Shown here piece after piece: positions 1 to 64,000 of a DNA stretch of 64,000 nucleotides. The position numbers and the translations under genes were made by a program. The notes below the pieces were generated by a model. That model made no database searches. It was not told where the DNA came from and was given only the letters and a program-made list of their open reading frames with translations. Origin of the DNA: a virus; the IMG/VR virus record IMGVR_UViG_3300035492_000411, positions 6 through 64,005 of that record; one strand, 5' to 3'. How positions within the stretch are numbered: position 1 is the stretch's first letter; the number at the start of each line of letters is the position of its first letter.

Positions 1-568
1 GAGTATTGGGCACGTGCGGGCCACGGCACATGTCCACGTACTCTTCGTGGTAGTACAGCCCCATGGCCTGCGCATCCGGCATGTCATCGATCAGGCGCAA
101 CTTGTACTCTTCACCGCGCGCCCTGAAGACCTCGATGACCTCGGCACGGGGTGTCATTTTCTTGATGACGTCGTAGTCCTTATCAATCAGCTCTTTCATG
201 CGCTGTTCGATGGCCGCCATGTCCTCAGGCGTGAAAGGACGACCGATGGCGATGTCGTAATAGAAGCCTTCTTCGATGACCGGGCCGATCACCATCTTGG
301 CATCCGGATAGAGCTGCTTGACCGCGTGCCCAACCAGGTGCGCACAGGAGTGGCGAATGATTTCCAGCCCCTCTTCGTCCTTCGGCGTAATGATCTGCAG
401 GGTGGCGTCGCGATCGATCACATCGCAGGCATCGACCTGCTTGCCGTCGACCTTGCCGGCCAGCGTGGCCTTGGCCAGGCCCGCACCAATGGATTGAGCG
501 ACCTCCAGTACTGATACCGGATGATCGAACGAACGCTGACTGCCGTCGGGAAGAGTAATGATGGGCAT
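1..568 (-). CDS. thrS: Threonyl-tRNA synthetase, N-terminal part (runs off left edge); absent from the ORF track
   Basis: Manual translation from ATG at 568: [40 protein letters not shown]...[19 protein letters not shown]...[11 protein letters not shown] (TGS + editing domain); SD AGGAGG upstream. Confidence 0.97.
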
Positions 569-587
569 GGCGCCTCCTCTCCTAGTG

Positions 588-608
588 GTGACCCCTACCA
601 AAGGTCAC
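588..608 (-). promoter_or_regulatory. thrS operator hairpin mimicking a tRNA-Thr anticodon arm (GGU)
   Basis: GTGACCT-TTGGTAG-GGGTCAC: 7-bp stem, 7-nt loop with central GGT, directly 5' of the thrS SD; parallels E. coli thrS operator domain 2. Confidence 0.7.
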
Positions 609-647
609 GTGGGTTGGGATGAGCCAGGAAGCGATTCGGCGGCGTAT

Positions 648-664
648 CTGCCTAACGATGGCAG
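648..664 (-). promoter_or_regulatory. Second thrS leader anticodon-like hairpin (CGU)
   Basis: CTGCC-ATCGTTA-GGCAG: 7-nt loop with central CGT; parallels E. coli domain 4. Confidence 0.55.
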
Positions 665-823
665 GAGCCCTGCTACGGGCCAACCAGAACCGAACCAAGT
701 CACTGGAAGTAAGGTTGCGGATGCTTCCAGAAAGCACCGCCCTCTGACAAGACATCCATACGAATATCAGGCAATTTCCTGCAACAGCGCCCGAGAAAAC
801 CAAAGCCACTAAATTGCAGGAAC

Positions 824-852
824 AAAAAAGGGTCGCCTGAGCGACCCTTTTT
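824..852. terminator. Intrinsic (bidirectional) terminator downstream of the tRNA 3' end
   Basis: AAAAAAGGGTCGC-CTGA-GCGACCCTTTTT. Confidence 0.88.
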
Positions 853-859
853 ATCGATT

Positions 860-910
860 TGGTAGGCACAATTGGACTCGAACCAACGACCCCCACCATG
901 TCAAGATGGC
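860..910 (-). repeat. Prophage att site: 3' half of tRNA-Val(GAC), anticodon arm to CCA
   Basis: Minus strand CCATC-TTGACAT-GGTGG-GGGTCGTTGGTTCGAGTCCAATTGTGCCTACCA; T-arm and CCA present, D-arm and 5' acceptor strand absent. Confidence 0.9.
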
Positions 911-992
911 GGCAAGCCATGCCTAACCTATTGAAGCGCAAGGAAAAAAGGGTAATTCAAGGCGCCTAAAAACCCGGCAAAAGTACACGAAA

Positions 993-1005
993 AATCAATA
1001 ACTTA
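993..1005 (+). promoter_or_regulatory. IHF-binding site in att arm
   Basis: AATCAATAACTTA matches WATCAANNNNTTR; a partial second site (TCAA-N4-TTA, minus) lies at about 923-934. Confidence 0.7.
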
Positions 1006-1009
1006 CGAC

Positions 1010-1025
1010 CTGTATTTTCCTACAG
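1010..1025. promoter_or_regulatory. LexA/SOS-box-like palindrome in att arm
   Basis: CTGT-ATTTTCCT-ACAG matches CTGT-N8-ACAG. Confidence 0.4.
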
Positions 1026-1071
1026 TAGTCGCCACCGACCGGGGCGTTCTGAATACCCAACACCCCTGTTT

Positions 1072-1569
1072 TCAGGGCATCAGCCTGGCCCTGCACGAAC
1101 TGTAGGCCGCGCTCAATATCTCGACTTCGCTCAAGGCTGCGCTAAGGCGCCGAGTATTTTCTGCCGGTAGTACCCCGTCGGCCGTGCCGGCGTCTCCTGC
1201 ACGATCTTCGGCACTGGCGGCTGCGTCACCTGCGGCGCCTCCACTACAACTCCCGGCTGGACTGGTGACGATCCGCACGCGCACAGGGCGAGACTCAAGC
1301 TCGCCAGCAAGGCGATCAATTTCAGCTTTCGCATCTGCATCCTTCCTCTCCTGATCGGCAGCGGCCTTGTTCAGCGCCGCCTGCTTTATGTCCCGTTGCG
1401 CAGTCAGTTCGGCCAGCTTCCTCTCGGCCTGCTGGTTCTGCTGCTCCACCTGGCCAGCCAGCTCGCCGTACTCGCGCAGCATTGAGGCTCGCCCCGCCAC
1501 AAACCCCATGCCAGCCAGTAGCGCCAAGGCGGCTACGGCAAGCAGGGCGTCCACGATCCTCTCCTTCAT
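1072..1569 (-). CDS. Rz: i-spanin (Rz)
   Basis: Likely start MKERIVDALLAV.. with GGAG SD; N-terminal TM, coiled coil, position after endolysin. Confidence 0.88.
   Translation of the reverse strand: MKERIVDALLAVAALALLAGMGFVAGRASMLREYGELAGQVEQQNQQAERKLAELTAQRDIKQAALNKAAADQERKDADAKAEIDRLAGELESRPVRVRIVTSPAGSCSGGAAGDAAASAEDRAGDAGTADGVLPAENTRRLSAALSEVEILSAAYSSCRARLMP
1131..1340 (-). CDS. Rz1: o-spanin lipoprotein (Rz1) embedded in Rz
   Basis: Signal peptide with lipobox LCAC, Pro-rich; alternative frame entirely inside Rz; start 1340 or 1334. Confidence 0.85.
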   Translation of the reverse strand: MQMRKLKLIALLASLSLALCACGSSPVQPGVVVEAPQVTQPPVPKIVQETPARPTGYYRQKILGALAQP

Positions 1570-1574
1570 ACCCT

Positions 1575-2096
1575 TCACTCCTGGGCGGCGATACACTTGG
1601 CATGCCGCTCCTGTTGGCGCGTCCACACGCCCCGGCAGCCTTTCGGCCCCCAGTTCTGCGACAGCTTGCAGTCGCGCCCGGCCTGGAACCGCCATTTCAG
1701 CAGGGCATCACAAGCCGCCCGATATTCGCCGGCCAGCAGGTGGCGACGCATGGATGACTGCCGCCAGTTGCCGATGCCGTACTGCCCGGTGAAGTCCAGA
1801 TACAGGTCGTACTCGGCCTGGAACAACTTGACGCCAGGGATCGAGGCCCGAAAAAGCTGCTCGTCCTTCGCCATAAGGTTGCGAGCCAGTTGCTCGGCAC
1901 GCTCACGGGTGATCGGCGGATCGGTGAGCTTCACCGGCGTACCGTCTTCGTAGCGGGTAGAGCCGTGACCGATGGTCGGCACGTCTCCTGCGGTCGGAAT
2001 GTACGGTGTCGGGCTGTAGCCTTCGCTGGCCTGCCAGGCGCCGAAGCCCGCCAAGCTGATCGCCAGCGCCGCCACCAGCGTCCGCTGGTGGTTCAT
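1575..2096 (-). CDS. Endolysin, GH24 lysozyme, probable SAR type
   Basis: EGY..PY....DVPTIGHGST motif; Ala/Gly-rich hydrophobic N-terminus just before the catalytic Glu. Confidence 0.9.
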   Translation of the reverse strand: MNHQRTLVAALAISLAGFGAWQASEGYSPTPYIPTAGDVPTIGHGSTRYEDGTPVKLTDPPITRERAEQLARNLMAKDEQLFRASIPGVKLFQAEYDLYLDFTGQYGIGNWRQSSMRRHLLAGEYRAACDALLKWRFQAGRDCKLSQNWGPKGCRGVWTRQQERHAKCIAAQE

Positions 2097-2341
2097 GCGT
2101 CACAACGCCCGCGCAAGGCTTCAATGCGCGCCAGGCTCTCGGCCTGCTCACGCTTGTCCCGCCTGTGCTGGAAGTACAAATTGACGCCAAAGCCAGCCAG
2201 CGCAATAGCAACGCCAGCCCAGCCGATCCAGTTTACCGACATCAGCCAGCCGGTGAGGCCAGCCGCCGCACCCACCTGAGTGACCTTGTTGGCGACCGCT
2301 GCGCCAACTACTTCATTTGCAATTCCAGCCTTGTCCGCCAT
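2093..2341 (-). CDS. Holin
   Basis: 82 aa, hydrophobic segments, charged C-tail, ATGA overlap with endolysin. Confidence 0.8.
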   Translation of the reverse strand: MADKAGIANEVVGAAVANKVTQVGAAAGLTGWLMSVNWIGWAGVAIALAGFGVNLYFQHRRDKREQAESLARIEALRGRCDA

Positions 2342-2394
2342 GCGGCCACCCTTCCCATAGATTATTGGGCGCCATGCCCTGGTCGATGGCGTGG

Positions 2395-2435
2395 AGTTTT
2401 GGCCACCATCCGGTGGCGGCCAAGCTCTACAGGGG
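2395..2435 (-). promoter_or_regulatory. Late promoter copy 1 (lysis cassette)
   Basis: CCCCTGTAGAGCT-N22-AAAACT. Confidence 0.7.
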
Positions 2436-2440
2436 TTTGG

Positions 2441-5400
2441 TTATTCCTCGAACACGCCGCGCACCCTGGCGAAGTCCTCCCTCAGTTGCTGGCGCATGGC
2501 GCGCGGCGCGGCGTCGGCGATGCGCTGATCTTTCGACTTGCCCATCTCGCGCACGCGGCGCATTACGTCAGGCACGCTGATCAACATAGGCTGATCCGGG
2601 TTTCTGGCATTCCAGTCAGCTACCGCGTCGCGCGCCTCCTGCACCTTGGACGGGTCTTTCTCAAACACGCCCTGCGCCCACAGCGCGCGAATCTCTTGGG
2701 CGCGCATGCTGTAGAACGCCTTGCTGCGCTGGCCCAGCCAGTTGGCTTCCTGAATGGATGCCACGCTCTGCGGCTGGAAGCCGATGGCTTTCAGTGCCGC
2801 CTCCAGGGTGCTGGTTTCGAGCACCTTGTACCCCTTGTCGTCCCGGTACATGCCGGTGGCAGCCATGTCAGCGCCCTTCGCCAGGTTGCGCACGGCCGCC
2901 GGCGACATCTCCAGCAGCCCGCCCCCTACTTCCCCGCTCGCAACCTTGTGCGCGCCAGAAATCATGCGCTTGACCAGATCGCCAGCCGGGCCGGCAATCT
3001 CCAGCACGTCGCGCGAGTGGTCGTCGCGCTGCTGTAGCAGGCCGGTGCCAGGGATCAGGTTGCCCATCCCCAGGCGCCCGGACACATCGAGCGGAGCGCC
3101 TGGCAGGCCGGTGATGCCTTTGTCGATGAAGCGCGCGATGTCGTCGCCGAATACGTCATGCAGGAACTGCTCTTTGGCCTTCTGCGTGGAGAAGTTGTAG
3201 CCGGCGAGCTGCGCCATGCCGTCAATCAGGTCTTCGGCATCCTCGGCGAACGGCAGGCCGCCCGCGCCGCTCAGCAGCAACAGGGTGGCGAGCATCAGCA
3301 GCGCCGCCTTGCGCCCGTCCTTGCGAGCCTGGCTGCCGGCTTCGCCCTGGTTCCACAGGCGGTGCATCAGCTCCAGGTAGGCAATGGAGTAGGTCTTGAA
3401 GGTCATCAGTGTGCCGCCGACTGCGCCACGGCCCCAGCGCATCTTCGAGGCTTTCGAGTAGATGAATTGGGTTTCTTGCACAGCCAGGCGAGCAAAGGCT
3501 TCGGGGTCGGCAGCGCCATCTTCCTTGGCGATCCGATAGGCGGCAATGAAGGTCATTCGACGGTTCACTTCCTCGGCCGAACCGAACAGCTTGCCCCAGG
3601 CTAGCGACAGGCGGGCCAGCGAGTTGGATGCCAGCGCGCGAGCGTCACCGGAGCGGGTGCCGTCACCGGCTCGCAGGCCGCCCGTGCCGCTGGCCTGAGC
3701 CATCAGTTGGTGAACCTCCTGCGGACTGACCGTGCCGTCTTCCTCGGCCAGGTGCAGCGCCCTGGCCAGATCGGCCTCGTACTGGTGGCCCTTGGTCGCC
3801 ATCTGCCGAGCGGCCTTGCCTAGCTCCTTGGCCGCCCGCTTGGCGCCGCCGTACTGGCTCAACCAGGGGAACGTCACCGCTACCGGCTGCGTCATGTTGA
3901 CGAACGCCGAGGCCACCGAGCCGCCAAGGTACTGGGCAAACAGCAGCCCACGCAGCGCTTGCGCTTCCTCCTGCGGGTTCTTGATGTATTCGGCCAGGCG
4001 CACGGCCGCGTCTTTCAACTCGCCCTGCTCCTGCGGGATCGCGTTGACCGACTCGGACAGGTCGCCCATGTTCAGGCCGGCAGCGGTCTGGCGGGCATTG
4101 GAGTAGACGAACGAAGCCAGCACGCGGCCCACGTCCTCGCTGTAACCGGCGATGCCTTTCCGATGGATCAGGCGCTTCATCGCGGAACGATTGGTCTTGG
4201 TCAATTTCAGATAGTCCTGAAACACCTTGTCCCGCGCGCCGTCGCCCGACGAATCAAGGCCCATCGCGTTGCCGAACAGCTCCAGGGTTTCCGGGGTGAT
4301 CCCGGCGAACAGCTTGAAGGCTTCTTCGGACAGCGTGCCCTGGCTGACGGTCGAGCCTGGGAAAGCGGCTCTCATCTGCTCGGCCATCAGATTGGCTTCG
4401 CGCTTGGTTTCAAACAGGCTGAAATACTGGCGCGCGCCATCCTCCCCAACCACGTCCACGGTGAACTTGCCGAAGCGTGACAGCGGCGCATAGCCCTCGG
4501 CCTGCAGTTGCGCGACCCGCTCGGCTCGATCATTGATACCCTTCGCCGCGTCCATCAGTTGTGCGGCGCGCTCCGGCTGATCTTCGATCAGTTCCGCCAG
4601 GTGCTCTTGCAGGATCAGGCTGGCTTCCTTCGCGTCGGCAGCATCCATCACCCGCTCGCGCATGGCCTTAACGTCGTCACCGCCAAAGCGCAGCATGTCC
4701 GACCGCGCCATCGTGTCCAGGCTGCGATTGATGGCTTCACGGAACTCGCGGTACAGCTCGATCTGCCCATCGCTCAAGCTCCACATCGAGCGGAGCTCGG
4801 CATCCGTCCAGACGATGCCAGGCTTGCGCTCGGACGATTCGTCTACGCGCACAGGCTTGCCGTCTTCGTCGCGCGCCCACATCAGCGTGCCCTCGAAGAT
4901 CGGCGCAGCAATGGCCTTGTTGTCCTTGTCCTTCACCGGCGACTTGGCGATGTCGCGCAAGGTTTCCAGTTTCGGCAGCAGCTTGGGCGCCAGTTCGGCA
5001 GCATCGCTGGCGTAGTGGCTCACGTCGTCGATAAAGCCCTGCGCCGCTTCAAACACCGGCTTGAAGTGCGGCGAGCGCTGCGCCAGGTTGTACATGGTGC
5101 CCACGGTCTTATGCCACCAGCTCAGCCCGCCCGGCGCCGAGAACGTGCGGTTTAGCTCCTGGGTGGCGCGGCTGGCCATGTCGCGCACTGCGGAACGGCT
5201 GAACCGGATGTCCGGGTCAAACTCGTCGAACGCGCCGCTGTTGTCGGTGGCCGACTTCACCTGATAGTTGTTGAAGGCGATCCACACCGGCGTGCCTTTC
5301 AGGCGGATGCCGTCATAGCCCTGCTGCTCAAGGCGCGTGCGCAGGCGACGAGCCTCCAGCGGGCTTTCCACCTCCTGAGATTCCTCCACGCTCATCAGGT

Positions 5401-8400
5401 AGGGGTTCTGGATCGAAGCGTACAAATCCATGACGCGGCCATAGCCCGGCATGCCGTCGCTGGCCTTCTCCGCGTAGTTCTGCGCAGCGCGGCGGTCGGA
5501 CGACATGAAAATGCCCAGCGCCGACGTGGCATGGCCGGTGGCTGAGCCGGCACGGGACTGGTCGAACACGGTGAAGTCAGCGGCGGTGCCGTGGTACAGG
5601 CGCAGCGGCTCGCCGCCGGCGCCAACTACCTGGCTCTTACCGAACCAGCGCTTGAACGCCTCGCCCGTGGTCTGCAGCGGGCGCAGGCTGAAACGAGGGG
5701 CTCCCCTGGCCGAGGAAGGCGCCAGCGTAGACGCATCCCGCATGCGCTTGAGCAGCAGCGCAGTATCCGCATCTGTGCCCTTGGCCAGGCTGGTAAAGCC
5801 ATGATTGCGCAGCCACTCGCGGATCGCGCCCAGGTACGCCCTGGCGGCGGCAGCGGCGCGCTGGGTAAGGCTGGCGGTGGCCGCCTTGCCCTGCAGGTGC
5901 GCCAGCAGCTCGTCGGCCAGGTAGCCGGCGCGCTGCCGCTCACCCATATTGGCGGCGGTTTTCAGGTACAGGCTCATGTCAATGTCGTGCTTGGCGGCCA
6001 GCCGGCGCACGCCGGCCACCCCACCAATCGCGGCGAAGAACTCGCGCAGCGCCGCGTCAATGGCCTGCCGATCACCGCTGAACAGCGCACGGACGCCATA
6101 GTGGCCCTGCCCTTCGTGCGCCAGCGCATCCACAATCGCCGACTCTACGTCTACACTGCGCGCAAATGCACTGGTGACTACATGGACTTTACCGTTGTGA
6201 TATACGGCATTTATCTGGCCCTTGGCCTGATCATTCTCTGCCTGCCGCTCTATCTCTGGCGCCGCAGCGAAAAGCTCCGCCTCGCTTCGATAGACCGCGA
6301 GCTGTGTGCCAAGGTTGAGGCGGGAATTGACCCTTTCGACGATGGCTTTTACTGCATCATGCGAAAGGACGGGCGTTGCTCCTCGGGCTACATTGACCGG
6401 CCGCCGGCTGAATAGCACCTCGTCCTTGCCCGCAAAGGCTTTGTCGTACTCGGCATAGAGCTGGTCAACCGCCTCCAGGCGCTGATAGCGGCTGTCCAGC
6501 CAGGTCGATAGCTTGTGCTCCAGCACGCCGTCGCCGGTTTTCTCATACAGCGCCTTGAGCATCCCTTGTAGGAAATTCTCGTCCTCGCGGCTGTAGTTGT
6601 TCGCTGCGACACGCGCCCGCACGGCAGCACGACGCGCGCTGTCGGCGGTGATGCCCGAGGTGTCGGTGGCCGGCTTGTCGATCACCACCATGCGCGCGTT
6701 GACGGCGGTGTTGACCGGCAGCGCAGCATCCATAAAGGAGTTTTCCGGCAGGCGCTCGCTGGTCGCGCCCAGGTCATCCAGCCAGGCACGGAAGCCCTCG
6801 GCGGCGCTGTTGCTCTGGAAGAATGCGCCCTCACCCATGATCGCCACCAGGCGCCCGCCCGGCTTGAGCAGGCTATAGGCGTGCTGGACGTGCTGAATGT
6901 CACGGCCCTTGCTGAACGGCGGGTTCATGATGATGCGGTCGTAACCGCTCCACGAGCCGCGCTGCTCGATGCCGGTCAGCTCGTCACGGTCGTACCAGCC
7001 GAGCATCTTGCCTTCGCTGCCATCCTCGTTGATCGCGTGCAGGCTCGCGCGACCACTCCACGCAGCGCCACCGTGCATGATGCCCTTGGTGCCATCCGGC
7101 GCCTGGAACACGTCGCCAAAGGTGTAGAAGCTGCGCGGCTGCATGGCCATGAAGTCGTCGCCGACCAGGTGGTAGCCCTTGGCCTGGAGCAGTTCGCGGC
7201 GCTCGCCGGACAGCTCCACCACGTCAGGCTCCACGCCGGTTTTCTCGCGGATCGCGTCGGCGATATGGCCCATGCCGGCGGACGGCTCCAGTACGCCCAT
7301 GCCTTCCTCGATTTCAGCCGCCTCTAGCATGGCGTCTACCACTGCCTCGCTGGTCGGGAAGAAATCGAGCCCGTCGCTGCGCCGGCCAATCATGGCCCGC
7401 TCCATCTGCTTGATCTTGTCCGGGGTGGCCATGGCCTGCTGCAGGTCGGCGAACTCGCGCAGGGCGGCGCGATACTCGCTGCCGGTGTAGATGCCCATGC
7501 CTTCCAGGCGCTTGCGCTTGGCGTGGACGGTTTCGAGCTGCCACGGCAGCTTGATCTTGCTGCCGGCGCGGCGCCCAACGGCCTCAACAATCTCCCGGCC
7601 AAATTCGCCAGACAGGCCAATATGCTTGTCGTCTCCCTGCCAAATACCCTGCTTCATTGCCTCGGACGGCGACAGTACGATACGGTTCACCCCTCGTTTG
7701 AGCGGCAGCACGATAGCTCGGTCGCTCAAGTTCGAGCGGCGGATGGCCCGCTCTGCATCGTCGCGGCTGGTGAACTCGGCGAACTGCTCGCCACGGGCGA
7801 AGCGGCTCACACTCAGCAAGTTATTCTTCGCCCACTCCACATAGGCGTCACTCACGTCGTCGGCCACCTTGAGCAGGCGCTGGCCCAAGTTTTTCAGGCC
7901 GTCCACTTCGATCATCTGGCGGGCAATGCCGGCCAGGTCGGAGCGCATGCCGCCATAGGTCGGGAAGGTCGAGTAATCGACAGTCTCATCGTCAATCGGC
8001 TGGCCACGGTGCCGCTCTTGGTCGGCATAGCTCGGGTACTTGGCGCGAATCTGCGCGTCCTTGGCGTTGCGCAGTTCGGCATTCAGGAACTCGACTTGCA
8101 CCTTCTGGCGCACCAGATCGAGGAACTTGGCTTTGCCGGCCTCTATGGCGTCGGCGATGTTGCTCATGGTGCCCGCCAGCGCTTTGTTGGCGTTGGCGGC
8201 GCCTTCGGCGGCCGAGGCCATGCGCGCCCGGCGCGCGGTGTTGACTTTGCGATCCCGGCCCAATTCCTCGTCGGCGCGCTCATTCAGCGCTGCGGCCATG
8301 GTGCGCAGGCGCTCAACGGCCGATTGGCTGCGGTCGTCTTCAAACGCATCGCGGCGGGCCTGGGCGACTTCCTGGGCCGCCTCGGTGTCGCCGGCCACCA

Positions 8401-11400
8401 GCTTGCGGAACGCTTCGGCCGCCTCGCGGGTGCGGAACTGGAAGCCAGGAATGGCGCCATTGCCGCGATAGCTGCTATAGCTGCCGCCCATGCGCTTGGC
8501 CGAGTTGTTCAGGGTGTCGTAGTCCTCACGGCTTACGCGCTCCTCCAGCTTCATGACGTACAGGTCATGCCCGTGCTTGGTGTGCTTGGTGGCAATCACC
8601 TCGCCGGCGGTGGTGTTGCCGGCACTGGCAATCTTGGTGCGCTGCTTGGCCTTGGCCTGGTCGCGCGCCTCGCGGGTGCTCTCGGCCTCCAGGGCATCGT
8701 AGCGGCGGCGCTGCTCGGGCGTCAGGCGTAGGTACGCCTCGCGGCGCGTCTCGGCGTGGCGCTCGGCGTTGTAGGTGATCGCGCTGCGGAACTCGGCCAG
8801 CGTCTGCGGGTCGGTCAGCGCCTTCTGCGTGGCCTCCTTGCGCGACTCGCGCTCTTTGCGCAGCTCGGCCACCTCGGCCGCGTACTGGCTCAAGGCGTCG
8901 GCGTCGGTGCCGGCCACCAGATCGCGCAGCGCCTGGGCCTTGGCCTGGCGGTGCGACTCCATGCCGGCCGCCGTCATCATGTAGCTGGTCGGGCCGTAGG
9001 ACTTGCCCAGCGCGTACTCGTCCAGCATCGAGCGATACAGCGCCTCAACCACGCGGTCTTTCTTCTCGGACTTGTAGCGGTGGTAGAAGTGAACGCCGCC
9101 GGCGCGCAGCAGCTTCTCCTTGTTCATGCTGTTCAGCTCGGCCAGGATCGCCTCGCGGTTGCCCTCGACCTGAGCGAAGGCTGCGCGGAACGCCTCGGCC
9201 TCGATCTTGCCGTCGCGCGCCTGCTCCATGGCAGCCTCATGGGCTTGCAGCAGCGGGATCGCGCTGTCTGCCTTGGCCGGCGCCTGTTCTTGCTCCTGCG
9301 CATCCTGGGCGGCCTCGGTGGCGGCCTCCGCGCGCACCGCGTCCACCAGTTCGCGCACTCGGCGCTTGGACTCGGGCACGCTTTCGCCGCGCTTGCGGTT
9401 ACGGAACAGGGCCGCCAGGTCGAACTTGTCGTCGGTCAGGGTGCTGCCGTCGGTAGGCTTGAGCTTGATGCTGGTCGGGTAGCCGTCGCGGCCCTTGTTC
9501 ACGCCATCGAGCACGGCGGTTTTGGTGATCGCCACCGGCTCGCCGCCCTTCTTCCACGACAGAATCTTGCGCATCAGCGTCAGGTCGGCATCGCGCTCTT
9601 TCTGCGCCTTGTCCTCGCGGGCCTGGTCGGCGGCGGCCTGGTCAGCTGCTTTTTCGTCCTCGGTGCGCGCATCGAGCGCTGCCTTGCGGGCCTTGTGCGT
9701 GTTCGCGCTCTGCCAGGCGGTGAAGGTTTCAATCGCGCGGTCGTAGGCGTTATTACGCTGGTTGGCCTGCTTGCTGTTCAGCCCAGACCGCCCCGCCACA
9801 TGACCGCTGTAGGTGCCGGCGCGGACGCTCATCAGGCGGCGATAGTTGGCAAGGTACTCGACGCGCAGATCGGCGACCGCCTGAGCGACCGCCGATTTCT
9901 GTGCGTCGGTGTGCGCTACAGCCATGCCCGACTCGCGGGCGTCGTCGATGTAGCGCGCGTATTCCTCGGCATCGGCCTTGGCTCGGGCGCGGCCGCTGTG
10001 CGAGATACCCGAGTAGCTGTCGGCGGCCTCTTTCAGCGGGAAGTCGGCGGCGGCGTCATCCTGGGCGGCGTCGGCCGGCTGTGCCGTGGCAGCCTGCTCC
10101 ACCTCGCGGATCAGGTCGGCCATAGCCTTGATGCCGTGAATGCTCGGGTGCTGGCCGCGCCAGTTCCCGGTATTGGTCAGATACCAGCCAGGCATATCCT
10201 GGCGAACCGTCCAGTCCTGGCCGTCGATGCTCACCACGTCGCCGTCAAGGTAGGGGTTGAACATCGAAACAGCTTTCGGGTCGCGGCGCGAACCCGCGCG
10301 CTCAGCCTCGGCGGCCTGGGCCTTGGCAGTCGAGCCGATAATCGGCTGATTACGCAGGCTCTCGGTCGCTCGGTAAATCATCTGCTCGCGGGTCAGCGCA
10401 TAGCTCAGCGGCTTGTCATCGGCCTTCTTCCACGTCGCCGGGACGGTTTGATCGTCAGGGACGAACCGGGCAATGCCGTTACGCCCGTTCGCTTCGGGCA
10501 GCACATGCAGATACAGCGGCGTCTGGTTGGTGAGCTGGACAGGTGTAATCGCGTTCACGGCATCGGTGGCCAGCATGCCAGATATGGCGCGGTAGGCGTC
10601 CACCTTGCCCTCACGCTGCTCCTTGGTCAGCGCGATGCCTTCCTGCGGCAGTTCGGTATGCCACATTTGCGGCGCCGCGTCAGCCTCCACCGGCTCGACC
10701 TTGCCCACCGGCCCAGCTTTCAGTTCCCGAGCTTCCGGCAGGGTCGAATGGTTGCGCTCGCGCTCGCCGGGCTTGTCGATCCACTCGCCGCCCTGCTTGA
10801 CCACCGCTCGCACGGTAACGCTCCAATGGCCGTCCTTGTCCGGCGCCTGGTAGCTCACCACCCGGTCGAAGTTGCCGCCGTAGCTGGGCACCACGTTGCC
10901 CGGCGCGAAGTAGTCGGCTACGGCCTGAGCCTTGGCCTCGGCCGCCTTCTCCATGACGCTGCGCTTGCTCTCGGGCTTGGCAGCTGGCGTGTCCGTCACC
11001 GCTTCCAGCTGAATGCGCCGAGCCGGGTGCTCGCTAAACCGCTGCTTGAACTTGATCGCCTGGTCTTGCGTCATCGGCTCACCGAACGATAGGTGCTCTT
11101 TAGCGCCGGTGCGTTCGTTGATAGCGACCACTTGGAAGCGCGCAGCGGCAGCGCCGCTCTCTGCCTTCACCTCTTTGGCGCGCTCGATCACGCTCTTGGG
11201 CTTCACCTCGGCCTTGCCGCTGGCCTGCATAAAGCCGCGAATCTCGGCCGGCGTGCGGGCATCCTCCTTCATGCTGATCGGGCTGAGGATGCCGACCAGT
11301 TCGCCATTCAGCCGCACCTGCAAAGCGCTGTAGTCGCCGCGACTGTTCGGCTCGCCGGCGAAGAACTCCGCGCCCTTGAACTTGCTCAGGAAGTAGCGGA

Positions 11401-14400
11401 CGTAATTCAGGTTCAGATAGACCGCAGGCTCGCCTTCCTTGCGGGAAAAAACGGCCTGCTTGCTGTCCTTGAGGTCGGGCCGATCATTGATCGCCAGCGG
11501 CTCCAGTTTCACGGCCGCGCGGCCGGCATTGGAGCCGGCCACCACATTGGCCACCGCATTCTCGTTGATGGTCGTGCGCAGCCTGTCCATGCGCTCGGCC
11601 CAGCCTTTCAGGTGCGGCTCGCTACCGGACAGGTCGATCAGGTGCCCACTGGCCGAATAGACCGTTTGCCCCTGGAAGGTGCCGGTCATCCAGTTAGTCA
11701 CCTTGGCTGCGGTCGGCTTCACGCTCAGCTCGCGCATGTCGGCGGCCTCGTAGCCGTCGCGCTTGGCCTGCTCCAGAGCCTCGGCGTCGGACTTCTCCTT
11801 GGCTTCGGCATCCGCCACCAATTGCTCAGCGGCGCGCTCGTTGGCGGCTGCGGTCTTGCGCATCTGTTGGATGGCGTCGCGGGCAGCCTTGATCAGCGCC
11901 TTGTCTACGCCGAACCGCTCAGCGTCGAAGGTGCGCGCCTCATACAGGGCCATATCCCGGTTAAAGCTCTCCATCGCCTTCGCCGTGCGCTCGGCAAAGC
12001 GCTGGGCAGCAGCCAGGTCAGACACGGCAGGCGGGTTACTGCCTGGGTAAGCGGTATCGACCTTGTACGGCTCTTTCACCAGGGCGCGCCCCATCAGGCT
12101 CGCAAGGTCTTCGCCGGTGCCCTTCTCGACCTCGCCCATGAAGCCCATCACCGATTGCCAGCGGTTGTACACGTCGGCCGGCTTCTCGCCGGTGGCCCCG
12201 GCGACCTTGGCGAACGCGAGCACCTGCGGCATGTCGCCGTGACCTTCGGCGCGCAGTTGCTCAAAGCGATCTTGTGGGCTGGTCGCGGTGGCCTGTGTGC
12301 GGGCTTCTACCGGAGCCGGATCGGACTCGATTTCATCGCGCATCAGGGCAGAGGCGTAGTCGTGCGCGGTCTTGCCCAGGTCGTAGTCATTGACGTAATA
12401 AACCGTCTTGCTGCCGGCCTCCTGCATGCGCTTTTCGTGCATGCGCTGCTCGGCTTCGGTCGCCCGGTTGAAGTCGCGGCGCGACATAGGCTTGATGCGC
12501 GGCTCCTGGCTGGTCGATACCGACAACTCACCGGCAGCGTGCCACGCCTCGATATGCTCGCGCAGGGTTGCGGCCTTGCCGTCGATACGAATTTGCTTGT
12601 TCAGCGCCTTGATCGCCAGGGCGGCCACGTTGGGGGCCATATCCTTGACGTAGTTGTCCAGGCTCGGCGAGGTGGCGGCCGCTTTGGCGGCGGCTTCTGC
12701 TGCCTCTTGGTCGGCGCTGGCCTGGCCGCGGTTGCGCTGGCGGTATTCGACGTACCAGTCGAGGTCGGCGTCGGTGCGCTCTTCCGGCGGCGTGGCCTTG
12801 ATTCGGGCCACACGCTCAGCGTCAGATTCCTGGGCCGGGGCTTCGGCCGCAGCTGGGGCGGCGTCCAGCTCAGCCAGCGCTTTGCGCACCTCGTCGGGGT
12901 TGTCCATACCCTCGATAGAGACGCCCTGGTCTTCCATGTTGTCGCGGGCGCCGTTGTACCAGCCGCGCAGGTACGGGCGAATCTTCTCCAGTGGCTGCCC
13001 CAGGTCATCGGCCATCAGGCGCGCGAACTCGGCGAAGCGGCGGGCGCTGGCTTCCAAGTGGAAGATGGCCAGCTCGGTGCCCATGGCCAGAATCTCGGGA
13101 TCGAGCCCGCTATTGAGCTGGGAACCGTTCAGCTTGGCGGCGAGCTTGGAGCGCAGCTCGGCGGCACGGTCGGCCGTGACCAGCTTGTTCTTGGCGCCGT
13201 ACTCGTCGGTTTTTTTCTTCCGCTCGCCGACCGCCGTGCTCTCGGCGCCACCTGCCTGGCCCTGCCGCTTGCGCAGGGCTACAGCGCCCGGCTCGCGGCG
13301 CTGTGCTGCGCCAAGCAGGGCGTCGAATGTGAAGATATTGCCGGTCAGTTGCTCAACCACGTCGGCCGGTACGTCGAAGCGCTTGCCCAGGTCGGTGATT
13401 TCCGCATCTGACAGTCGGCGGCCTTGCTCAATGGCATGGTCGGCCATGGCTCGGGCTAGAGGCGCCAGCGAGCGGCCTTTGTAGCTGCCCTGAAACTCGT
13501 CGCCCAGCTTGCGCAGGTGCGCGGCGTACTCGTCGGCCTTGCGCTCGCCCATTGCCTCCGGGGTTGGCGCAGCCACTTGCGGCGCCGGCTCTGCGCCTGC
13601 CTCGCTGCTGGCATCGGTAGTCGAGCTGGGGAACTCATGCGCCAGCTTGACCAGCTCGCGGATCGGCGCGTCCAGGCGGATCACCTTCACGTCCTCGCCT
13701 TTCTCGCGCGCAGCCAGCCACTGGTGATGGCCGTCCAGCACATGACCGTCCTGGGAAATCAGGATGGAGCGGTTGCCGCCCTCGAAGTCGCGGGCGCGAG
13801 CCACCTTGTCGCGACTGAACTCGGCTTGCGTAGGCTTGAGCGCCGAAGCTGGAACGGTAGCCTCTCCATGCTGAACACCACGAGCATTCAGGAAGTTGAC
13901 CATCGCCCCGCGATGCTCAGCCTTGATCTGCGGCATGTCTGCTCGGGCAATGCCCACGGTGCCGGAGTCTTTGTGGAACTCGGCCCAGCCCTCGCCCAGA
14001 TCGCGGCCTTCGATCTGCGGCGCGGCATTGGCTGCCGCCTTGCTCTCGCGCTCGGCCTGGATGGCGGCGCGGTTCTCGGCAGGGAAGTTCTTCACTACCA
14101 CGCTGTTGGCGTCCTGCTCGCCGCGCAGGGCGGCGTCAGACTCGGCCTTGGCCGCCTGCCACTCCTGGGTAGCCTTCACGCCGTCCGGGGTCAGGCCGCT
14201 GGGCAGCTTCGGGAAGCTGTTCATCGCCTCGCCGGCAGCAGCGCTGCGCGCCCTGGCGGCATCGGCATCGGCCTTGGCGCTCTCGTAGGTCAGCGGCTTC
14301 TGCATGCGCTCGGCGAGCTTGCGCTGCACGTCGGCGTTCAGGCTCTGCCACTGGGCGCCGGCCAGGGCCTTGCGCAGCACCGGCTTGATGTCGGTCTGGT

Positions 14401-16609
14401 CGGCAATAGCCTTGCGCTGCTCCTTGCTCATGCCCGCCCACTGGGCGCCGTGGTCTACGCCTGCGGGGCTTCCTGCGGTAGCGGCTCCGGTTGCTTGGGC
14501 GTCAGCGGCGGGTGCTTGGCCTGCCACTTGCGCAGGTTGCGGGCTTGCTTCGACGGTTTCAGCGGCTTGCGGGACATTCCCTGCTCCTTGGGTTGCGCGC
14601 CTGGCCTGCTCCTTCTGGAGCTTGGCGGTGCGCTTGTTGTCGGGGCCGTAGTGGTCGATGGCCTGCTCGATCTCCGCGTCGGTCATCTGCGGGATCTGCT
14701 TGGCGGTGATGGCCTTGATGTCGCCAGTTGTTTGATCGGCAACCGGCTCAACAGTGGTGGACGGCTCTACGGCGCGGCTTTCATCTTTGACGGCCATTTG
14801 ATCGGCCGGCTGGGTGCTGGCCTCGGCGGTTGCCGGTGCCGTAACGGTTTCAGGGCTTACCTCTGCCTGATCCGCTGGTTTTGCTTGGGCGTTCCTGGCC
14901 TGGGCCTGGGCGATGCCTTCTTGCAGATTGGCCGGCGGCACTTGCTCCAGGGCAAAGTTGCGCGCACTGGCCGCCAGGGACAGGCGGCCGGAGGCGTCTT
15001 CGTTGCGCTGCGGGTCGGCCTGATCCTCGGCCAGGACGGCGGCGACTTCCTCGCTGCTCTGCGCGGCGTCGATACGCTTGGCCCGCTCTGACACGCGATC
15101 CATGTAGCCGGCATCCGGGGCCGGCGCGAGAAGGGCCAGTTCATCCTGCAGGCGGTCGCGCTCGGCCACCAGGCGCGCATCCCAGCCGTTGGCGCGCGCA
15201 GCCTGCTTGACGTAGTTCAGATCGTCTTGCAGCTCAGCCGCTCGATCACCCGCCAACAGATCGCCGGCCGCCTGGGTGATTTCCCCGGTGCTCGTGTCGA
15301 TCTGCTCGCCAGCCTTGGCGCCCTTCTTGGCTTCTTTCTGTGCCAGTTCGGCGGCTTGCTGCTCGGCAGCCTGTTGCGCCAGTTGCGCGGAAGCGCCGGT
15401 ATCCACGGCGGTAGCAGCAGCATCGGACAGCGCGCCGGCAGCCGGATCAAGCCCCATTTGCTCGGATGGCCTGGCCGGGAAAGGTCGCTCAGTGCGGTAC
15501 TGCGGCTGCACCTGGCCAGGCGCCATGCCGGCAGCCAGCGGCTCGGCAGTTGGCGCCTGCGGCTCCGCCACGGGATCAGCGGCCGGAGCGGGATCAGCGG
15601 CAGGCTCATCGCCCGCAAGCTCGGTTGGATCTACCACCGGGGCCGATTGTGAGTCATGGGCAAATGCACCCTCGACCGCGCCGAAGCCACCACCTGCCGC
15701 AGCGCCAGCCAAGCCTTCCAGCGCAGCCTGACCGGCAACGCCTTGCCAGGTCGGAGTATCAAAGCCTTCGTTCTGCAGGGCGATGTTCGACGCCAGGCGT
15801 TCTTGGCCGCCTTGCGCGGCCTCCAGCGGCGCCTCCTTCGCAGCGCCCAGCAGCGTGGATCGGATCACGCCCTGCGCAGCGGCCTCGCCGGCTTCATTAC
15901 CCAGCATCCGGCCAACCACTCCTTCAACGCCGGTAGTGCCTGCTGCAACGCCAAGCCCTGCGCCGAGCGCAATCTGTCCGGCGTTATCGCCGCCGTAAGC
16001 CTGCGCCTCTACGGCTCGGGCCTCTGCCTCCTCTGGCGTGGCACCGGCATCAGGGTGCTGTTGCTTCACTGCGTCGTAGATGGCGCCTTTCACCGTGCCC
16101 GCGCCCTGCGCGGCACCCATTGCACCAGCTACCGGAGCGCGCAGTTTTCCGCGCGTCAGCGCAGTAGCCGCGATGGTCGGCAATGACGTGCCCAGCGCCT
16201 CGACAGTGGTGTCGATGGGCGCCTCGGCAAATGCGCCGACGTTCGCCTTCACTTCCTCCCAGGTGCTACCGGAAGCCTCGGCTTTCTTGATCTTCTCAGC
16301 GCGCGCGGCGCGCTCTTCGCGGCGGGCCTCCGTCTCGAAACCGCGAACATAGTCGGCGGCATCGCCGAGCTTCTGCGAAACCGCATTGCCAGCCCCGGCG
16401 GCATTGGCCAGGAGCTGGATGCCGGTAACGGCGCCTGCGCCAGCAGCGACAGCCGTGTCGCGCAGTGCGCCGCCAAACCCCTTAGCGGTGTCCGGTGCGT
16501 CCTCCATGAAGGAGTCAACTGCGCTTGTTTTCGCGGGAGTGTCAGAAACCGGCTCGTCCAGAAACTTGTCGATGTCGCTCACTGAGTACGATTCCTTATT
16601 GGTAGCCAA
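2441..16609 (-). CDS. Giant polyvalent internal virion/ejection protein (4722 aa): ParB-like, N6-adenine methyltransferase, metallopeptidase, ART-like and PLxRFG domains
   Basis: GHVLDGHHQW; FFPT..VLEPSAGMG..NPPF; HEGQGH; LYHGT..GIFMS..GYDGI; YAPLSRFG. Confidence 0.9.
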   Translation of the reverse strand: MATNKESYSVSDIDKFLDEPVSDTPAKTSAVDSFMEDAPDTAKGFGGALRDTAVAAGAGAVTGIQLLANAAGAGNAVSQKLGDAADYVRGFETEARREERAARAEKIKKAEASGSTWEEVKANVGAFAEAPIDTTVEALGTSLPTIAATALTRGKLRAPVAGAMGAAQGAGTVKGAIYDAVKQQHPDAGATPEEAEARAVEAQAYGGDNAGQIALGAGLGVAAGTTGVEGVVGRMLGNEAGEAAAQGVIRSTLLGAAKEAPLEAAQGGQERLASNIALQNEGFDTPTWQGVAGQAALEGLAGAAAGGGFGAVEGAFAHDSQSAPVVDPTELAGDEPAADPAPAADPVAEPQAPTAEPLAAGMAPGQVQPQYRTERPFPARPSEQMGLDPAAGALSDAAATAVDTGASAQLAQQAAEQQAAELAQKEAKKGAKAGEQIDTSTGEITQAAGDLLAGDRAAELQDDLNYVKQAARANGWDARLVAERDRLQDELALLAPAPDAGYMDRVSERAKRIDAAQSSEEVAAVLAEDQADPQRNEDASGRLSLAASARNFALEQVPPANLQEGIAQAQARNAQAKPADQAEVSPETVTAPATAEASTQPADQMAVKDESRAVEPSTTVEPVADQTTGDIKAITAKQIPQMTDAEIEQAIDHYGPDNKRTAKLQKEQARRATQGAGNVPQAAETVEASPQPAQVAGQAPAADAQATGAATAGSPAGVDHGAQWAGMSKEQRKAIADQTDIKPVLRKALAGAQWQSLNADVQRKLAERMQKPLTYESAKADADAARARSAAAGEAMNSFPKLPSGLTPDGVKATQEWQAAKAESDAALRGEQDANSVVVKNFPAENRAAIQAERESKAAANAAPQIEGRDLGEGWAEFHKDSGTVGIARADMPQIKAEHRGAMVNFLNARGVQHGEATVPASALKPTQAEFSRDKVARARDFEGGNRSILISQDGHVLDGHHQWLAAREKGEDVKVIRLDAPIRELVKLAHEFPSSTTDASSEAGAEPAPQVAAPTPEAMGERKADEYAAHLRKLGDEFQGSYKGRSLAPLARAMADHAIEQGRRLSDAEITDLGKRFDVPADVVEQLTGNIFTFDALLGAAQRREPGAVALRKRQGQAGGAESTAVGERKKKTDEYGAKNKLVTADRAAELRSKLAAKLNGSQLNSGLDPEILAMGTELAIFHLEASARRFAEFARLMADDLGQPLEKIRPYLRGWYNGARDNMEDQGVSIEGMDNPDEVRKALAELDAAPAAAEAPAQESDAERVARIKATPPEERTDADLDWYVEYRQRNRGQASADQEAAEAAAKAAATSPSLDNYVKDMAPNVAALAIKALNKQIRIDGKAATLREHIEAWHAAGELSVSTSQEPRIKPMSRRDFNRATEAEQRMHEKRMQEAGSKTVYYVNDYDLGKTAHDYASALMRDEIESDPAPVEARTQATATSPQDRFEQLRAEGHGDMPQVLAFAKVAGATGEKPADVYNRWQSVMGFMGEVEKGTGEDLASLMGRALVKEPYKVDTAYPGSNPPAVSDLAAAQRFAERTAKAMESFNRDMALYEARTFDAERFGVDKALIKAARDAIQQMRKTAAANERAAEQLVADAEAKEKSDAEALEQAKRDGYEAADMRELSVKPTAAKVTNWMTGTFQGQTVYSASGHLIDLSGSEPHLKGWAERMDRLRTTINENAVANVVAGSNAGRAAVKLEPLAINDRPDLKDSKQAVFSRKEGEPAVYLNLNYVRYFLSKFKGAEFFAGEPNSRGDYSALQVRLNGELVGILSPISMKEDARTPAEIRGFMQASGKAEVKPKSVIERAKEVKAESGAAAARFQVVAINERTGAKEHLSFGEPMTQDQAIKFKQRFSEHPARRIQLEAVTDTPAAKPESKRSVMEKAAEAKAQAVADYFAPGNVVPSYGGNFDRVVSYQAPDKDGHWSVTVRAVVKQGGEWIDKPGERERNHSTLPEARELKAGPVGKVEPVEADAAPQMWHTELPQEGIALTKEQREGKVDAYRAISGMLATDAVNAITPVQLTNQTPLYLHVLPEANGRNGIARFVPDDQTVPATWKKADDKPLSYALTREQMIYRATESLRNQPIIGSTAKAQAAEAERAGSRRDPKAVSMFNPYLDGDVVSIDGQDWTVRQDMPGWYLTNTGNWRGQHPSIHGIKAMADLIREVEQAATAQPADAAQDDAAADFPLKEAADSYSGISHSGRARAKADAEEYARYIDDARESGMAVAHTDAQKSAVAQAVADLRVEYLANYRRLMSVRAGTYSGHVAGRSGLNSKQANQRNNAYDRAIETFTAWQSANTHKARKAALDARTEDEKAADQAAADQAREDKAQKERDADLTLMRKILSWKKGGEPVAITKTAVLDGVNKGRDGYPTSIKLKPTDGSTLTDDKFDLAALFRNRKRGESVPESKRRVRELVDAVRAEAATEAAQDAQEQEQAPAKADSAIPLLQAHEAAMEQARDGKIEAEAFRAAFAQVEGNREAILAELNSMNKEKLLRAGGVHFYHRYKSEKKDRVVEALYRSMLDEYALGKSYGPTSYMMTAAGMESHRQAKAQALRDLVAGTDADALSQYAAEVAELRKERESRKEATQKALTDPQTLAEFRSAITYNAERHAETRREAYLRLTPEQRRRYDALEAESTREARDQAKAKQRTKIASAGNTTAGEVIATKHTKHGHDLYVMKLEERVSREDYDTLNNSAKRMGGSYSSYRGNGAIPGFQFRTREAAEAFRKLVAGDTEAAQEVAQARRDAFEDDRSQSAVERLRTMAAALNERADEELGRDRKVNTARRARMASAAEGAANANKALAGTMSNIADAIEAGKAKFLDLVRQKVQVEFLNAELRNAKDAQIRAKYPSYADQERHRGQPIDDETVDYSTFPTYGGMRSDLAGIARQMIEVDGLKNLGQRLLKVADDVSDAYVEWAKNNLLSVSRFARGEQFAEFTSRDDAERAIRRSNLSDRAIVLPLKRGVNRIVLSPSEAMKQGIWQGDDKHIGLSGEFGREIVEAVGRRAGSKIKLPWQLETVHAKRKRLEGMGIYTGSEYRAALREFADLQQAMATPDKIKQMERAMIGRRSDGLDFFPTSEAVVDAMLEAAEIEEGMGVLEPSAGMGHIADAIREKTGVEPDVVELSGERRELLQAKGYHLVGDDFMAMQPRSFYTFGDVFQAPDGTKGIMHGGAAWSGRASLHAINEDGSEGKMLGWYDRDELTGIEQRGSWSGYDRIIMNPPFSKGRDIQHVQHAYSLLKPGGRLVAIMGEGAFFQSNSAAEGFRAWLDDLGATSERLPENSFMDAALPVNTAVNARMVVIDKPATDTSGITADSARRAAVRARVAANNYSREDENFLQGMLKALYEKTGDGVLEHKLSTWLDSRYQRLEAVDQLYAEYDKAFAGKDEVLFSRRPVNVARGATPVLSHDAVKAIVERVNSRLNLGTQLAVYRSEAELFAAAPEIERQAENDQAKGQINAVYHNGKVHVVTSAFARSVDVESAIVDALAHEGQGHYGVRALFSGDRQAIDAALREFFAAIGGVAGVRRLAAKHDIDMSLYLKTAANMGERQRAGYLADELLAHLQGKAATASLTQRAAAAARAYLGAIREWLRNHGFTSLAKGTDADTALLLKRMRDASTLAPSSARGAPRFSLRPLQTTGEAFKRWFGKSQVVGAGGEPLRLYHGTAADFTVFDQSRAGSATGHATSALGIFMSSDRRAAQNYAEKASDGMPGYGRVMDLYASIQNPYLMSVEESQEVESPLEARRLRTRLEQQGYDGIRLKGTPVWIAFNNYQVKSATDNSGAFDEFDPDIRFSRSAVRDMASRATQELNRTFSAPGGLSWWHKTVGTMYNLAQRSPHFKPVFEAAQGFIDDVSHYASDAAELAPKLLPKLETLRDIAKSPVKDKDNKAIAAPIFEGTLMWARDEDGKPVRVDESSERKPGIVWTDAELRSMWSLSDGQIELYREFREAINRSLDTMARSDMLRFGGDDVKAMRERVMDAADAKEASLILQEHLAELIEDQPERAAQLMDAAKGINDRAERVAQLQAEGYAPLSRFGKFTVDVVGEDGARQYFSLFETKREANLMAEQMRAAFPGSTVSQGTLSEEAFKLFAGITPETLELFGNAMGLDSSGDGARDKVFQDYLKLTKTNRSAMKRLIHRKGIAGYSEDVGRVLASFVYSNARQTAAGLNMGDLSESVNAIPQEQGELKDAAVRLAEYIKNPQEEAQALRGLLFAQYLGGSVASAFVNMTQPVAVTFPWLSQYGGAKRAAKELGKAARQMATKGHQYEADLARALHLAEEDGTVSPQEVHQLMAQASGTGGLRAGDGTRSGDARALASNSLARLSLAWGKLFGSAEEVNRRMTFIAAYRIAKEDGAADPEAFARLAVQETQFIYSKASKMRWGRGAVGGTLMTFKTYSIAYLELMHRLWNQGEAGSQARKDGRKAALLMLATLLLLSGAGGLPFAEDAEDLIDGMAQLAGYNFSTQKAKEQFLHDVFGDDIARFIDKGITGLPGAPLDVSGRLGMGNLIPGTGLLQQRDDHSRDVLEIAGPAGDLVKRMISGAHKVASGEVGGGLLEMSPAAVRNLAKGADMAATGMYRDDKGYKVLETSTLEAALKAIGFQPQSVASIQEANWLGQRSKAFYSMRAQEIRALWAQGVFEKDPSKVQEARDAVADWNARNPDQPMLISVPDVMRRVREMGKSKDQRIADAAPRAMRQQLREDFARVRGVFEE

Positions 16610-19145
16610 GGGCGCGCAACTGCTTTGCGCGCTCGTCGCGGGAGAGGTTCTGGTTGTTCTTGATGGCTAGCGCCTGCGGGTTCTGCTCGATAGGAGGCAA
16701 CGCGGCGCTCTGCCCGATGATCTGGCCGTTGGCGCGATTGAACACGGCATCGCCTCGGTTCGTGACCATGCCGGTGATGGGATCAACTTCGGTGCCCAGG
16801 CTGACAGTGCCGTACTGATCGGGCTTGTCCTTTCCGGTCAACACGCGCAACTGCTCGGCAATCGCCGCGCGATCCTCCGGAGCCGCCTTGTCGTACTGCT
16901 CGTATAGTTTTTCCAGGCGCTGCGCCGAGCGCGCTGCAAAGCCCTTGCTTTCCAGTTCGGCGGCGGTGCGCTGCTGATCCAGGGCGTTGCTCTGCGCGAA
17001 GCGCTGATTGGCGCCCGCTTCGGTGATGGCGACACGGCCATCCGCGCCTTCCTGCTGTATCCGCTCGCGGGCCAGGTCAGTAGCGTTGCGGTCGCTCGAC
17101 TCCTGCAGTCCGGCCAGGGTGCGCAACTGGTTCGCGGTAAGCTGGCCGCCCGGAGAGCCACGGTATGGCGTGCTGGCGGCAGCGATTGCAGCTCGACCGG
17201 CTTCGCCGTCACGCGAACTGTCACGCACTACGGTCACGCCGCCCTGGCGGAAGCCTCGCGCGCCTGCCTCGCGGGCGCTCTGCATGATTTCCGCAGCACG
17301 CAGGTTGCGCTCCATGCCTTCCTGGCCGCCACTGGCCACGCTGAACGTGCCGCCGCGATTGGGCATATCCAGTTGCCCACTGGCGCCAGCGACGGCAGCG
17401 CCCTCATTGGTGAAGCTGTACTGGCCGTTCTCGTCCTTCTTACCAACGATGCCGTTGATGCCGGTCTGCTGGTAGCCGTTTCCCTGCGGCGCAGCAGGCG
17501 CAGCAGGCGCCGGCGCGCTTGGGGCGGCCTGCTGAGATTGGGCCTGGCCAGGCGCTGCGCTCGCCGCCTGCTGGCTTGGCGCGGAAACGGCCGCGCCTGG
17601 CGCCTGCTCACCCTGGTTGTCGCGGTACAGGTTGCCTGCCAGGCCCATCGTCAGGCTGTTGCCCAGGTCACTGGCGAAGCCCAGGCCGCGCAGCGCGGCG
17701 AACTTTAAAATGTCGCCCGCCGAACCATCGCCGGTCGGCTCATCCATGCCGAAGCGCTGGGCGTAGCGCGCTGTAGAATCGTCGGCAGCAGACTCGGCCA
17801 GCGCCGGAACAATGGCCAGGGCGCCAACGCCCTTGCCGGCCGCGCCGTTGACCGCCGCCCTGCCGCGACCAGGCGCCTTCTCCGGCGCGGCCGGCTGATT
17901 CTTGGCGGCCTCAAAGCGCGCATCTTGGGCGGCGCGGTCAGCCTCGAAGGCGGCCGTATCACGCGCGGCGCGGGCCTTGACCTCGGCGCGAGCGCGATAG
18001 TCCGGCTCAGGGCGAGCGGACGCCTTCGGTGCTTCTGTATCTGGCGAGCCGGCGGTCGGCTGATTGACCGGCACCAGCGAAGTTCCGGTAACGGGGCCGG
18101 CGGGCACTACGGCGCGCGAGGAAGACGGCGAGAAGCCGCGCCCTGTTTCGCCACGGGAATTGGTGTGGAAGTCAGCCTGCGAGGCGCCGCCCGGCGCAGC
18201 GCCGGCCGGGCTTGGCTGGCGAGTCGTGGCTACTTCGGTGCCCGTGACCGGGCCGGCCGGCACCAAAGCGCGAGACTGCGACGGCAGCACACGGGTAGCG
18301 GTGCCCTGTCCATCGACATAGATAGGGGCCGGGCGCGGGGTGACTTTGCGCTGCGGAGTGTTGTTGCGGCCAAGTTCGTCTGGATCAATCCTGCTGTAGA
18401 CGGGGCCGCCGTCGGCATACGACTGCTCGCTTGGCGTGTACTGATCGGCGGCGGCTCCAAAGGCGGCACTGCCGGCGGTGGCGGCGGCAGTCTTTCCGGC
18501 AGAGGGTACGAAGCCGGCCGCCGTTTTAAGGGTGGGCGCTACTGCGCGCACTGCGCCGAACACGGGGATCGCTTGCGCAGCAGCCAGCCCCATTCCCGCG
18601 ACATCCCCCTGGCCTGCGGCGTCGTGCATCGCACCAATGGCCGAGCCGAGACTGGTTACGGGATTGATCGCTCGGCCGACACGCTGCATGGTAGACGGGC
18701 TTCCGGCCTCAAACTGAGCGTTGTCACTCGACCAATACCCGCCTACGCTGTCGCTGAACTCCTGCACTGCGCCGCCATCAGCAAAGAACAGTTCCGGCTT
18801 GCCCTGCTCATTGCCGCGAGGCTGGAAGCCCTTGACTCCCTGCTGCTGCGCTGCCGGCACATGCGTAGCGTTCTTCATGGCATCCAGGGTCTGCACGCCC
18901 ACTGCATGCACCTGCTCCGGCGACATGAGCTGTTCGCCGTTGCTCAGGTTCACATCGACCGGGGCGCCCATGCCCTGCAGTTGTTCGGCGCCGATCTGCG
19001 CGGTGGAGTCGGCCGGCATCACATAGCTGCCCTCGGCCACCGTGGCTTTCACGTCGTCGGAAGTGCCGGTGCCCGGCCCTTGGATAGTCCCGCTCTTGAT
19101 TGAGCGGGGAGCCTTGGGCTTGGAGCCCGCCTTGAATCCGCGCAT
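16596..19145 (-). CDS. Internal virion/ejection protein (849 aa)
   Basis: Ala/Gly/Gln/Pro-rich low complexity, FADGG and YADGG motifs, overlaps the giant gene start. Confidence 0.7.
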   Translation of the reverse strand: MRGFKAGSKPKAPRSIKSGTIQGPGTGTSDDVKATVAEGSYVMPADSTAQIGAEQLQGMGAPVDVNLSNGEQLMSPEQVHAVGVQTLDAMKNATHVPAAQQQGVKGFQPRGNEQGKPELFFADGGAVQEFSDSVGGYWSSDNAQFEAGSPSTMQRVGRAINPVTSLGSAIGAMHDAAGQGDVAGMGLAAAQAIPVFGAVRAVAPTLKTAAGFVPSAGKTAAATAGSAAFGAAADQYTPSEQSYADGGPVYSRIDPDELGRNNTPQRKVTPRPAPIYVDGQGTATRVLPSQSRALVPAGPVTGTEVATTRQPSPAGAAPGGASQADFHTNSRGETGRGFSPSSSRAVVPAGPVTGTSLVPVNQPTAGSPDTEAPKASARPEPDYRARAEVKARAARDTAAFEADRAAQDARFEAAKNQPAAPEKAPGRGRAAVNGAAGKGVGALAIVPALAESAADDSTARYAQRFGMDEPTGDGSAGDILKFAALRGLGFASDLGNSLTMGLAGNLYRDNQGEQAPGAAVSAPSQQAASAAPGQAQSQQAAPSAPAPAAPAAPQGNGYQQTGINGIVGKKDENGQYSFTNEGAAVAGASGQLDMPNRGGTFSVASGGQEGMERNLRAAEIMQSAREAGARGFRQGGVTVVRDSSRDGEAGRAAIAAASTPYRGSPGGQLTANQLRTLAGLQESSDRNATDLARERIQQEGADGRVAITEAGANQRFAQSNALDQQRTAAELESKGFAARSAQRLEKLYEQYDKAAPEDRAAIAEQLRVLTGKDKPDQYGTVSLGTEVDPITGMVTNRGDAVFNRANGQIIGQSAALPPIEQNPQALAIKNNQNLSRDERAKQLRALGYQ

Positions 19146-19184
19146 TGGGGTGCCCCTGAATGAGAAACGGCCTGATGCGGACGC

Positions 19185-19225
19185 ATGTTCCGAATCAGGC
19201 CGATCAGGGGCCAGCCCTACAGGGG
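19185..19225 (-). promoter_or_regulatory. Late promoter copy 2 (ejection genes)
   Basis: CCCCTGTAGGGCT-N22-GAACAT. Confidence 0.7.
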
Positions 19226-19318
19226 TGGCGGGTCAGCGGTGACAGCTCGCACCTTTACCAGGCGATAAGAACTGGCACTATGCTGCTCTAGGGAACGACC
19301 ACTACAAAGGAACCAGGT

Positions 19319-19921
19319 ATGAAGCCTCTCATCCTTGCCGCGCTGGCGGTGCTGCTGCCCTGCTCTGCCAGCGCCCAGGTGTTCAAGTGCGTAGACGCCA
19401 ACGGCAAGACGACCTATTCCGACAACGGCTGCGCCGCTGGTCACACGACCTCGACGCTGGCGATCACCCCAACCAAGGTCAGCGCCAGCGAAGTCGTCCC
19501 GTATCAAATCCCGCCTGCCTACTACGCGCCGCCCGTGCCTCGCCAACCGCAAGGCGGCCCGCGCGTCACGGTCGTAGGCGCAAACAACGACGCCGAGCGC
19601 CAGCGCAAGAAGCTCTGCAAGCAAGTGTCCACGCCATACAAAGGCGCACCCGGCCTTACCTCCAGCCAGCTCGCGGCCGCTGCCAAAATCTGCGCCGGCA
19701 TAGACATCTCCCTGCCTGACCGCGCAGAAAATCCACCACGCTCAGCGCCGGGCGGCAGCGCCTCTGCTCCCACTGCCCCGGCACAAATCACCAACTGCGA
19801 CAGCGCTGGGTGCTGGGACACCAACGGCGCTCGCTACAACCGTGGAGCCGGCACCGCCCACTTCCCCGCAGCGGGCGGCCCGGCCTGCCAACTGATCAAC
19901 GGGCAAATGATCTGCCCCTAG
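19319..19921 (+). CDS. Secreted DUF4124-domain protein, counter-oriented moron
   Basis: Signal peptide ending ASA, then QVFKCVDANGKTTYSDNGC; Cys-rich C-terminus; AAGGA SD. Confidence 0.8.
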   Translation: MKPLILAALAVLLPCSASAQVFKCVDANGKTTYSDNGCAAGHTTSTLAITPTKVSASEVVPYQIPPAYYAPPVPRQPQGGPRVTVVGANNDAERQRKKLCKQVSTPYKGAPGLTSSQLAAAAKICAGIDISLPDRAENPPRSAPGGSASAPTAPAQITNCDSAGCWDTNGARYNRGAGTAHFPAAGGPACQLINGQMICP

Positions 19922-19923
19922 CC

Positions 19924-21819
19924 TCAATAGCTGTAGTTGTAGCTGGTAGACGTACTGGTGCTGTTGCTGTCCGAGCTGCTGGCACTGCCGGAGCCGCTGA
20001 TACTGGCCGACACATGCGCGGCCGACATGGCGCCAGCGGCGAGCTGGGCGGTGTACTGACCGACCGCCTTTGCCGACTCCAGGGCGATCTGCGCTTGCTG
20101 AATCGCGCTCTGCATCTTTGCGGTGTACTCGCTCATCTGCATTTCCGAGTAGGCGATATTGGTACGAGCGGTCATATCCGCGAAGCGAGACTGCATCTCA
20201 GCATCCGCCACGGCCACGCTCGACTTCGCCCGCCAGGCTTCCACCTGGGCGCCAAATGCCGTGGTGACGAATTGCACCTGGCTAAGACTGGCTTCCAGGG
20301 TGGCTTTGAAGGCATCCACATCGGCGAGGAACTTGGTCACTTTGGTGCGCGCTGCCTCCATCTTGATCTGCGCGCCCTTGACCTTGATGTCCGCCTTGTT
20401 CGCCAGACCCTGGATGGTCGAAGCGTAAGCGCGGGCCTGGGAATCGAGCACGTCGGCCTTGGCCGACTCGCCCTGCACCTGGGCCTGGTAGGCGTCGAAC
20501 TTCACTTTCTCGGCGCCGATCTGCTCAGCGTATGCCTGCACGTCTGCCCGGTAGGCGTCGAACTGGTTTTTGATCGTCTCGGCGCGCACCGACGCGCCCT
20601 GCATCAGCGCCTTGTACACCTCGACGTTCGACTGCACTGCGTCGAGCTTGGCCTTGAACACGTCAACACGCTGCTGGTTGATCTGCCCCAGCGCTACCTG
20701 CCCATCAATCGCGGTCTTGTAGGCCGTGAGCTTGGCAATCGCTCCGTCCAGCTTGGTACGGTACACCTGGGCCAGCGTCTCAAACGCCGCGTTCTGCGCA
20801 TTGAACAGGCTGACGCGGGCGTTGAAGACGTTGATCTGGCTTTCGGCCGAGAAACGCGCAACCTCGAACAGGCGCTGGGCCATGTTCTGGTGCATGTTCT
20901 CGGTCAACTGCTCCAGGGCCATGCCCTGCTGCACAGCAAAGCGGATGTTCTCGATTTCCCAGGTCGCGGCCTGGACGAGAATGTCGCGGTTTAGCTCGGC
21001 CGCTTTCAGTCGGCCCTGCTCGCGGATCACGCCAACCTGCTTGCTCAGCATGCCGGGCGGCATCGAGAAGTTGCGCGACGCCCAGGTATCGACCGCCTCC
21101 TGTACCGCGCGCTCCGTCTCGCCGCTGTCACGCTCGCGGGCACGGGCAAAAAGCGCGTCCTCGATGGGCGCCGGCAAGCCAGTTCCGCCCGCCATCATCG
21201 ACTTTACTTTGGCCTGCAGGTCGTCCAGCACCTCGGATGCGTACTGCGGCTCAGTCCAGTTGATGAATACACTGGGCACGGTGATGCCGCTGGCGTCAGG
21301 CGGGGTCGCGTCGAAGGTCGGCAGGTCGGGGAATACAAACTCCGGCAGACGAATCTGCTCCAGCGCCTCCATTTGCGGCATGGTGATCTGTGGCGCAGCA
21401 GGGATGTCGATGCTGGTATCAATGTTCGGGCGCGCAGGCGCGGCAATGTCACGCATGCCCGGCGCGGAAGGAATGTTGATCGGGATGAGTGCTGGCGCAT
21501 CCGGCAGCGCATCCATGTCGCCCACGTCCAGGCCGCTGAGCAAGTCGTCAATGCTCAGAGCTGATGGCGCAGACGGCAGCACCAGCGCTGGAGGGCTGTA
21601 GGCGGGCATATCGCCAACCGTCACGCTCGGCGGGCTGGCCTCGGGCGGCACGATTCGCGCCGGCGCCGGCACGTCTGCAACCTTGATGTTGCCAATGGAC
21701 GCCAGGGCGGCGCTGAGCTGCGCGCTATAGCTGCGGCCCAGCGCATCAAGGTCGTTGATCTTGTCGGTGACGGTATCGACCGCCACGCCCAAAATACTGT
21801 CAGGCGCAATTCCCATCAC
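19924..21819 (-). CDS. Virion/ejection protein with long coiled coil
   Basis: 631 aa, Pro-rich N-half, helical Ala/Gln C-half, Ser/Thr tail; coupled to neighbouring genes. Confidence 0.65.
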   Translation of the reverse strand: MMGIAPDSILGVAVDTVTDKINDLDALGRSYSAQLSAALASIGNIKVADVPAPARIVPPEASPPSVTVGDMPAYSPPALVLPSAPSALSIDDLLSGLDVGDMDALPDAPALIPINIPSAPGMRDIAAPARPNIDTSIDIPAAPQITMPQMEALEQIRLPEFVFPDLPTFDATPPDASGITVPSVFINWTEPQYASEVLDDLQAKVKSMMAGGTGLPAPIEDALFARARERDSGETERAVQEAVDTWASRNFSMPPGMLSKQVGVIREQGRLKAAELNRDILVQAATWEIENIRFAVQQGMALEQLTENMHQNMAQRLFEVARFSAESQINVFNARVSLFNAQNAAFETLAQVYRTKLDGAIAKLTAYKTAIDGQVALGQINQQRVDVFKAKLDAVQSNVEVYKALMQGASVRAETIKNQFDAYRADVQAYAEQIGAEKVKFDAYQAQVQGESAKADVLDSQARAYASTIQGLANKADIKVKGAQIKMEAARTKVTKFLADVDAFKATLEASLSQVQFVTTAFGAQVEAWRAKSSVAVADAEMQSRFADMTARTNIAYSEMQMSEYTAKMQSAIQQAQIALESAKAVGQYTAQLAAGAMSAAHVSASISGSGSASSSDSNSTSTSTSYNYSY

Positions 21820-22970
21820 ACTCTCCTTTTGGTCGGCGCCGCATCGACGCGCAGGTCATTGATCACGCCGCTGCGCGCCTGCATCTGCAGCTCGAAAGCG
21901 AAGTGCCGGCCGCGCAGCCCTTTACCGAGGACGAAACGGCCATTGGTGAGTTCGGCGGCTGGCTCAACCGCCAGCGGGTAGGCGTAGGTCTGCGCCGCAC
22001 CGCTTTGCGTAGTGGTCACGGCCAAGCTGGCGGCGCCATCCAGGGCGTACTCGATGAACGCCTGGTGCGGGTGAACCAGCATGCCCTGGCCCACATCGAG
22101 CTTGCCGGTCTTGATGCGCACCTCCAGCGCCTCGTCGTGAGCATCCATGACGTACACGCCGTCACTGGCGACGCCGTAGAGCTTGCCGTCGATCACCGCC
22201 AGGCCGTCGAAGGCGTGTGGTGCGTAGCGACTCATGGCCCAGCTGTCGGCGCCTGCCGTCCACGCCTGGCCAATAATCACATCGCTGACGGGCTGATCCT
22301 CAATCATTGCGCCATCCGCCAGCAGATCGCGGGCCAGCAGCTGATCCAGCGCAGTCGCTGCCAGGCGCGCAGACTCGGCGATTACAGGCGCAACCGCCTG
22401 GTGCGCGCCGGGCACTTCGTCGCTCAGCGTGGCAGCACTCACCGCCAGCGAGCGCTGCCGCGCCCTGCCGCTCGCCAGGTCGCCAGCCTCGGCCGACTCC
22501 TGCACCAGCTCGACCGCAAACCGCGCCGAGAAATCCAGCGCCTTCGCCTGCTCCGCCAGCAGCACGGCGACGCGGCGCTGCGGCAGCGCCTGGTCGGCGA
22601 CTGTTGCATGCTCGATGATCACTGCTCGCGCACGGTCGATCACCAGGCTCTGCGCCGTAGCGCTTTCCGCGTGCAGCACGCGAAGCACGCCGCGATGCCA
22701 GTCCACAACGCGCGCCGACTCCTTGAAGACATGCGCTGCGCGCTTCACATCCAGCACTTGGTCACTGGCGGCCGCCTGATCCGTCGCCATGACGTTGGCG
22801 CGGTCAATCACCGCATCGCTCGCAGCAATACTCTCGCTGTGCAGCACCAGCAGGCCAAACATCAGCGCGCTGGCGGCCTTGGCGGCCTCGCCGACCAAGG
22901 CGATCAGGCCGCCCCAGGCGGAATTGCTGGCGACCGCCGTTTCCTGCGTGTCGTCTCGGTAGTTAGCCAT
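21816..22970 (-). CDS. Putative tail/virion protein
   Basis: 384 aa in the coupled late operon. Confidence 0.65.
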   Translation of the reverse strand: MANYRDDTQETAVASNSAWGGLIALVGEAAKAASALMFGLLVLHSESIAASDAVIDRANVMATDQAAASDQVLDVKRAAHVFKESARVVDWHRGVLRVLHAESATAQSLVIDRARAVIIEHATVADQALPQRRVAVLLAEQAKALDFSARFAVELVQESAEAGDLASGRARQRSLAVSAATLSDEVPGAHQAVAPVIAESARLAATALDQLLARDLLADGAMIEDQPVSDVIIGQAWTAGADSWAMSRYAPHAFDGLAVIDGKLYGVASDGVYVMDAHDEALEVRIKTGKLDVGQGMLVHPHQAFIEYALDGAASLAVTTTQSGAAQTYAYPLAVEPAAELTNGRFVLGKGLRGRHFAFELQMQARSGVINDLRVDAAPTKRRV

Positions 22971-25566
22971 TGATCACCCCTATGTAATGCTGCGCGACCC
23001 GATGATTGGCCATCACCGAAAAGCCGTAGCGCGTGCGCTCGGCAGAGTTACCGCCGCCGGTGTCCGACAGGCTGGCGTAACGCGCCACCCCGGCCGCGAT
23101 CCTGACCGCATCTTGATAGAAAACATTGCCAAAACTGTCCGGGGATATTGAGTAGTGGAAGTCGCTTACTTCTTTGTCCGACAGCTTTTTGTACTGGTCA
23201 AGAATGCTGGTGTAATTGCCAAATTCCTCTGACTCATCGCCTGGAAGTCTTTTGGAGTATTCATGGAAAGAAGGCCGCCTGGCGGTGTATCGCAGCGCAC
23301 CACCCCAAATCTCGCCGTATTCCTCATGCCAGTCCGGGCCAGAGTTGAAGTAGGCCGTTTTATCAACTGGCGGCGTATCAAGCCACTCACCGTTATCCGC
23401 CCAGTCTGAGCAGTAGTTGGGCTCGTAATAATGCTTCATCACCATGAACGGGTTTGGCGGAGATGTGTCGTAGGGCATGTATGACCAGTCAAACCAGTCT
23501 TCTTGGGTGCCCCAAAAATCTCGGGTGTACCAGTCATAGCTCCATGCGTGGTATTTGTTCGGATCGGTCACAAATAGACGCTCGGCCACCTCGGTTTTTT
23601 CGTCCGTCTTGGACGTTTCGTAGTAGCCGCAGACCAATGCGCTGCGCTCCATGAATGGCGCGTAGCAATACATGCTGCGACTGGCCTGCCGGTGACGAAC
23701 AACATTGGTTGTCCGCCCGTAATAACGACGACGCTCGAAGCGGAATACATAAGACCACACAGACAACAGCATGTAGAGGCTGCCATTGGTGTAGCCTAGA
23801 TCGACGCCTTTTACGTTTGTCCTGGTGAACGATTCCGACACTTCTTTGCGCTCGTCGAAGTCAGTTGTGTATAAGCGGCCCTGCAGCTTCGGCGGCGATT
23901 GATATTGTGTCTTCTCCCACTTCCCGACGATCATGCAATCCTCAAAGTCCGACTCTTCGGTAACTTCAAGCTCTCGGTCGTCATAAAAGTATTTGACGAC
24001 TTTCAGATCATCACCCAGGTAGTACCCGTAAATAATCGTGTCGCACCTGGGGTATTTCTCGGGCGGGTCGATGTCATACAGCCCTTCGGTGGTGTGCGAG
24101 ATAAGCCCGCCTAGCACCGGCTCTGGAATTTTGAAGCTCGGCAGAACAGTTGGATAAATCCATCCCTGGCCGACCTTTGCGCAGTTGCCGATATGCGCGG
24201 CAATCGGCTCAATCTCCAGGGCGTCCCAGTAATCCACGTCGGCGGCGCCATCATGCCCAAGGCGGGCAATGATCTTCGCCGGCTCGACGCGGCGCAGCTT
24301 GTACTTGATGGCACGCTCGCGGTCACGGTTCTTGGAAAGCCGGCTGAGCAGTCCGCCCATGTAGGCATTGATCCGCGCCTGATCGGCCATGCCCTCGAAG
24401 GTACGGCCCGCCACCCAGCCGCGATTCTCGGCCCTACCGAAGCGCAGGCGCAGCTTGAAAGCCGCACAGAAGGGAATCGCATACTCGCCGCCGAAGCCGG
24501 TCGCGGTATTGAAGCCCTCCGTGCCGCTGCTATTGAACGCCCAGCCGCAGGCCAAGCTAAGCGCATCCAGCGCGTAGAAGTCCTTGGTTTCGCAGACCTT
24601 GATGATGGCGCCGGCCCGGCGCCACGCCTCCATGCCGTCCTCGGTCGCAGGGAAGCCCTCTCCAGACGGAAGGCCGCCGAAACGATCAAGCGCCCACAGA
24701 ATTTCGTGGTCGGCGACCTCCTCCATGTACTCGCGGAATGCCTGGGTCGCGGTCGCCGGAATGATCGGCAGCGGCATGGCGTACACCCCAGCACGGCTTA
24801 CTTGGGTCAGCCACGGCGCGCCAGCGGCGTCGAAAGTGACGCCATGCGTCTTGGCCGCCTGCATGTCATAGACGAACTGGCCGTCTTCGGGCGGTATGCC
24901 GAGATAGCCGGGCAGTCGCCGGTTCTCGATTTCCTGGGCGATCCGCCTATGGTAGCGCGCCGGGATCAGCAGACGCGCGCGCTCGACACCTTCATCGGGA
25001 AGATCGTCGAAGTCCTGTCGCCCATAACCGCCGACGATCTGCACCACCTGCGCCATCGCCCCCGTCCACCATGTCGGGCGCAGCCTGGCGTACTGCGTCA
25101 TGAACGGCTCCAGCTCGCCACCGAACAGCTTGAGGTGGTTGGGGATGCGGCAGTTGAAGCGCGCCAGGCTCAGCCGTGCGGCGGCTTCCTCGCCCTTAAC
25201 ATATTGGCCAAGCCGGCGCTGCGTGGTGTTCGTGACGGCTACGTCGATAGGCTTCCCAGGCACGCCCATGCCGTTGTCAATGGCGCCACAGAACAGCATC
25301 GGCACATAGTCTTCGGCAATGCCCTCATGCTCGGGCTCGTCTCGCTCCACCTTCGGGTAGATCAGCAGGCGCACCACGCCGCCGGCGTCCTGGGCAATTG
25401 CCGTGGCGCCGCTCGGCAGAGTGCGAGCCATCTTGAGCGCGTCCAGGCGAGACACGCCCTTGAGATTGGTCAGGCGACGCAGCAGCAGCTCAGCGGCAGC
25501 CGCATCATCCTGATCCAGCTCGCCCTCGCCGTAGTAGAACCGGCCGTGAGGGCGGGGCTGGTGCAT
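22963..25566 (-). CDS. Putative tail/virion protein (867 aa)
   Basis: Coupled late operon; aromatic-rich C-terminal half. Confidence 0.7.
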   Translation of the reverse strand: MHQPRPHGRFYYGEGELDQDDAAAAELLLRRLTNLKGVSRLDALKMARTLPSGATAIAQDAGGVVRLLIYPKVERDEPEHEGIAEDYVPMLFCGAIDNGMGVPGKPIDVAVTNTTQRRLGQYVKGEEAAARLSLARFNCRIPNHLKLFGGELEPFMTQYARLRPTWWTGAMAQVVQIVGGYGRQDFDDLPDEGVERARLLIPARYHRRIAQEIENRRLPGYLGIPPEDGQFVYDMQAAKTHGVTFDAAGAPWLTQVSRAGVYAMPLPIIPATATQAFREYMEEVADHEILWALDRFGGLPSGEGFPATEDGMEAWRRAGAIIKVCETKDFYALDALSLACGWAFNSSGTEGFNTATGFGGEYAIPFCAAFKLRLRFGRAENRGWVAGRTFEGMADQARINAYMGGLLSRLSKNRDRERAIKYKLRRVEPAKIIARLGHDGAADVDYWDALEIEPIAAHIGNCAKVGQGWIYPTVLPSFKIPEPVLGGLISHTTEGLYDIDPPEKYPRCDTIIYGYYLGDDLKVVKYFYDDRELEVTEESDFEDCMIVGKWEKTQYQSPPKLQGRLYTTDFDERKEVSESFTRTNVKGVDLGYTNGSLYMLLSVWSYVFRFERRRYYGRTTNVVRHRQASRSMYCYAPFMERSALVCGYYETSKTDEKTEVAERLFVTDPNKYHAWSYDWYTRDFWGTQEDWFDWSYMPYDTSPPNPFMVMKHYYEPNYCSDWADNGEWLDTPPVDKTAYFNSGPDWHEEYGEIWGGALRYTARRPSFHEYSKRLPGDESEEFGNYTSILDQYKKLSDKEVSDFHYSISPDSFGNVFYQDAVRIAAGVARYASLSDTGGGNSAERTRYGFSVMANHRVAQHYIGVING

Positions 25567-25569
25567 GGC

Positions 25570-26175
25570 TTAGACCGTCAGGCTGATGCGATAGCCGATT
25601 TCGTAGGTGTCGCCATTCTGGAACACCCGCTCAGCGGCGTATTTGGTCGCGGAAATCAGCTTGCCAGTGGTGCCGCCGCGCGTGCTGTCGGTCAGCAGCG
25701 CCGCGCCGGTCACGTTGAGCGTGCCGCTGGTGGCGATAGTGACGCTGGCTACAGCGGCCATGTTGTCGATGCTGTTGGTGGAAGTGCTGTTCGGCGGCGT
25801 CCAGGCCGGGCGGGTCGGGCTGGTGTAGCCCTCGGTCAGGCTGACGATTTCCGAGGCCACAGCGGCAAAGCTGGCGGCCGTCCAGTTGGCGGCCGGTGCC
25901 GCCGAACCGGAGAACAGTGCCAGGTAGTAGCCTGCAGGCTTGGCTGTGCCGCCGAGCGCCACACTGAGGATGTGCGACAAACCCTCCAGCACGATGAGGT
26001 TGTCACCCTCTTTGGCCCAGGCGCCGCCGTTGACGCGGCCGAAGTATTCGCCACGGGCAAGGACTTGCTCACCGAGGATTTTTGCGGTCAGCCACAGCAA
26101 GACAGCATGACAGACCCTTCGGGCCACCGGCAGGCAGCAGGTGAGAGCGATCAGAACAAGAATGAAGTAGGACAT
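25570..26175 (-). CDS. Putative tail protein
   Basis: Start MSYFIL.. with AAGGGG SD; core GEYFGRVNGG..NLIVLEGLSHILSVALG..YYLALFSG is typical of small beta-rich tail proteins. Confidence 0.7.
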   Translation of the reverse strand: MSYFILVLIALTCCLPVARRVCHAVLLWLTAKILGEQVLARGEYFGRVNGGAWAKEGDNLIVLEGLSHILSVALGGTAKPAGYYLALFSGSAAPAANWTAASFAAVASEIVSLTEGYTSPTRPAWTPPNSTSTNSIDNMAAVASVTIATSGTLNVTGAALLTDSTRGGTTGKLISATKYAAERVFQNGDTYEIGYRISLTV

Positions 26176-26243
26176 GATTACCCCTTGGTAAGTCATGCCG
26201 CACTCTTGCGCAGCGGATAGTTGGCCCGGAAATTCGGGATGAC

Positions 26244-27419
26244 TCAGGTTACTGCTGTTGTCAATCGGCGATCCAGCACTACAGACGTGCCGCGCTGGCC
26301 AGTGATCCCAGCCATCACGCCCGCATGCACCTCGGCCAGGTCGCCGCCGCTGGTGCCCATGACATAGCCGTTCTCGGCCAGCCACACAGCCACGGGCGAT
26401 CCGCCTGGAGAGGCGTTGCTGCCGACCACCTCGGCAGGGACAAGGATCGCGCTGCCGGGGATCGGCGCGCGCGACGCCTTGCGGGAAAGACTCAGGGCGC
26501 CCGGCTCCGCCCCGGCAAGGAAGGCGACGTGATCGACCTGCCCGACCCAAATGCCACCATCGACGGGTTGCACGAAGGTGATGCGCTGCGGCATCTGCAC
26601 GAAACCATGACGCTCATCGTGCAGATGGTAGGCCAGCGCTTCCGACCAGCGCAGCACGTTGCCGTTGGCGACCAGCAGGCGGCCGCGCCAGTATTTCAGA
26701 TACTTGCCAGTGGGCATGGGCGACAGGTGGCGGAACTGCGCCGGCCGGCCAAGATCCGGCAGCAAAGGCAGGCGGATGCCAGGCGACGCCAGGGCGTAGT
26801 CGCCGGCCAGCAACAGCTCGCCGCCGTTCTGCCTGGTCAGGTACAGTCGCGCGCCGGTCACGCTGGCATCCAGGCACATCGGCAAGGTGACGGACAGCGC
26901 GCCCGCATCACCCACCTCAGTAAACGCGATCTCCGACTGTGCCGACTCCTGCGCTCCGCGCAGCCAGGCCACTGCCACGCCGTAGGTGCCGGCCGGCAGC
27001 GATCCGCTCTCAGCCATCACGAACGGCGGCGCCGGGGTGTCCAGGGTCAAGCGCTGGGCTACGCTGCCGTCGAAGGTGAAGATCCCGGCCGGCGCCGCGA
27101 CAACCACCTGGTTGTTCAGCACCTCATGCGCAGCATCGCCATCGCCCACGGCGGCCAGCACCCGATGCAACCAGGTGGATGGATCGACCTTCACCCAGTC
27201 AGTGCCCAGCGTGGCAAAGGTGTCTCCATGCAGCGGGCTCTGCCACAGGTTGCGGTAGCGCTGCGCCGTGACCAGGCGAGCGCCTGGGCGAATCTCGGCC
27301 TTGCCAGCCGGGGTCACGTTGACGTTCAGCGCATCGCGCACAAACAGGCGCTCGCCCTGCAGTGCGGCGTCTTCGCCGACGTTGTTGATGCCGGCCAGCG
27401 GCATGATCGGAGTGTCCAT
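26244..27419 (-). CDS. Putative tail (nozzle/tubular-like) protein
   Basis: Start MDTPIMPLAGINN at TGATG overlap; beta-rich. Confidence 0.65.
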   Translation of the reverse strand: MDTPIMPLAGINNVGEDAALQGERLFVRDALNVNVTPAGKAEIRPGARLVTAQRYRNLWQSPLHGDTFATLGTDWVKVDPSTWLHRVLAAVGDGDAAHEVLNNQVVVAAPAGIFTFDGSVAQRLTLDTPAPPFVMAESGSLPAGTYGVAVAWLRGAQESAQSEIAFTEVGDAGALSVTLPMCLDASVTGARLYLTRQNGGELLLAGDYALASPGIRLPLLPDLGRPAQFRHLSPMPTGKYLKYWRGRLLVANGNVLRWSEALAYHLHDERHGFVQMPQRITFVQPVDGGIWVGQVDHVAFLAGAEPGALSLSRKASRAPIPGSAILVPAEVVGSNASPGGSPVAVWLAENGYVMGTSGGDLAEVHAGVMAGITGQRGTSVVLDRRLTTAVT

Positions 27420-30118
27420 CAGAAGGCTCCTTTGCGGTGTTGGTCGGAGTTTCCGTCCGGCCTTATGTACTGACGCAGCACGCGCGCATCGTGATAGCCG
27501 AATCGAGCAGAGCTGTGCCCTTGCGTCACAATCCGGCGGCTCGGGTACTTCTCGATTTCGCGGCGGGTAACGCGCATGCGAGCCGCAAAGTCGTTGATGT
27601 CGTAGCCGATGGCCATGCCATCGAAGCCCTGTATGCGCGCCTCGCGGACGCGATACGAGACAAAGGCCGTGCCGTAAACATCCGCCCGGTAGCCACCAGG
27701 GATGGTCGGCATCAGCGGGCCGACACGCAGCCCCTGCCACATATAGGGCTTGTCTCCCACCAGGCGCGTGCCCATGCGTTCGGCCAGGAAGCCGGACGCG
27801 GTGACGGTTCGGTTCTTGTGCTCCACGCGCGCCGCGCCGTACTCGGCGAAGTGGTAGCCGCCCGCCTTCTGCGTCTGGTTGCCGCGCGGAGGGCCGAAAG
27901 CTGCTTTTGCTGTGCCGAACAGAGTCGCCAGGAACGGCAGGTAGAAAGTCAGCTCAACCGTGCCAGGCACCATAGTCCGCCCCATGCGCAGGGAGTTGAT
28001 GCCGGCCGGCGCCACCACTGTCCGCCTGTTCTGCACCCTTGGGCTGGGCATCTCGTTGTTGTAAAGGGTATGCACCCACGGGATTCCGCTGGCCGGGAGA
28101 CTGCGATGCTGGTTGTTCACCTGCGCATTGCCCCACTGCACATCGGCGCCTCCCGCTCGGCGCCCGTCAATGACATGCAGCGGCCTGCCTGTGATGTTTG
28201 GGTGGTTCTGCATCGCCTGAGCCGGCGCCTCGGTCATCGCGTAGATAGTGAACGGGGACATCCTGTGCAATGGGGTGCGCTCGTTCTCGTAAGGCGCCTT
28301 GATCGCGTACTTATCCTCTGGGTCGGTGAGCACGATGTAGCGAATGCGCGCCTCGACACGCGGAGAAGCCACGGCCGTCAGGTTGTGGTAGCTGAAATTA
28401 ATGCGGATCACGTTGGATGTAACTCGCGCCATGCCCCACAAGGTCGCTGGGTCTTCCGACTTTGCGTATAGCACGCTCTGGTTCATTGCCGGCTCCGGCA
28501 CCTGCAGCTTTGGATCTACCTCGATGCCATTGCCGTCGCCTTCGGCGCCCGTGAGCGGATTAACCGGCCCGCGTAGGCTGATGGTCTGCTCGGTGTAGGG
28601 CGGAGCGCCGGTTTTTGTCACCTTGAGCTTGTCGCTGATCACGGCCGAACTGATCCCGGCCAGCGGCAGAGCGCGGTCGCGGTAGGCGATACCTGGGCGC
28701 GGAATGATTTGTGTGAATGCTTCGCCGGTGGTCACGCGCCGCCATTGCAGGCGCACCAGGGCAGCGCCGAACTCTTCCGAGTTGCGCCCGCGCGTCACCA
28801 GCTCCGGCGTCAGATTGCGCACGCGCGGTTCGCCGTAGGCATCGGCCAGCGTCCAGCGTGGCGCGATGATGTTGCGGTGAATCGACAGGAAGGGCGTGCC
28901 GATCCTGGCCATGTCGGCGCCAATGGGATCAACGTAGCGCCGGCGAAGTTTCAGCTCTGGCAGCGGGATTACTGGCGCCGCAAGGCCCGCTGCGCCCGTC
29001 AGGTCTATCGAGCGCACACCAAAGGCCACCATCGGATAGCCGAACCAGCGGCTGTCCCAGCCGGTGAACTGGAAGTAGCGGCGCGTATTGACCAGCGAAG
29101 GCACGCCAAACAGCTTGGCGTCATAGCCCTTGCCGCCGAGCACGCGAGCGTCATTCAGCACGGTAAGCCAGTTGCTCAGATAAGGCGGCTCGATGCCGGC
29201 CAGCGGCAGGAAGCGCCGCCCGTAGGCCACCATGCCAGCCTTATAGTCGGCCGGCATGCTCGGGGCGGCAATGGAGCTAGGCAGGATCGCCCTGGCGGTG
29301 TTGTAGATGCCCGCGTCGCCATAGCGCGCCGCATTCTGGCCGAACACGCTCACCAGGCGATTGCGATTGCTGATGGCCGTCCACTGCGACCACGGCGGCG
29401 GGTTAAGGCCGCTATCCGGGTCGTAGCTCATCGTGACGTACTGGCGCAGGTTCCAGGTGCGCGCCACGCCCCAGCGCAGCGCCTCCTGGGTTCCGCCCGT
29501 GGCAAATCCGGCAGGCCGCACGATCTGCCGCAGGTTCCAGATCAGCGCCTGCCCGTAGCCACCTGCAAAGCCCAATGGGTAGAGGCGCTGAATCTCCGGC
29601 ACCACGCGCGTGCCGAACAGCGTCGCCACGAAGCCGACCGGCAGCAGAAAGCGCAGGCCGCCAACCGTATGCGCAGTGGCATACTCCATATGGATGCTGG
29701 CCGGCGTGACATAGCGCTTCGCCAGGGTGAGTCTTGCCGTGCCTATGCCGGCAACTGTTGGCGCAGTCGGCGCCAGGTAGCGCCGGTAGTGCTCCACGCG
29801 CTGCGTGCCGTAGCGATCCGCCACGATACTGGCCGGGCGCGCGTAGGCGTTGCGATTGATGATTGTCGGACGGCCATAGCCATTGGCCGGCGCAATGCCG
29901 CGCCCAGGCAGATCGACAAACAGCGAGGCCAGGCGAATGCTTGTCGCCCCAATCGAAGCCGCGTCGAAACCAGGTGGGAAGGAATACTGATCGGTGCCGA
30001 CCGGAGGGCCGCCGCCAGGGGCGAACTCCAGGGCGACCATGCTGCCGTTGGGCGGCGTATAGCTCCCCGCATTGAAGTCGAGCGCGACCTCATCACCCTG
30101 CGGCGGGACGTAGGACAC
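27419..30118 (-). CDS. Repetitive tail protein (899 aa)
   Basis: Recurring G...(Y/F)G.(P/A).(I/V).N..R.(I/V).P.G units. Confidence 0.7.
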   Translation of the reverse strand: MSYVPPQGDEVALDFNAGSYTPPNGSMVALEFAPGGGPPVGTDQYSFPPGFDAASIGATSIRLASLFVDLPGRGIAPANGYGRPTIINRNAYARPASIVADRYGTQRVEHYRRYLAPTAPTVAGIGTARLTLAKRYVTPASIHMEYATAHTVGGLRFLLPVGFVATLFGTRVVPEIQRLYPLGFAGGYGQALIWNLRQIVRPAGFATGGTQEALRWGVARTWNLRQYVTMSYDPDSGLNPPPWSQWTAISNRNRLVSVFGQNAARYGDAGIYNTARAILPSSIAAPSMPADYKAGMVAYGRRFLPLAGIEPPYLSNWLTVLNDARVLGGKGYDAKLFGVPSLVNTRRYFQFTGWDSRWFGYPMVAFGVRSIDLTGAAGLAAPVIPLPELKLRRRYVDPIGADMARIGTPFLSIHRNIIAPRWTLADAYGEPRVRNLTPELVTRGRNSEEFGAALVRLQWRRVTTGEAFTQIIPRPGIAYRDRALPLAGISSAVISDKLKVTKTGAPPYTEQTISLRGPVNPLTGAEGDGNGIEVDPKLQVPEPAMNQSVLYAKSEDPATLWGMARVTSNVIRINFSYHNLTAVASPRVEARIRYIVLTDPEDKYAIKAPYENERTPLHRMSPFTIYAMTEAPAQAMQNHPNITGRPLHVIDGRRAGGADVQWGNAQVNNQHRSLPASGIPWVHTLYNNEMPSPRVQNRRTVVAPAGINSLRMGRTMVPGTVELTFYLPFLATLFGTAKAAFGPPRGNQTQKAGGYHFAEYGAARVEHKNRTVTASGFLAERMGTRLVGDKPYMWQGLRVGPLMPTIPGGYRADVYGTAFVSYRVREARIQGFDGMAIGYDINDFAARMRVTRREIEKYPSRRIVTQGHSSARFGYHDARVLRQYIRPDGNSDQHRKGAF

Positions 30119-30120
30119 GC

Positions 30121-30738
30121 TCAGCCACCAAGCGTCATGGGTTGCACATTGGCGGCTATCACGTCGTTCTGACCATCCAGCCGTCCAATGATGTCGAATT
30201 TAAGATCAGGATTTAGGCCGCTGATGATCCAGGTGCCATCTGCTGCCGACTCGGTGGACGCCACCAGCAGCCCGTCACCTGGCTCTCCACCGGCTGGCCG
30301 GTAATGCGCGCGCACCGTAGCGGCCACTGGAACGCCGTTGAGCGTGGTGATTCCGCCAGGGAAGCTGCCGGACAGGTAGCCGTCACCCTGCAGGAGGTGT
30401 CGCGGGAACGACTCTCCGATGTCGATTGTATAGGTGCCGGCGCCAGGGATCGCCATGTACTGAGCATGCACCTTGGCCGGTGGCGTTGCGTCCTCGGCGA
30501 ATACCACCCACCCCGGCTGGTCGACCAGCTCCTGACGAAGGATGCTCACGAACGGCGTGAACTCACCCGCCAGCGCCTCCTGCGCGATCTCTCCCTGCCC
30601 GGCGGCGTTGAAGCTCCGGCAGACACGCAGGTACTTCACCCCAGGCGTCACAAGGCCATCGCGGAGAATCCTAAAGCGGATCGAATCCCGAGGGTATGTG
30701 ACCAGGGTTAGGACTGGCGGAACGAAGAATGCAGGCAT
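30121..30738 (-). CDS. Tail-fibre-associated protein
   Basis: C-terminal beta-sandwich-like ..LVASTESAADGTWIISGLNP..; coupled to the fibre gene. Confidence 0.65.
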   Translation of the reverse strand: MPAFFVPPVLTLVTYPRDSIRFRILRDGLVTPGVKYLRVCRSFNAAGQGEIAQEALAGEFTPFVSILRQELVDQPGWVVFAEDATPPAKVHAQYMAIPGAGTYTIDIGESFPRHLLQGDGYLSGSFPGGITTLNGVPVAATVRAHYRPAGGEPGDGLLVASTESAADGTWIISGLNPDLKFDIIGRLDGQNDVIAANVQPMTLGG

Positions 30739-31784
30739 TACCAGTACGCCGGGTTGTCAGTCACGATAAAAGCCCCGCGCCCGCCGACGTGCGCTATCAG
30801 AGGGAGATACAGGCTACCTTCCACTAGCGGGGTCAGATTCAAGATCGTGTCCCCCGTGTAGTCGGAGCTGGTCAGAGCACCTTCAATCTGCCGCCGCGTC
30901 AGGTTTGAGTAGTTGCGGGCCATGAGGTGGTCTCGCCGGATGCCCCTGAGCCCAGGCTGCGGCTGGCCTGCAGCCACCCAGCGAACCAGCCCCATCTCGA
31001 TGGATGGCATGACCGAGATCGGGCTGTTCGCCAAATAGGTGAGCATGCCGTTCGAGATGTGGGTGGTGTAGACGAAATTGCTCTCGTAGGCACTCTCCAG
31101 CAACGCGCTGATGCCTGTGGTATCCACCAACAGGCCGGACACCGGATTCCTCAGCGTGGTGAAGGCCAGGCGGTCGAAGTACAGCATGGGTTGGGTAACA
31201 GGGGCGGTGGCTCTAAAGCCACCTACAGCGATGTGGTTCCCCCCCAGATCATCACCCACATAGAGCGTGCCGTTGCCGTTCTGCGAGTCAATGTTGACTC
31301 CTGATACGCTCGAGGCCGTGCTGGCGAAAGGCGCCTGCATAAAGATGAAGGTTCGCTCGTCCGCCAACATCACCCACCGCGAGTGGCTGTACCAGTAGAA
31401 GAGGTCAGAACCAAAGTGCACGGGCAGCGTGGCAGCACCCGATGTGCCGGATACCACCCCCTGCCCTTGGGGCACGCCACTTGAGTTGATCCCTGTATAA
31501 GTGGCATGCAGGTAGACACGAAACGTCCCGTGATAGGCGAGGTTCGTCGAGTTCTGGTAGTAGCCGCTGCTGATCGTGACGTAATTGCCGGAGGCGTTGC
31601 GCAGCACCAGGAACTGGTCGCCCTCATCTACCAGCGTCCAGCCAGCCGCAGGGCGCGATCCGTAGCCGTCCACCAGACAGGCCTTGAAGATCAACTTGTA
31701 GTTGTTGAACCGTTGTAGTGAGGAGATGGGAGTGATGTAGAACGCCGGCAAGCCGGCGTCCTTGGAGCTGTAAACACGAGGCAT
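30738..31784 (-). CDS. Tail fibre/receptor-binding protein
   Basis: N-terminus VYSSKDAG..FKACLVDGYGSRPAAGWT resembles Pseudomonas phage fibre proteins; divergent codon usage. Confidence 0.6.
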   Translation of the reverse strand: MPRVYSSKDAGLPAFYITPISSLQRFNNYKLIFKACLVDGYGSRPAAGWTLVDEGDQFLVLRNASGNYVTISSGYYQNSTNLAYHGTFRVYLHATYTGINSSGVPQGQGVVSGTSGAATLPVHFGSDLFYWYSHSRWVMLADERTFIFMQAPFASTASSVSGVNIDSQNGNGTLYVGDDLGGNHIAVGGFRATAPVTQPMLYFDRLAFTTLRNPVSGLLVDTTGISALLESAYESNFVYTTHISNGMLTYLANSPISVMPSIEMGLVRWVAAGQPQPGLRGIRRDHLMARNYSNLTRRQIEGALTSSDYTGDTILNLTPLVEGSLYLPLIAHVGGRGAFIVTDNPAYW

Positions 31785-32095
31785 CAGCTAGCCCTGCCTT
31801 CATCTGCGATCAAGCTGGCGTTGCTCGCCAGATTCCCAAGCGGGTCTTCATCCGGCCAGTACCCTTTCTCGCTATGCCACTGGCAATACTCGTCAAACAG
31901 CTCGGGCTGCGGCTTGAAGCTGGCCATGTTGGTCACGCCATGCCGCTCGGCCATGAACATCTGGAACGCCGGCAGGCCAAGGACGCGACCCCACGGGATT
32001 GCGGCAGGCATCTGCGTCTTCGCGTCGAAGGCAACAAAGCCCTCCACGCCGACGCGGATCGGCTCGGGCTTGGTCGCTTGCTCGGTGGTACTCAT
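31784..32095 (-). CDS. Hypothetical protein (103 aa)
   Basis: GGAG SD, coupled to the next gene. Confidence 0.7.
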   Translation of the reverse strand: MSTTEQATKPEPIRVGVEGFVAFDAKTQMPAAIPWGRVLGLPAFQMFMAERHGVTNMASFKPQPELFDEYCQWHSEKGYWPDEDPLGNLASNASLIADEGRAS

Positions 32096-32119
32096 TGCAC
32101 ACTCCTGCGCGCAGGCGCC

Positions 32120-32527
32120 TTAGACCTTGAAGATTTTGTTGGTGCCGTTGTCCCAGGTGACGATGATGTCGCCGCCGTTGGGGGTGATCGGCAGGCCGGT
32201 TGCCGTGTCGATGTAGGCGATCAGCGGGCTGGTCGCCTCGGTTCCGGTGTCGGCATAGATGATGATGGCCTCGATGGAGGCGCCGGAGACGCTGGTAAAG
32301 GTCACGTCCGCTCCGTCTGCTGCGCCGCCGGTGGTGGCCTTGCTGGTCAGCGTGACGGGGCCAGCGATACGCGCAGAGATCGGGATGTCCGCCAGATACT
32401 GGTGAACGGCGGTCTGCGGCGTGTAGGCGCCGGTATCAACCAGGATCACCTTGATGGTGTCGGTCATCCAGTTGATCTGAGCCTCAAGGAAGCGCTGGCG
32501 GGCGAAGTCGAAAAGCGTGTTAGCCAT
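32120..32527 (-). CDS. Conserved small tail/virion protein
   Basis: MANTLFDFARQRFLEAQINW..DTIKVILVD..PNGGDIIVTWDNG. Confidence 0.8.
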   Translation of the reverse strand: MANTLFDFARQRFLEAQINWMTDTIKVILVDTGAYTPQTAVHQYLADIPISARIAGPVTLTSKATTGGAADGADVTFTSVSGASIEAIIIYADTGTEATSPLIAYIDTATGLPITPNGGDIIVTWDNGTNKIFKV

Positions 32528-32702
32528 GAGTGTTCTCCACAGATTCAGGAGCACTCATGCGCGCCGGGGGCTTGATTGGGGTGCCAGGGGTGGCCTCGAT
32601 GAGCAGGCGCGCCACCTGGCCGGACTTCTTCTCCAGGCGAATCACGGCATCACCGACGATAAGCGCCTGTCCGGGCTTTAGGTCAACGTGCATCTTGGTC
32701 AT
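32520..32702 (-). CDS. CsrA/RsmA-fold-like small protein
   Basis: PGQALIVGDAVIRLEKKSGQVARLLIEA aligns with CsrA [28 protein letters not shown]. Confidence 0.55.
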   Translation of the reverse strand: MTKMHVDLKPGQALIVGDAVIRLEKKSGQVARLLIEATPGTPIKPPARMSAPESVENTHG

Positions 32703-33376
32703 GGCCAGAACGCCTCCACATGCTGCGGCACGTCCTCACGGGTCGCGCGGCGAAGATCGGCGCTCGGGCGCAGGCCGAAGTAGTCTTCAAAGGCTCGCTC
32801 TGCCTGGGCCGAGCGGTTCGGGTCGAATGCTTCCATATCCGGCACAGAGAAGCCCTTGTGCAGCGCCCACTGGATTAGGTGGCGGTGATGCTCGCGGTGA
32901 ATCGCCGGCTCGGCGGTGTTCTTGTTGGCAAGCGCCATGCCGGCCAGCGGCGTGCGATAGCATTCCAGCTTGAGCGTGGCAGCCTGCTCCGGGCTTGGCA
33001 CCAGGCGCAAGTCGGTGTCGCCCTGGATCGCGTACAGCGGGCACCCCACTTCGCCCCGCCAGCCTGGGCGCTCGGCGTCCAGGCTCTCGGTCGAGTACAG
33101 CAGCAGCATGCTTGGGCGCGATCCGTCAGCCGGATACAGGCCCAGGTGGGTCAGCTCGTACAGTGCCGGGTGCAGCGGGTAGACCGCCTGGCCGGCTGTC
33201 ACGGCAATCTGGCACACGGCCGCGTCCTGGCTTTCGTGGATCAGTCGCGCGCGAATACATGCCTCGCTGACGGCATCATTCAGCCAGGAGGCAATATCCT
33301 CATCGCTCCAGAAATACGGCTCAGCCAGGTCGTGCGCTTCCGTGCGAACGCGGCGGATCAGCTCGGCCAGGGTCAT
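32699..33376 (-). CDS. Head-tail adaptor
   Basis: MTLAELIRRVR..D..EPYFWSDEDI..WLNDA pattern; position after head genes. Confidence 0.75.
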   Translation of the reverse strand: MTLAELIRRVRTEAHDLAEPYFWSDEDIASWLNDAVSEACIRARLIHESQDAAVCQIAVTAGQAVYPLHPALYELTHLGLYPADGSRPSMLLLYSTESLDAERPGWRGEVGCPLYAIQGDTDLRLVPSPEQAATLKLECYRTPLAGMALANKNTAEPAIHREHHRHLIQWALHKGFSVPDMEAFDPNRSAQAERAFEDYFGLRPSADLRRATREDVPQHVEAFWP

Positions 33377-34194
33377 TACTGCGCCCCGAAGCGGGTGATG
33401 TGCTGGGTGACGGTTTCGCGCATGTCCTCCAGCTTGTCGCGCATGTTCAGCTTGATGCCGAACTGAACCAGGGCGAACTCAGCCAGGCCGGCCTTGGTGC
33501 TGATCTGATTCATCTGGTCGATTACAGCGAAGTCTTGGCGCTCGGCCTCGCGCTTGTCGCTGGTCTTTGCGCCCTGCTCCAGTTGCTCGGCGGTGTCGTC
33601 ACCGGCCGCCACGGCGCCCTCCACCTGCTTGAACAGGTCGAGGTGGCGCAGCAGCTTGCGGGCGACGATCTGCGGCACGGAGCGCGCCTGGCCCTTGGTG
33701 AAGGTCAGGCCGCTGGAATACAGGGTGTCTTGCCAGTAGTCGCGGCGGCCGATGTACTGGACGCCGATGTAGCCGGCCTGCACGCCTTCGATAGCCAGGG
33801 TCGGCGACGGCAGGCTGGCCAGAGCCTTGGCCACAGCGTCTTCGGCGTCGGGAATATCCTTGAGCGCATGCACCACGGCGCGGAACAGATAGTCCTTGAC
33901 CTTCTGCTCGACGGGCAGCTCCTCGTAGGGCACGCAGCACGGGTGAGTCTTGGCGTCCGGGTCTTTCACCGCGCCGTACACCCAGCCGTCAGCGATCTTC
34001 TGCTCCAGCCAGCTCTCGTGGGCCTGCTCGGGCGTCGCGTCGGGGTTTGCCAGGTGCATCTCTACGCCGGCAATTGCCGACTGCTGTTGCCACTCAGGCG
34101 CATCGGCCCAAGTCGGCTGGGAAAGGTCGCCTTGCGAGGCGCAATAGGCCGCGTTGATCGCGTGAGCAATGGCGGCAATGGCGGTGATCTTCAT
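33376..34194 (-). CDS. RyR-domain protein fused to a C-terminal phage domain
   Basis: PEQAHESWLEQKIADGWVYG..KD...KTHPCCVPYEELP..QK.KD signature of the RyR repeat. Confidence 0.8.
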   Translation of the reverse strand: MKITAIAAIAHAINAAYCASQGDLSQPTWADAPEWQQQSAIAGVEMHLANPDATPEQAHESWLEQKIADGWVYGAVKDPDAKTHPCCVPYEELPVEQKVKDYLFRAVVHALKDIPDAEDAVAKALASLPSPTLAIEGVQAGYIGVQYIGRRDYWQDTLYSSGLTFTKGQARSVPQIVARKLLRHLDLFKQVEGAVAAGDDTAEQLEQGAKTSDKREAERQDFAVIDQMNQISTKAGLAEFALVQFGIKLNMRDKLEDMRETVTQHITRFGAQ

Positions 34195-34218
34195 GGGGAG
34201 TCCTACTCCTGCGGGATG

Positions 34219-34244
34219 AGAAAGAGCCGGCGAAGGGCCGGCTC
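34219..34244 (-). terminator. Intrinsic terminator after the cement gene
   Basis: GAGCCGGC-CCTTC-GCCGGCTC followed by TTTCT. Confidence 0.6.
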
Positions 34245-34253
34245 TATCAGGGC

Positions 34254-34727
34254 TTAGCGAGCGCCGACTTGCTCGCCGTACACCAGCACCTTGATGTCAC
34301 TGGCCTTGGCATTGGCCGCCACGGCAGTGGTCAGGATCAGGCGTGCCGGCTTGGCCAGGGTCAGCAGCTTGGTGCCGGTGGCACGCTTGCGGCCGGCAGC
34401 AGCCAGGTCGATGCCAGAGCCGAAGTAGGCCGCGTCCTGCGGCGCCTCGGTCGAGTCGGTGCCGTCTTCGTACTTGAAGCCGAGCGAGCCGGTGATGGTG
34501 GCGGTCATGCCGGTGGTGACAATGATCTGTGCGTCATCCAGGCGCAGACCTTCCGGCAGCGGGCCAAGGTCGATCACGTCACCGACTGCAATCGCGGCAG
34601 TCGAGTCGGAATCGGCGGCGGCGCCGCTTGCCAGGGTGGCCAGGGCGAAGGACAGCACGGACAGATTGCCGTAGGGGGTGTTGCCGAACTGGCGCTTGAG
34701 CGCGCTTTTCAGGGATACGGTAGCCAT
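34254..34727 (-). CDS. Capsid cement/decoration protein
   Basis: 157 aa beta-rich, GDVIDLGPLPEG motif, directly after the capsid gene. Confidence 0.65.
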   Translation of the reverse strand: MATVSLKSALKRQFGNTPYGNLSVLSFALATLASGAAADSDSTAAIAVGDVIDLGPLPEGLRLDDAQIIVTTGMTATITGSLGFKYEDGTDSTEAPQDAAYFGSGIDLAAAGRKRATGTKLLTLAKPARLILTTAVAANAKASDIKVLVYGEQVGAR

Positions 34728-34789
34728 AAAAGGAGCCTCGTCTGAGTGAAGGAATGGGCGGGGTTAGCCGCCCATCGCGTCAGGGTGGG

Positions 34790-36082
34790 TTAGCCGACCT
34801 GATTCAGCGGCACCACGGTGTCGAGCACCGAGGCACCGTAGTCGGTGAACTCGACGCGCTCGCCGGTGTTGACCGCGAAACGGATCTTGGAGGTGCCGAG
34901 GATGGCGCCGATCAGCAGCTCCACCTTGTCGCCGTGATCCATCTCCTTCTCGCTCCAGAAGAACGGCACGCCGGACTTGTCGGAGCGGCCGAGCGCCTGG
35001 GCAACGGCCTGGCCGCCGAGCAGGATCGCGCGGTCCACCGCGTACTGAGTGCCGAAGCTGGACGGCACGACGCAGGTGCTCTCGGTTTCGCTGGCGAAGT
35101 CGGCGCAGTAGCGCACGGTGTTGCCGGCGAAGAAGCGGATCGGGATGTTCTGCTTGATGATCAGGAAGTTGTTCCACAGGCCGACTTCACCCTTGAAGAT
35201 CGGGTGCCCCTTGGCGTTGGCGGCGCGCGCCAGGGCGGCAGCCTGCATGGAGCGGAACGCCGGATCGGCAGCGAACTGGTTGTACTGCAACGGAGTCACC
35301 AGCAGCACGCGGATCGGGTCGTCCTCGGCGGCCTCGTCGCCCTCGAACTGGACGGGCGGCGGCGGCATGACCATCTCGTCCATCACTGCGCGCAGGGAAT
35401 CGACCACGCTCATGCTCAGCACGTCGGTGCTGGCAATATCCATCTCGCCCGCATTGACCTTGAAGCTGGTCACGCCAGAGCCGTCCACCATGAAGTGGCG
35501 GTTTTTGGTCGGCGCCTTGACGCGGTTGACCATTACGGCCGCGAACTTCGGATCGGTGTCGAGCGGCACGCTCCAGGTCTGGTTCATCACGTTGCCGCGA
35601 GCGCCGGCCGCATGGATGATCAGGCTCTGATCCAGGTAGCGGTCCATAGTCGCCTGTGCGACCGGGCGGCCCAGCTTGCGGAAGTCCACCGGCGAGCGAA
35701 TGTCGGTCATGGTGTCCGACAGCTTGACCGGGATACGGGCCTGGTTCACGCGCAGGCGGTCTTCCTCGATGCTCATGCCGGTGCCACGGCCCTCGGCGTA
35801 CTCGCTGCCCATGATCGGGATGGCGCCGAAGGGGTTGACCAGGTTGAAGGTGACTTCATCACCCATGCCCTTGCCCAAGTCCATGCAGCGGACGATCGGC
35901 AGGTGCTTGCTGGTCTGCTTCTTGATGGTGGCCACGGCGCCGGCCTCGCCCTTGGGCATGGAGCCGATCAGACGCGACAGCTTGTTGTTGCGCTTGAGGT
36001 GAGTGGCGAACAGACCTACGGCCTGCTGCATCATGTTTTTCTTGTCGCCATAGGCGGCATGCGAGTTCTGAGCGGTAGGCAT
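34790..36082 (-). CDS. Major capsid protein (N4-gp56/DUF4043 type)
   Basis: PIVRCMDLGKGMGDEVTFNL..EGRG..LRVNQAR..DHGDKVELLIG. Confidence 0.85.
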   Translation of the reverse strand: MPTAQNSHAAYGDKKNMMQQAVGLFATHLKRNNKLSRLIGSMPKGEAGAVATIKKQTSKHLPIVRCMDLGKGMGDEVTFNLVNPFGAIPIMGSEYAEGRGTGMSIEEDRLRVNQARIPVKLSDTMTDIRSPVDFRKLGRPVAQATMDRYLDQSLIIHAAGARGNVMNQTWSVPLDTDPKFAAVMVNRVKAPTKNRHFMVDGSGVTSFKVNAGEMDIASTDVLSMSVVDSLRAVMDEMVMPPPPVQFEGDEAAEDDPIRVLLVTPLQYNQFAADPAFRSMQAAALARAANAKGHPIFKGEVGLWNNFLIIKQNIPIRFFAGNTVRYCADFASETESTCVVPSSFGTQYAVDRAILLGGQAVAQALGRSDKSGVPFFWSEKEMDHGDKVELLIGAILGTSKIRFAVNTGERVEFTDYGASVLDTVVPLNQVG

Positions 36083-36095
36083 GCTCGTGCTCTCC

Positions 36096-37121
36096 TTAGA
36101 GGTTGTTTAGCCAGGCTTCCATCTGCTCGCGGGACATGGAATCCATGTTCTGCAAGAGCTCGAAGCCTTCCATATGAGCCAGCGCTTCATCTCGACCCAC
36201 TCCAGCCGAACGGCCACCGGCAATGTCGGTTAGGCTGTTCGGAACCGGCGCGGTCGCTTGTGCGGCGGCCTGCTGTGCTTTGGTTTTCACATCGGCCGCA
36301 GCCGATGCACCTGGTTGAGTTACACCTGTGGCCTGCTTGAAGGCGTCGAACAGTTCAATCACCTGCCCGGTGCTGCCCTGCTTGAGCACGGCGGCGTAGG
36401 CATCACGCGCGTAGGAGGGCTGCGAATTGATCCAGTCGGCCAGCTCCCTGCTCTCGACAATGGAGTCGGCGTCCGGGTGCGCCTCGTAGATGGCGGCGTA
36501 GTGCTGATTGGTGAGCTCGCTCGCCTGCTTGGCCTGGATTGGCTCCAGCGCCTTGCTTACCCTCGCCTCCACCTGGCTTGCCACCAGCGTGGCGATACCC
36601 TTCGCCAGCGCCTCCTCGGAGAAGTCCCCGAAGATCCCCGGATCGACGCCCTGGTCGATGGCCGCTTGCGCTGCCGCCACCTGGTTGTCGGTCTTGGTCG
36701 GTGCCTCGCCCGCCTCGGCACGCGCTTGAGCTTGAGATCGAAGGCTCTCCAGCTCGCGTTGTGCCGCTGCCGCTCGTTCCTCTGCCGCTTCACGCAGCGC
36801 GCGCTCGGATCTTGCCTGTTCGCGCGCCTCGGTCAGGCGGTCAAAAGGAATGGTGTGCTTGCCGTCCTTGGTCAGGACTACGGTGTTGTCGGCATTCAGC
36901 TCAGGCTCCTGGCCCTTCTGCTTGCCTTCGTCCGCAGCCTCACTGTTCGCGCTCTCGGCCTCTTTTCCACCATGCGCCTGGGCAGCCTCGGGCTGTGCTG
37001 CCTGCTCCGACGACAATGCGCCGGTATCGCCCTGTCCCAGCCCAAGGAGCTGGTCTAGTTGCTCGGGGGAAATCTCGCCGTCAAGCGACTCGATGAACTC
37101 GTTTTCCTGATCGGTATTCAT
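36096..37121 (-). CDS. Capsid scaffolding protein
   Basis: Acidic, coiled-coil, IPFDRL motif, precedes the capsid gene. Confidence 0.75.
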   Translation of the reverse strand: MNTDQENEFIESLDGEISPEQLDQLLGLGQGDTGALSSEQAAQPEAAQAHGGKEAESANSEAADEGKQKGQEPELNADNTVVLTKDGKHTIPFDRLTEAREQARSERALREAAEERAAAAQRELESLRSQAQARAEAGEAPTKTDNQVAAAQAAIDQGVDPGIFGDFSEEALAKGIATLVASQVEARVSKALEPIQAKQASELTNQHYAAIYEAHPDADSIVESRELADWINSQPSYARDAYAAVLKQGSTGQVIELFDAFKQATGVTQPGASAAADVKTKAQQAAAQATAPVPNSLTDIAGGRSAGVGRDEALAHMEGFELLQNMDSMSREQMEAWLNNL

Positions 37122-37221
37122 GCCTGTCCCGCCACATATCGCCGTGGCCGCTATGGGTCATCAGCACGCGGATTGCTCCGCATATCGCCGCAGCACACGG
37201 GTGCGCGTTGGCTTGGCGGCG

Positions 37222-37262
37222 AGTGTGGAAACGAGAGGGAGAAACACCTAGCCCTACAGGGG
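37222..37262 (-). promoter_or_regulatory. Late promoter copy 3 (scaffold/capsid)
   Basis: CCCCTGTAGGGCT-N22-CACACT; extra partial palindrome CCTATAGG at 37270-37277. Confidence 0.7.
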
Positions 37263-37304
37263 TGAACCACCTATAGGGCCAGGGCATTGCAGGATGGATT
37301 GCGG

Positions 37305-38660
37305 CTATTCCTTGTAGCGGATCAGGCTGCGCGGATCGGCAATCGGACGCAGCTCGACAGCGCCGATGCTGAGCGTGCCAGTGCCGGCCTGCGCGTTGTT
37401 GGTCTTGATCTGCGTGCGCCATTGCAGCGTGCTCGCAGCGTCGATGATCTGGAAGGGCGGGGTTTCGATCACGCCGCTCCAGGCTTCGGCAGGCCAGGCG
37501 TCCGCGTTGTAGTCCTCCATGCCGTAAGCGATGATTCCGCCCGTAGCGCCGTCGCGCAGCATCTGCGTGATGCCTTGCCAGCCTGCCCAGGCGCCGCAGT
37601 CCACTTCTACCGAGGCGCGCACCCAAGTGCCGACCGGCAGGTTATGCGCCACGCTGGTTACTGCGGTCTGGAAGTAGTAGAGGTCGGTGCCGGCTGCGCC
37701 GCTTGGCGTGATAACCAACTGCTGCGCATTGCCGCGCCCGTTGCTGCGAGCGACCTTGCTGCACGCTACTGCGCCCGCGCCTGACTGGCGAACCACCCGC
37801 ATGTTGTCCGCAACCGACCCCGACGCTCCGGTGCCGACCGTGCCCGCCGTACCGGAAAGCATAGGGTTGGGCATCAGGTTGCCGCGCGGGTTGAGGGTGG
37901 CGTCGTACAGGTCGTCGGGCGCCACAATTGCGCGCTGGCGAGGAACAAGGAAGCCTTTGAGCGCGTTGCCGAGTTCCTTGCCAACTTCGTAGGCGGAGAT
38001 AGTGCTGAAATGCGTGCCGTCCGGGCTGTAGCCGGCCTTCGGGCTGCCGTCGGCGCTGTTGAAGTCTACCCACGGCTTGTTCCAGTCCAGGCTGTAGCAG
38101 CCATTTCGCCCAGCAACATAGTCGAAGCCCTGCTGGTTCACCCAGTGGGCTTTCTTGCGGTAGCCAGACGCGACCGACCAGCTCGACGTGCTGCGGGCCA
38201 GGATCGGCAGCAGCACGACCTTCTTGCCCAGCGCCAGGTAGAAGTCCACCAGCGCCGCGCGCATCTGGTGAATGTACTCCTTGGTCTGCGTGGGAATGTC
38301 GTTGGTGCCGCCGTCGATCACGACCACATCGCACTCTACGTTGGTCGCCAGGTAGAAACGCCGATTCCATATCTCAGACAGGACGGCGCCGCCAATGCCG
38401 GCATTCAGCCCACGGAAATACACGGTGCCAACGCCATCAGGCTCCCAGCCCGCGCGCACGGTCGGGTCATACCAGGCTGGCATGTCGAACAGCCCAGGAT
38501 TGAGCGTGCGCGCCCAGTTGAGCGGGCCTTTCGACCATGTGGATAGCTTGAATGAACTGTTAGCCGTGTGGTGATGCTGCATCAGCGACGTGCCGAGCAG
38601 AGCCACGCGGTTGCCGCCGCCAGCAACGGGCGCGGCCTTTGGGTTGAGTAGTAGGCTCAT
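37305..38660 (-). CDS. SGNH/GDSL esterase with a C-terminal CBM-like domain
   Basis: Blocks GTSL, NAGIGG, GGTND, DGTH. Confidence 0.85.
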   Translation of the reverse strand: MSLLLNPKAAPVAGGGNRVALLGTSLMQHHHTANSSFKLSTWSKGPLNWARTLNPGLFDMPAWYDPTVRAGWEPDGVGTVYFRGLNAGIGGAVLSEIWNRRFYLATNVECDVVVIDGGTNDIPTQTKEYIHQMRAALVDFYLALGKKVVLLPILARSTSSWSVASGYRKKAHWVNQQGFDYVAGRNGCYSLDWNKPWVDFNSADGSPKAGYSPDGTHFSTISAYEVGKELGNALKGFLVPRQRAIVAPDDLYDATLNPRGNLMPNPMLSGTAGTVGTGASGSVADNMRVVRQSGAGAVACSKVARSNGRGNAQQLVITPSGAAGTDLYYFQTAVTSVAHNLPVGTWVRASVEVDCGAWAGWQGITQMLRDGATGGIIAYGMEDYNADAWPAEAWSGVIETPPFQIIDAASTLQWRTQIKTNNAQAGTGTLSIGAVELRPIADPRSLIRYKE

Positions 38661-38887
38661 TCGATTGAATACTCCGCGCCGCCAGTGGGGGTGAAGCGCA
38701 CCGGGCCAAGCCCGAAGTTCATCAGGTGCGCGCCGTCTGCAGCGAATGTGTCGGCAACTATCCAGTTGTCACCCACCCGCTTCTCTACCGCGAGCGAGCC
38801 GCCATTGGCGCGAACGATCAGTAGGCGCCGCTCCTCGCCTTCGGCGTATGTCTTTTCGGTTTGCGTGGTGATCTTACGGTTGGACAT
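38657..38887 (-). CDS. Small beta-rich protein coupled to the SGNH gene
   Basis: 76 aa, AAGGAG SD, ATGA overlap. Confidence 0.7.
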   Translation of the reverse strand: MSNRKITTQTEKTYAEGEERRLLIVRANGGSLAVEKRVGDNWIVADTFAADGAHLMNFGLGPVRFTPTGGAEYSIE

Positions 38888-38956
38888 CGTAAATCTCCTT
38901 GGCGGCCAGCCTTCTGCCGCCTGTCAGTCAGTGGTTCATTGGTTCCCTTGCGCCGC

Positions 38957-39451
38957 TCAGTCGGCGCGCTCGCTCTGGCAGGCCGCCACGCTCTCGCTCG
39001 ACAGCAGCGGCACATTTGCGGCATGCGCCAGCACAGTGGTGTCGTGCTCCAGTTCCAGCGGCACGCCATTGACCTTGATCACCGCGCCTCGATTGAGGAA
39101 CAGGCGCACACGCGGATCGCTCGCAGCGCAGGAGCCGCAGCCGGAACAGGCTTTCGCCTCGGCGGCCTCGCTCTTGGCCGCCTGGCCCTGCTGGTAGGGC
39201 ATCCACTCGGCGTAACCGGCATTGTCGCGCACGCTGTCGCCAGCCTGGAGCAGGGTCACGCTGCGCTTCTCGTGAGCGCCGCCGCCGTGGTCGGTGATGA
39301 GCAGATTGATCATGCGGTCGCTATGCACGAACACCACTTGCGCGGTGAACGGCTGATCGCTGCCTGGGTAGGCGAACATCCCGGCTTCAATGTCCTGGGT
39401 GCTCGGCCAGTACCAGAGAACGCGGCCAACGGTGGGCTTGATGATCGGCAT
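38957..39451 (-). CDS. Hypothetical phage protein (IKPTVGRV.WY type)
   Basis: Start MPIIKPTVGRVLWYWP with AAGGAG SD; CSGCGSC linker. Confidence 0.75.
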   Translation of the reverse strand: MPIIKPTVGRVLWYWPSTQDIEAGMFAYPGSDQPFTAQVVFVHSDRMINLLITDHGGGAHEKRSVTLLQAGDSVRDNAGYAEWMPYQQGQAAKSEAAEAKACSGCGSCAASDPRVRLFLNRGAVIKVNGVPLELEHDTTVLAHAANVPLLSSESVAACQSERAD

Positions 39452-39465
39452 GCGGTGACTCTCCT

Positions 39466-39692
39466 TTAGCTCTTGCGGTAGTAGCGCGAGCCGAACAGGC
39501 GCACGCCGATAAACATGGCCAGGCCGATGGCTCCGGCGAGCAGGCTCATAGCGCCGCTTCCGCCACTGCTGGCTACGCATGACAGCAGGCCAAGGTCGGC
39601 CTCGTGCGGCCGATCTGCGCGGCGTAGGCCACGTCATGCGCCTGGCAGCAGGTCGCCCACCAGCCCTCTGGGAAGTGCGTGCAGTAGTCCAT
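39466..39692 (-). pseudogene. Phospholipase A2-like gene with a 1-nt frameshift
   Basis: MDYCTHFPEGWWATCCQAHDVAY.. continues after a frame shift near 39605 as EADLGLLSCV..MFIGVRLFGSRYYRKS*; span 227 nt. Confidence 0.65.
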
Positions 39693-39866
39693 CTACTCAG
39701 CCTCCCGTGGGTGCGCGTCGATCTCGGCGCGGATTTGCTCGCGCCGCTCGATGCTCATGTCCTCCCGCTGAGCGAGCAGGGTCAGCGCCTGCTGGTACTC
39801 GGCCTGGGTAAATGGGCGGTGGTACTGGTGGCCGGCTGGCGTGCAGCCACGGCATGGCTCGCTCAT
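39693..39866 (-). CDS. Hypothetical 57-aa protein
   Basis: MSEPCRGCTPAGHQYHRPFTQAEY..; ATGA overlap with the portal stop, stop abuts the next ATG. Confidence 0.6.
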   Translation of the reverse strand: MSEPCRGCTPAGHQYHRPFTQAEYQQALTLLAQREDMSIERREQIRAEIDAHPREAE

Positions 39867-42127
39867 ACCGGAGCCCCCAGGTTGTCGGCCGGGGTTGCCG
39901 TCTCGATGCCCTGCTGCCCAGTGCCGGCCACGGCCGGGAACTGCGGGCTGGTGTTGGCTGGAGCCTCGATGCCTGCGTCACCTCCAGCGGTCACGGCGCC
40001 CTCACCCTGCACATAAGGCGACGCGATGTTCATGGCGGCGGCCTGCTCGGGCACCGGGAAGTTCGGGTCTTGCCCGCCTGGTTGGTTCTGGAACCCGGCC
40101 GCCTGCATCATCTTGTCGGCGATGGGCGCGATCATCGGCATCTGCGCCACCTGGGCGCCGCCCTGCATGCTGGAGAACATCGCCTGGATCAGGGTCAGCA
40201 CGGTCTTGGCGTCCATGCCGCGCATCTCGCTAGCCTGCCGCTCGGCTTTCAGGTCGAGCTCGCGCTGCTTGATGTCGTTGCCGGCGTCCTTGAGCGCCTG
40301 CTGAATCTGCTGCTCGATCTGCTCCGGGGTCTGCTGCTGATCCACGGCGCGGATAGCCTCGACCACATCGCGCTTGAACGGCACGTCCATGAGGCTGACC
40401 AAGAACGGCAGCACGGCGGCCTGGTACTGCTGCGGCATGGCCTTGACCGCCTCGCTCATCGCGTTGAGCTGCTGGCCACGGTAGGAGTTGGTGGACGGCA
40501 CGTCTTCCAGGGCGACCTTGAGGCGGGTGCGCTGCAGGTCGTTTGACAGGTACGGGTAGCCGCGCTCGTCCACCTCCGGCTTATTGATTTGCACGGTGCG
40601 GTCAGCGGTGACGGCATCGCCCTCGATGATGATGGTGGCCGGCTCGCTGCCCATGTCCTCGACTATCATCGCCAGCAGCAGCTCACCGATCAGCGACCGG
40701 GCGGCGCGGAAGTTGTCCATGATGTGGCCGAGCGACTGATTGCTCTGCTCCACCTGCGTCTGCTCCTGCAGGCCCGACCTTGCGGTTCCGGCCTTACCCA
40801 TAAAGCCGCTGGTGATGCCGGACACGCGCTCAAAGGTGGCGCGGTTGTCGGCCAGCATCTGGTGGTGCTGATCGGTCAGCGTGTAGTCGCGTTTGACCTC
40901 GAAGCGCGAGCCTTGCTGCGCCATGTGCTGGTGGTTGAGCACAATGTCGGCGTCAGGCCGCGCGATCTGCCGGCGCAACTGGGCGTCAGTCATGTCGGTG
41001 GCGCCTGCGGTACGCTCGACGCGCACCACATTCATGCCCCAGCGCAGCTTGCTGATACCGCTGTTGAGACTGTCCTGGGCGTACTTCATGCCGCGCACAT
41101 AGCCATACGGCACGCCAGTCGCATCCTCACGGAAGCCGAAGAAAGGGGCGTAGGGGAAGTGCCGGTGCGTGTACGGCGTCGGGCCGTCGAACAGGCGGTG
41201 CGGGCCGAGCCAGTATGAGCGCCGCACGCGGGCAATGGTGGCCTTCTGCGCTTTGGCTGCCCCGCTCGCTAGCGCTACCTGGTGCTGCAGGTTCTCGGGG
41301 TCGTACTCGACCACGCGCCCGTTCGGTGTCTTGATCACCAGCACGCTCACCCAGCGCCGATACCAGACCTCAGCCAGGCAGACTTCGCGGGTGGTCGGGT
41401 TGAACCAGCGGTCTTCCTGCATCGTCCAGGCTCGCGCCTCATCCCAGGCATTGTTCAAGCCGGTGCTTGCGCCTCCTTCGCTGTACAGGCTGTCATCCAT
41501 CCACCAGCCATTGCCGCCACGGCCGCATGCCTCGATCAGCGCCTTATGCTGCGGGAAAGTCTCGGCCACGCGCTCAGGCAGCAGCCAGCGCTGACGGCGG
41601 AGCCAGCGGCATTGCTCCCAGTCGTCGCCACACTTCATGTCCCAGTGCATTTCGTTGCGATGCACGGCGCTGACGCGATACGGGTAGCGGATCGGGTCGG
41701 GATCGCGGGCCACCTCTACCCAGCCGATGCCGCAGGCGATCTGCGGGCGGAATGCCTTACTGCATGCTCGATCAGCCTTGCTCTCGCGCTCGGCCTGGTT
41801 GAGCTTGAAATTCAGCGCGTCGGCCACGTCCTGGCCGCCAGGATCGCCGTTCGGGGTGACGCGCCAATCGGTGCGCGTGGTCGATTCGTAGCCCTGCAGG
41901 CTGAGCAGGGTTGGGCCGATCATGTCCTCCACTGCAGGCGGTATGCCCAGCTCGGCCTGCCGGCGCAGCAGGTCGGAGTCGAGTTGGTTGCCGTCGGCGT
42001 AGTCCATCTCCTTGTCGGCAATGGCGCGCCAGCGCGGCTGCAGCTCAATCTCGTCGCAGAGCTCCTGATACTCGCGCAGCGATAGGGCCAGGTCATCGGT
42101 GGTCTGGTTCATGGTTGGTGTCCTCAC
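39863..42127 (-). CDS. Portal protein (P22-like)
   Basis: 754 aa after terL; DYADGNQ, CGIGWVEV, FPYAPFFG, Q..LN..ISK motifs. Confidence 0.9.
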   Translation of the reverse strand: MRTPTMNQTTDDLALSLREYQELCDEIELQPRWRAIADKEMDYADGNQLDSDLLRRQAELGIPPAVEDMIGPTLLSLQGYESTTRTDWRVTPNGDPGGQDVADALNFKLNQAERESKADRACSKAFRPQIACGIGWVEVARDPDPIRYPYRVSAVHRNEMHWDMKCGDDWEQCRWLRRQRWLLPERVAETFPQHKALIEACGRGGNGWWMDDSLYSEGGASTGLNNAWDEARAWTMQEDRWFNPTTREVCLAEVWYRRWVSVLVIKTPNGRVVEYDPENLQHQVALASGAAKAQKATIARVRRSYWLGPHRLFDGPTPYTHRHFPYAPFFGFREDATGVPYGYVRGMKYAQDSLNSGISKLRWGMNVVRVERTAGATDMTDAQLRRQIARPDADIVLNHQHMAQQGSRFEVKRDYTLTDQHHQMLADNRATFERVSGITSGFMGKAGTARSGLQEQTQVEQSNQSLGHIMDNFRAARSLIGELLLAMIVEDMGSEPATIIIEGDAVTADRTVQINKPEVDERGYPYLSNDLQRTRLKVALEDVPSTNSYRGQQLNAMSEAVKAMPQQYQAAVLPFLVSLMDVPFKRDVVEAIRAVDQQQTPEQIEQQIQQALKDAGNDIKQRELDLKAERQASEMRGMDAKTVLTLIQAMFSSMQGGAQVAQMPMIAPIADKMMQAAGFQNQPGGQDPNFPVPEQAAAMNIASPYVQGEGAVTAGGDAGIEAPANTSPQFPAVAGTGQQGIETATPADNLGAPV

Positions 42128-43749
42128 AGGCGCCAGTCAGGCGCCTCGGCTTCTACATAGGTGGATGGCCTGGTGGTGGCGGTGTGCAGCATCCCCAGCT
42201 CCTTGGCTTGCGCCCACTGGCGGAAGGCGTCGGCGCCTTCGCTGCAGCCGTTGCTCTTGTCCGGCTGGTCGGTGTAGCGGTTGTCTGCGCGGCTGAAGCG
42301 CTTGCGGTAGCCCTCCAGGCGCTGAATGCCCTTGGCGCAGCCGGTTTCGTCGATCCAGGCGGCCTTCATGTGCTTGCGCACCTGGCTGACGCCCGTGACC
42401 AGCTCAGTGATCAGCGGCACGATGGCGAATCGCTCGCCCGGCATCAGGTCTTGCAGCATCTCCATCGTGCTGCGGTTGTAGTCCGAGAGGCGCTTGTGGT
42501 TGGCGTCATGCGGCAGGTAGTGAGTGCCGAACACATAGCCCTTCTCGCGCAGCTCGCGGACGTAGTGGCGCAAGTCCTCGCCGTGCGCCTCGTAGTAGCT
42601 GATGAAGCGATCCTCGCCGCGCAGCTCTTGGTGGAACCAGATCGCGCAGCCGTCGCTGTTGCCGATGTCCCAGAAGGTGTTGACCGGCATATCCAGTTCC
42701 GGCACGCGGCACACGCCGCCGCGCTTGCGCAGGGCCAGCATGTCCTTGGCGTACCAGTTGCCGACGGTGCTGACCTGGAAGGCTTCGGATGGGAAGGACG
42801 GGTACTCCTGCCACATCTTCTCTTCGGCGCCGGAGAAGTCGGCGCGCTTCGTGGCGACGTACCAGGCGCGCTGATCCGGGTCGATGGTGATGCGCTCGCC
42901 CATGTCGCGCAGGACGGTGGCCTCAACCAGGTCGAAGTATTCGTGTTCTTCCTGGGTAATCTCGACCGTGGACGCATCCATGCGGTACTTCGGCTCTTGC
43001 CACCAGGCGTAGAAGTGCATGCGGTAGTCGCGCGCGGTGAGCTTCTTGCGGCTGGCGTGGTTCGCCTCGGCAATGCCGACCATCTTGAAGAACTCGCCTT
43101 CGCGTCCTTCCGCCGTGCTCTCGATCACCAGAATGCCGTTGGTGGGCACGGCCGGGATGGAGCCGGTGACGACCTCCTGCGCTTTGTCGGGGAACTTGGC
43201 GCAGATTTTCCCGAACTCGGAAACGTGCAGGCGGTGGATCGTGCCCGAGCGCATCGACGTAGCCACGCGGACGCTGCTGTTGTTGTGCGCGAATAGCAGC
43301 TCGGTGGCCGAGTCGCGCGCTAGCGGGAAACGCTCGCGGATTTCATCGGGCAGGTTGGCATAGGCGAACTTCACCTTGTCGCGGAAGATCGCTTCGGCCG
43401 CCTCCCGGTCCTGGGCGATGATCCCGCAGCGCTGATCGCCGTTGAACAGCGCGTGATCCAGCCACATGATCGCAATTAGCGTGGTGAAGCCGAGCTGTCG
43501 CGCCTTGAGGATCAGGTTGCGGTGCCAGAGCCTGCGGATAAAGCGCTTCTGCGCGCGGTTGGGCCTGAACGGCAGGACAAAGCTGTCGCCTTCCTCGATG
43601 CTGCCGTCGGCGCCGATCTTGTCATCGCCCTTGATCATGATCTTGTACAGGCAGCCGCTGAACAGGCGCCACTCAGGGTCAGCCAGGCAGCGCGCAAGCT
43701 CAGCCGCATCCGTGGGCAGCGGTAGCAGCTCCTGGTCTTGGACGATCAT
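42124..43749 (-). CDS. terL: Terminase large subunit
   Basis: LKARQLGFTT Walker A, LHVSE Walker B, ESTAEG, WDIG nuclease Asp. Confidence 0.95.
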   Translation of the reverse strand: MIVQDQELLPLPTDAAELARCLADPEWRLFSGCLYKIMIKGDDKIGADGSIEEGDSFVLPFRPNRAQKRFIRRLWHRNLILKARQLGFTTLIAIMWLDHALFNGDQRCGIIAQDREAAEAIFRDKVKFAYANLPDEIRERFPLARDSATELLFAHNNSSVRVATSMRSGTIHRLHVSEFGKICAKFPDKAQEVVTGSIPAVPTNGILVIESTAEGREGEFFKMVGIAEANHASRKKLTARDYRMHFYAWWQEPKYRMDASTVEITQEEHEYFDLVEATVLRDMGERITIDPDQRAWYVATKRADFSGAEEKMWQEYPSFPSEAFQVSTVGNWYAKDMLALRKRGGVCRVPELDMPVNTFWDIGNSDGCAIWFHQELRGEDRFISYYEAHGEDLRHYVRELREKGYVFGTHYLPHDANHKRLSDYNRSTMEMLQDLMPGERFAIVPLITELVTGVSQVRKHMKAAWIDETGCAKGIQRLEGYRKRFSRADNRYTDQPDKSNGCSEGADAFRQWAQAKELGMLHTATTRPSTYVEAEAPDWRL

Positions 43750-44447
43750 TCGTCATCGCCCTTGGCGTGGTCGGGGTCGTCAGCGACCGGCGCGAAAGCG
43801 TTGCCGTTGGTCTTGGCGATGGCGTGCAGCAACGCAGTGAGCGGGTCGGTCTTCTGCTCGTTGTCGCGCTCGTACAGGCCCAGGTGCTTCATCAGGCGCT
43901 CAAGGTTGGCGCCCTTGTCTGTGAGCTTGTACTTCTTCAAGTAACCAGCGAACTGGCGGTCTTGCCCTGATCCCTCGAACTGCTCGATCACGTCCATGCC
44001 GGCCAGTGCAGCCGCCGTGTCGTCGTCCAGCTCATGGATGCCAAGCGGCGAACCGTCATCGCGGAAAAACTTGCGCGGATCGTAGAAGCTGAGCCGCGCC
44101 ACTTCCAGCAGCACGCGGTCTGCGGTGATCTGCGTCCGCTCCTGCTGCCTTATGCGGGCGGCGGCGATGGCTTCCTGAATGTTTAGTTTTGTTAATAGCT
44201 GACTGGCCATAGAGCGCGCAGACTTCTGGCTGTAGCCGGCACGGATTGCTGCCTGGGTCGCATTCAGGTCTACGAGGTACTCTTGGACAAACGCTTGCTG
44301 CTGGGGGTTGAGCTTGGCCACTGCCTGCTCCTGCGCGTGGTCGTCATCGGTCAGGCGTGCGGAACCGCCAGCGGAGCGCGGTGGCTTCGCTGCGGTCGCC
44401 TTCTTGCTGGTGGTAGAGCGCTTGGGCTCTTGGGGTTTCCTGGCCAT
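43746..44447 (-). CDS. terS: Terminase small subunit
   Basis: FVQEYLVDLNATQAAIRAGYSQKSA. Confidence 0.93.
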   Translation of the reverse strand: MARKPQEPKRSTTSKKATAAKPPRSAGGSARLTDDDHAQEQAVAKLNPQQQAFVQEYLVDLNATQAAIRAGYSQKSARSMASQLLTKLNIQEAIAAARIRQQERTQITADRVLLEVARLSFYDPRKFFRDDGSPLGIHELDDDTAAALAGMDVIEQFEGSGQDRQFAGYLKKYKLTDKGANLERLMKHLGLYERDNEQKTDPLTALLHAIAKTNGNAFAPVADDPDHAKGDDE

Positions 44448-44455
44448 AGGCGGCC

Positions 44456-44496
44456 AGTCTTGGGAGGCAGGGCCGGGTTATCCAGCCCTATAGGGG
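44456..44496 (-). promoter_or_regulatory. Late promoter copy 4 (terminase operon)
   Basis: CCCCTATAGGGCT-N22-AAGACT, 8 nt before the terS ATG. Confidence 0.72.
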
Positions 44497-44506
44497 TGGT
44501 GCGGGC

Positions 44507-44803
44507 TTACTCGTCGCCCTGCTCCGCAATGAACTCCACGGTCAGGACTTCGATGCTGTTCGGGCCTACCTGCACAGTGCGATCTGCAGTGCGCGGGGTT
44601 GAGTCGTCGCCTGGAAACTGCGGAGCGTTGAGTGCCAGGCTGGCGCCGATGGTGCCGGCCAGTGCGCCAGTGGCGCCAGGGTCGTAGGCGTCGATCAGCA
44701 CGCCGGTACACAGAATGCCTTGGGGAACCTGTACGGCTACCAGCAGCATAAGGTCGCCATCCTGGGCCTGCACGTTGAAGCTGGTTTCGCTGTGAATCTG
44801 CAT
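44507..44803 (-). CDS. Hypothetical acidic protein
   Basis: Start MQIHSETS with GAGG SD (alternative start 44842). Confidence 0.6.
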   Translation of the reverse strand: MQIHSETSFNVQAQDGDLMLLVAVQVPQGILCTGVLIDAYDPGATGALAGTIGASLALNAPQFPGDDSTPRTADRTVQVGPNSIEVLTVEFIAEQGDE

Positions 44804-44838
44804 GTTCTTTCCTCGGTGGCGGTTGTACTGGCGCGATG

Positions 44839-45321
44839 TCACGCCCCGGCGGGCTCTACCAAGCTGCTCAGGTGAGCCAGGTGGCGGCGCATGTCCTTGA
44901 GCTGCATGGCAAGCTCCTTGTTTGCGTGGGCGGCCTGGTGCCCCATTTCGATGGCTACGAACTGCTGCGCAGCGCCGGCCATTGCCTCGCCCACCATGCG
45001 CGCCTCGCGCGGCGAGAGGATCAGCACCTGCTCGCCAATCTCCAGCACGCTAGTGCCGTCAGGCAGCAGGGAGCGGCTGACGTGGCGAGCTGGTTTGTGC
45101 TGCTCGGCCGGGACGTATACGCCGCGCTGCACCCGCACGATGCGGCCGTTGTTCTCCAGATACGCCAGGCGGTCGTCGATCTGCGTCTTGGTCATGTCGG
45201 CCAGCCCAGCATTGGCCGCCAGCGTCTCGCGCGTGACGATCTGCTCCTGGGTGTGCATGTCCTGTATAGCCTCCAGCAGAATGTCAGCGCTCGATTTGTC
45301 CTGATTGATCGGCCTTTTCAT
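44839..45321 (-). CDS. Winged-HTH protein, candidate late transcription activator
   Basis: VTRETLA..A.L..MTKTQIDDRLAYLENNGRIVRVQRGVY wHTH pattern; occupies the Q position. Confidence 0.6.
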   Translation of the reverse strand: MKRPINQDKSSADILLEAIQDMHTQEQIVTRETLAANAGLADMTKTQIDDRLAYLENNGRIVRVQRGVYVPAEQHKPARHVSRSLLPDGTSVLEIGEQVLILSPREARMVGEAMAGAAQQFVAIEMGHQAAHANKELAMQLKDMRRHLAHLSSLVEPAGA

Positions 45322-45323
45322 GC

Positions 45324-45929
45324 TTACTCCCCCCTGGCTCGCTGTAGTTTTCGTGTCATTGCTCGGTACTGCGCCTTGATCTGTTTCAGATCGTCGATGC
45401 TGTAGTGCTTCGGCTCGTGCGGGCCTTCCAGCCAGGCCACCGCCTCGGCGCCGATCCTGGCAATCAGGCCGATGCGGTACTCGATCAGGTTGCCGGACTT
45501 ACCCATGTTGCAGTTCCGATTGCACTGCAGATGCACGTTCAGCGGCTCGAAGCGCAGTTCTGGGCATGCCTGGGTGGTTCGGTAATGCCCGGCCGCGTAC
45601 TGCACGTTCGCGGTAGTCCCGCAACTGATACACGGCTGGCCGTAGTCGCGCTCGCGCACCCAGCTGTTGAAGGCAGCCTGGGCCTCCTTCATGTGCTCCG
45701 CACGGCCCTTGAGTTTTTCCTTGCGGGCCTTGATGGCTTTGCGCTCAATCTTGGCCAGGGCGGTGCGCTCCTTCTGCTGCTTGTCGCGAGCAATCTGCAC
45801 GCCACACTCCGGGCTGCACCATGATTGGAAGCTCTGCGTTGGCACGAACGGGGCGCGGCAGGTGCGCACGGCGCATTTCCTTGGTCTTCCGCTGATGGCT
45901 TTCAGGGGTTTGCGGGTGGCCAGGGTCAT
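45324..45929 (-). CDS. ninG: NinG/Rap-family nuclease
   Basis: CISCG..AGHYRT..LRFEPLNVHLQC..CN. Confidence 0.9.
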   Translation of the reverse strand: MTLATRKPLKAISGRPRKCAVRTCRAPFVPTQSFQSWCSPECGVQIARDKQQKERTALAKIERKAIKARKEKLKGRAEHMKEAQAAFNSWVRERDYGQPCISCGTTANVQYAAGHYRTTQACPELRFEPLNVHLQCNRNCNMGKSGNLIEYRIGLIARIGAEAVAWLEGPHEPKHYSIDDLKQIKAQYRAMTRKLQRARGE

Positions 45930-46144
45930 GCCTGCGCCCTCTCGTCAGCGTCGATCAGCTTGGCCACCTGCTGGCGGTCAGGGGTGTAGAAGCTCGGGGC
46001 TTTCCCGCCAGGGCGAGTGATGACGTAGCAAACCTCGGGCGTGCGGCTTTCAACTACGGTGTAGCCGCTCTCCGTTTCCCAGCACCCTGGAATAATCTTC
46101 CGCTGCGCATCGCGCTTGGCGCGCCACTTGATTGCCTGTGTCAT
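45926..46144 (-). CDS. Hypothetical protein (72 aa)
   Basis: ATGA-coupled on both sides. Confidence 0.65.
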   Translation of the reverse strand: MTQAIKWRAKRDAQRKIIPGCWETESGYTVVESRTPEVCYVITRPGGKAPSFYTPDRQQVAKLIDADERAQA

Positions 46145-46374
46145 GCGCGACCACCTTTCGCGGCCTGGGCCTGCAGGTCGCGCAGCCGCTGTTTGTGGGC
46201 CTGTTTGCGCTGCAGGCGCTCCTGGCACTTGCCCGGATCAGGCAGCCGGCGGTTCATGTCGTAGCCCGCCTCGAAGGCGCGACGACGCGCTGGCAGGATC
46301 GCCGGCGCATGGCTGACGCCCAGCACGGCAGCCAGTGCAACCGCCTTCAAGATGCAGAACAGAAAATTGCTCAC
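46141..46374 (-). CDS. Hypothetical protein
   Basis: GTGA overlap with the ninB stop. Confidence 0.55.
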   Translation of the reverse strand: MSNFLFCILKAVALAAVLGVSHAPAILPARRRAFEAGYDMNRRLPDPGKCQERLQRKQAHKQRLRDLQAQAAKGGRA

Positions 46375-46844
46375 GCTGCCACCTCCCACTGCTCGGGCAT
46401 CGCGCCCTTGGGCTCGCTCCACTTGACGCCCTGGTCGGCGCCGAACGAGTACATGAACTCGATCAACTCGCCCAACTCGGCAACGCTCATGCGCTTGGTG
46501 CTCACGCCAAGCAGGACAAAGCCACCATTGATCCCGGCCGCCATTCGTACTTCCTGGCGCACGGTGGCGGTCATAATGTTCTTCCAGTCCTCGGCCTCAA
46601 GGTGTTGCATCAACCCGTTGACCGCCCACGGTACCTGCCGGGCGATGTCGCCGAGCATCGCCCACAGCTTGGCGTTCTGCTCCAGGGTGCGGCGGCTCTT
46701 GACCGGGCGCACGATCACCTCGACGGCGCCGTGTGGCGCCAGTTCGGTGGCGAACAGGTAGGCCAGACGACACACGTCGCGGATGCGATTGACGCCTGGC
46801 GCGAAGAAGTGCCGGCCCTTGAGCCTGATGACTTCGCCCATCAC
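46371..46844 (-). CDS. ninB: NinB-family recombination protein
   Basis: RTLEQNAKLWAMLGDIARQV..EDWK..STKRMSVAELGELIEFM. Confidence 0.9.
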   Translation of the reverse strand: MMGEVIRLKGRHFFAPGVNRIRDVCRLAYLFATELAPHGAVEVIVRPVKSRRTLEQNAKLWAMLGDIARQVPWAVNGLMQHLEAEDWKNIMTATVRQEVRMAAGINGGFVLLGVSTKRMSVAELGELIEFMYSFGADQGVKWSEPKGAMPEQWEVAA

Positions 46845-47503
46845 CTCCCCCTGAGCGCGGCGCGCAAGCTGGCCAGGCCGCGACGCCCGCCTTCGTCGGT
46901 GCGACCGGAGCTCACCGAGTCAGGGTCAGGCAGGCCCAGCGGGATTGCGCGCAGCGGCGCCCCCTCCATCACCATGCGGCAGGCAATCGCGTAGTTGCGG
47001 GCGAACAGCTTGCGGCTGGCGTCTTCCTTGAGCGTGCTCAGGGTGTGAAAGCCGGTTTCGAGCGCAGCGTGGCACACCGCCGGATGGCTCCAGGGCTTAT
47101 CGAGCGCAGGCCCAGCACGGTAGGCGCGACGGCACGCCTCGCGGTAAGCCTTGTCCTCGGTCGGCAGGCCAAAGTCTTCGGGGTCGAGCTCTAGGCACAG
47201 GGCGCGGAACTGGCCAGCAGCAGGCGGCCACTCCTGCAGCTGCTTGTCCCGGGTCGTCGCCAGGGCGTTGAGGCCGACAGCGATCTGCTCGCCGGTCATG
47301 CCCCCGAGCGTTGCTGCCCAGGCATGGCTCTGATCAACCGACACACCGAAACTCCCCGTCCATTTCTTCCCATAAAGCTCCGCCATCTTGATCCACAGCT
47401 TGTCCAGCAGCGGCTGAGCGAGCTTCGCGCTCGGCGATGGCTTGCTTGACGGCATCGACGGCTGAGAGAGGGCGGACTGAATCAGGTCGCTGGCTGCGTG
47501 CAT
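46841..47503 (-). CDS. Replication protein P-like helicase loader (start uncertain)
   Basis: LWIKMAELYGKKW..WPPAAGQFRALC..GLPT..AY.EAC..WSHPAV. Confidence 0.75.
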   Translation of the reverse strand: MHAASDLIQSALSQPSMPSSKPSPSAKLAQPLLDKLWIKMAELYGKKWTGSFGVSVDQSHAWAATLGGMTGEQIAVGLNALATTRDKQLQEWPPAAGQFRALCLELDPEDFGLPTEDKAYREACRRAYRAGPALDKPWSHPAVCHAALETGFHTLSTLKEDASRKLFARNYAIACRMVMEGAPLRAIPLGLPDPDSVSSGRTDEGGRRGLASLRAALRGR

Positions 47504-48236
47504 GAGTTACCTCGTCTTCCCAGCGGCGCTGGTTGAGCCAAGTGGTCGGGTGCGGGATGTATTGGCCACCGTCGCGCTGCCAGTCGGCGGTGAGCTTGTG
47601 TGCGGCAATGGCGGACAGGATGGCGGCTTGCAGTTCGGCGCTCGGCTTGAGCTTTGCCCAGGCCTTCTCGGCGGTGGCCTTGGCCTTTTTCAGCGGATAG
47701 GCAGACCAGAACTCGGCGAACCCGGTCGCAGCCCCCTTGGGGGGTATGGGGGGTTCTTTACTTTGGTTATTGGTTCTTGGTTCTTGGTTAGTTTTCGATC
47801 CGGTTTCCGCCGGGTTAGCTGAAATAACCGACTGGGTTTCCGATGGGTTATCACTGCCTTCGTTTTGCTTTGCCGGATCTACAGGGTCGGGTTCCTCTGG
47901 CTTGGTTTCCGGTTTTGCCTTTGGCGGGCGACCACCGCGCTTCCCGTTTTCCGCTGCCACCCTGGCCTTGGCCTGGTACTGCTGGATCACTTCATCGCAA
48001 TGGCTGTGCTGCCAGCCGCTGGCAGTCTCGGTGAAGAACTCGCGCAGCACGCTCTCTACTTCGGCCGCCGCAGAGCGCAGGCGGATGATGCGAGCAACCT
48101 CTGCTGGAGTGCCGCCGATGGGCTGCTCGTTGACGTAGTACAGGTCAAGCAGGCGGCGATAAGCCAGATCCTCTAGCGGCTCCAAGTGCGCCGTGCGCAG
48201 CATGTAGTCGCCCACATGGAAGGGGTAAAAGTTCAC
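47334..48236 (-). CDS. Replication initiator (DUF1376/YdaU N-terminus, O-like)
   Basis: MNFYPFHVGDY..T.HL..LE..AYRRLLDLYY; C-terminal F.EFW.AYP.K..K..A.KAW..YIPHPTTWLNQRRWED. Confidence 0.88.
   Translation of the reverse strand: MNFYPFHVGDYMLRTAHLEPLEDLAYRRLLDLYYVNEQPIGGTPAEVARIIRLRSAAAEVESVLREFFTETASGWQHSHCDEVIQQYQAKARVAAENGKRGGRPPKAKPETKPEEPDPVDPAKQNEGSDNPSETQSVISANPAETGSKTNQEPRTNNQSKEPPIPPKGAATGFAEFWSAYPLKKAKATAEKAWAKLKPSAELQAAILSAIAAHKLTADWQRDGGQYIPHPTTWLNQRRWEDEVTHARSQRPDSVRPLSAVDAVKQAIAEREARSAAAGQAVDQDGGALWEEMDGEFRCVG
47763..47850. repeat. Probable replication origin iterons inside the initiator gene
   Basis: 4 tandem TTGGTT(A/C) heptamers (47763-47790) and GGTTTCCG..GGGTTA twice (47802-47817, 47835-47850). 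Confidence 0.6.
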
Positions 48237-48493
48237 GCCGCCACCCCTTTCCCTTCAGCAAGCCGGTATTCGGCCACCCGCACCCACTTGCCTTGGCGGT
48301 TCTGCACGCGCAGCCAGCTGGTTTCGATGCTCATGCCAGCCTGGCGCAGCTCGTCGATACGCGCAGCCAGTCGGGCGCAGCCGAAGCGATTGAGCGCATA
48401 CAGGCCGGTAATAGAATTGCCCGCCTCCAGAAAGGCGCAGATCGCCGCTCGCTGGGAATTGCTGGTGTTGCTGTTTGGATTGTCGTTCGCCAT
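48233..48493 (-). CDS. Small winged-HTH protein
   Basis: SQRAAI..FL..G.SIT.L.A..RFGC.RLAARI.ELR..G..I. Confidence 0.8.
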   Translation of the reverse strand: MANDNPNSNTSNSQRAAICAFLEAGNSITGLYALNRFGCARLAARIDELRQAGMSIETSWLRVQNRQGKWVRVAEYRLAEGKGVAA

Positions 48494-48514
48494 AATTCCC
48501 CCTGTTGGTTGTTG

Positions 48515-48550
48515 AAAGCCCGGCCGCTCCCCAGCAGATCCGGGCTTTTT
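48515..48550. terminator. tR1/oop-like terminator after cII
   Basis: AAAGCCCGG...CCGGGCTTTTT with a long loop. Confidence 0.5.
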
Positions 48551-48555
48551 CTTGC

Positions 48556-48843
48556 CTATTTCTTTTCTGTCATCAGCTCTGGCGACAGTTCCAGGCCAAG
48601 CGCTGCCAGAACGCGCAGCGACTCGGCTACCTCCCTTCTCATGTGCAGGCTGCCCGCGTCGTGTAACTCCAGACCGAGCACGGCCAGCAGGTCGGCGGTC
48701 TTAGCCAACTCCCCGTCTGACTTCATTCGGCTCACCGCGCTTTCGCTGACGCCAAGACCCTCCGCGACGGCCTTCTGGGTGGCGCGGGAAAGCGCTCGCA
48801 AGAGTTCCGTTTCGTTCTTGTTGGCGAGTTCAGCGCGGGTCAT
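48556..48843 (-). CDS. cII: CII-like activator
   Basis: QKAVAEGLGVSESAVSRMK HTH, follows cro; GAGG SD. Confidence 0.8.
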   Translation of the reverse strand: MTRAELANKNETELLRALSRATQKAVAEGLGVSESAVSRMKSDGELAKTADLLAVLGLELHDAGSLHMRREVAESLRVLAALGLELSPELMTEKK

Positions 48844-48854
48844 CTGTACTGGCC

Positions 48855-49085
48855 TCAAGCGGCTGACTTGTTGGGGCGTACCTCATTCAGCAGCCAGTCG
48901 GCCGTGAACTGTCCGCCTGACGCATCAGCCAGGCGCTGCGCGTAATTGGTTTCACCTGTGTAGTCGGTGCGCGGGAGCGATTCAGCGGTCAGCCATTTGT
49001 AAACAGCCCGCTGGCTTACGCCGCACGCAGCAGCGGCATTTGCTACTCCGCCAGCCTTTGCAATGGATGATTTGAGTGCGCTCAT
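48855..49085 (-). CDS. cro: Cro-like repressor
   Basis: GGVANAAAACGVSQRAVYKWL HTH, divergent from cI. Confidence 0.88.
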   Translation of the reverse strand: MSALKSSIAKAGGVANAAAACGVSQRAVYKWLTAESLPRTDYTGETNYAQRLADASGGQFTADWLLNEVRPNKSAA

Positions 49086-49109
49086 GGGCTTGGCCTCCCG
49101 GCCTAAAAC

Positions 49110-49181
49110 TGAACTTGCGGTACATATTATGGCTGGACTGAAAGTACATGCAAGCACATGCGACATTGAACCCATGGTTCA
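49110..49181. promoter_or_regulatory. OR operators and PR/PRM
   Basis: TGAAC-TTGCG-GTACA (49110), TGGAC-TGAAA-GTACA (49134), TGAAC-CCATG-GTTCA (49167); minus-strand TTGCAT-N16-CATAAT. Confidence 0.8.
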
Positions 49182-49905
49182 GTCAGAAGAATTACGGGTT
49201 AAATTCGTCGCGCGCCTCAAGCAAGCCCTCGCCAATGCAGGCATTGCGGAGTGGGGAGCAGGCGCTCGCCTTGCAAAAATCACGGGCGTTACCCCGAAGG
49301 CGACCAGCAAATGGATAAACGCCGACTCCATGCCCAGCCGCTCACATTTGTTGGCAATTGCAAAGGAGCTGCAGGTAAGCGCTGAGTGGCTGCAATACGG
49401 TGACGGGCACATGGAGCCCGACCTGTACACAAGTGACAGCGTGATTACGCTAAAGCACCCAAGCCATGAGCGCTCTAACGTGGCCCCCGCCAAGGAATCG
49501 CACAGAAAGGACAAGGAGTACCCATTGATCAGTTGGGTAGCGGCAGGATGCTGGCAGGAGGCATGTGACAACTTCCACCCAGGCGATGCCGAGCAGTGGA
49601 TAGCCTCGGATGCCAATGCAGGCCCGCATGGCTACTGGCTAACCGTGAAAGGCCCGTCCATGCAACCCACGTTTATGGAAGGCTCGCGCATCCTGGTAAA
49701 GCCCGAGGGTTTCGACCTGGTAAGCGGCAAGTTCTACATTGCCAAGCTGATGGATACCGGCGAAACCACCTTCAAGCAGTACATCCGCGACGGCGGCATA
49801 GGCTTTCTGCAGCCGCTCAACAGCGCCTTCCCCATCATGCAGATCACCGACAACGTGCAAATCATCGGCCAGGTAGTGGATGGCCGGCTGCCGCCGATCT
49901 TCTGA
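49174..49905 (+). CDS. cI: CI repressor (HTH + S24 autopeptidase)
   Basis: ARLAKITGVTPKATSKW HTH; VKGPSM Ser and TTFKQY Lys catalytic motifs. Confidence 0.93.
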   Translation: MVQSEELRVKFVARLKQALANAGIAEWGAGARLAKITGVTPKATSKWINADSMPSRSHLLAIAKELQVSAEWLQYGDGHMEPDLYTSDSVITLKHPSHERSNVAPAKESHRKDKEYPLISWVAAGCWQEACDNFHPGDAEQWIASDANAGPHGYWLTVKGPSMQPTFMEGSRILVKPEGFDLVSGKFYIAKLMDTGETTFKQYIRDGGIGFLQPLNSAFPIMQITDNVQIIGQVVDGRLPPIF

Positions 49906-49912
49906 GCTGGCA

Positions 49913-50032
49913 ATGAACTGGCTCAGGTTCTTCGATGCAATCGTCCGAGGCGAAAAGTGGGCGACCATGGCTACCATGATTTGGGTACTGACAGTCGCTG
50001 GCCTTGCCGTGTCGCTCTATCTGTTCCTCTGA
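49913..50032 (+). CDS. 39-aa single-TM protein downstream of cI
   Basis: MNWLRFFDAIVRGEKWATMATMIWVLTVAGLAVSLYLFL; starts 7 nt after the cI stop. Confidence 0.4.
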   Translation: MNWLRFFDAIVRGEKWATMATMIWVLTVAGLAVSLYLFL

Positions 50033-50277
50033 ATGCCGCTAATCTTTCGCTCAAGGAGATATGCCCTGCTGATGCTCAAGACCATCGCCAGCAAAGCAGT
50101 GGCGTCGATTGACCGCATAACCAACTTGCCCATGGCGCTGGTTACGAAAGCACTTTCCGCAACCGGCACCACCAGGGCAATAACCAGGGCCGCTACAAAG
50201 GCGATCCGGAGCAATCGCCCTACTCTCGCCTCGATTGCTCTACTTTCTCCGATGCTAGTTTGCTGCTTGTTAGGCAT
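50017..50277 (-). CDS. Two-TM membrane protein in the immunity region
   Basis: GGAGG SD; LLRIAFVAALVIALVVPV and ATALLAMVLSISRAYLL segments. Confidence 0.55.
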   Translation of the reverse strand: MPNKQQTSIGESRAIEARVGRLLRIAFVAALVIALVVPVAESAFVTSAMGKLVMRSIDATALLAMVLSISRAYLLERKISGIQRNR

Positions 50278-50488
50278 GGCGTTGGTAGCCTCCAAAGGCA
50301 CATGGGATGCATATGCGCGAGCAGTGATCATCGCTGCAGGTGCTGTAATTGCCGTTCACTTCAAGTCGCGCCGCGTATCTCGGCAGCATCAGCGCGGTAC
50401 AGCCTGCAGACAGCGAGCTACCGAGCGCCGTCAATGGCGTCAAGATCAACGCCAGTAGCCAGAAGCTCACTTCAAAACTGCTCTTTCT

Positions 50489-50513
50489 AGCCCGGCCGCG
50501 TGCCGGGCTTTTT
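50489..50513 (+). terminator. Intrinsic terminator of the cI transcript
   Basis: AGCCCGGC-CGCGT-GCCGGGCT-TTTT. Confidence 0.8.
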
Positions 50514-50553
50514 GTTGCCGCCTGAAAATAATACGGCAATTCCAGCCAAAAAA

Positions 50554-50596
50554 TGTACTTTTGGTTCTTGACGATATTGAACCTACAGTACATATT
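50554..50596 (+). promoter_or_regulatory. PL promoter with two OL operators
   Basis: TTGACG-N17-CATATT; TGTAC-TTTTG-GTTCT (50554) and TGAAC-CTACA-GTACA (50578). Confidence 0.82.
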
Positions 50597-50625
50597 GAGC
50601 GCCAAGGCCAAGCAAAACCGGCCAC

Positions 50626-50639
50626 CGCTCTTTAGACAA
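50626..50639 (+). promoter_or_regulatory. boxA-like antitermination element
   Basis: CGCTCTTTAGACAA about 25 nt after the PL start. Confidence 0.6.
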
Positions 50640-50963
50640 CCTGACGTGAACCAGCGGACTTACCGGGCCATGACCCGGTGGTGATCAAGCTAAACAGCCC
50701 GCCCATGCCAGCTCTGGAACTGGCCGGCCCTCCATATCGAGGGACGCGATGTTGTGCAGCCACCCGATGCGACGCCAGTTGCGGCAACGGGCAGTGGTGG
50801 GGAAACCCGGCAGACGCGCAACGAGATCGAACTAACAAGGATTCCTTGACAGTTCAGCCCAGCCCACCGTGGCCAGTAACGGAGGCCAGGAACACGCAAC
50901 ACCGAAGAATTGCTGGAGCACCTTGGAGACAGGGTGCTCTGGAATCAAACGGGAGGAATGACG

Positions 50964-51170
50964 ATGGCTCAATTCAACATCGACGCACACCTGAGCAACG
51001 GCAAGCAGCTTCAGTGGCTAGCAATTTCCGACGAAGGCGAAAGCCTGCAATCGGTAGCCGATCAGGTGAAGCGCGCAGCCAGCAAGAAGTTCGGCCCTGC
51101 CGTTTTGCTCAAGCGCTGGGGCGTGATGCGAGCCAGCAACGGCTGCATCACGGTTCGCATGTTTGCCTAA
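50964..51170 (+). CDS. Hypothetical 68-aa protein, first clear PL gene
   Basis: MAQFNIDAHLSNGK..; GGGAGG SD. Confidence 0.75.
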   Translation: MAQFNIDAHLSNGKQLQWLAISDEGESLQSVADQVKRAASKKFGPAVLLKRWGVMRASNGCITVRMFA

Positions 51171-51445
51171 CACCCCGCCCTCTCGCGGGGCGCCGGTAGC
51201 CCGGTGAACGAGAGGCGGTCGCGGCACGCTGGCCGATAGAGCGATGCGCGGAGTTCCTGGCCTACCAGGTGGCCGCGCTAGCAAGCGCCCAGGCAATAGT
51301 CGGCAACGACGAAGACCAGCCGCCCCTGCACGGCGCCGAATGCAGGATTTCCCCACACGCCTCCATACGCCGCGCACTTGCCTGGACTTTGCGGAAAGTC
51401 TGCCGGGCAGGTGCGCGACCTATGAACGCGACCGAGGACGCAACC

Positions 51446-51757
51446 ATGAGCAGAACCGTTTGCATCGAGCAGTACGAGCTGGAGGTTGAGATAACCAGCT
51501 GCACCAGCGTCGCCCCGAATCACTCCACCTGGGACAGCGACTGGGACTACTACGGCTACCAGGAAATGGAGTTCGAAGTGCTTTCCGGCCTGGTCTACGA
51601 CGAGGACGGCGACAACCCGCAGGAACTGGGCCGCAACGGCTGTGCCGCTGTGGCCGAGCAGTACAGCGAAGAGATCGAGCAAAAGCTCTGGGATCAACTG
51701 GCCGAAGAGGCCGATGACTGCGACTACGACGATAGCCGCGATTGGGAGGCAGCATGA
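51446..51757 (+). CDS. Highly acidic 103-aa protein
   Basis: GAGG SD; 29 D/E versus 4 K/R. Confidence 0.8.
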   Translation: MSRTVCIEQYELEVEITSCTSVAPNHSTWDSDWDYYGYQEMEFEVLSGLVYDEDGDNPQELGRNGCAAVAEQYSEEIEQKLWDQLAEEADDCDYDDSRDWEAA

Positions 51758-52053
51758 ATACCGTAAATACCTCGCAAGAGCTGTACCTGCACATCAAAGC
51801 GGATGGCTCCCGCCACCTGCGTGATTGCGATATGAGCGAGTACAGCGAGAGCTTCGGCGTCTGCATCGGCAAGGTCGCCTGCGCTATCGCCTACGAGGAT
51901 ATTTCTGACGTTGATCCTCGCGTCGTGCTGGTCGGCAAGCTGGAGCAGAAGATCGCCGACACTCGCGCCAAGTGCGAGCGCGAGGTGAATCACCTGCTCG
52001 ACCAGATCAGCAAATTGCAGTGCCTGGAGTATCAGCCCAATGCCGCAGGGTAG
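51754..52053 (+). CDS. Hypothetical 99-aa protein
   Basis: ATGA coupling; C-terminal coiled coil. Confidence 0.75.
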   Translation: MNTVNTSQELYLHIKADGSRHLRDCDMSEYSESFGVCIGKVACAIAYEDISDVDPRVVLVGKLEQKIADTRAKCEREVNHLLDQISKLQCLEYQPNAAG

Positions 52054-52219
52054 CGGCGCCGAGAAGCGCTCGCACGCACTGGCCAAACGGTGCGCGCGAC
52101 TGCGGCGCGACGGCCTGTCGCTGCAAGCCATCGCCGATCTTGTCGGCATTCACAAGGATCAGGTGCCCGCCCGCATCAAGCTCGGCGAGCGCCTGCTGTC
52201 ACTGGAGACAGAAGCATGA
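52040..52219 (+). CDS. 59-aa HTH protein
   Basis: RRDGLSLQAIADLVGIHKDQVPARIKLG. Confidence 0.7.
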   Translation: MPQGSGAEKRSHALAKRCARLRRDGLSLQAIADLVGIHKDQVPARIKLGERLLSLETEA

Positions 52220-52389
52220 ACAAGCCCCAAGAATTTGCCGGCAAGACCATTGCCGAAGCCCGCGCCCTGGCTGCCCGCTATGGCTTCACCGCTGGCGGCT
52301 ACCTGACCATATGCGGCTCGCTGTGCGTGATCCGATTCATGGACGCGCCGGCCTCCCCGCTCGGTCTACCGCTGGAAAACGGCTGGTAG
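52216..52389 (+). CDS. Hypothetical 57-aa protein
   Basis: ATGA coupling; MNKPQEFAGKTIAEAR.. Confidence 0.6.
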   Translation: MNKPQEFAGKTIAEARALAARYGFTAGGYLTICGSLCVIRFMDAPASPLGLPLENGW

Positions 52390-52507
52390 GCACCTAACAC
52401 CGCGTAACCAACGAGCGCGGCCCCCGGCATGGAAACGGGGCGTCCGGCCACGTTACGGCCACCCTATTACCCCAACCATGCTGCGCCAGGCGCGGCAGGA
52501 GAGAGTC

Positions 52508-53536
52508 ATGTCCGCAGAAATGCAACTGGCCGAAGTGCCACCCAAGGAAACCGCCCTGCAGGTCTACTCGTCGGCCAACGGCCTTGATCCGTTCCTGCAG
52601 AAGATCCGTGAAGAGATCGACGGCTTTGTGCCGGACGTGACCACCCGCAAGGGCCGCGATGCGATTGCATCCATCGCCTACAAGGTCGCCCGCTCCAAGA
52701 CTGCTCTCGACAACGTGGGCAAGGAGCTGGTGGCCGAGCTGAAGGAAGTCCCGAAGAAGATCGACGCAGAGCGCAAGCGCATGCGTGACTTGCTGGACGG
52801 CTGGCAGGCAGAGGTACGGCAGCCGCTGACCGAGTGGGAAGAGGCAGAGAAGGCGCGCGCTGCCAAGCATGAGGCTGGCATTGCCCAGCTGAAGAACACC
52901 AACACCGAGGGCATGACTGCCGCCCTGATCGGCGCCCGCATTCAAGACCTCGACACCTGCGAGATCGGCCCTGACTGGGAAGAGTTCGAGGCCGAGGCGC
53001 ACCGCGTCAAGGCGGCATCGCTGGCTACCCTGCGCGAAGCCCTGGCTGCCCGCGAGAAATACGAGGCCGAGCAGGCAGAACTGGCAGAGCTGCGCCGCAA
53101 GCTGGCCGAGCAGGAGCAGAAAGACCGCGAGGCTCGCATTGCCCAGGAGGCCGCCGATAAAGCCCAGCGCGAAGCCGAGGCCAAGGCCCAGGCCGAGCGC
53201 GATGCAGCCGCCCAGCGTGAGCGCGACCTGGAACTGCAGGCTGAACGCGCCAAGCGTGCCGAACTGGAAGCCCAGCAGCGCGCCGAACAAGCCGAGCGCG
53301 ACGCCCTGGCAAAAGCCGAGCAGGCCGCCGCCGCCGAGCGCCAGCGCCAGGCCGACGAGCAAGCGCGCATCGAGGCCGAGGCCAAGGCGCGCGAGGCTGA
53401 CCGGGAGCACCGCAAGACCATCAACAGCGAAGCGCTGACAGCCTTCATCGCTGGCGGCATGACCGAGGACTGCGCCAAGCAGGCAATCACCCTGATCGCC
53501 CAGCGCAAGATCCCCCGCATTCAGATCACCTACTGA
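52508..53536 (+). CDS. Coiled-coil protein preceding the Bet/Exo module
   Basis: VPDVTTRKGRDAIASIAYKVARSKT..; long E/A/Q/R-rich helix. Confidence 0.8.
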   Translation: MSAEMQLAEVPPKETALQVYSSANGLDPFLQKIREEIDGFVPDVTTRKGRDAIASIAYKVARSKTALDNVGKELVAELKEVPKKIDAERKRMRDLLDGWQAEVRQPLTEWEEAEKARAAKHEAGIAQLKNTNTEGMTAALIGARIQDLDTCEIGPDWEEFEAEAHRVKAASLATLREALAAREKYEAEQAELAELRRKLAEQEQKDREARIAQEAADKAQREAEAKAQAERDAAAQRERDLELQAERAKRAELEAQQRAEQAERDALAKAEQAAAAERQRQADEQARIEAEAKAREADREHRKTINSEALTAFIAGGMTEDCAKQAITLIAQRKIPRIQITY

Positions 53537-53546
53537 GGCTTTCCAG

Positions 53547-54278
53547 ATGAGCAACGTAGCCACACTCAAGCCCACCAGCCTTGCCTCGCGCATGGCCGAC
53601 CGCTTCGGCGTAGACCCCTCGGAAATGATGGCCACCCTCAAGGCCACCGCCTTCAAGGGCCAGGTATCGGACGCGCAAATGCAGGCGCTGATGATCGTCG
53701 CCGACCAGTACGGCCTGAACCCCTGGACGAAAGAGATTTACGCCTTCCCCGACAAGGGCGGCATCGTCCCGGTGGTCGGCGTCGATGGCTGGTCGCGGAT
53801 CATCAACGAGAACAGCCAGTTCGATGGCATGGACTTCCAGCAGGACGATGAGTCTTGCACCTGCATCATCTACCGCAAGGATCGCAGCCACCCGATCAAG
53901 GTCACTGAGTGGATGAGCGAGTGCAAGCGCCCTACCCAGCCCTGGCAGTCGCACCCAAAGCGCATGCTTCGGCACAAGGCCATGATCCAGTGCGCCCGCA
54001 TCGCCTTTGGCTACACCGGCATCTACGACGAGGACGAGGCACAGCGCATCGTCGAGAAAGACGTGACACCGGGCGAGCCGGTCGAAGACGTGGCCGAGGC
54101 TCTATCGCTGATCAATGCGGCGCCAACCATGGAAGACCTGCAGGCTGCTTTCGGCGATGCCTGGAAGGCCTACAAGTCCAAGGGCGCCCGCGACCTGCTG
54201 ACAGCCGCCAAGGATGCCCGCAAGAAGGCTCTGCTTGAGCCAGTAGAAGCCGAGTATTCGGAGGTGCCAAATGATTGA
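53547..54278 (+). CDS. bet: Phage ssDNA-annealing recombinase Bet
   Basis: QYGLNPWTKEIYAFPDKGGIVPVVGVDGWSRIIN..HPKRMLRHKAMIQCAR.AFG. Confidence 0.93.
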   Translation: MSNVATLKPTSLASRMADRFGVDPSEMMATLKATAFKGQVSDAQMQALMIVADQYGLNPWTKEIYAFPDKGGIVPVVGVDGWSRIINENSQFDGMDFQQDDESCTCIIYRKDRSHPIKVTEWMSECKRPTQPWQSHPKRMLRHKAMIQCARIAFGYTGIYDEDEAQRIVEKDVTPGEPVEDVAEALSLINAAPTMEDLQAAFGDAWKAYKSKGARDLLTAAKDARKKALLEPVEAEYSEVPND

Positions 54279-54891
54279 GCAACGCAGCGAAGACTGGTTC
54301 GCCGCCCGCCTGGGCAAGGTGACCGCCAGCAAGGTCAAGGACGTAATGGCAAAGGGGCGCGGTGGCGCCCCTTCTGCTACCCGGCAGAACTACATGATGC
54401 AGCTGCTGTGCGAGCGCCTGACCGGCAAGCGCGAAGAAGGTTTCACCAGTGCCGCCATGCAGCGCGGCACCGACCTTGAGCCAGTCGCCCGCTCTGCCTA
54501 TGAGGTCGACAAGGCCGTCATGACGGTAGAAACAGGTCTGATTCTGCATCAGCGCATTGATGGCTTCGGTGCTTCTCCAGATGGCCTGGTGGGTGATCGC
54601 GGAATGCTGGAGATCAAGTGCCCGAACACGGCTCAGCACATTGCGGTGCTGCAGTCGGGCGCCCATGACTCAACCTACGACTGGCAGATGCTCGCGCAGA
54701 TGGCCTGCGCCGACCGCGACTGGGTGGATTTCGTGAGCTTCGACGACCGCCTGCCGGAAGAACTGCAGTACGCCTGCTTCCGCTTCCACCGCGACGAGTC
54801 GCGCATCCGCGACATGGAAACTGAAGTGAAGCTGTTCCTGGAGGAACTGGCGGAGCTGGAGCACGACATGCGCCGGAGAATGGCCGCCTAA
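54271..54891 (+). CDS. exo: YqaJ/lambda-type exonuclease
   Basis: EQRSEDWFAARLGKVTAS..GASPDGL..LEIKCP..QMLAQM. Confidence 0.92.
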   Translation: MIEQRSEDWFAARLGKVTASKVKDVMAKGRGGAPSATRQNYMMQLLCERLTGKREEGFTSAAMQRGTDLEPVARSAYEVDKAVMTVETGLILHQRIDGFGASPDGLVGDRGMLEIKCPNTAQHIAVLQSGAHDSTYDWQMLAQMACADRDWVDFVSFDDRLPEELQYACFRFHRDESRIRDMETEVKLFLEELAELEHDMRRRMAA

Positions 54892-54997
54892 GAACCCCGC
54901 CACCACGACACGGGGCGCCACCGGCAAGGCTTGGAGCCGCGCCGTAACGACAGGCTGGCCACCTGGGCATTCGGCCATCTAATTCGAGGTATCCGAC

Positions 54998-55573
54998 ATG
55001 TACACAGCAAACCATCACCTGGCCACGCAGAACCTGCCGACCGTCCAGAGCTGTGCGGAGAACCGCGCATGGCTTGAGCAGGCCATGGCCGAGTTCGAGC
55101 AGCGCGGTGGCGTGGTTCAGGAATGCGCTATCCGCGTCGGCGGCGATATCGGCGGCCAGTGGAACGGCGCCGGGGCGATTGTGCTGAGCACCGAAGATCG
55201 CACGAAAGACGCAGAAGACGCACAGCGCATTCGAGTGCTCGCCGACAAGGGCGCCGGCATCACGGCGATCAAGTATCACCTGAAGATTGATGCGCGCCGG
55301 ATCAAGCGACTTGCCCAGTCATACGGCATCAAGATCGCCAGTCAGCGCGGAGGCAACCGTGGCAACGGCCCGAACGAGGCCAATCGCAAGGCCACCGCAG
55401 AGCGAGGCCGCAAGCACCGTCAGCAACTGGCACGCCAGGCCATGCCAATGATCGCTGCCGGCGACTCCATGAACGCAATCGTCAAGGCGCTCGGTTGCAG
55501 CAAGCCGACCCTGGCGCGAGCAATCGAGGAAAACGGTTATGTCGAAAGAGGCCCATTGCATGACCGAATTTAA
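54998..55573 (+). CDS. Hypothetical protein with HTH-like segments
   Basis: GAGG SD; GDSMNAIVKALGCSKPTLARA. Confidence 0.7.
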   Translation: MYTANHHLATQNLPTVQSCAENRAWLEQAMAEFEQRGGVVQECAIRVGGDIGGQWNGAGAIVLSTEDRTKDAEDAQRIRVLADKGAGITAIKYHLKIDARRIKRLAQSYGIKIASQRGGNRGNGPNEANRKATAERGRKHRQQLARQAMPMIAAGDSMNAIVKALGCSKPTLARAIEENGYVERGPLHDRI

Positions 55574-55754
55574 TACCACCGAGGAACTGCAAGCGCTGCT
55601 GCGCGCCGAGCGCGACAGCCTAGCCCGGCTGCAAGACGCCGAGCCGACTTGGCGCCGCGCAGATCGCCCGCGTGGCCTGCGCAATATCCAGGCACTGCGC
55701 GAGCGGATCGATGCGCTGGCGGCAGAGCTGCGCATGGCGAAGGGGAAAGCCTGA
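55560..55754 (+). CDS. Hypothetical 64-aa protein
   Basis: GAGG SD, overlap-coupled. Confidence 0.6.
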   Translation: MTEFNTTEELQALLRAERDSLARLQDAEPTWRRADRPRGLRNIQALRERIDALAAELRMAKGKA

Positions 55755-56005
55755 TGGCCAAGACCGCCACCGAGCGCAAGCGCGAACAGCGCGAACGCGA
55801 CAAGCAATCCGAAGAAGAGCGCCTGTCACGCCTGCTGTCACGCAGCATCAAGCTCGACCTGTTCAAGTCCACCGACATGGCCCTGATTCGCGGCATGGCC
55901 CGCATGGGCATCGACGAGCCGCAGGACTACATCAGCCGGCTGATCCACAACGCCGACCTGCTGAATGACAACGGCCTGGAGCGCATGACGCGCCTCCCGC
56001 AGTAG
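55754..56005 (+). CDS. Hypothetical protein (MAKTATERKREQRER type)
   Basis: TGATG overlap; basic N-terminus. Confidence 0.7.
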   Translation: MAKTATERKREQRERDKQSEEERLSRLLSRSIKLDLFKSTDMALIRGMARMGIDEPQDYISRLIHNADLLNDNGLERMTRLPQ

Positions 56006-56080
56006 TCACGCCAACCTGTCACGCACAAACAAATTCACCCACCGGCAAGCCGGAAGGGTTCGCTCGCATTGGAGAAAGGT

Positions 56081-57472
56081 ATGAGCTGCGCCATAAACTA
56101 CGGCTCAATCTGCAGCGGCATCGAGGCCGCCACCGTCGCCTGGCACCCGCTGGGCTGGCGGGCGGAATGGTTCGCAGAGATCGAGCCGTTCCCCTCGGCG
56201 GTGCTCGCCTACCGCTGGCCCGAGGTTTCCAACCTGGGCGACATGACCAAGCTGACCCGCCAGGTTCTGGCCGGCAGTATCGCTGCGCCAGAGGTTCTGG
56301 TGGGCGGTACGCCATGCCAGGCGTTCTCTGTTGCCGGCATGCGCGCAGGCCTCGACGACCCGCGCGGCCAACTCACCATCAAGTATGTGGAGCTTGCAGA
56401 TGCAGTTGACCATGTTCGAACCGCCAGAGGCGAGCCAGAGTGCATCGTCGTCTGGGAAAACGTCCCCGGCGTCCTCTCCGACAAAGGCAATGCGTTCGGG
56501 TGTTTCCTCGGGGCCCTGGTGGGCGAATCCGATGCGCTCCAGCCGTCAGGGGGAAAATGGACGGACGCTGGTTGTGTGTATGGTCCCCGCAGAACAGCAG
56601 CATGGCGGGTGCTGGATGCCCAATATTTCGGCCTGGCCCAACGACGCCGCCGCGTGTTCGTTGTCGCAAGTGCTAGAGCAGGGTTCGATCCCGCACAGGT
56701 ACTTTTTGAGCGCGAAGGCGTGCGCCGGGATCATCCGCCGCGCCGAGGCGAGGGGGAAAACGCTGCCGCCTGCCCTACTCTCCGCGCTGGAGGCAACAGC
56801 ACTGGAGGAGACGGGCCGCCAGGAACAGACGTCGACACAGCTGACAGCTTGCAATTCGTCAGCGCCTACGGGGGGGGCAGAACTAGCGGCCCTGTAGACG
56901 TAGCCGCTTGCTTGGTGGCGAAAGGACAGAAGTGCGACTTTGAAGTTGAGACATTTTGCGTCCATGGCACCCAAGACCCATGTGTCAGTGATAAGGCATT
57001 TGCCCTTGGCCGCAACAGCGGGCAGGAGAATGCTGTTTTCGCCATACAGGACGGAGCTATGCGAGAGAACCAGTCATCTGGGCCGCAGGGGCTTGGCGTT
57101 CAATCTGACTTGGCCTACACGCTTGAGGCCCGCGCGGCTATGTCAAAGGTGCAGGCTGTTGCCGTCGCCCTTCGTGGTCGTGAAGGCGGCGCTACTGCTG
57201 AGCTTGGCGATGATCTTGCCGGCACTCTCCGTGCCAGCTCCGGTGGCGGTGACAATCCTCACGCCCTGGTTAGCTCTGCCTGCCGCCGATTAACGCCACG
57301 GGAAACGGAGCGCCTGCAGGGCTTCGAGGACGATTACACCCTGATCCCATGGCGCGGCAAACCTGCCGAGGAATGCCCGGACGGCCCGCGCTACAAGGCA
57401 ATCGGCAACAGCAAGGCCGTGCCGGTTGTTCGCTGGATTGGTCGCCGGATCAAGCAGCAGCTCGAACGATAA
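56081..57472 (+). CDS. C5 cytosine DNA methyltransferase
   Basis: GSICSGIEA (motif I), GGTPCQAFS (IV), ENVPG (VI), QRRRRVF (VIII), RRLTPRE..RLQGF, IGNS. Confidence 0.93.
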   Translation: MSCAINYGSICSGIEAATVAWHPLGWRAEWFAEIEPFPSAVLAYRWPEVSNLGDMTKLTRQVLAGSIAAPEVLVGGTPCQAFSVAGMRAGLDDPRGQLTIKYVELADAVDHVRTARGEPECIVVWENVPGVLSDKGNAFGCFLGALVGESDALQPSGGKWTDAGCVYGPRRTAAWRVLDAQYFGLAQRRRRVFVVASARAGFDPAQVLFEREGVRRDHPPRRGEGENAAACPTLRAGGNSTGGDGPPGTDVDTADSLQFVSAYGGGRTSGPVDVAACLVAKGQKCDFEVETFCVHGTQDPCVSDKAFALGRNSGQENAVFAIQDGAMRENQSSGPQGLGVQSDLAYTLEARAAMSKVQAVAVALRGREGGATAELGDDLAGTLRASSGGGDNPHALVSSACRRLTPRETERLQGFEDDYTLIPWRGKPAEECPDGPRYKAIGNSKAVPVVRWIGRRIKQQLER

Positions 57473-57556
57473 CCACCCAGCCCGGCCGCCATCCTTGCCC
57501 GATGCGCGGCCGGCGGGTGATCCGAGTATCAGCCCCATCCACCAGGAGTACGTCCA

Positions 57557-57709
57557 GTGAACTTCCCCGAGAACACCATAGAGTTCCAGCGTGGCTTTGC
57601 CGACTACTCGGCAGGGCTGGGCCGGGATGCCTGCCCATATCGATCCATCCGCAAGCGCTCGCTGTGGCACTGCGGCTGGCACGCAGCAGATCAGGAGCTA
57701 AGCCAATGA
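57557..57709 (+). CDS. Rmf/CrpP-fold-like 50-aa protein; not in the ORF track
   Basis: GTG start with AGGAG SD; FQRGFADYSAGLGRDACPYRSIRKRSLWHCGWHAA. Confidence 0.7.
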   Translation: MNFPENTIEFQRGFADYSAGLGRDACPYRSIRKRSLWHCGWHAADQELSQ

Positions 57710-59028
57710 CCATGAAAGAAGAATACACCGCCATCGACATGGCCACGGCTGCAGCCGATGGTTTTCGGGCTGGGCAAAGGGTCGCGCAATCGGTGGGTGT
57801 GCCGGATGGGTGGAAGATGGTCCCTGTTGAGCCGACGCCTGAGATGCTGGAGGCGGCATCCAAATGCTATGGCAACGACGATGACTGCTACCGCGACATG
57901 CTCGCCGCCGCCCCAACCGTCAAGGCTGAGCAGGCGCCCACGCCTGAGTTCGTATGGGTTCGCCTGCTTGAAGCGCTGGCGGGCGACAACGGATGCCCAT
58001 TCACTGCCAGCACCGACGATTACCGCGAAGCCAAGCCCGCCCTGGTGCAGCTGATCGCAGCCGGATTATTCCGCGATGACGCTGACAGCCTGGACGGCGA
58101 CATCTGGACCATCGCTGCGGGTGAACAGAGCGAAGCCGCTGCACGTTTTGCCAGTTGCGCCGACGCCTATGCAGTGCTGTCCGACGTGCTGAATCGCGTG
58201 TTTGAGCGGCCTGATGAAGCCCCCTCCCTGCCGGCTGCTGGATCGGCTGTGGAAGAGGTGGTGCCGCAATATCAAAGGGGAGCGCTGCTCATCGACAGCG
58301 ATACCATGTCACGCTTCACGCGTATCGCACGCGAAGCGGCCATCAGCGGCGTCCATCGGTATAGCTATATGCCGACCACCCCAGAGGAGGCGAAGAACTG
58401 GCATCCACATTCCTGGGTGATTGATGCCATGCATCTGGTACAGCGCGACGCGTTATCCGCCCTTTCCGCGCAGCAGTCCGCGCATGTGAGCATGCCGACA
58501 GACGCCGAACTGGTTGAGATGGCTCGCAAACTCGTGCGCTGCCAGTGCTGCGCGACCGAGTATCCGCACGACAGCTACGACGCGGGATTCATCGCTGGTA
58601 GCGGCATGTGTCAGGTATGCGACGCAGCTATTCCTGCCGTGGACTTGCCTTCTGCCGCTCCGGCTGAACAGCCGTATCCACATGGCATCGCGGAAGACCT
58701 TGAGCGCAGCGACTGGGCGCCGCTCGAAGCCCTCCAGTGGTACGCAGCGGGCAAGCACTTTGATGTCGTCGGCGGTCGTACTCGAATCATCGACACGGGC
58801 GCCGTGGCAAGCAACGCCCTCAAGCATGCTTCGCTCGACCGCCCTGAGCTGAAGGGTGACGCAGGGCTGTCGGAACTGCGCGCCGCCCTTTCCGCGCAGC
58901 AGTCCGCGCCCGATCGGGTGAGCGTGCCGGTGGAGTTGCTGGAGCGGCTTGAAACCTGGGTAACGGACGACTGTTCCGCGCTCGAAGAACTCCGCGCCCT
59001 TCTCGCCAGCCATGGGCAGGGGGAATAG
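57706..59028 (+). CDS. Mosaic early protein (Ead/Ea22-like modules)
   Basis: VPDGWKMVPVEPTPEMLEAA..Y..MLAAAP module; internal repeats. Confidence 0.75.
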   Translation: MTMKEEYTAIDMATAAADGFRAGQRVAQSVGVPDGWKMVPVEPTPEMLEAASKCYGNDDDCYRDMLAAAPTVKAEQAPTPEFVWVRLLEALAGDNGCPFTASTDDYREAKPALVQLIAAGLFRDDADSLDGDIWTIAAGEQSEAAARFASCADAYAVLSDVLNRVFERPDEAPSLPAAGSAVEEVVPQYQRGALLIDSDTMSRFTRIAREAAISGVHRYSYMPTTPEEAKNWHPHSWVIDAMHLVQRDALSALSAQQSAHVSMPTDAELVEMARKLVRCQCCATEYPHDSYDAGFIAGSGMCQVCDAAIPAVDLPSAAPAEQPYPHGIAEDLERSDWAPLEALQWYAAGKHFDVVGGRTRIIDTGAVASNALKHASLDRPELKGDAGLSELRAALSAQQSAPDRVSVPVELLERLETWVTDDCSALEELRALLASHGQGE

Positions 59029-59030
59029 CC

Positions 59031-59183
59031 ATGACAAATCAAGATCAAATCCGCCACCTGAAAGCTCGTATTGCTGATCTCTCTGAGTGGTTGCCATATG
59101 CAGACGGTCAAGCGTACTACGATGACAAGCGCAAGATTCAAGAGCTGACAGCGGAGTTGCTTGAATTGGAGAAGCAAAAATGA
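59031..59183 (+). CDS. Hypothetical 50-aa protein
   Basis: MTNQDQIRHLKARIADLSEWLPY..; ATGA-coupled to the next gene. Confidence 0.65.
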   Translation: MTNQDQIRHLKARIADLSEWLPYADGQAYYDDKRKIQELTAELLELEKQK

Positions 59184-59656
59184 GCGAACAAAGAGATTTA
59201 GAGCAAGAAAACAAGGCGCTCGAAGAGGACTACCTACGAATCATAAAAGCCCAGGACGAAAAGCACCGGGATCAGGTGGATGAATTAAAGCAAGAGATTA
59301 AGCGGCTGCGTTTGAATATCGCTGACTACGACACCCTTTCCGCCCAGCCAAAGTTCTGCTGCGAGCTTTCGTACAAGGCGGCAAAGCAAAAGGCATGGAA
59401 TGCGAGGCGCATTGACCGGTGCAAATGCGACCACAACGAGTATTGCGACCATTGCTGGCCGGCTGATTTCCGACCTGGCGGCAAGTGGCACGGCAAGTTC
59501 GTAGCACAGCAGTCCACGCATGTGAGCGTGCCAAGGGAGTTGGCGCGCAAGCTGGTTCGCACATATGAAAGATCAGTCATTGACGAGGCGCACTGGACGG
59601 ATATGGACGGTGAAATTACCCGACTCCGCGCCCTTCTCAATGGGGGTGAGGCATGA
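59180..59656 (+). CDS. Hypothetical mosaic protein with CxC...C..C motif
   Basis: ATGA coupling. Confidence 0.7.
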   Translation: MSEQRDLEQENKALEEDYLRIIKAQDEKHRDQVDELKQEIKRLRLNIADYDTLSAQPKFCCELSYKAAKQKAWNARRIDRCKCDHNEYCDHCWPADFRPGGKWHGKFVAQQSTHVSVPRELARKLVRTYERSVIDEAHWTDMDGEITRLRALLNGGEA

Positions 59657-59901
59657 GCCAGACATTCGAACAAGGCTGGGCAGCTCGTCCGTTTAAAGAG
59701 CAATTCCCGTTTCTTCCAGACAGGGAGGCTGAACGTCTTGACCGTCTAAACAGGGCAATTACGGACATGATAATGGCTGACCTGATCACCAATTCGCAGC
59801 TTGATTCAATTCGCCACAAGCGCTTCCCGAAGTTGGTTGGTGAAGTAGTGCGCGCATATCAAGACCGCCCCGCCGCTGCCACTGATGGGGGTGAGGCATG
59901 A
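59653..59901 (+). CDS. Hypothetical protein
   Basis: GAGG SD, ATGA coupling. Confidence 0.7.
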   Translation: MSQTFEQGWAARPFKEQFPFLPDREAERLDRLNRAITDMIMADLITNSQLDSIRHKRFPKLVGEVVRAYQDRPAAATDGGEA

Positions 59902-60140
59902 GCGACTTCGAGCGAGAGGTGAGCGAAAGCGCGCGTGGCTGGATGCGCACGCTCGGCCATTTCACACCGACCGTCAACCCTGCTTATCGGGAGGTGAAAG
60001 GCTCGATGTTGGGAGAGTACGGAGATGCCGAGAAGACGTACTTTGACAGCAAAGAGTTGCGCGAACTGGCGAAAGCATGCGCCGAGGTCGCTGATTGGCT
60101 GGATAAGCGCGCCGCTGCCGACGATGAAGGAGAGGTGTGA
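59898..60140 (+). CDS. Hypothetical protein
   Basis: GAGG SD, ATGA coupling. Confidence 0.7.
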   Translation: MSDFEREVSESARGWMRTLGHFTPTVNPAYREVKGSMLGEYGDAEKTYFDSKELRELAKACAEVADWLDKRAAADDEGEV

Positions 60141-60397
60141 TGGGAATTACCACGAAAACAGTCACGGTCGTGACGTGCGATCTTTGCTGGAAAGAATGCG
60201 GAGCAAACGATGGCGAGATCCGCATTCAGGTTACGCCCGGAGATGGCCGTGACGTTGGCCCTGGCTATGCAGTCGCGGTCATGGCGTTAGATATCCCGTA
60301 CCAGTCAAGTCGCGGCATCTTGTGCCGAGCATGCAAGATGAAAGTGCTGCGCGAGTACGTGAACGCCGACAGCGCAGCAGGAGGTCAAGATGAGTGA
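60137..60397 (+). CDS. Small Zn-finger-like protein
   Basis: CDLC...LCRAC; start GTG 60137 or ATG 60140. Confidence 0.7.
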   Translation: MMGITTKTVTVVTCDLCWKECGANDGEIRIQVTPGDGRDVGPGYAVAVMALDIPYQSSRGILCRACKMKVLREYVNADSAAGGQDE

Positions 60398-61574
60398 GCA
60401 AGTGCAATGCAACTGCGAGTGGAACCCCGACAGCCATGCCAAAACATGCCCGGTTTACCTGCAGCAGATGGTGGACGCCCTGCACGCAGAGGCCGAGGCG
60501 CTGCGGGCTGCACTACTCGGTATCGCATCCGTAAACCCCGCGGAGCGCGGCATTGAGTGGGCAAAGTCATATGCAAGTGACGGCCTCAAGGGCTCGGGTA
60601 GCGAGCTGTACGCGCGCTGGCTTGATACGTTCAAAGAGGCAGAGGCGCTGCGCGATCAAAACCGCGATCTGCGCATTGAGGCAGATGGCTGGTTTTCGCG
60701 AGTGAACGGGGTGGAAGCCAAACTGGAGGCGCTGCGGGCTGAGAATGAAAAGTGGCAACGCAGCCACCGGGATATCTATGAGCCAGCGCTGCGTGACGCC
60801 CATTCATACATCCAAGAACTGCGCGCCGAGCTGGAGGCGGCGCGGGGATTGCTGCGCGATGCAAATTGGTCGATGTGCTCAAGCCCGCTGTGCCAATCTG
60901 GAGTCATAGAGCGGTGCTGTTGCAGAAAGTGCGTGCACGGCCGTATTGACGCCTACCTCACCGCCAACCCGGCGCCGGAAGTGCGGCAGGCTGAGCAACG
61001 CTGGTCATCATTCAGTGAATGGCTGGCCTGGGAGTTGGATCAGGGCGACGGAACCATGGCGGCAGCGTCTGACGCAGAAACGCGACTGGCTCGCCGTCTG
61101 TGGTTCTGCTTGGAGCGCACGGCACTGGCCGAGCAGGGAGAGCGGCAGGAGCCGTTTGTGTGGATGAGGCCAGACGGAGATGAGTTCTTTGAGCTGACCA
61201 GCGAGGGCGATTATTTGTCCTTTCCACTCTACACCACCCCGCAGCCAGGCCCTGACGTGCGGGCGCTGGCTGCCTCTCTTTACCAAGCATGCGGAGCATA
61301 CGACATGCCGGAGCGCATTCTCGACGCGCTTAGCGCGGCTGCCAATGGCGAACCGTTCACGCACATGATTGATGGCCTGCTTCCTTGTGTACCGCCATCC
61401 GAACAAGATGTGCGGGCGCTGGTGGAGGCGCTAGAAAATTGCGCAGCAGCGATCGCGTGGAACTGTTTCGGAGAGTGTCGAGCTATACACGCGGGGCCAA
61501 TTATGCCAGCAGCTATGGCATTAGATACGGCCCGCGCCGCCCTCGCCACCCACCGCCAGGCGCACCCACAATGA
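60390..61574 (+). CDS. Mosaic early protein (Ead/Ea22-like)
   Basis: Repeated EAEALR and DVRAL junction motifs; PLYTTPQP module. Confidence 0.7.
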   Translation: MSEQVQCNCEWNPDSHAKTCPVYLQQMVDALHAEAEALRAALLGIASVNPAERGIEWAKSYASDGLKGSGSELYARWLDTFKEAEALRDQNRDLRIEADGWFSRVNGVEAKLEALRAENEKWQRSHRDIYEPALRDAHSYIQELRAELEAARGLLRDANWSMCSSPLCQSGVIERCCCRKCVHGRIDAYLTANPAPEVRQAEQRWSSFSEWLAWELDQGDGTMAAASDAETRLARRLWFCLERTALAEQGERQEPFVWMRPDGDEFFELTSEGDYLSFPLYTTPQPGPDVRALAASLYQACGAYDMPERILDALSAAANGEPFTHMIDGLLPCVPPSEQDVRALVEALENCAAAIAWNCFGECRAIHAGPIMPAAMALDTARAALATHRQAHPQ

Positions 61575-61644
61575 CCGCGCCCGAGGAAATCCACAGCGCC
61601 AGCGAGTTCATCGCGTGGCTGCATCACGAAGAGGATCGGCAGGC

Positions 61645-61875
61645 ATGAGCGCTGGGCATGACTACGAGCGCATCCGCGACCTCAAAGGAGGCTCTTTCGG
61701 GTGCTGTGTTGTTTGCGGCACGGCAAAGCACAAGGACGGTTGGTTCTGGCTCGCCGGCATACGCAGCAAGCATGAGCCTCCGTGCCATCAAGGCCACCCG
61801 ATGACCACGCCAGCTTTCGCCGAATGGATGAAGCAGGCTGAGAACATGTACCCGCCAGAGGCTTTCCTGCCATGA
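61645..61875 (+). CDS. Hypothetical Cys/His-rich protein
   Basis: ATGA coupling; CCVVCG. Confidence 0.55.
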   Translation: MSAGHDYERIRDLKGGSFGCCVVCGTAKHKDGWFWLAGIRSKHEPPCHQGHPMTTPAFAEWMKQAENMYPPEAFLP

Positions 61876-61909
61876 CCCCAATGACCGCCGCCCAGCAGGA
61901 TCAGCCCAA

Positions 61910-62122
61910 ATGACCACTCTCCCCTATGACGTATCGCGCTGCTCAGGGCGCTTCGACCTGCGGGCAGACGGCGAATGGTGCCCCGAGCGCGACACCTGCC
62001 AGCGCTATCTGGCGTGGAGCAAGCTGGATCGCAACGCAGGCGTTACCGACTACCAGCGCATCAGCGTGACGATGGGCCGGCTGGATTGCGGGATGAAGAT
62101 TCCAGCCGAACCCACCGCCTAA
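61910..62122 (+). CDS. Hypothetical Cys-containing protein
   Basis: LPYDVSRC.GR....WCP.R..CQRY. Confidence 0.65.
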   Translation: MTTLPYDVSRCSGRFDLRADGEWCPERDTCQRYLAWSKLDRNAGVTDYQRISVTMGRLDCGMKIPAEPTA

Positions 62123-62179
62123 TCACCCCACCCCATCCCCTTTTCTATCTGCCCACAACGTAGGGCGGGAGGATTTGTT

Positions 62180-62569
62180 GTGTCTGAAATTCAATCGAAA
62201 GTCCTTCGCTGGATCGCAACCGGGCGCGTTGGCGCCTCTTCCAAGGCAATGGCCATGACCGCATGCGGCCTGCCAAGTGACCGCTCTTACCCGAGCGATC
62301 CGGACGACCTGAACCGCTGCCTGCTGCTATTGGAGGCAGTGCCAGAGGTGCGCGAGCACTTCGACAAGATTGCGGCGCTCGGCGTGGTTTGGGGGCGCCT
62401 TATCGGTCGGTGGGCGGAGATCGAAGCCTGCTTTCTCGATGAAGCTGGCCTGAACTGGAGCAAGGCCAAGTCGGCGCCGAAAACCTACGCCCTGATGAAA
62501 GAGGTCTTGGGCGAAGAGCCTGGCGTTGTCAGCCTTGGCAGCGGCGTCAAGATCAGGTTCGGAGCTTAG
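62180..62569 (+). CDS. Hypothetical conserved phage protein
   Basis: GGGAGG SD; WIATGRVGASSKAMA..P.DPDDLNRCLLLLEAVPE. Confidence 0.75.
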   Translation: MSEIQSKVLRWIATGRVGASSKAMAMTACGLPSDRSYPSDPDDLNRCLLLLEAVPEVREHFDKIAALGVVWGRLIGRWAEIEACFLDEAGLNWSKAKSAPKTYALMKEVLGEEPGVVSLGSGVKIRFGA

Positions 62570-62571
62570 CC

Positions 62572-62952
62572 ATGAGCGTCTGGCGCCACATTACCCACCC
62601 CGACGGGATGACCGTCAGCCTGCTGGTCACGGCCACCGGCCTGAGCGCGGAGCAGGTGCGCGCCGAGCTGCGCGCCCTGGAGCAGGACGGCAAGGCATGG
62701 CGTGAGCGAGCGCCAATCGGAAAGGAGCATCTGTGGTGGCGCGCAACGCACCGCCCGCTGTGCGATCTGACTGTGATCACGGCAATGGGCCTGGCAGCCA
62801 GGCTCCACCCTACCCCGAGCGCACTGCGCGCTGTGCTGCAAAGGCTCAGCACGCGCGCCGCCAATCCCGCCATCCGGCAAATCCTGGCCCTGTCGGCAAC
62901 GGCAAAGCATCCGCACCGCATCGTGGCAGACGCCGTTACCCGCTGCGCCTAG
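62572..62952 (+). CDS. Hypothetical protein with wHTH-like N-terminus
   Basis: TVSLLVTATGLSAEQVRAELRALEQDG. Confidence 0.65.
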   Translation: MSVWRHITHPDGMTVSLLVTATGLSAEQVRAELRALEQDGKAWRERAPIGKEHLWWRATHRPLCDLTVITAMGLAARLHPTPSALRAVLQRLSTRAANPAIRQILALSATAKHPHRIVADAVTRCA

Positions 62953-63020
62953 CCCTGCAACCCCTCGCAATCCTGAACCCTTTATCTTGCCTGGCGCTGC
63001 CGGGCCAGTGAGGTATACCT

Positions 63021-63254
63021 ATGGCAAAAGTAGTCACTCAGATCACGGCGAAGGTTCCGCGACTGATGGAAGCCGGCGAATACCGAGCGCTGCGCTTTGC
63101 AGGCGGCAAGCCCAGCCTGCAGCAACTGAAAAAATGGATCGACGAAGGCGTGATCGTCGGCGAGGTGAAAGGCGAAATGTACTTCGTAGACCTCAATGCC
63201 GAGCTGACTGGCTCGACCGATCCCCTCCTGCACAAGATGATGGCGGTAAGCTGA
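63021..63254 (+). CDS. xis: Excisionase-like protein
   Basis: 77 aa, PSLQQLKKWIDEGVIVG..MYFVD, directly upstream of int. Confidence 0.7.
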   Translation: MAKVVTQITAKVPRLMEAGEYRALRFAGGKPSLQQLKKWIDEGVIVGEVKGEMYFVDLNAELTGSTDPLLHKMMAVS

Positions 63255-63255
63255 C

Positions 63256-64000
63256 ATGAACCCACCGCGCCCGCGCACCGGCAAGAACCGCAACCTTCCC
63301 GAAAACCTTTACCCCAATGGGAAGTATTGGCAGTACCGCAACCCGATCACCGGCAAGAAGACCAGCATCAACAAGCCGATGACCGAGGCGATCAAGCTGG
63401 CGAAGCTGGCCAATGCCAAGCTGGCCCCGCTGATGACCGACGACGGCGCGCTGCTGCAACTGCTGACCGGCGAGCAGGCGCCGACCATCAAGAACCTGCT
63501 GGAGCGATTCGAGACGGAATGGCTGCCGGAGCGCAAGCTGGCCGACTCCACGCTCAAGGAAACCCGGATCAAGCTGGAGCGCTACCGGGCCGACCTGGGC
63601 GCCCGCATGGTCGGACAGCTCGACGTGCTGGCGATGGCCGAGTATCTGGATCAGTTCCAGAACAACGCCTACACCAAGCATCGAGGCCTCTGGATTCAGA
63701 TTTACGCATTCGCCGTAGCCAAGGGATTGGCCGAGCGCAACTGCGCCGAGCTGACCCTGCAGAAGAAGGAATCCGACAAGGTGCGCCAGCGCCACACGGT
63801 CGAAGGCGTGCAAAAGATTCTCGACGCCGAAACGACGCCGGCCTGGCTCAAGCGTGCCATTCGCCTGGCGCTGCTGAGTCTGCAGCGCCGCGAGGATCTA
63901 GTCACCTGGGAGCGCGCAGCCGTGGACATGAGCCGCAACGTGATCCGCGTCAGCCCCGGCAAGACCGAGAACTACGGCACGCCCATTCATCTGGAAATTG
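63256..64000 (+). CDS. int: Tyrosine integrase (lambda Int family), 3' end beyond window; absent from the ORF track
   Basis: MNPPRPR..NRNLPENLY..YWQYRNPITGK arm-binding domain; LALLSLQRREDL catalytic Arg; PGKT Lys. Confidence 0.93.
   Translation, partial: MNPPRPRTGKNRNLPENLYPNGKYWQYRNPITGKKTSINKPMTEAIKLAKLANAKLAPLMTDDGALLQLLTGEQAPTIKNLLERFETEWLPERKLADSTLKETRIKLERYRADLGARMVGQLDVLAMAEYLDQFQNNAYTKHRGLWIQIYAFAVAKGLAERNCAELTLQKKESDKVRQRHTVEGVQKILDAETTPAWLKRAIRLALLSLQRREDLVTWERAAVDMSRNVIRVSPGKTENYGTPIHLEI

Follow-up and report, generated by a model that had tools for sequence, protein, structure and literature searches.

The window analyzed here is a stretch of 64,000 nucleotides out of a full provirus record of 64.4 kb, and its minus strand carries four groups of late genes. 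The packaging operon (37305..44447) and the head/tail morphogenesis operon (19924..37121) were identified through PHROG matches. The former contains terS (43746-44447), terL (42124-43749), the portal gene (39863-42127), and genes for a 226-aa protein (38957-39637) and a lipase-like protein (37305-38660). The latter contains a scaffold-like gene (36096-37121) and the major head protein gene (34790-36082), and virion/tail protein genes ending with that of a 631-aa protein (19924-21819). The giant-protein operon (2441..19145) encodes an 849-aa protein (16596-19145, with its ATG at 19145) and a 4722-aa giant protein of the virion/ejection type (2441-16609), whose homolog 8P_023 is annotated as a structural protein. 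The lysis cassette (1072..2341) encodes a holin (2093-2341), an endolysin (1575-2096), an i-spanin (within 1072-1695), and an embedded o-spanin lipoprotein (1131-1340). All of these genes are on the minus strand, and a DUF4124 gene (19319-19921, plus strand) is counter-oriented beside the promoter site of the giant-protein operon. On the other side of terS, O/P-like genes are followed by ninB, ninG, a presumed regulator gene, and terS itself. The candidate regulator gene, which encodes a 160-aa winged-helix (wHTH) protein (44839..45321, minus strand), comes after ninG, and its other neighbor is an ORF of 111 aa (44507-44842) without family assignment that adjoins the promoter site of the packaging operon. 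The phage also encodes a C5-cytosine methylase.

The terL and portal sequences are 75-79% identical at the nucleotide level to those of phages 8P, F116, phiC725A, and H66. The gene order of the window is common to 8P and F116, with synteny of the terL, portal, major head protein, and giant virion protein genes. Based on this similarity and synteny, the window belongs with the F116-like/Bcep22-like temperate podophages, and it is an F116-like (Hollowayvirus-like) temperate podophage that resides as a prophage in Pseudomonas.

The motif CCCCTRTAGRGCT has exactly four exact matches on the minus strand of the window and none on the other strand or elsewhere in the 64.4-kb provirus record, while only 0.012-0.014 copies are expected (Poisson P about 7e-10). 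All four are intergenic and each heads one of the late operons, as the earlier note had observed, and we refer to them as P-pack (CCCCTATAGGGCT, 44484..44496), P-head (CCCCTGTAGGGCT, 37250..37262), P-giant (CCCCTGTAGGGCT, 19213..19225), and P-lysis (CCCCTGTAGAGCT, 2423..2435) after the packaging, head/tail, giant-protein, and lysis operons. The symmetric core of this box is just 10 bp long and its conserved flanks are asymmetric; in P-pack the core is the perfect palindrome CCCTATAGGG at 44486-44495. A position weight matrix (PWM) scan of the whole prophage and its relatives had been asked for beforehand. When a matrix trained solely on distant relatives was run over the window, the four boxes were clearly apart from everything else, with scores of 25.6 (P-pack), 27.8 (P-head), 28.7 (P-giant), and 26.9 bits (P-lysis). 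The next best site in the window scored 9.6 bits and the best in 30 shuffles scored 18.4 bits.

Each box is followed by a -10-like hexamer of the form nAnAMT on the minus strand: AAGACT for P-pack (44456-44461, predicted start 44447-44449), CACACT for P-head (37222-37227, predicted start around 37213-37215), GAACAT for P-giant (19185-19190, around 19176-19178), and AAAACT for P-lysis (2395-2400, around 2386-2388). The hexamers match TATAAT at three of six positions, and all four keep the -11A and the -7T. The spacer had been described as exactly 22 nt, which holds for the four sites of the window (4/4) and is relaxed among relatives: of 135 sites, 106 have a 22-nt spacer and 25 have one of 23 nt. 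The earlier statement that there is no -35 element was inexact. Weak -35-like hexamers with two to four of six matches to TTGACA lie 17 bp from the -10-like hexamer (TTGGCC in P-lysis, TGGCCC in P-giant, TAGGTG in P-head, and TGGATA in P-pack, the last at 44479-44484 on the minus strand), and the last T of the box is the first base of this hexamer. No consensus sigma-70 promoter was found in window bases 1-20000.

The two-part signal was found at 131 non-redundant sites in about 100 related phage or prophage loci of Beta- and Gammaproteobacteria. The logo of the 131 sites, drawn from 75 viral loci, has two conserved blocks, while the flanks and spacers have diverged. The first block is the box (positions -2 to +13). 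The second block consists of A35, A37, M38, and T39, and the -11A and -7T of the earlier note are kept here at 83% and 82% of the sites (A35 and T39), whereas A-N3-T has a background frequency of 3.7% at a given single offset. A vestigial -35 (TnGAC, or TnGnC) is also conserved in the logo at the 17-bp spacing. Phage 8P has five sites and F116 has four variant sites in orthologous gaps, where the box and the hexamer are kept and the spacer sequences differ. The orthologs of P-pack are upstream of terS in both phages, those of P-head are at 4935 in 8P and 28682 in F116, those of P-giant are at 24358 in 8P and upstream of F116 p58, and those of P-lysis are at 41833 in 8P and upstream of the F116 holin gene.

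Motif matches in the relatives are strongly biased to one strand (154 forward vs 20 reverse), and nearly all are downstream of the wHTH gene. When open-frame depth was compared with that at random positions, only 1% of the sites were at least 300 nt inside an open frame vs 44% of random positions (P = 1e-34). The motif is thus not equally frequent inside coding regions, the outcome that the earlier note had named as counting against its proposal. In a 4.4-Mb Pseudomonas genome, six out of six two-part matches were in the late region of a prophage and shared the strand with the wHTH gene, as was also true of three out of three matches in a 5.6-Mb Variovorax chromosome. A scan of IMG/VR with the motif only returned 83 stretches.

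Two kinds of genes directly after the sites serve as anchors for the start point. Some relatives have a site in front of a stand-alone tRNA gene. In 11 relatives a tRNA gene comes immediately after the site, and there tRNA-Met starts 6-8 nt past the hexamer, at a distance of 45-47 nt from core position 0. At about 35 sites, including those of the window, 8P, and F116, the terS ATG is 7-9 nt after the hexamer and has no Shine-Dalgarno sequence. The P-pack arrangement, with ACT and ATG separated by 7-8 nt, recurs in about 35 diverged relatives. Both distances fit a hexamer that acts as a -10 element. In the window, the predicted P-pack start coincides with the terS ATG at 44447, suggesting that the terS mRNA is leaderless or has a leader of 1-2 nt. 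P-head would have a conserved leader of about 93 nt from its predicted start to the scaffold-like ATG at 37121. With starts taken from the tRNA 5′ ends and terS ATGs, the center of the palindrome would be at about -41.5 to -43.5, which agrees with the position near -41.5 expected beforehand. The geometry would be of the class II type, as the putative activator site is near -41.5 and overlaps a weak -35.

Two other readings of the motif were rejected. The box contains CTATAGGG, which looks like the core of a T7-type promoter, but no single-subunit RNA polymerase is encoded, and conservation stops short of the sequence upstream of the box. GAACAT or GAACACT resembles an ECF-type -35, but no block is conserved 16-17 nt beyond it, and the terS ATG is already 7-9 nt after the hexamer. 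Known late regulators were also searched for. The provirus had no match to the lambda Q families (PF03589 and PF06530) or to Mor/C (PF08765), while the Q controls and the Mor/C control genome matched. It also had no match to the Ogr_Delta zinc finger (PF04606) or to sigma-70 region 2 (PF04542). T7-type RNA polymerase (PF00940) was not matched in the provirus either, which is a weaker negative since no control genome matched.

The candidate reader of the box is the 160-aa wHTH protein. In its AF2 model (pLDDT 83), residues 11-71 form an N-terminal winged helix, residues 81-102 a small beta sheet, and residues 104-158 a long C-terminal helix. Its sole Pfam match is the AbiEi_4 wHTH domain (32.9 bits), and its homologs are labeled as AbiEi antitoxin in GenBank records. 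AbiEi antitoxins belong to type IV toxin-antitoxin systems of abortive infection, and the likeness is confined to the N-terminal wHTH; the 160-aa protein has no AbiEi C-terminal domain. A full-length AbiEi was rejected, as NCBIfam NF047376 scored 16 bits against a cut-off of 150 bits and there is no adjacent AbiEii toxin gene. Judged by these domain matches, the label is a domain-level carry-over. Fold searches against PDB, BFVD, and AFDB clusters returned generic winged-helix regulators only, many of them repressors.

The family has more than 350 sequence clusters, with homologs in both 8P (8P_038) and F116 (gp37). Among 20 long records that came from the motif-only IMG/VR scan and had not been retrieved before, 19 encode a homolog, including all 11 of those at least 90% complete. 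The other early and regulatory proteins of the window were found near the wHTH gene in only 0-5 of 49 loci, while terL and portal were found in 39-44 of the 49. In these loci, the wHTH gene is the only non-structural (early) gene that is co-inherited with the motif and the late module. The co-occurrence of the box and the wHTH gene is confounded because the whole late module shares ancestry. In the recognition helix and wing, the residues D49, D50, R51, R63, Q65, R66, and G67 show little or no variation, in keeping with the invariant box. The residue aligned with position 58 of the window protein changes with the base (C or T) at box position 10, and in a Psychrobacter-type clade R51N is found together with TATAAGG boxes. 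As the two patterns follow clades, they are not independent evidence. The homodimer prediction scored 0.13 (mark 0.42), which counts neither for nor against the dimeric activator proposed in the earlier note. The 10-bp symmetric core is unusually compact for a winged-helix dimer. The gene is in the slot of lambda Q in the window and in F116. In 8P it is early in the right operon and not beside terS, and therefore this position is not universal. From its co-inheritance and its conserved recognition residues, the 160-aa protein is probably the reader of the box.

In the model that we favor, each site would be an intrinsically weak sigma-70-type promoter with a -10-like nAnAMT and a vestigial -35. 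The putative protein-binding box MCCCCTRTAGGGYT, with its 10-bp palindromic core, would abut and overlap the -35, and host RNA polymerase would fire only when a phage-encoded factor is on the box. This factor is most likely the wHTH protein, whose gene is near the end of the early rightward operon, and once bound it could make contact with the alpha subunit or with sigma region 4. Accumulation of the wHTH protein would then turn on the four transcription units for packaging, head/tail, giant virion protein, and lysis together, and terS would have a leaderless message that begins no more than 2 nt from its ATG. The activator-type late promoters of this model, with a palindromic site near -41.5, are strongly supported by comparative evidence: the conserved architecture, strand bias, avoidance of gene interiors, start anchors, restriction to the late region, absence of known regulators, and co-inherited wHTH gene. 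We give a probability of roughly 0.6 to the reading that the four sites are activator-dependent late promoters most likely read by the wHTH protein. The earlier note had proposed late promoters that are distributed and driven by a phage activator, in place of Q antitermination. This core of the proposal has strong comparative support from the 131 conserved sites, the start anchors, and the lack of a Q homolog, and it stands apart from some inexact details. More broadly, the late switch of F116- and Bcep22-like podophages might consist of a new family of wHTH proteins of about 160 aa and a 10-bp palindrome at four to seven promoters, a near-invariant pair around which other early genes are exchanged, and we consider the chances of this to be about even. 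The switch would fuse a compact palindrome to a vestigial -35, and its products would include a terS mRNA that lacks a leader as well as, in some phages, transcripts of tRNA genes.

The box might instead be read by another phage protein, such as a small unannotated one, or by a recruited host protein. The co-inheritance of the box and the wHTH gene could stem from linkage to the structural module, the palindrome is atypically short for a wHTH dimer, and the family-less ORF at 44507-44842 is right beside P-pack. However, this ORF and all other early proteins are missing from 44-49 of the 49 box-bearing loci. If a host factor were the reader, sites outside the prophages would be expected, but the matches are confined to the prophage late region. 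The hosts span two proteobacterial classes. We consider another reader unlikely.

The wHTH protein and the palindrome could also be a repressor and an operator for the negative control of intrinsically active promoters. The structural neighbors of the protein are mostly repressors (IdeR, Fur, LexA, and IclR), Pfam groups its domain with the AbiEi antitoxins, which are autorepressors, and the -35-like hexamer shares its first base with the box. However, the core elements are poor (3/6 at -10 and 2-4/6 at -35) and no site passes a consensus sigma-70 scan, so there would be little intrinsic activity to repress. The box is upstream of the -35 and not over the -10 or the start point, and the PWM scan of the window found no box at the early promoter region at about 48-51 kb. 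Furthermore, the location of the wHTH gene in the early lytic operon fits an activator that times the late genes. We regard an operator function as quite improbable.

That the sites are not promoters, and are RNA- or DNA-level signals within one long transcript (for processing, put/nut-like antitermination, methylation, or packaging), is very improbable. No terminators were detected between the operons, so read-through is possible, and a palindromic core could suit the C5-cytosine methylase of the phage. However, RNA from the palindrome could form a hairpin of at most 3 bp and matched no Rfam family, and the second block has precisely the -11A/-7T signature, with its distance from the box fixed. 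The predicted +1 coincides with the 5′ end of the tRNA or with the terS ATG, and the strict strand bias and the sites at stand-alone tRNA genes are hard to explain by such a signal. The least probable alternative, to which we give hardly any weight, is that the wHTH protein is a Q-like antiterminator loading at each box-bearing promoter: it occupies the lambda Q slot in the window and F116 and Q proteins too bind DNA next to their promoter, but it has no similarity to either Pfam Q family, the promoters are weak and not constitutive, the sites are dispersed and number four to seven and not one, terS at +1 leaves no leader for a sigma-dependent pause, and no terminators were found downstream.

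Activator-dependent late promoters would be a known kind of phage control, and the version with this box and wHTH protein appears to be new. Phage Mu has middle (Mor) promoters and four late (C) promoters with a recognizable -10, a poor -35, and a dyad activator site at about -43.5, and its Mor/C regulators are small phage-encoded HTH proteins made from the preceding temporal class. The dispersed promoters, poor -35, and site position are similar here. However, there is no Mor/C homolog, the candidate has a winged helix and a long C-terminal helix in place of the Mor/C fold, the box sequence is unrelated, and these phages are podophages of lambdoid organization and not transposable. As with CRP/FNR at class II promoters and lambda cI at PRM, the site would have its center near -41.5/-42, beside or overlapping a weak -35, a place from which an activator can reach sigma region 4 or alpha. 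Such contacts are made by class II activators, by lambda cI at PRM, and by Mu Mor/C. The cI mRNA from PRM is also leaderless and starts at its ATG. The symmetric core is 10 bp here, compared with 22 bp for CRP and 17 bp for cI, and the candidate is from a different protein family with no recognizable effector domain.

The Ogr, B, and Delta proteins of P2, 186, and P4 are also phage activators that serve four late operons with weak sigma-70 promoters. They are zinc-finger proteins that bind TGT-N12-ACA centered at about -55, whereas no Ogr_Delta homolog is present here and the box differs in sequence and position. Lambda Q shares the location of the regulator between ninG and terS. Unlike the Q system, there are four putative promoters and not one PR', no Q homolog, and no leader on which pause-dependent loading could take place. 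The lysis genes, located at the far end, would have their own promoter. In Gram-positive phages, RinA, ArpU, and LtrC are small activators of a tightly regulated promoter directly upstream of terS (PMC3152322). Their protein families and hosts are unrelated to those of the present phages, and RinA-type regulators usually serve a single late operon.

To our knowledge, late-gene control is understood for only a few model phages, such as lambda (Q), Mu (C), P2 (Ogr), T4 (gp55/33), and those with RinA. F116, which infects P. aeruginosa, is a classical generalized transducing phage, and phages of the Bcep22 type have been studied as Burkholderia therapeutics. A literature search on the motif and on the late promoters of F116, Hollowayvirus, and Bcep22 returned nothing relevant and no account of how late genes are switched on in F116 or Bcep22-like phages; the genome papers of F116 (Gene 2005) and Bcep22/BcepIL02 (J Bacteriol 2011) were outside this search. 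Within that scope, the remark in the earlier note that it knew of no description for this phage type agrees with our search. If the model is true, it would give a function to a widespread family of hypothetical or AbiEi-like proteins with its hundreds of clusters. A signature of about 40 bp would mark the starts of late operons, correct start-codon annotations (for example, that of F116 terS), and flag morons that carry their own late promoter. The activator and promoter would also make a simple and probably orthogonal pair across Pseudomonas, Burkholderia-type, and Acinetobacter-type hosts. Relatives of this phage are present as assembled contigs in metagenomic and metatranscriptomic runs, and a relative from wastewater carries the same box.

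The window covers nearly all of a 64.4-kb IMG/VR provirus record, and DNA of this provirus was present in tar-pit metagenome runs. In megablast searches of GenBank phages, terL and the portal gene were 75–79% identical to those of Pseudomonas phages 8P (host P. stutzeri), F116, phiC725A, H66, and others, and 8P and F116 have the same gene order as the window. Judged by this identity and gene order, the window is a temperate podophage of the F116-like (Hollowayvirus-like) type, organised in the lambdoid manner. The minus strand carries the early rightward genes (cro-like, cII-like, O/P-like, ninB, ninG, then the gene of a 160-aa winged-helix (wHTH) protein at 44839–45321 and a 111-aa ORF), the packaging block (terS, terL, the portal gene, and a lipase-like gene), the head and tail block (genes for a scaffold-like protein, the major head protein, and other virion and tail proteins), the giant-protein genes (849 and 4722 aa), and the lysis genes (holin, endolysin, and spanins). 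The leftward early operon includes a C5-cytosine DNA methylase gene (56069–57472, plus strand) adjoining RecT/YqaJ-type recombination genes (53547–54891).

The box CCCCTRTAGRGCT occurs exactly four times in the whole 64.4-kb record, always on the minus strand, where 0.012–0.014 copies were expected (Poisson P about 7e-10). The four copies are thus real and far beyond chance. One lies in the gap ahead of each late gene block, and the putative late promoters were named P-pack (box at 44484–44496), P-head (37250–37262), P-giant (19213–19225), and P-lysis (2423–2435). An earlier note, made from the sequence alone, had placed boxes ahead of these operons, each followed after 22 nt by a hexamer (AAAACT, GAACAT, CACACT, and AAGACT); the exact-match search found precisely these copies, and the spacing was seen at 4/4 sites. 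The weight-matrix scan of prophage and relatives that it proposed was carried out with a two-part matrix trained solely on sites from relatives that share at most 64% identity with the window in the wHTH protein. The four sites scored 25.6–28.7 bits, against 9.6 bits for the next best position (128 kb, both strands) and 18.4 bits for the top of 30 shuffles.

The two-part signal is conserved in relatives. Phage 8P has the box at all four orthologous gaps and at a fifth place ahead of a CsrA-like gene, while F116 has the variants CCCCTGTAAGGTT, CCCCTGTAGGGTT, CCCCCGTAGGGTT, and CCCCTGTAAGGAT in the four corresponding gaps. In each of these phages 22–23 nt separate the box from a hexamer of the window's type, and the spacer sequences have diverged. 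The fifth 8P site lies at 9838–9920 of the 8P locus; its window counterpart is a 145-nt gap (32554–32699) with no CsrA-like gene. Since the 8P gene has a box and the window lacks both, accessory genes can, this suggests, arrive carrying their own late promoter.

A wider set was fetched through the wHTH protein family and comprised 75 viral loci and 25 bacterial genome loci, with hosts from Pseudomonas, Thauera, Azoarcus-type genera, Methylotenera, Acinetobacter, Psychrobacter, Alkanindiges, Variovorax, Ottowia, and others. Non-redundant sites in the viral loci numbered 131. When aligned by their core, they formed a first block (positions −2 to +13, M-C-CCCTRTAGG-G-Y-T-n-G), whose symmetric core is 10 bp with asymmetric flanks, and a second block of A35 (83%), A37, A/C38, and T39 (82%). 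This latter block is the −11A/−7T signature of a sigma-70 −10 element and matches TATAAT at only about 3 of 6 positions; all four window hexamers keep these two bases, as the earlier note states. Loci without the exact box had near variants such as CCCTCTAGGG, scored by the matrix at 16–22 bits on the right strand. A spacer of exactly 22 nt, as claimed in the earlier note, holds at all four window sites but not throughout the relatives, where it was 22 nt at 106/135 sites and 23 nt at 25/135 (background of A-N3-T, 3.7% per offset). The claim that these sites have no −35 element did not stand. Positions 11–16 (T-n-G-A-C-C) resemble TTGACA at the ideal 17-bp distance from the −10 element, with a mean match of 2.95/6 (background 1.41) and at least 4/6 matches at 31% of sites versus 2.6% of background. 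The window hexamers match TTGACA at 4, 2, 3, and 4 of 6 positions, and therefore the −35 element is vestigial rather than absent.

Several lines of evidence suggest that these sites very likely are promoters. There were 154 matches on the late-gene strand versus 20 on the opposite strand, the latter mostly identical, perfectly palindromic sites read in reverse, and nearly all matches were downstream of the wHTH gene. The earlier note had named equal frequency of the motif inside coding regions as an outcome that would count against promoters; instead, only 1% of sites had a plus-strand frame that stayed open for 300 nt or more in both directions, versus 44% of random positions nearby (P = 1e-34). 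Two independent landmarks coincide with the predicted start. In 11 relatives (L047, L049, L052–L055, L062, L071, L074, L075, and L079; about 10463–10586 in most) a site stands just after the wHTH gene and directly before tRNA-Met. In these relatives the promoter is 25 nt past the wHTH stop codon, and tRNA-Thr, -Tyr, or -Gly often comes next. The mature 5' end of tRNA-Met is 45–47 nt from core position 0, that is, 6–8 nt past the hexamer; as translation signals are absent from tRNA genes, the constancy of the distance points to transcription. Likewise, the terS ATG is 7–9 nt past the hexamer at about 35 diverged sites, including P-pack (ATG to hexamer, 44447–44461, minus strand), 8P (across the record end and start), and F116 (22729–22778). 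This gap has no space for a Shine-Dalgarno sequence, which implies a leaderless terS mRNA. The RefSeq terS start of F116 (CTG, 22851) is 75 nt downstream of an in-frame ATG at 22776; the annotated gene is probably too short, and ATG 22776 fits the promoter geometry. If the start is at positions 46–48, as predicted from the tRNA ends and terS ATGs, the centre of the palindrome (position 4.5) is at −41.5 to −43.5, in agreement with the −41.5 proposed before.

The reader of the box seems to be phage-specific. In a 4.4-Mb Pseudomonas genome and a 5.6-Mb Variovorax chromosome, 6/6 and 3/3 matches to the two-part pattern fell within the prophage, on the strand of the wHTH gene and downstream of it; the box is therefore not part of a host regulon. 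Among the proteins of the provirus there is no lambda-type Q (two Pfam families), Mor/C, Ogr/Delta, sigma-70 region 2, or T7-type polymerase. No consensus sigma-70 promoter was found in window bases 1–20000. The wHTH protein, our candidate late activator, belongs to a family of more than 350 sequence clusters that includes 8P_038 (61% identity) and F116 gp37 (42%). Its AF2 model (pLDDT 83) has a wHTH at residues 11–71, a three-stranded sheet at 81–102, and a 55-residue C-terminal helix; fold searches returned generic wHTH neighbours only. D49, D50, R51, R63, Q65, R66, and G67, in the recognition helix and wing, are invariant or nearly so, in parallel with the near-invariance of the box. GenBank homologues (e.g. 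BK061585, BK061591) are labelled 'AbiEi antitoxin of type IV toxin-antitoxin system'. This label looks like a misnomer, because the match is limited to the N-terminal winged helix (Pfam AbiEi_4, 32.9 bits), the full-length AbiEi model was not reached (16 bits vs a 150-bit cut-off), and no toxin gene neighbours the wHTH gene.

A motif-only search of IMG/VR found 83 stretches. A wHTH homologue was encoded in 19 of the 20 long records new to that search and in 11/11 motif-selected records at least 90% complete, the lone exception being 59% complete; these co-occurrence counts are confounded by descent. Apparent covariation between wHTH residues and box variants tracks clades. In the 49 loci that extend a full 10 kb to either side of the wHTH gene, terL was nearby in 39 and the portal gene in 44, versus 0–5 for other early or regulatory window proteins. 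The early module is thus freely exchanged, and by this count the wHTH gene remains linked to the late module and boxes.

The wHTH gene sits in the genomic slot of lambda Q, but by the above tests its product belongs to none of the Q, Mor/C, Ogr, and AbiEi families. Functionally, the closest systems are the Mor/C-dependent promoters of Mu, where a poor −35 goes with a dyad at −43.5 and the late promoters number four; class II activation and lambda cI at PRM are also close. In the favoured explanation, the sites would form a conserved set of activator-dependent late promoters switched by a candidate new wHTH activator family, a full chain to which we give a probability of roughly 0.6. The searchable literature gave no account of the box or late promoters for F116-like or Bcep22-like phages, though the F116 and Bcep22 genome papers may mention the repeat.

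The P-head leader (roughly 93 nt, 37121–37215, minus strand), before the scaffold-like gene, is more conserved than coding DNA. It has counterparts in 8P (4979–5078), F116 (about 28726–28790), L009, L056, and L080. The window, 8P, and L056 share without any difference a stretch of about 33 nt that ends at the ATG (GCGGCCACGG...GGGACAGGCATG), and F116, L009, and L080 have nearly the same sequence. A hairpin upstream of it (GCGGAG-YRAT-CCGC) is conserved too. Two hairpins were predicted, without covariation, and the leader had no Rfam match. GGA motifs occur in the leader, and both 8P and F116 have genes for CsrA-like proteins. The leader may be a translational control element.

A degenerate second palindrome, CCCTATAGGT (37269–37278, minus strand), is 17 bp upstream of the P-head box, centre to centre, and may be an auxiliary activator site. 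Tandem pairs of boxes occur in some relatives (e.g. L027 at 19213). The P-lysis spacer (2401–2422, minus strand) contains an inverted repeat, GCCACC GGAT GGTGGC; its counterpart is another inverted repeat in 8P, and F116 has none. Immediately upstream of P-giant is a DUF4124 gene (19319–19921), the sole plus-strand gene of the late region. 8P and F116 keep the promoter at this junction and lack the gene, which was therefore inserted at a pre-existing operon boundary.

Follow-up and report, generated by a model that had tools for sequence, protein, structure and literature searches.

The 272-amino-acid protein analyzed here is probably a two-part late protein, in which an anti-Thoeris RyR domain that binds cADPR is fused to a core protein of the phage head module. 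Its gene lies in a window (the whole stretch of DNA under study, 64,000 nucleotides in length) that comes from an F116-like (Hollowayvirus-like) temperate podophage, whose provirus record is 64.4 kb long. On every feature that can be computed, the protein belongs to the RyR Tad / RyDEP family and to the group of F116 gp45. In two preprints from 2026, RyR domains of phages were shown to sequester or cleave 2'/3'cADPR and to overcome Thoeris (PMC13232231, PMC13251945). The RyR anti-Thoeris family, and even an F116-type member of it, is already in this literature, so that the gain is modest with respect to the main function. What our analysis adds is the reading of the fusion as a core gene plus an accessory, together with the definition of the core module as a stand-alone protein.

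The position of the gene among late structural genes is well conserved. The open reading frame begins with ATG behind an AGGAG-type ribosome-binding site, and its product aligns with PHROG 11782 over the full length (E 6.7e-84; aa 1-271 on positions 1-288 of 290). Late genes on the minus strand follow the order scaffold-like gene, capsid, structural protein, RyR fusion, and adaptor (Table 1). A location between the PHROG 8260 gene and an SU10-type adaptor is common to the PHROG 11782 group, as established for 80 viral contigs by a full-length alignment search. The upstream neighbor, which the preliminary description called "cement," has an orthologue in phage H66 (H66_0046) whose presence in the virion has been verified by mass spectrometry (MS). 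On the downstream side, the ATG of the adaptor shares one base with the TAA of the RyR-fusion gene (TAATG). Of 35 related viral loci, 32 have an adaptor start that lies -3 to +7 nt from this stop; in the remaining three, no adaptor ORF was called.

Table 1. Features of the RyR-fusion gene and the late genes around it (positions in the window).
Feature	Position	Strand	Basis or remark
Scaffold-like gene	36096-37121	-	Late gene order
Major capsid protein, N4 gp56 type	34790..36082	-	PF13252, E 1.2e-122
Upstream virion structural protein, 157 aa	34254..34727	-	PHROG 8260
Terminator-like hairpin, then UUUCUCAU	34220..34248	-	Sequence; -25 kcal/mol, z -3.4
RyR-fusion gene (RyR domain, linker, and head-module protein), 272 aa	33376..34194	-	Orthologue of F116 gp45 / H66 gp47
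RyR (Repeat12-like) domain, aa 1-118	33841..34194	-	PF02026; structure matches; alignment to RyDEP and CB1 gp68
Ala/Pro-rich linker, aa 119-141	33772..33840	-	Length varies; some relatives with coiled-coil inserts
C-module part 1, small beta domain, aa 142-191	33622..33771	-	Alignment; model pLDDT >90
C-module part 2, acidic variable segment (DDT motif) and long helix, aa 192-229	33508..33621	-	Alignment, models
C-module part 3, two C-terminal helices (aa 234-245, 255-269)	33379..33507	-	Structure search
SU10-type head-to-tail adaptor, 225 aa, downstream	32699..33376	-	PF24175, E 1.7e-30

Other observations concern the region as a whole. Directly after the adaptor is a 60-aa ORF (32520-32702, minus strand), whose F116 counterpart, p47, lies inside the structural operon and is annotated as a "CsrA-like regulator." Between portal and scaffold there is a 451-aa ORF (37305-38660, minus strand), at a place where F116 carries a 303-aa gene, p41. 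Two IMG/VR UViGs (L012 and L014) contain this phage region with 100% identity. Public DNA runs (X1-X14) contain 66-100% of the sampled words of the region and derive from metagenomes of a tar pit, the subsurface, drinking water, wastewater, and fish gut, along with isolates of one organism. Finally, a full-length orthologue with 49% identity is found within an F116-like structural block of MW749009.1 (24442-25182). This record is named Bacillus phage vB_BspP_Dartukuta, a host label that looks odd for a phage group that is otherwise proteobacterial.

The N-terminal portion of the protein is a helical, very conserved RyR domain. PF02026 matches aa 55-101 (E 1.9e-11), and its score of 44.5 bits exceeds the gathering threshold of 27.4. 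The structure model, which has a pLDDT of 86-95 across aa 1-110, matches the Repeat12 domain of human RyR3 (9l91_A; Z 10.2, rmsd 3.1, 117 residues aligned), in addition to 6uhi (Z 10.3) and a Bacteroides RyR protein (3nrt_B; Z 9.6). Neither PADLOC nor NCBIfam holds a family for the protein. The preliminary description had seen an RyR signature in aa 1-110, then a linker and an unrelated C-terminal domain, and this anatomy is borne out by the PF02026 match, by a predicted RyR fold spanning aa 1-117, and by conservation of the C-terminal motifs that it had picked out (V145-Y159, VQYIGRRDYWQDTLY; V173-P174; and V177-H184, VARKLLRH).

Comparison with characterized proteins suggests what this domain may bind. 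Fedorova et al. independently described gp68 of Pectobacterium phage vB_PatP_CB1 as RyR Tad, a dimeric sponge for 3'cADPR (KD 43 nM), 2'cADPR, and cADPR that binds its ligands through H129/W132, K147/H154, and K170/D171, as mutations showed (PMC13251945). In a gap-free alignment, these three pairs correspond to H59/W62, K77/H84, and K100/D101 of our protein, which would form a putative 2'/3'cADPR pocket. Across 156 fused relatives, conservation is 99% for H59, 100% for W62, 90% for K77, 97% for H84, 96% for K100, and 97% for D101. The RyR domain shares 59% identity with that of CB1 gp68 by tblastn (aa 20-112) and 56% in the alignment. Furthermore, the RyR domain is 68% identical between the window and F116, more than the capsid protein (60%) or the C-terminal module (35%; hereafter C-module), which indicates strong constraint on the domain; the adaptor stands at 70%. 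Because all six pocket residues are retained in a homolog of characterized RyR proteins, we read the domain as a putative cADPR binder, and most likely as a sponge.

The resemblance to CB1 gp68, which is homolog H7 of the other preprint, extends beyond the Repeat12-like domain and its 3'cADPR contacts. Both are two-domain proteins, and the partner domain of each also occurs as a separate ORF. Yet the two differ in domain order, since gp68 has its RyR domain at the C terminus, preceded by an unrelated beta domain, while here it is N-terminal; hhalign revealed no relation between our C-module and the N-domain of gp68. They also differ in context. The gene for gp68 resides beside a primase in an early anti-signaling hotspot of a lytic N4-like phage, whereas ours belongs to a temperate phage and lies in its late head operon. 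More broadly, characterized RyR Tad and RyDEP genes occupy early or middle anti-defense loci, not a structural operon, which is a point against an anti-Thoeris role for our protein. As with Tad1, Tad2, and other anti-Thoeris sponges, gcADPR sequestration would be expected here by analogy, although those proteins have unrelated folds and are products of early genes. The closest architectural relatives are F116 gp45, H66 gp47, and LKA5 gp45, which have the same three parts in the same slot between a structural protein and the adaptor but are only ~45% identical overall and contain a longer, coiled-coil-like linker. The preliminary description had envisaged a phage sponge or hydrolase for immune second messengers. 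For gcADPR, this idea is upheld by the two preprints and by the conserved contact residues, while its extension to cyclic oligonucleotides found no support in anything we saw.

An argument can be made that the domain is instead an enzyme. Lopez Rivera et al. gave the name RyDEP to gp78 of Mycobacterium phage DyoEdafos and showed it to be an inverting glycosidase that acts on 2'/3'cADPR, in which H75 and D117 form the dyad, W78 stacks on the adenine, and H100 holds the phosphates (PMC13232231). RyDEP shares Pfam family and fold with our domain, and its H75, W78, H100, and D117 correspond in the alignment to H59, W62, H84, and D101, so that equivalents of the catalytic dyad are present. Conversion of 2'/3'cADPR to ADPR would also be better suited than a stoichiometric sponge to a gene whose late expression appears to be attenuated. 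However, in the accessible portions of that preprint, eight further RyR domains from phages were examined, of which six bound the signals and none cleaved them, even though all eight keep the dyad; two of these homologs were sponges of nanomolar affinity that overcame Thoeris in vivo (PMC13232231). Conservation of the H/D dyad fails to separate sponges from the glycosidase, which counts against our preferred reading as well. The noncleaving set includes homolog H5 (UniProt A0A481V2A2), the nearest assayed relative of our protein, which has the same architecture as F116 gp45, is near-identical to it, and is 68% identical to our protein in the RyR domain; the same portions of the preprint indicate that the H5 assay used the RyR domain alone (aa 1-114 cloned). 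Moreover, RyDEP is a single-domain protein encoded inside a NARP1 NAD-salvage operon, there are no adjoining NARP1 genes in the window, and identity to RyDEP is 32-39% (39% by tblastn, 35% in alignment), our domain being closer to the sponge CB1 gp68 (56-59%) than to RyDEP (35-39%). From these sequence relationships, cleavage by the RyR domain seems unlikely, and we would assign a glycosidase of the RyDEP kind a probability of about one in ten.

The remainder of the protein was delineated from an alignment of 35 relatives and a confident structure model (pLDDT 88.8, pTM 0.47), the pTM of which points to domains that are independent of one another. Model confidence drops in the linker (pLDDT 56-70, and below 50 at aa 131-135). 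The small beta domain that follows is marked by the motif YIGRR..W.D..Y.TGL.F..GQ.R..P...A.KLLRH.DLF, five residues of which (Y147, G149, D156, P174, and H184) are invariant across the 35 relatives, and the last part of the C-module ends in a conserved FG.

Our results reveal that the C-module exists in its own right. The C-terminal 136 aa correspond to PHROG 19474 (profile match to aa 143-270, E 4e-19), and an exhaustive search with aa 137-272 returned 368 clusters at 50% identity. Among the best 150 of these 368 cluster representatives, 98 were stand-alone proteins of 125-160 aa, 41 were fused to RyR, and 11 carried other N-terminal extensions (coiled coils, frameshifted RyR, or doubtful gene starts). 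The preliminary description had suggested looking in relatives for the C-terminal gene without its fusion partner; such a gene exists, is common, and occupies the same slot. Specifically, a stand-alone gene sits between the structural protein and the adaptor, behind the capsid gene, in Shewanella Y11 (WIF22018), Pseudoalteromonas Y7 (WPJ30571), and Achromobacter CF418P1. The Y11 and Y7 proteins match the C-terminal 136 aa, sharing the motifs and the slot upstream of the adaptor but lacking the RyR domain. An identical slot holds a coiled-coil-extended C-module (P0228) in a metagenomic contig (L009:5001-5555). In the C-module tree, which is poorly resolved, the well-supported branches alone require that the RyR state switched no fewer than four times. 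One of the 41 fusions, P0136 (214 aa), retains only an RyR remnant, with the outer helices kept and the ligand-binding core deleted. Given that stand-alone C-modules are common in the same slot and that the RyR state has changed at least four times, the C-module is, to judge from these sequences, a core head-module gene on which the RyR domain is an accessory, gained or lost repeatedly.

Two side observations pertain to this family. In P0228 and P0246, an N-terminal coiled coil takes the place of RyR. In addition, orthologues or stand-alone C-modules are labeled "alanyl-tRNA synthetase" or "Anti-CRISPR protein" in several records (MK511039-MK511051, OQ927986, OR791114, and BK061591), and the former is also the GenBank label of the stand-alone Y11 and Y7 proteins. 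Our analyses yielded no support for either label.

The modular history of the protein bears on another explanation, in which the RyR domain serves as a sensor of ATP, ADP, ADPR, or an NAD-derived nucleotide that regulates the C-module, or else as an oligomerization domain. The Repeat12 domain of RyR3 binds ATP, ADP, and drugs, as cited in the RyR preprints, and the domain considered here is expressed late and is attached to a protein of the morphogenesis module. Furthermore, no internal in-frame start with a Shine-Dalgarno sequence that would release a free C-module is conserved among 33 orthologues, and therefore the fused protein must do both jobs. Regulation of this kind is nevertheless hard to reconcile with the fact that most relatives do the job of the C-module without an RyR domain, that the domain has been gained or lost repeatedly, with its core missing from one relative, and that the pocket corresponds residue for residue to the set of cADPR contacts. 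We thus consider a sensor or oligomerization domain very unlikely.

Our best guess is that, in the F116 group, the C-module serves assembly or packaging as an accessory factor. The isolated module is modeled with confidence (pLDDT 91.3), and Foldseek searches of PDB, BFVD, and the Atlas returned uncharacterized phage proteins, generic small beta domains (GINS and the ArsM C terminus), and three-helix units. The end of the long helix together with the C-terminal helices weakly matches three-helix units of the HeH/SAP/Rho_N type. Weak structure matches include the C-terminal part of T4 endonuclease VII (Z 6.7), the SAP domain of PIAS1 (1v66; Z 4.9), and the N-domain of Rho (1a62; Z 4.6), and the nearest named Atlas clusters are HeH and Rho_N, with scores of 0.83-0.85 that are to be taken as a lead only. 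Pfam searches of 53 stand-alone C-modules gave scattered chance matches, with no Rho_N, HeH, or SAP among them, and a PDB sequence-profile search with the C-module retrieved nothing meaningful. YqbF of the Bacillus subtilis skin prophage (2HJQ) likewise has a beta domain followed by HeH-like helices, but its match is in the range of chance (Z 6.0, 92 residues aligned, rmsd 11.1), as is the weak resemblance of the beta domain to the C-domain of lambda gpFI (Z 4.5). Lambda FI occupies an analogous slot between the capsid and head-tail connector genes, and yqbF is presumably located between such genes too. Neither protein has a sequence-profile relation to the C-module (hhalign probability of 0.4% for gpFI), and the comparison is one of analogy only. 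A comparison with N4 gp55 by hhalign also found no relation. Because SU10 has an adaptor of the same type but no C-module gene, the C-module is not an obligatory or general partner of that adaptor.

Expression of the gene may be damped. A terminator-like hairpin is situated between the structural gene and the RyR-fusion gene (Table 1), and a terminator is annotated at the equivalent place in the H66 record; the hairpin was absent from the list produced by a consensus scan. It probably lowers the expression of the RyR-fusion gene and of the genes downstream. This arrangement counts against our preferred reading, since a sponge needs to be abundant. Near-identical contigs from wastewater metatranscriptomes match parts of the gene (e.g., 33545-33781 and 33667-33850), with patchy cover and with DNA carry-over as a possible source. 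The Shine-Dalgarno region (34197-34209, minus strand) can itself pair, forming a small hairpin (GGAGU-AGG-ACUCC) just 5' of the ATG, which might damp translation. We also considered a promoter of the gene's own that would allow moron-like expression in the lysogen, but no sigma-70-like site was found within 32400-36400, a weak test whose outcome is in keeping with late expression.

From these observations, we propose how the preferred reading, that of a late cADPR-binding fusion protein, would work. By analogy with RyDEP and RyR Tad, aa 1-118 would form a back-to-back dimer through helices alpha1 and alpha4, and the six-residue pocket in each protomer would bind 3'cADPR and 2'cADPR made by TIR proteins, such that ThsA-type effectors would stay off, with sequestration likelier than cleavage. 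A flexible linker connects the RyR domain, in frame, with an intact PHROG 19474 protein made up of the beta domain, the long helix, and the HeH-like helices. Translation of this protein is coupled to that of the adaptor, and its role is probably in morphogenesis of the head or neck. Through this fusion, the anti-Thoeris domain would fall under the control of the late operon, downstream of the attenuating hairpin. Known triggers of Thoeris include late structural proteins, and activation of type II Thoeris in N4-like Pseudomonas phages is determined by tail-fiber proteins (PMC13251945). Late-operon control would therefore mean that the RyR protein is made when the structural proteins that trigger Thoeris appear.

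Alternatively, the protein could be delivered by the virion, with the C-module docking on the procapsid, portal, or adaptor and the RyR domain being released in the next host. Several features are in keeping with such delivery, including the placement of the gene in the head-neck block, its translational coupling to the adaptor, the conservation of the C-module in that slot, and the presence in this phage group of a giant virion protein that bears cytoplasmic enzyme domains. The preliminary description had raised the possibility that the protein is packaged via its fused part and so acts upon entry, an idea that found no support. The GenBank record of H66 marks eight virion proteins as verified by MS (portal, capsid protein, gp46, adaptor gp48, and four others). 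Both products that flank H66 gp47, the RyR protein, are on this list and gp47 itself is unmarked, which is weak evidence given how short the list is. A low-copy protein could be missed among only eight, yet the 12-copy portal and adaptor were detected. Furthermore, SU10 has the same type of adaptor without such a gene, and the few molecules that could be injected would make a poor sponge. Because late structural proteins can themselves trigger Thoeris signaling, delivery at entry is unnecessary and an antagonist made late is sensible. We therefore see only a slim chance, somewhat above that of the glycosidase, for delivery by the virion.

A related idea, to which we would give similarly little weight, is that the C-module is a docking handle for the capsid or neck that tethers a cADPR-binding dimer to assembling particles. 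If so, the particle would carry a sponge to the next cell, or the signal would be mopped up where TIR proteins meet their triggers, and the N terminus of the head-module gene would be a general cargo site that holds nothing, a coiled coil, or RyR.

Taken together, our findings place what would be a RyR-type member of the anti-Thoeris proteins in temperate F116-like Pseudomonas phages, where it is welded to a gene of the morphogenesis module and apparently expressed late. It is distinct from the characterized members in its domain order, in its unrelated partner domain, and in being encoded, in a temperate phage, within the late structural operon. Our analysis corrects the database labels of orthologues as alanyl-tRNA synthetase or anti-CRISPR protein, and it identifies PHROG 19474 as a widespread, unannotated head-module protein that is tolerant of N-terminal cargo. 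More generally, these phages offer a natural system in which to ask whether timing or localization matters for sponges of immune signals.
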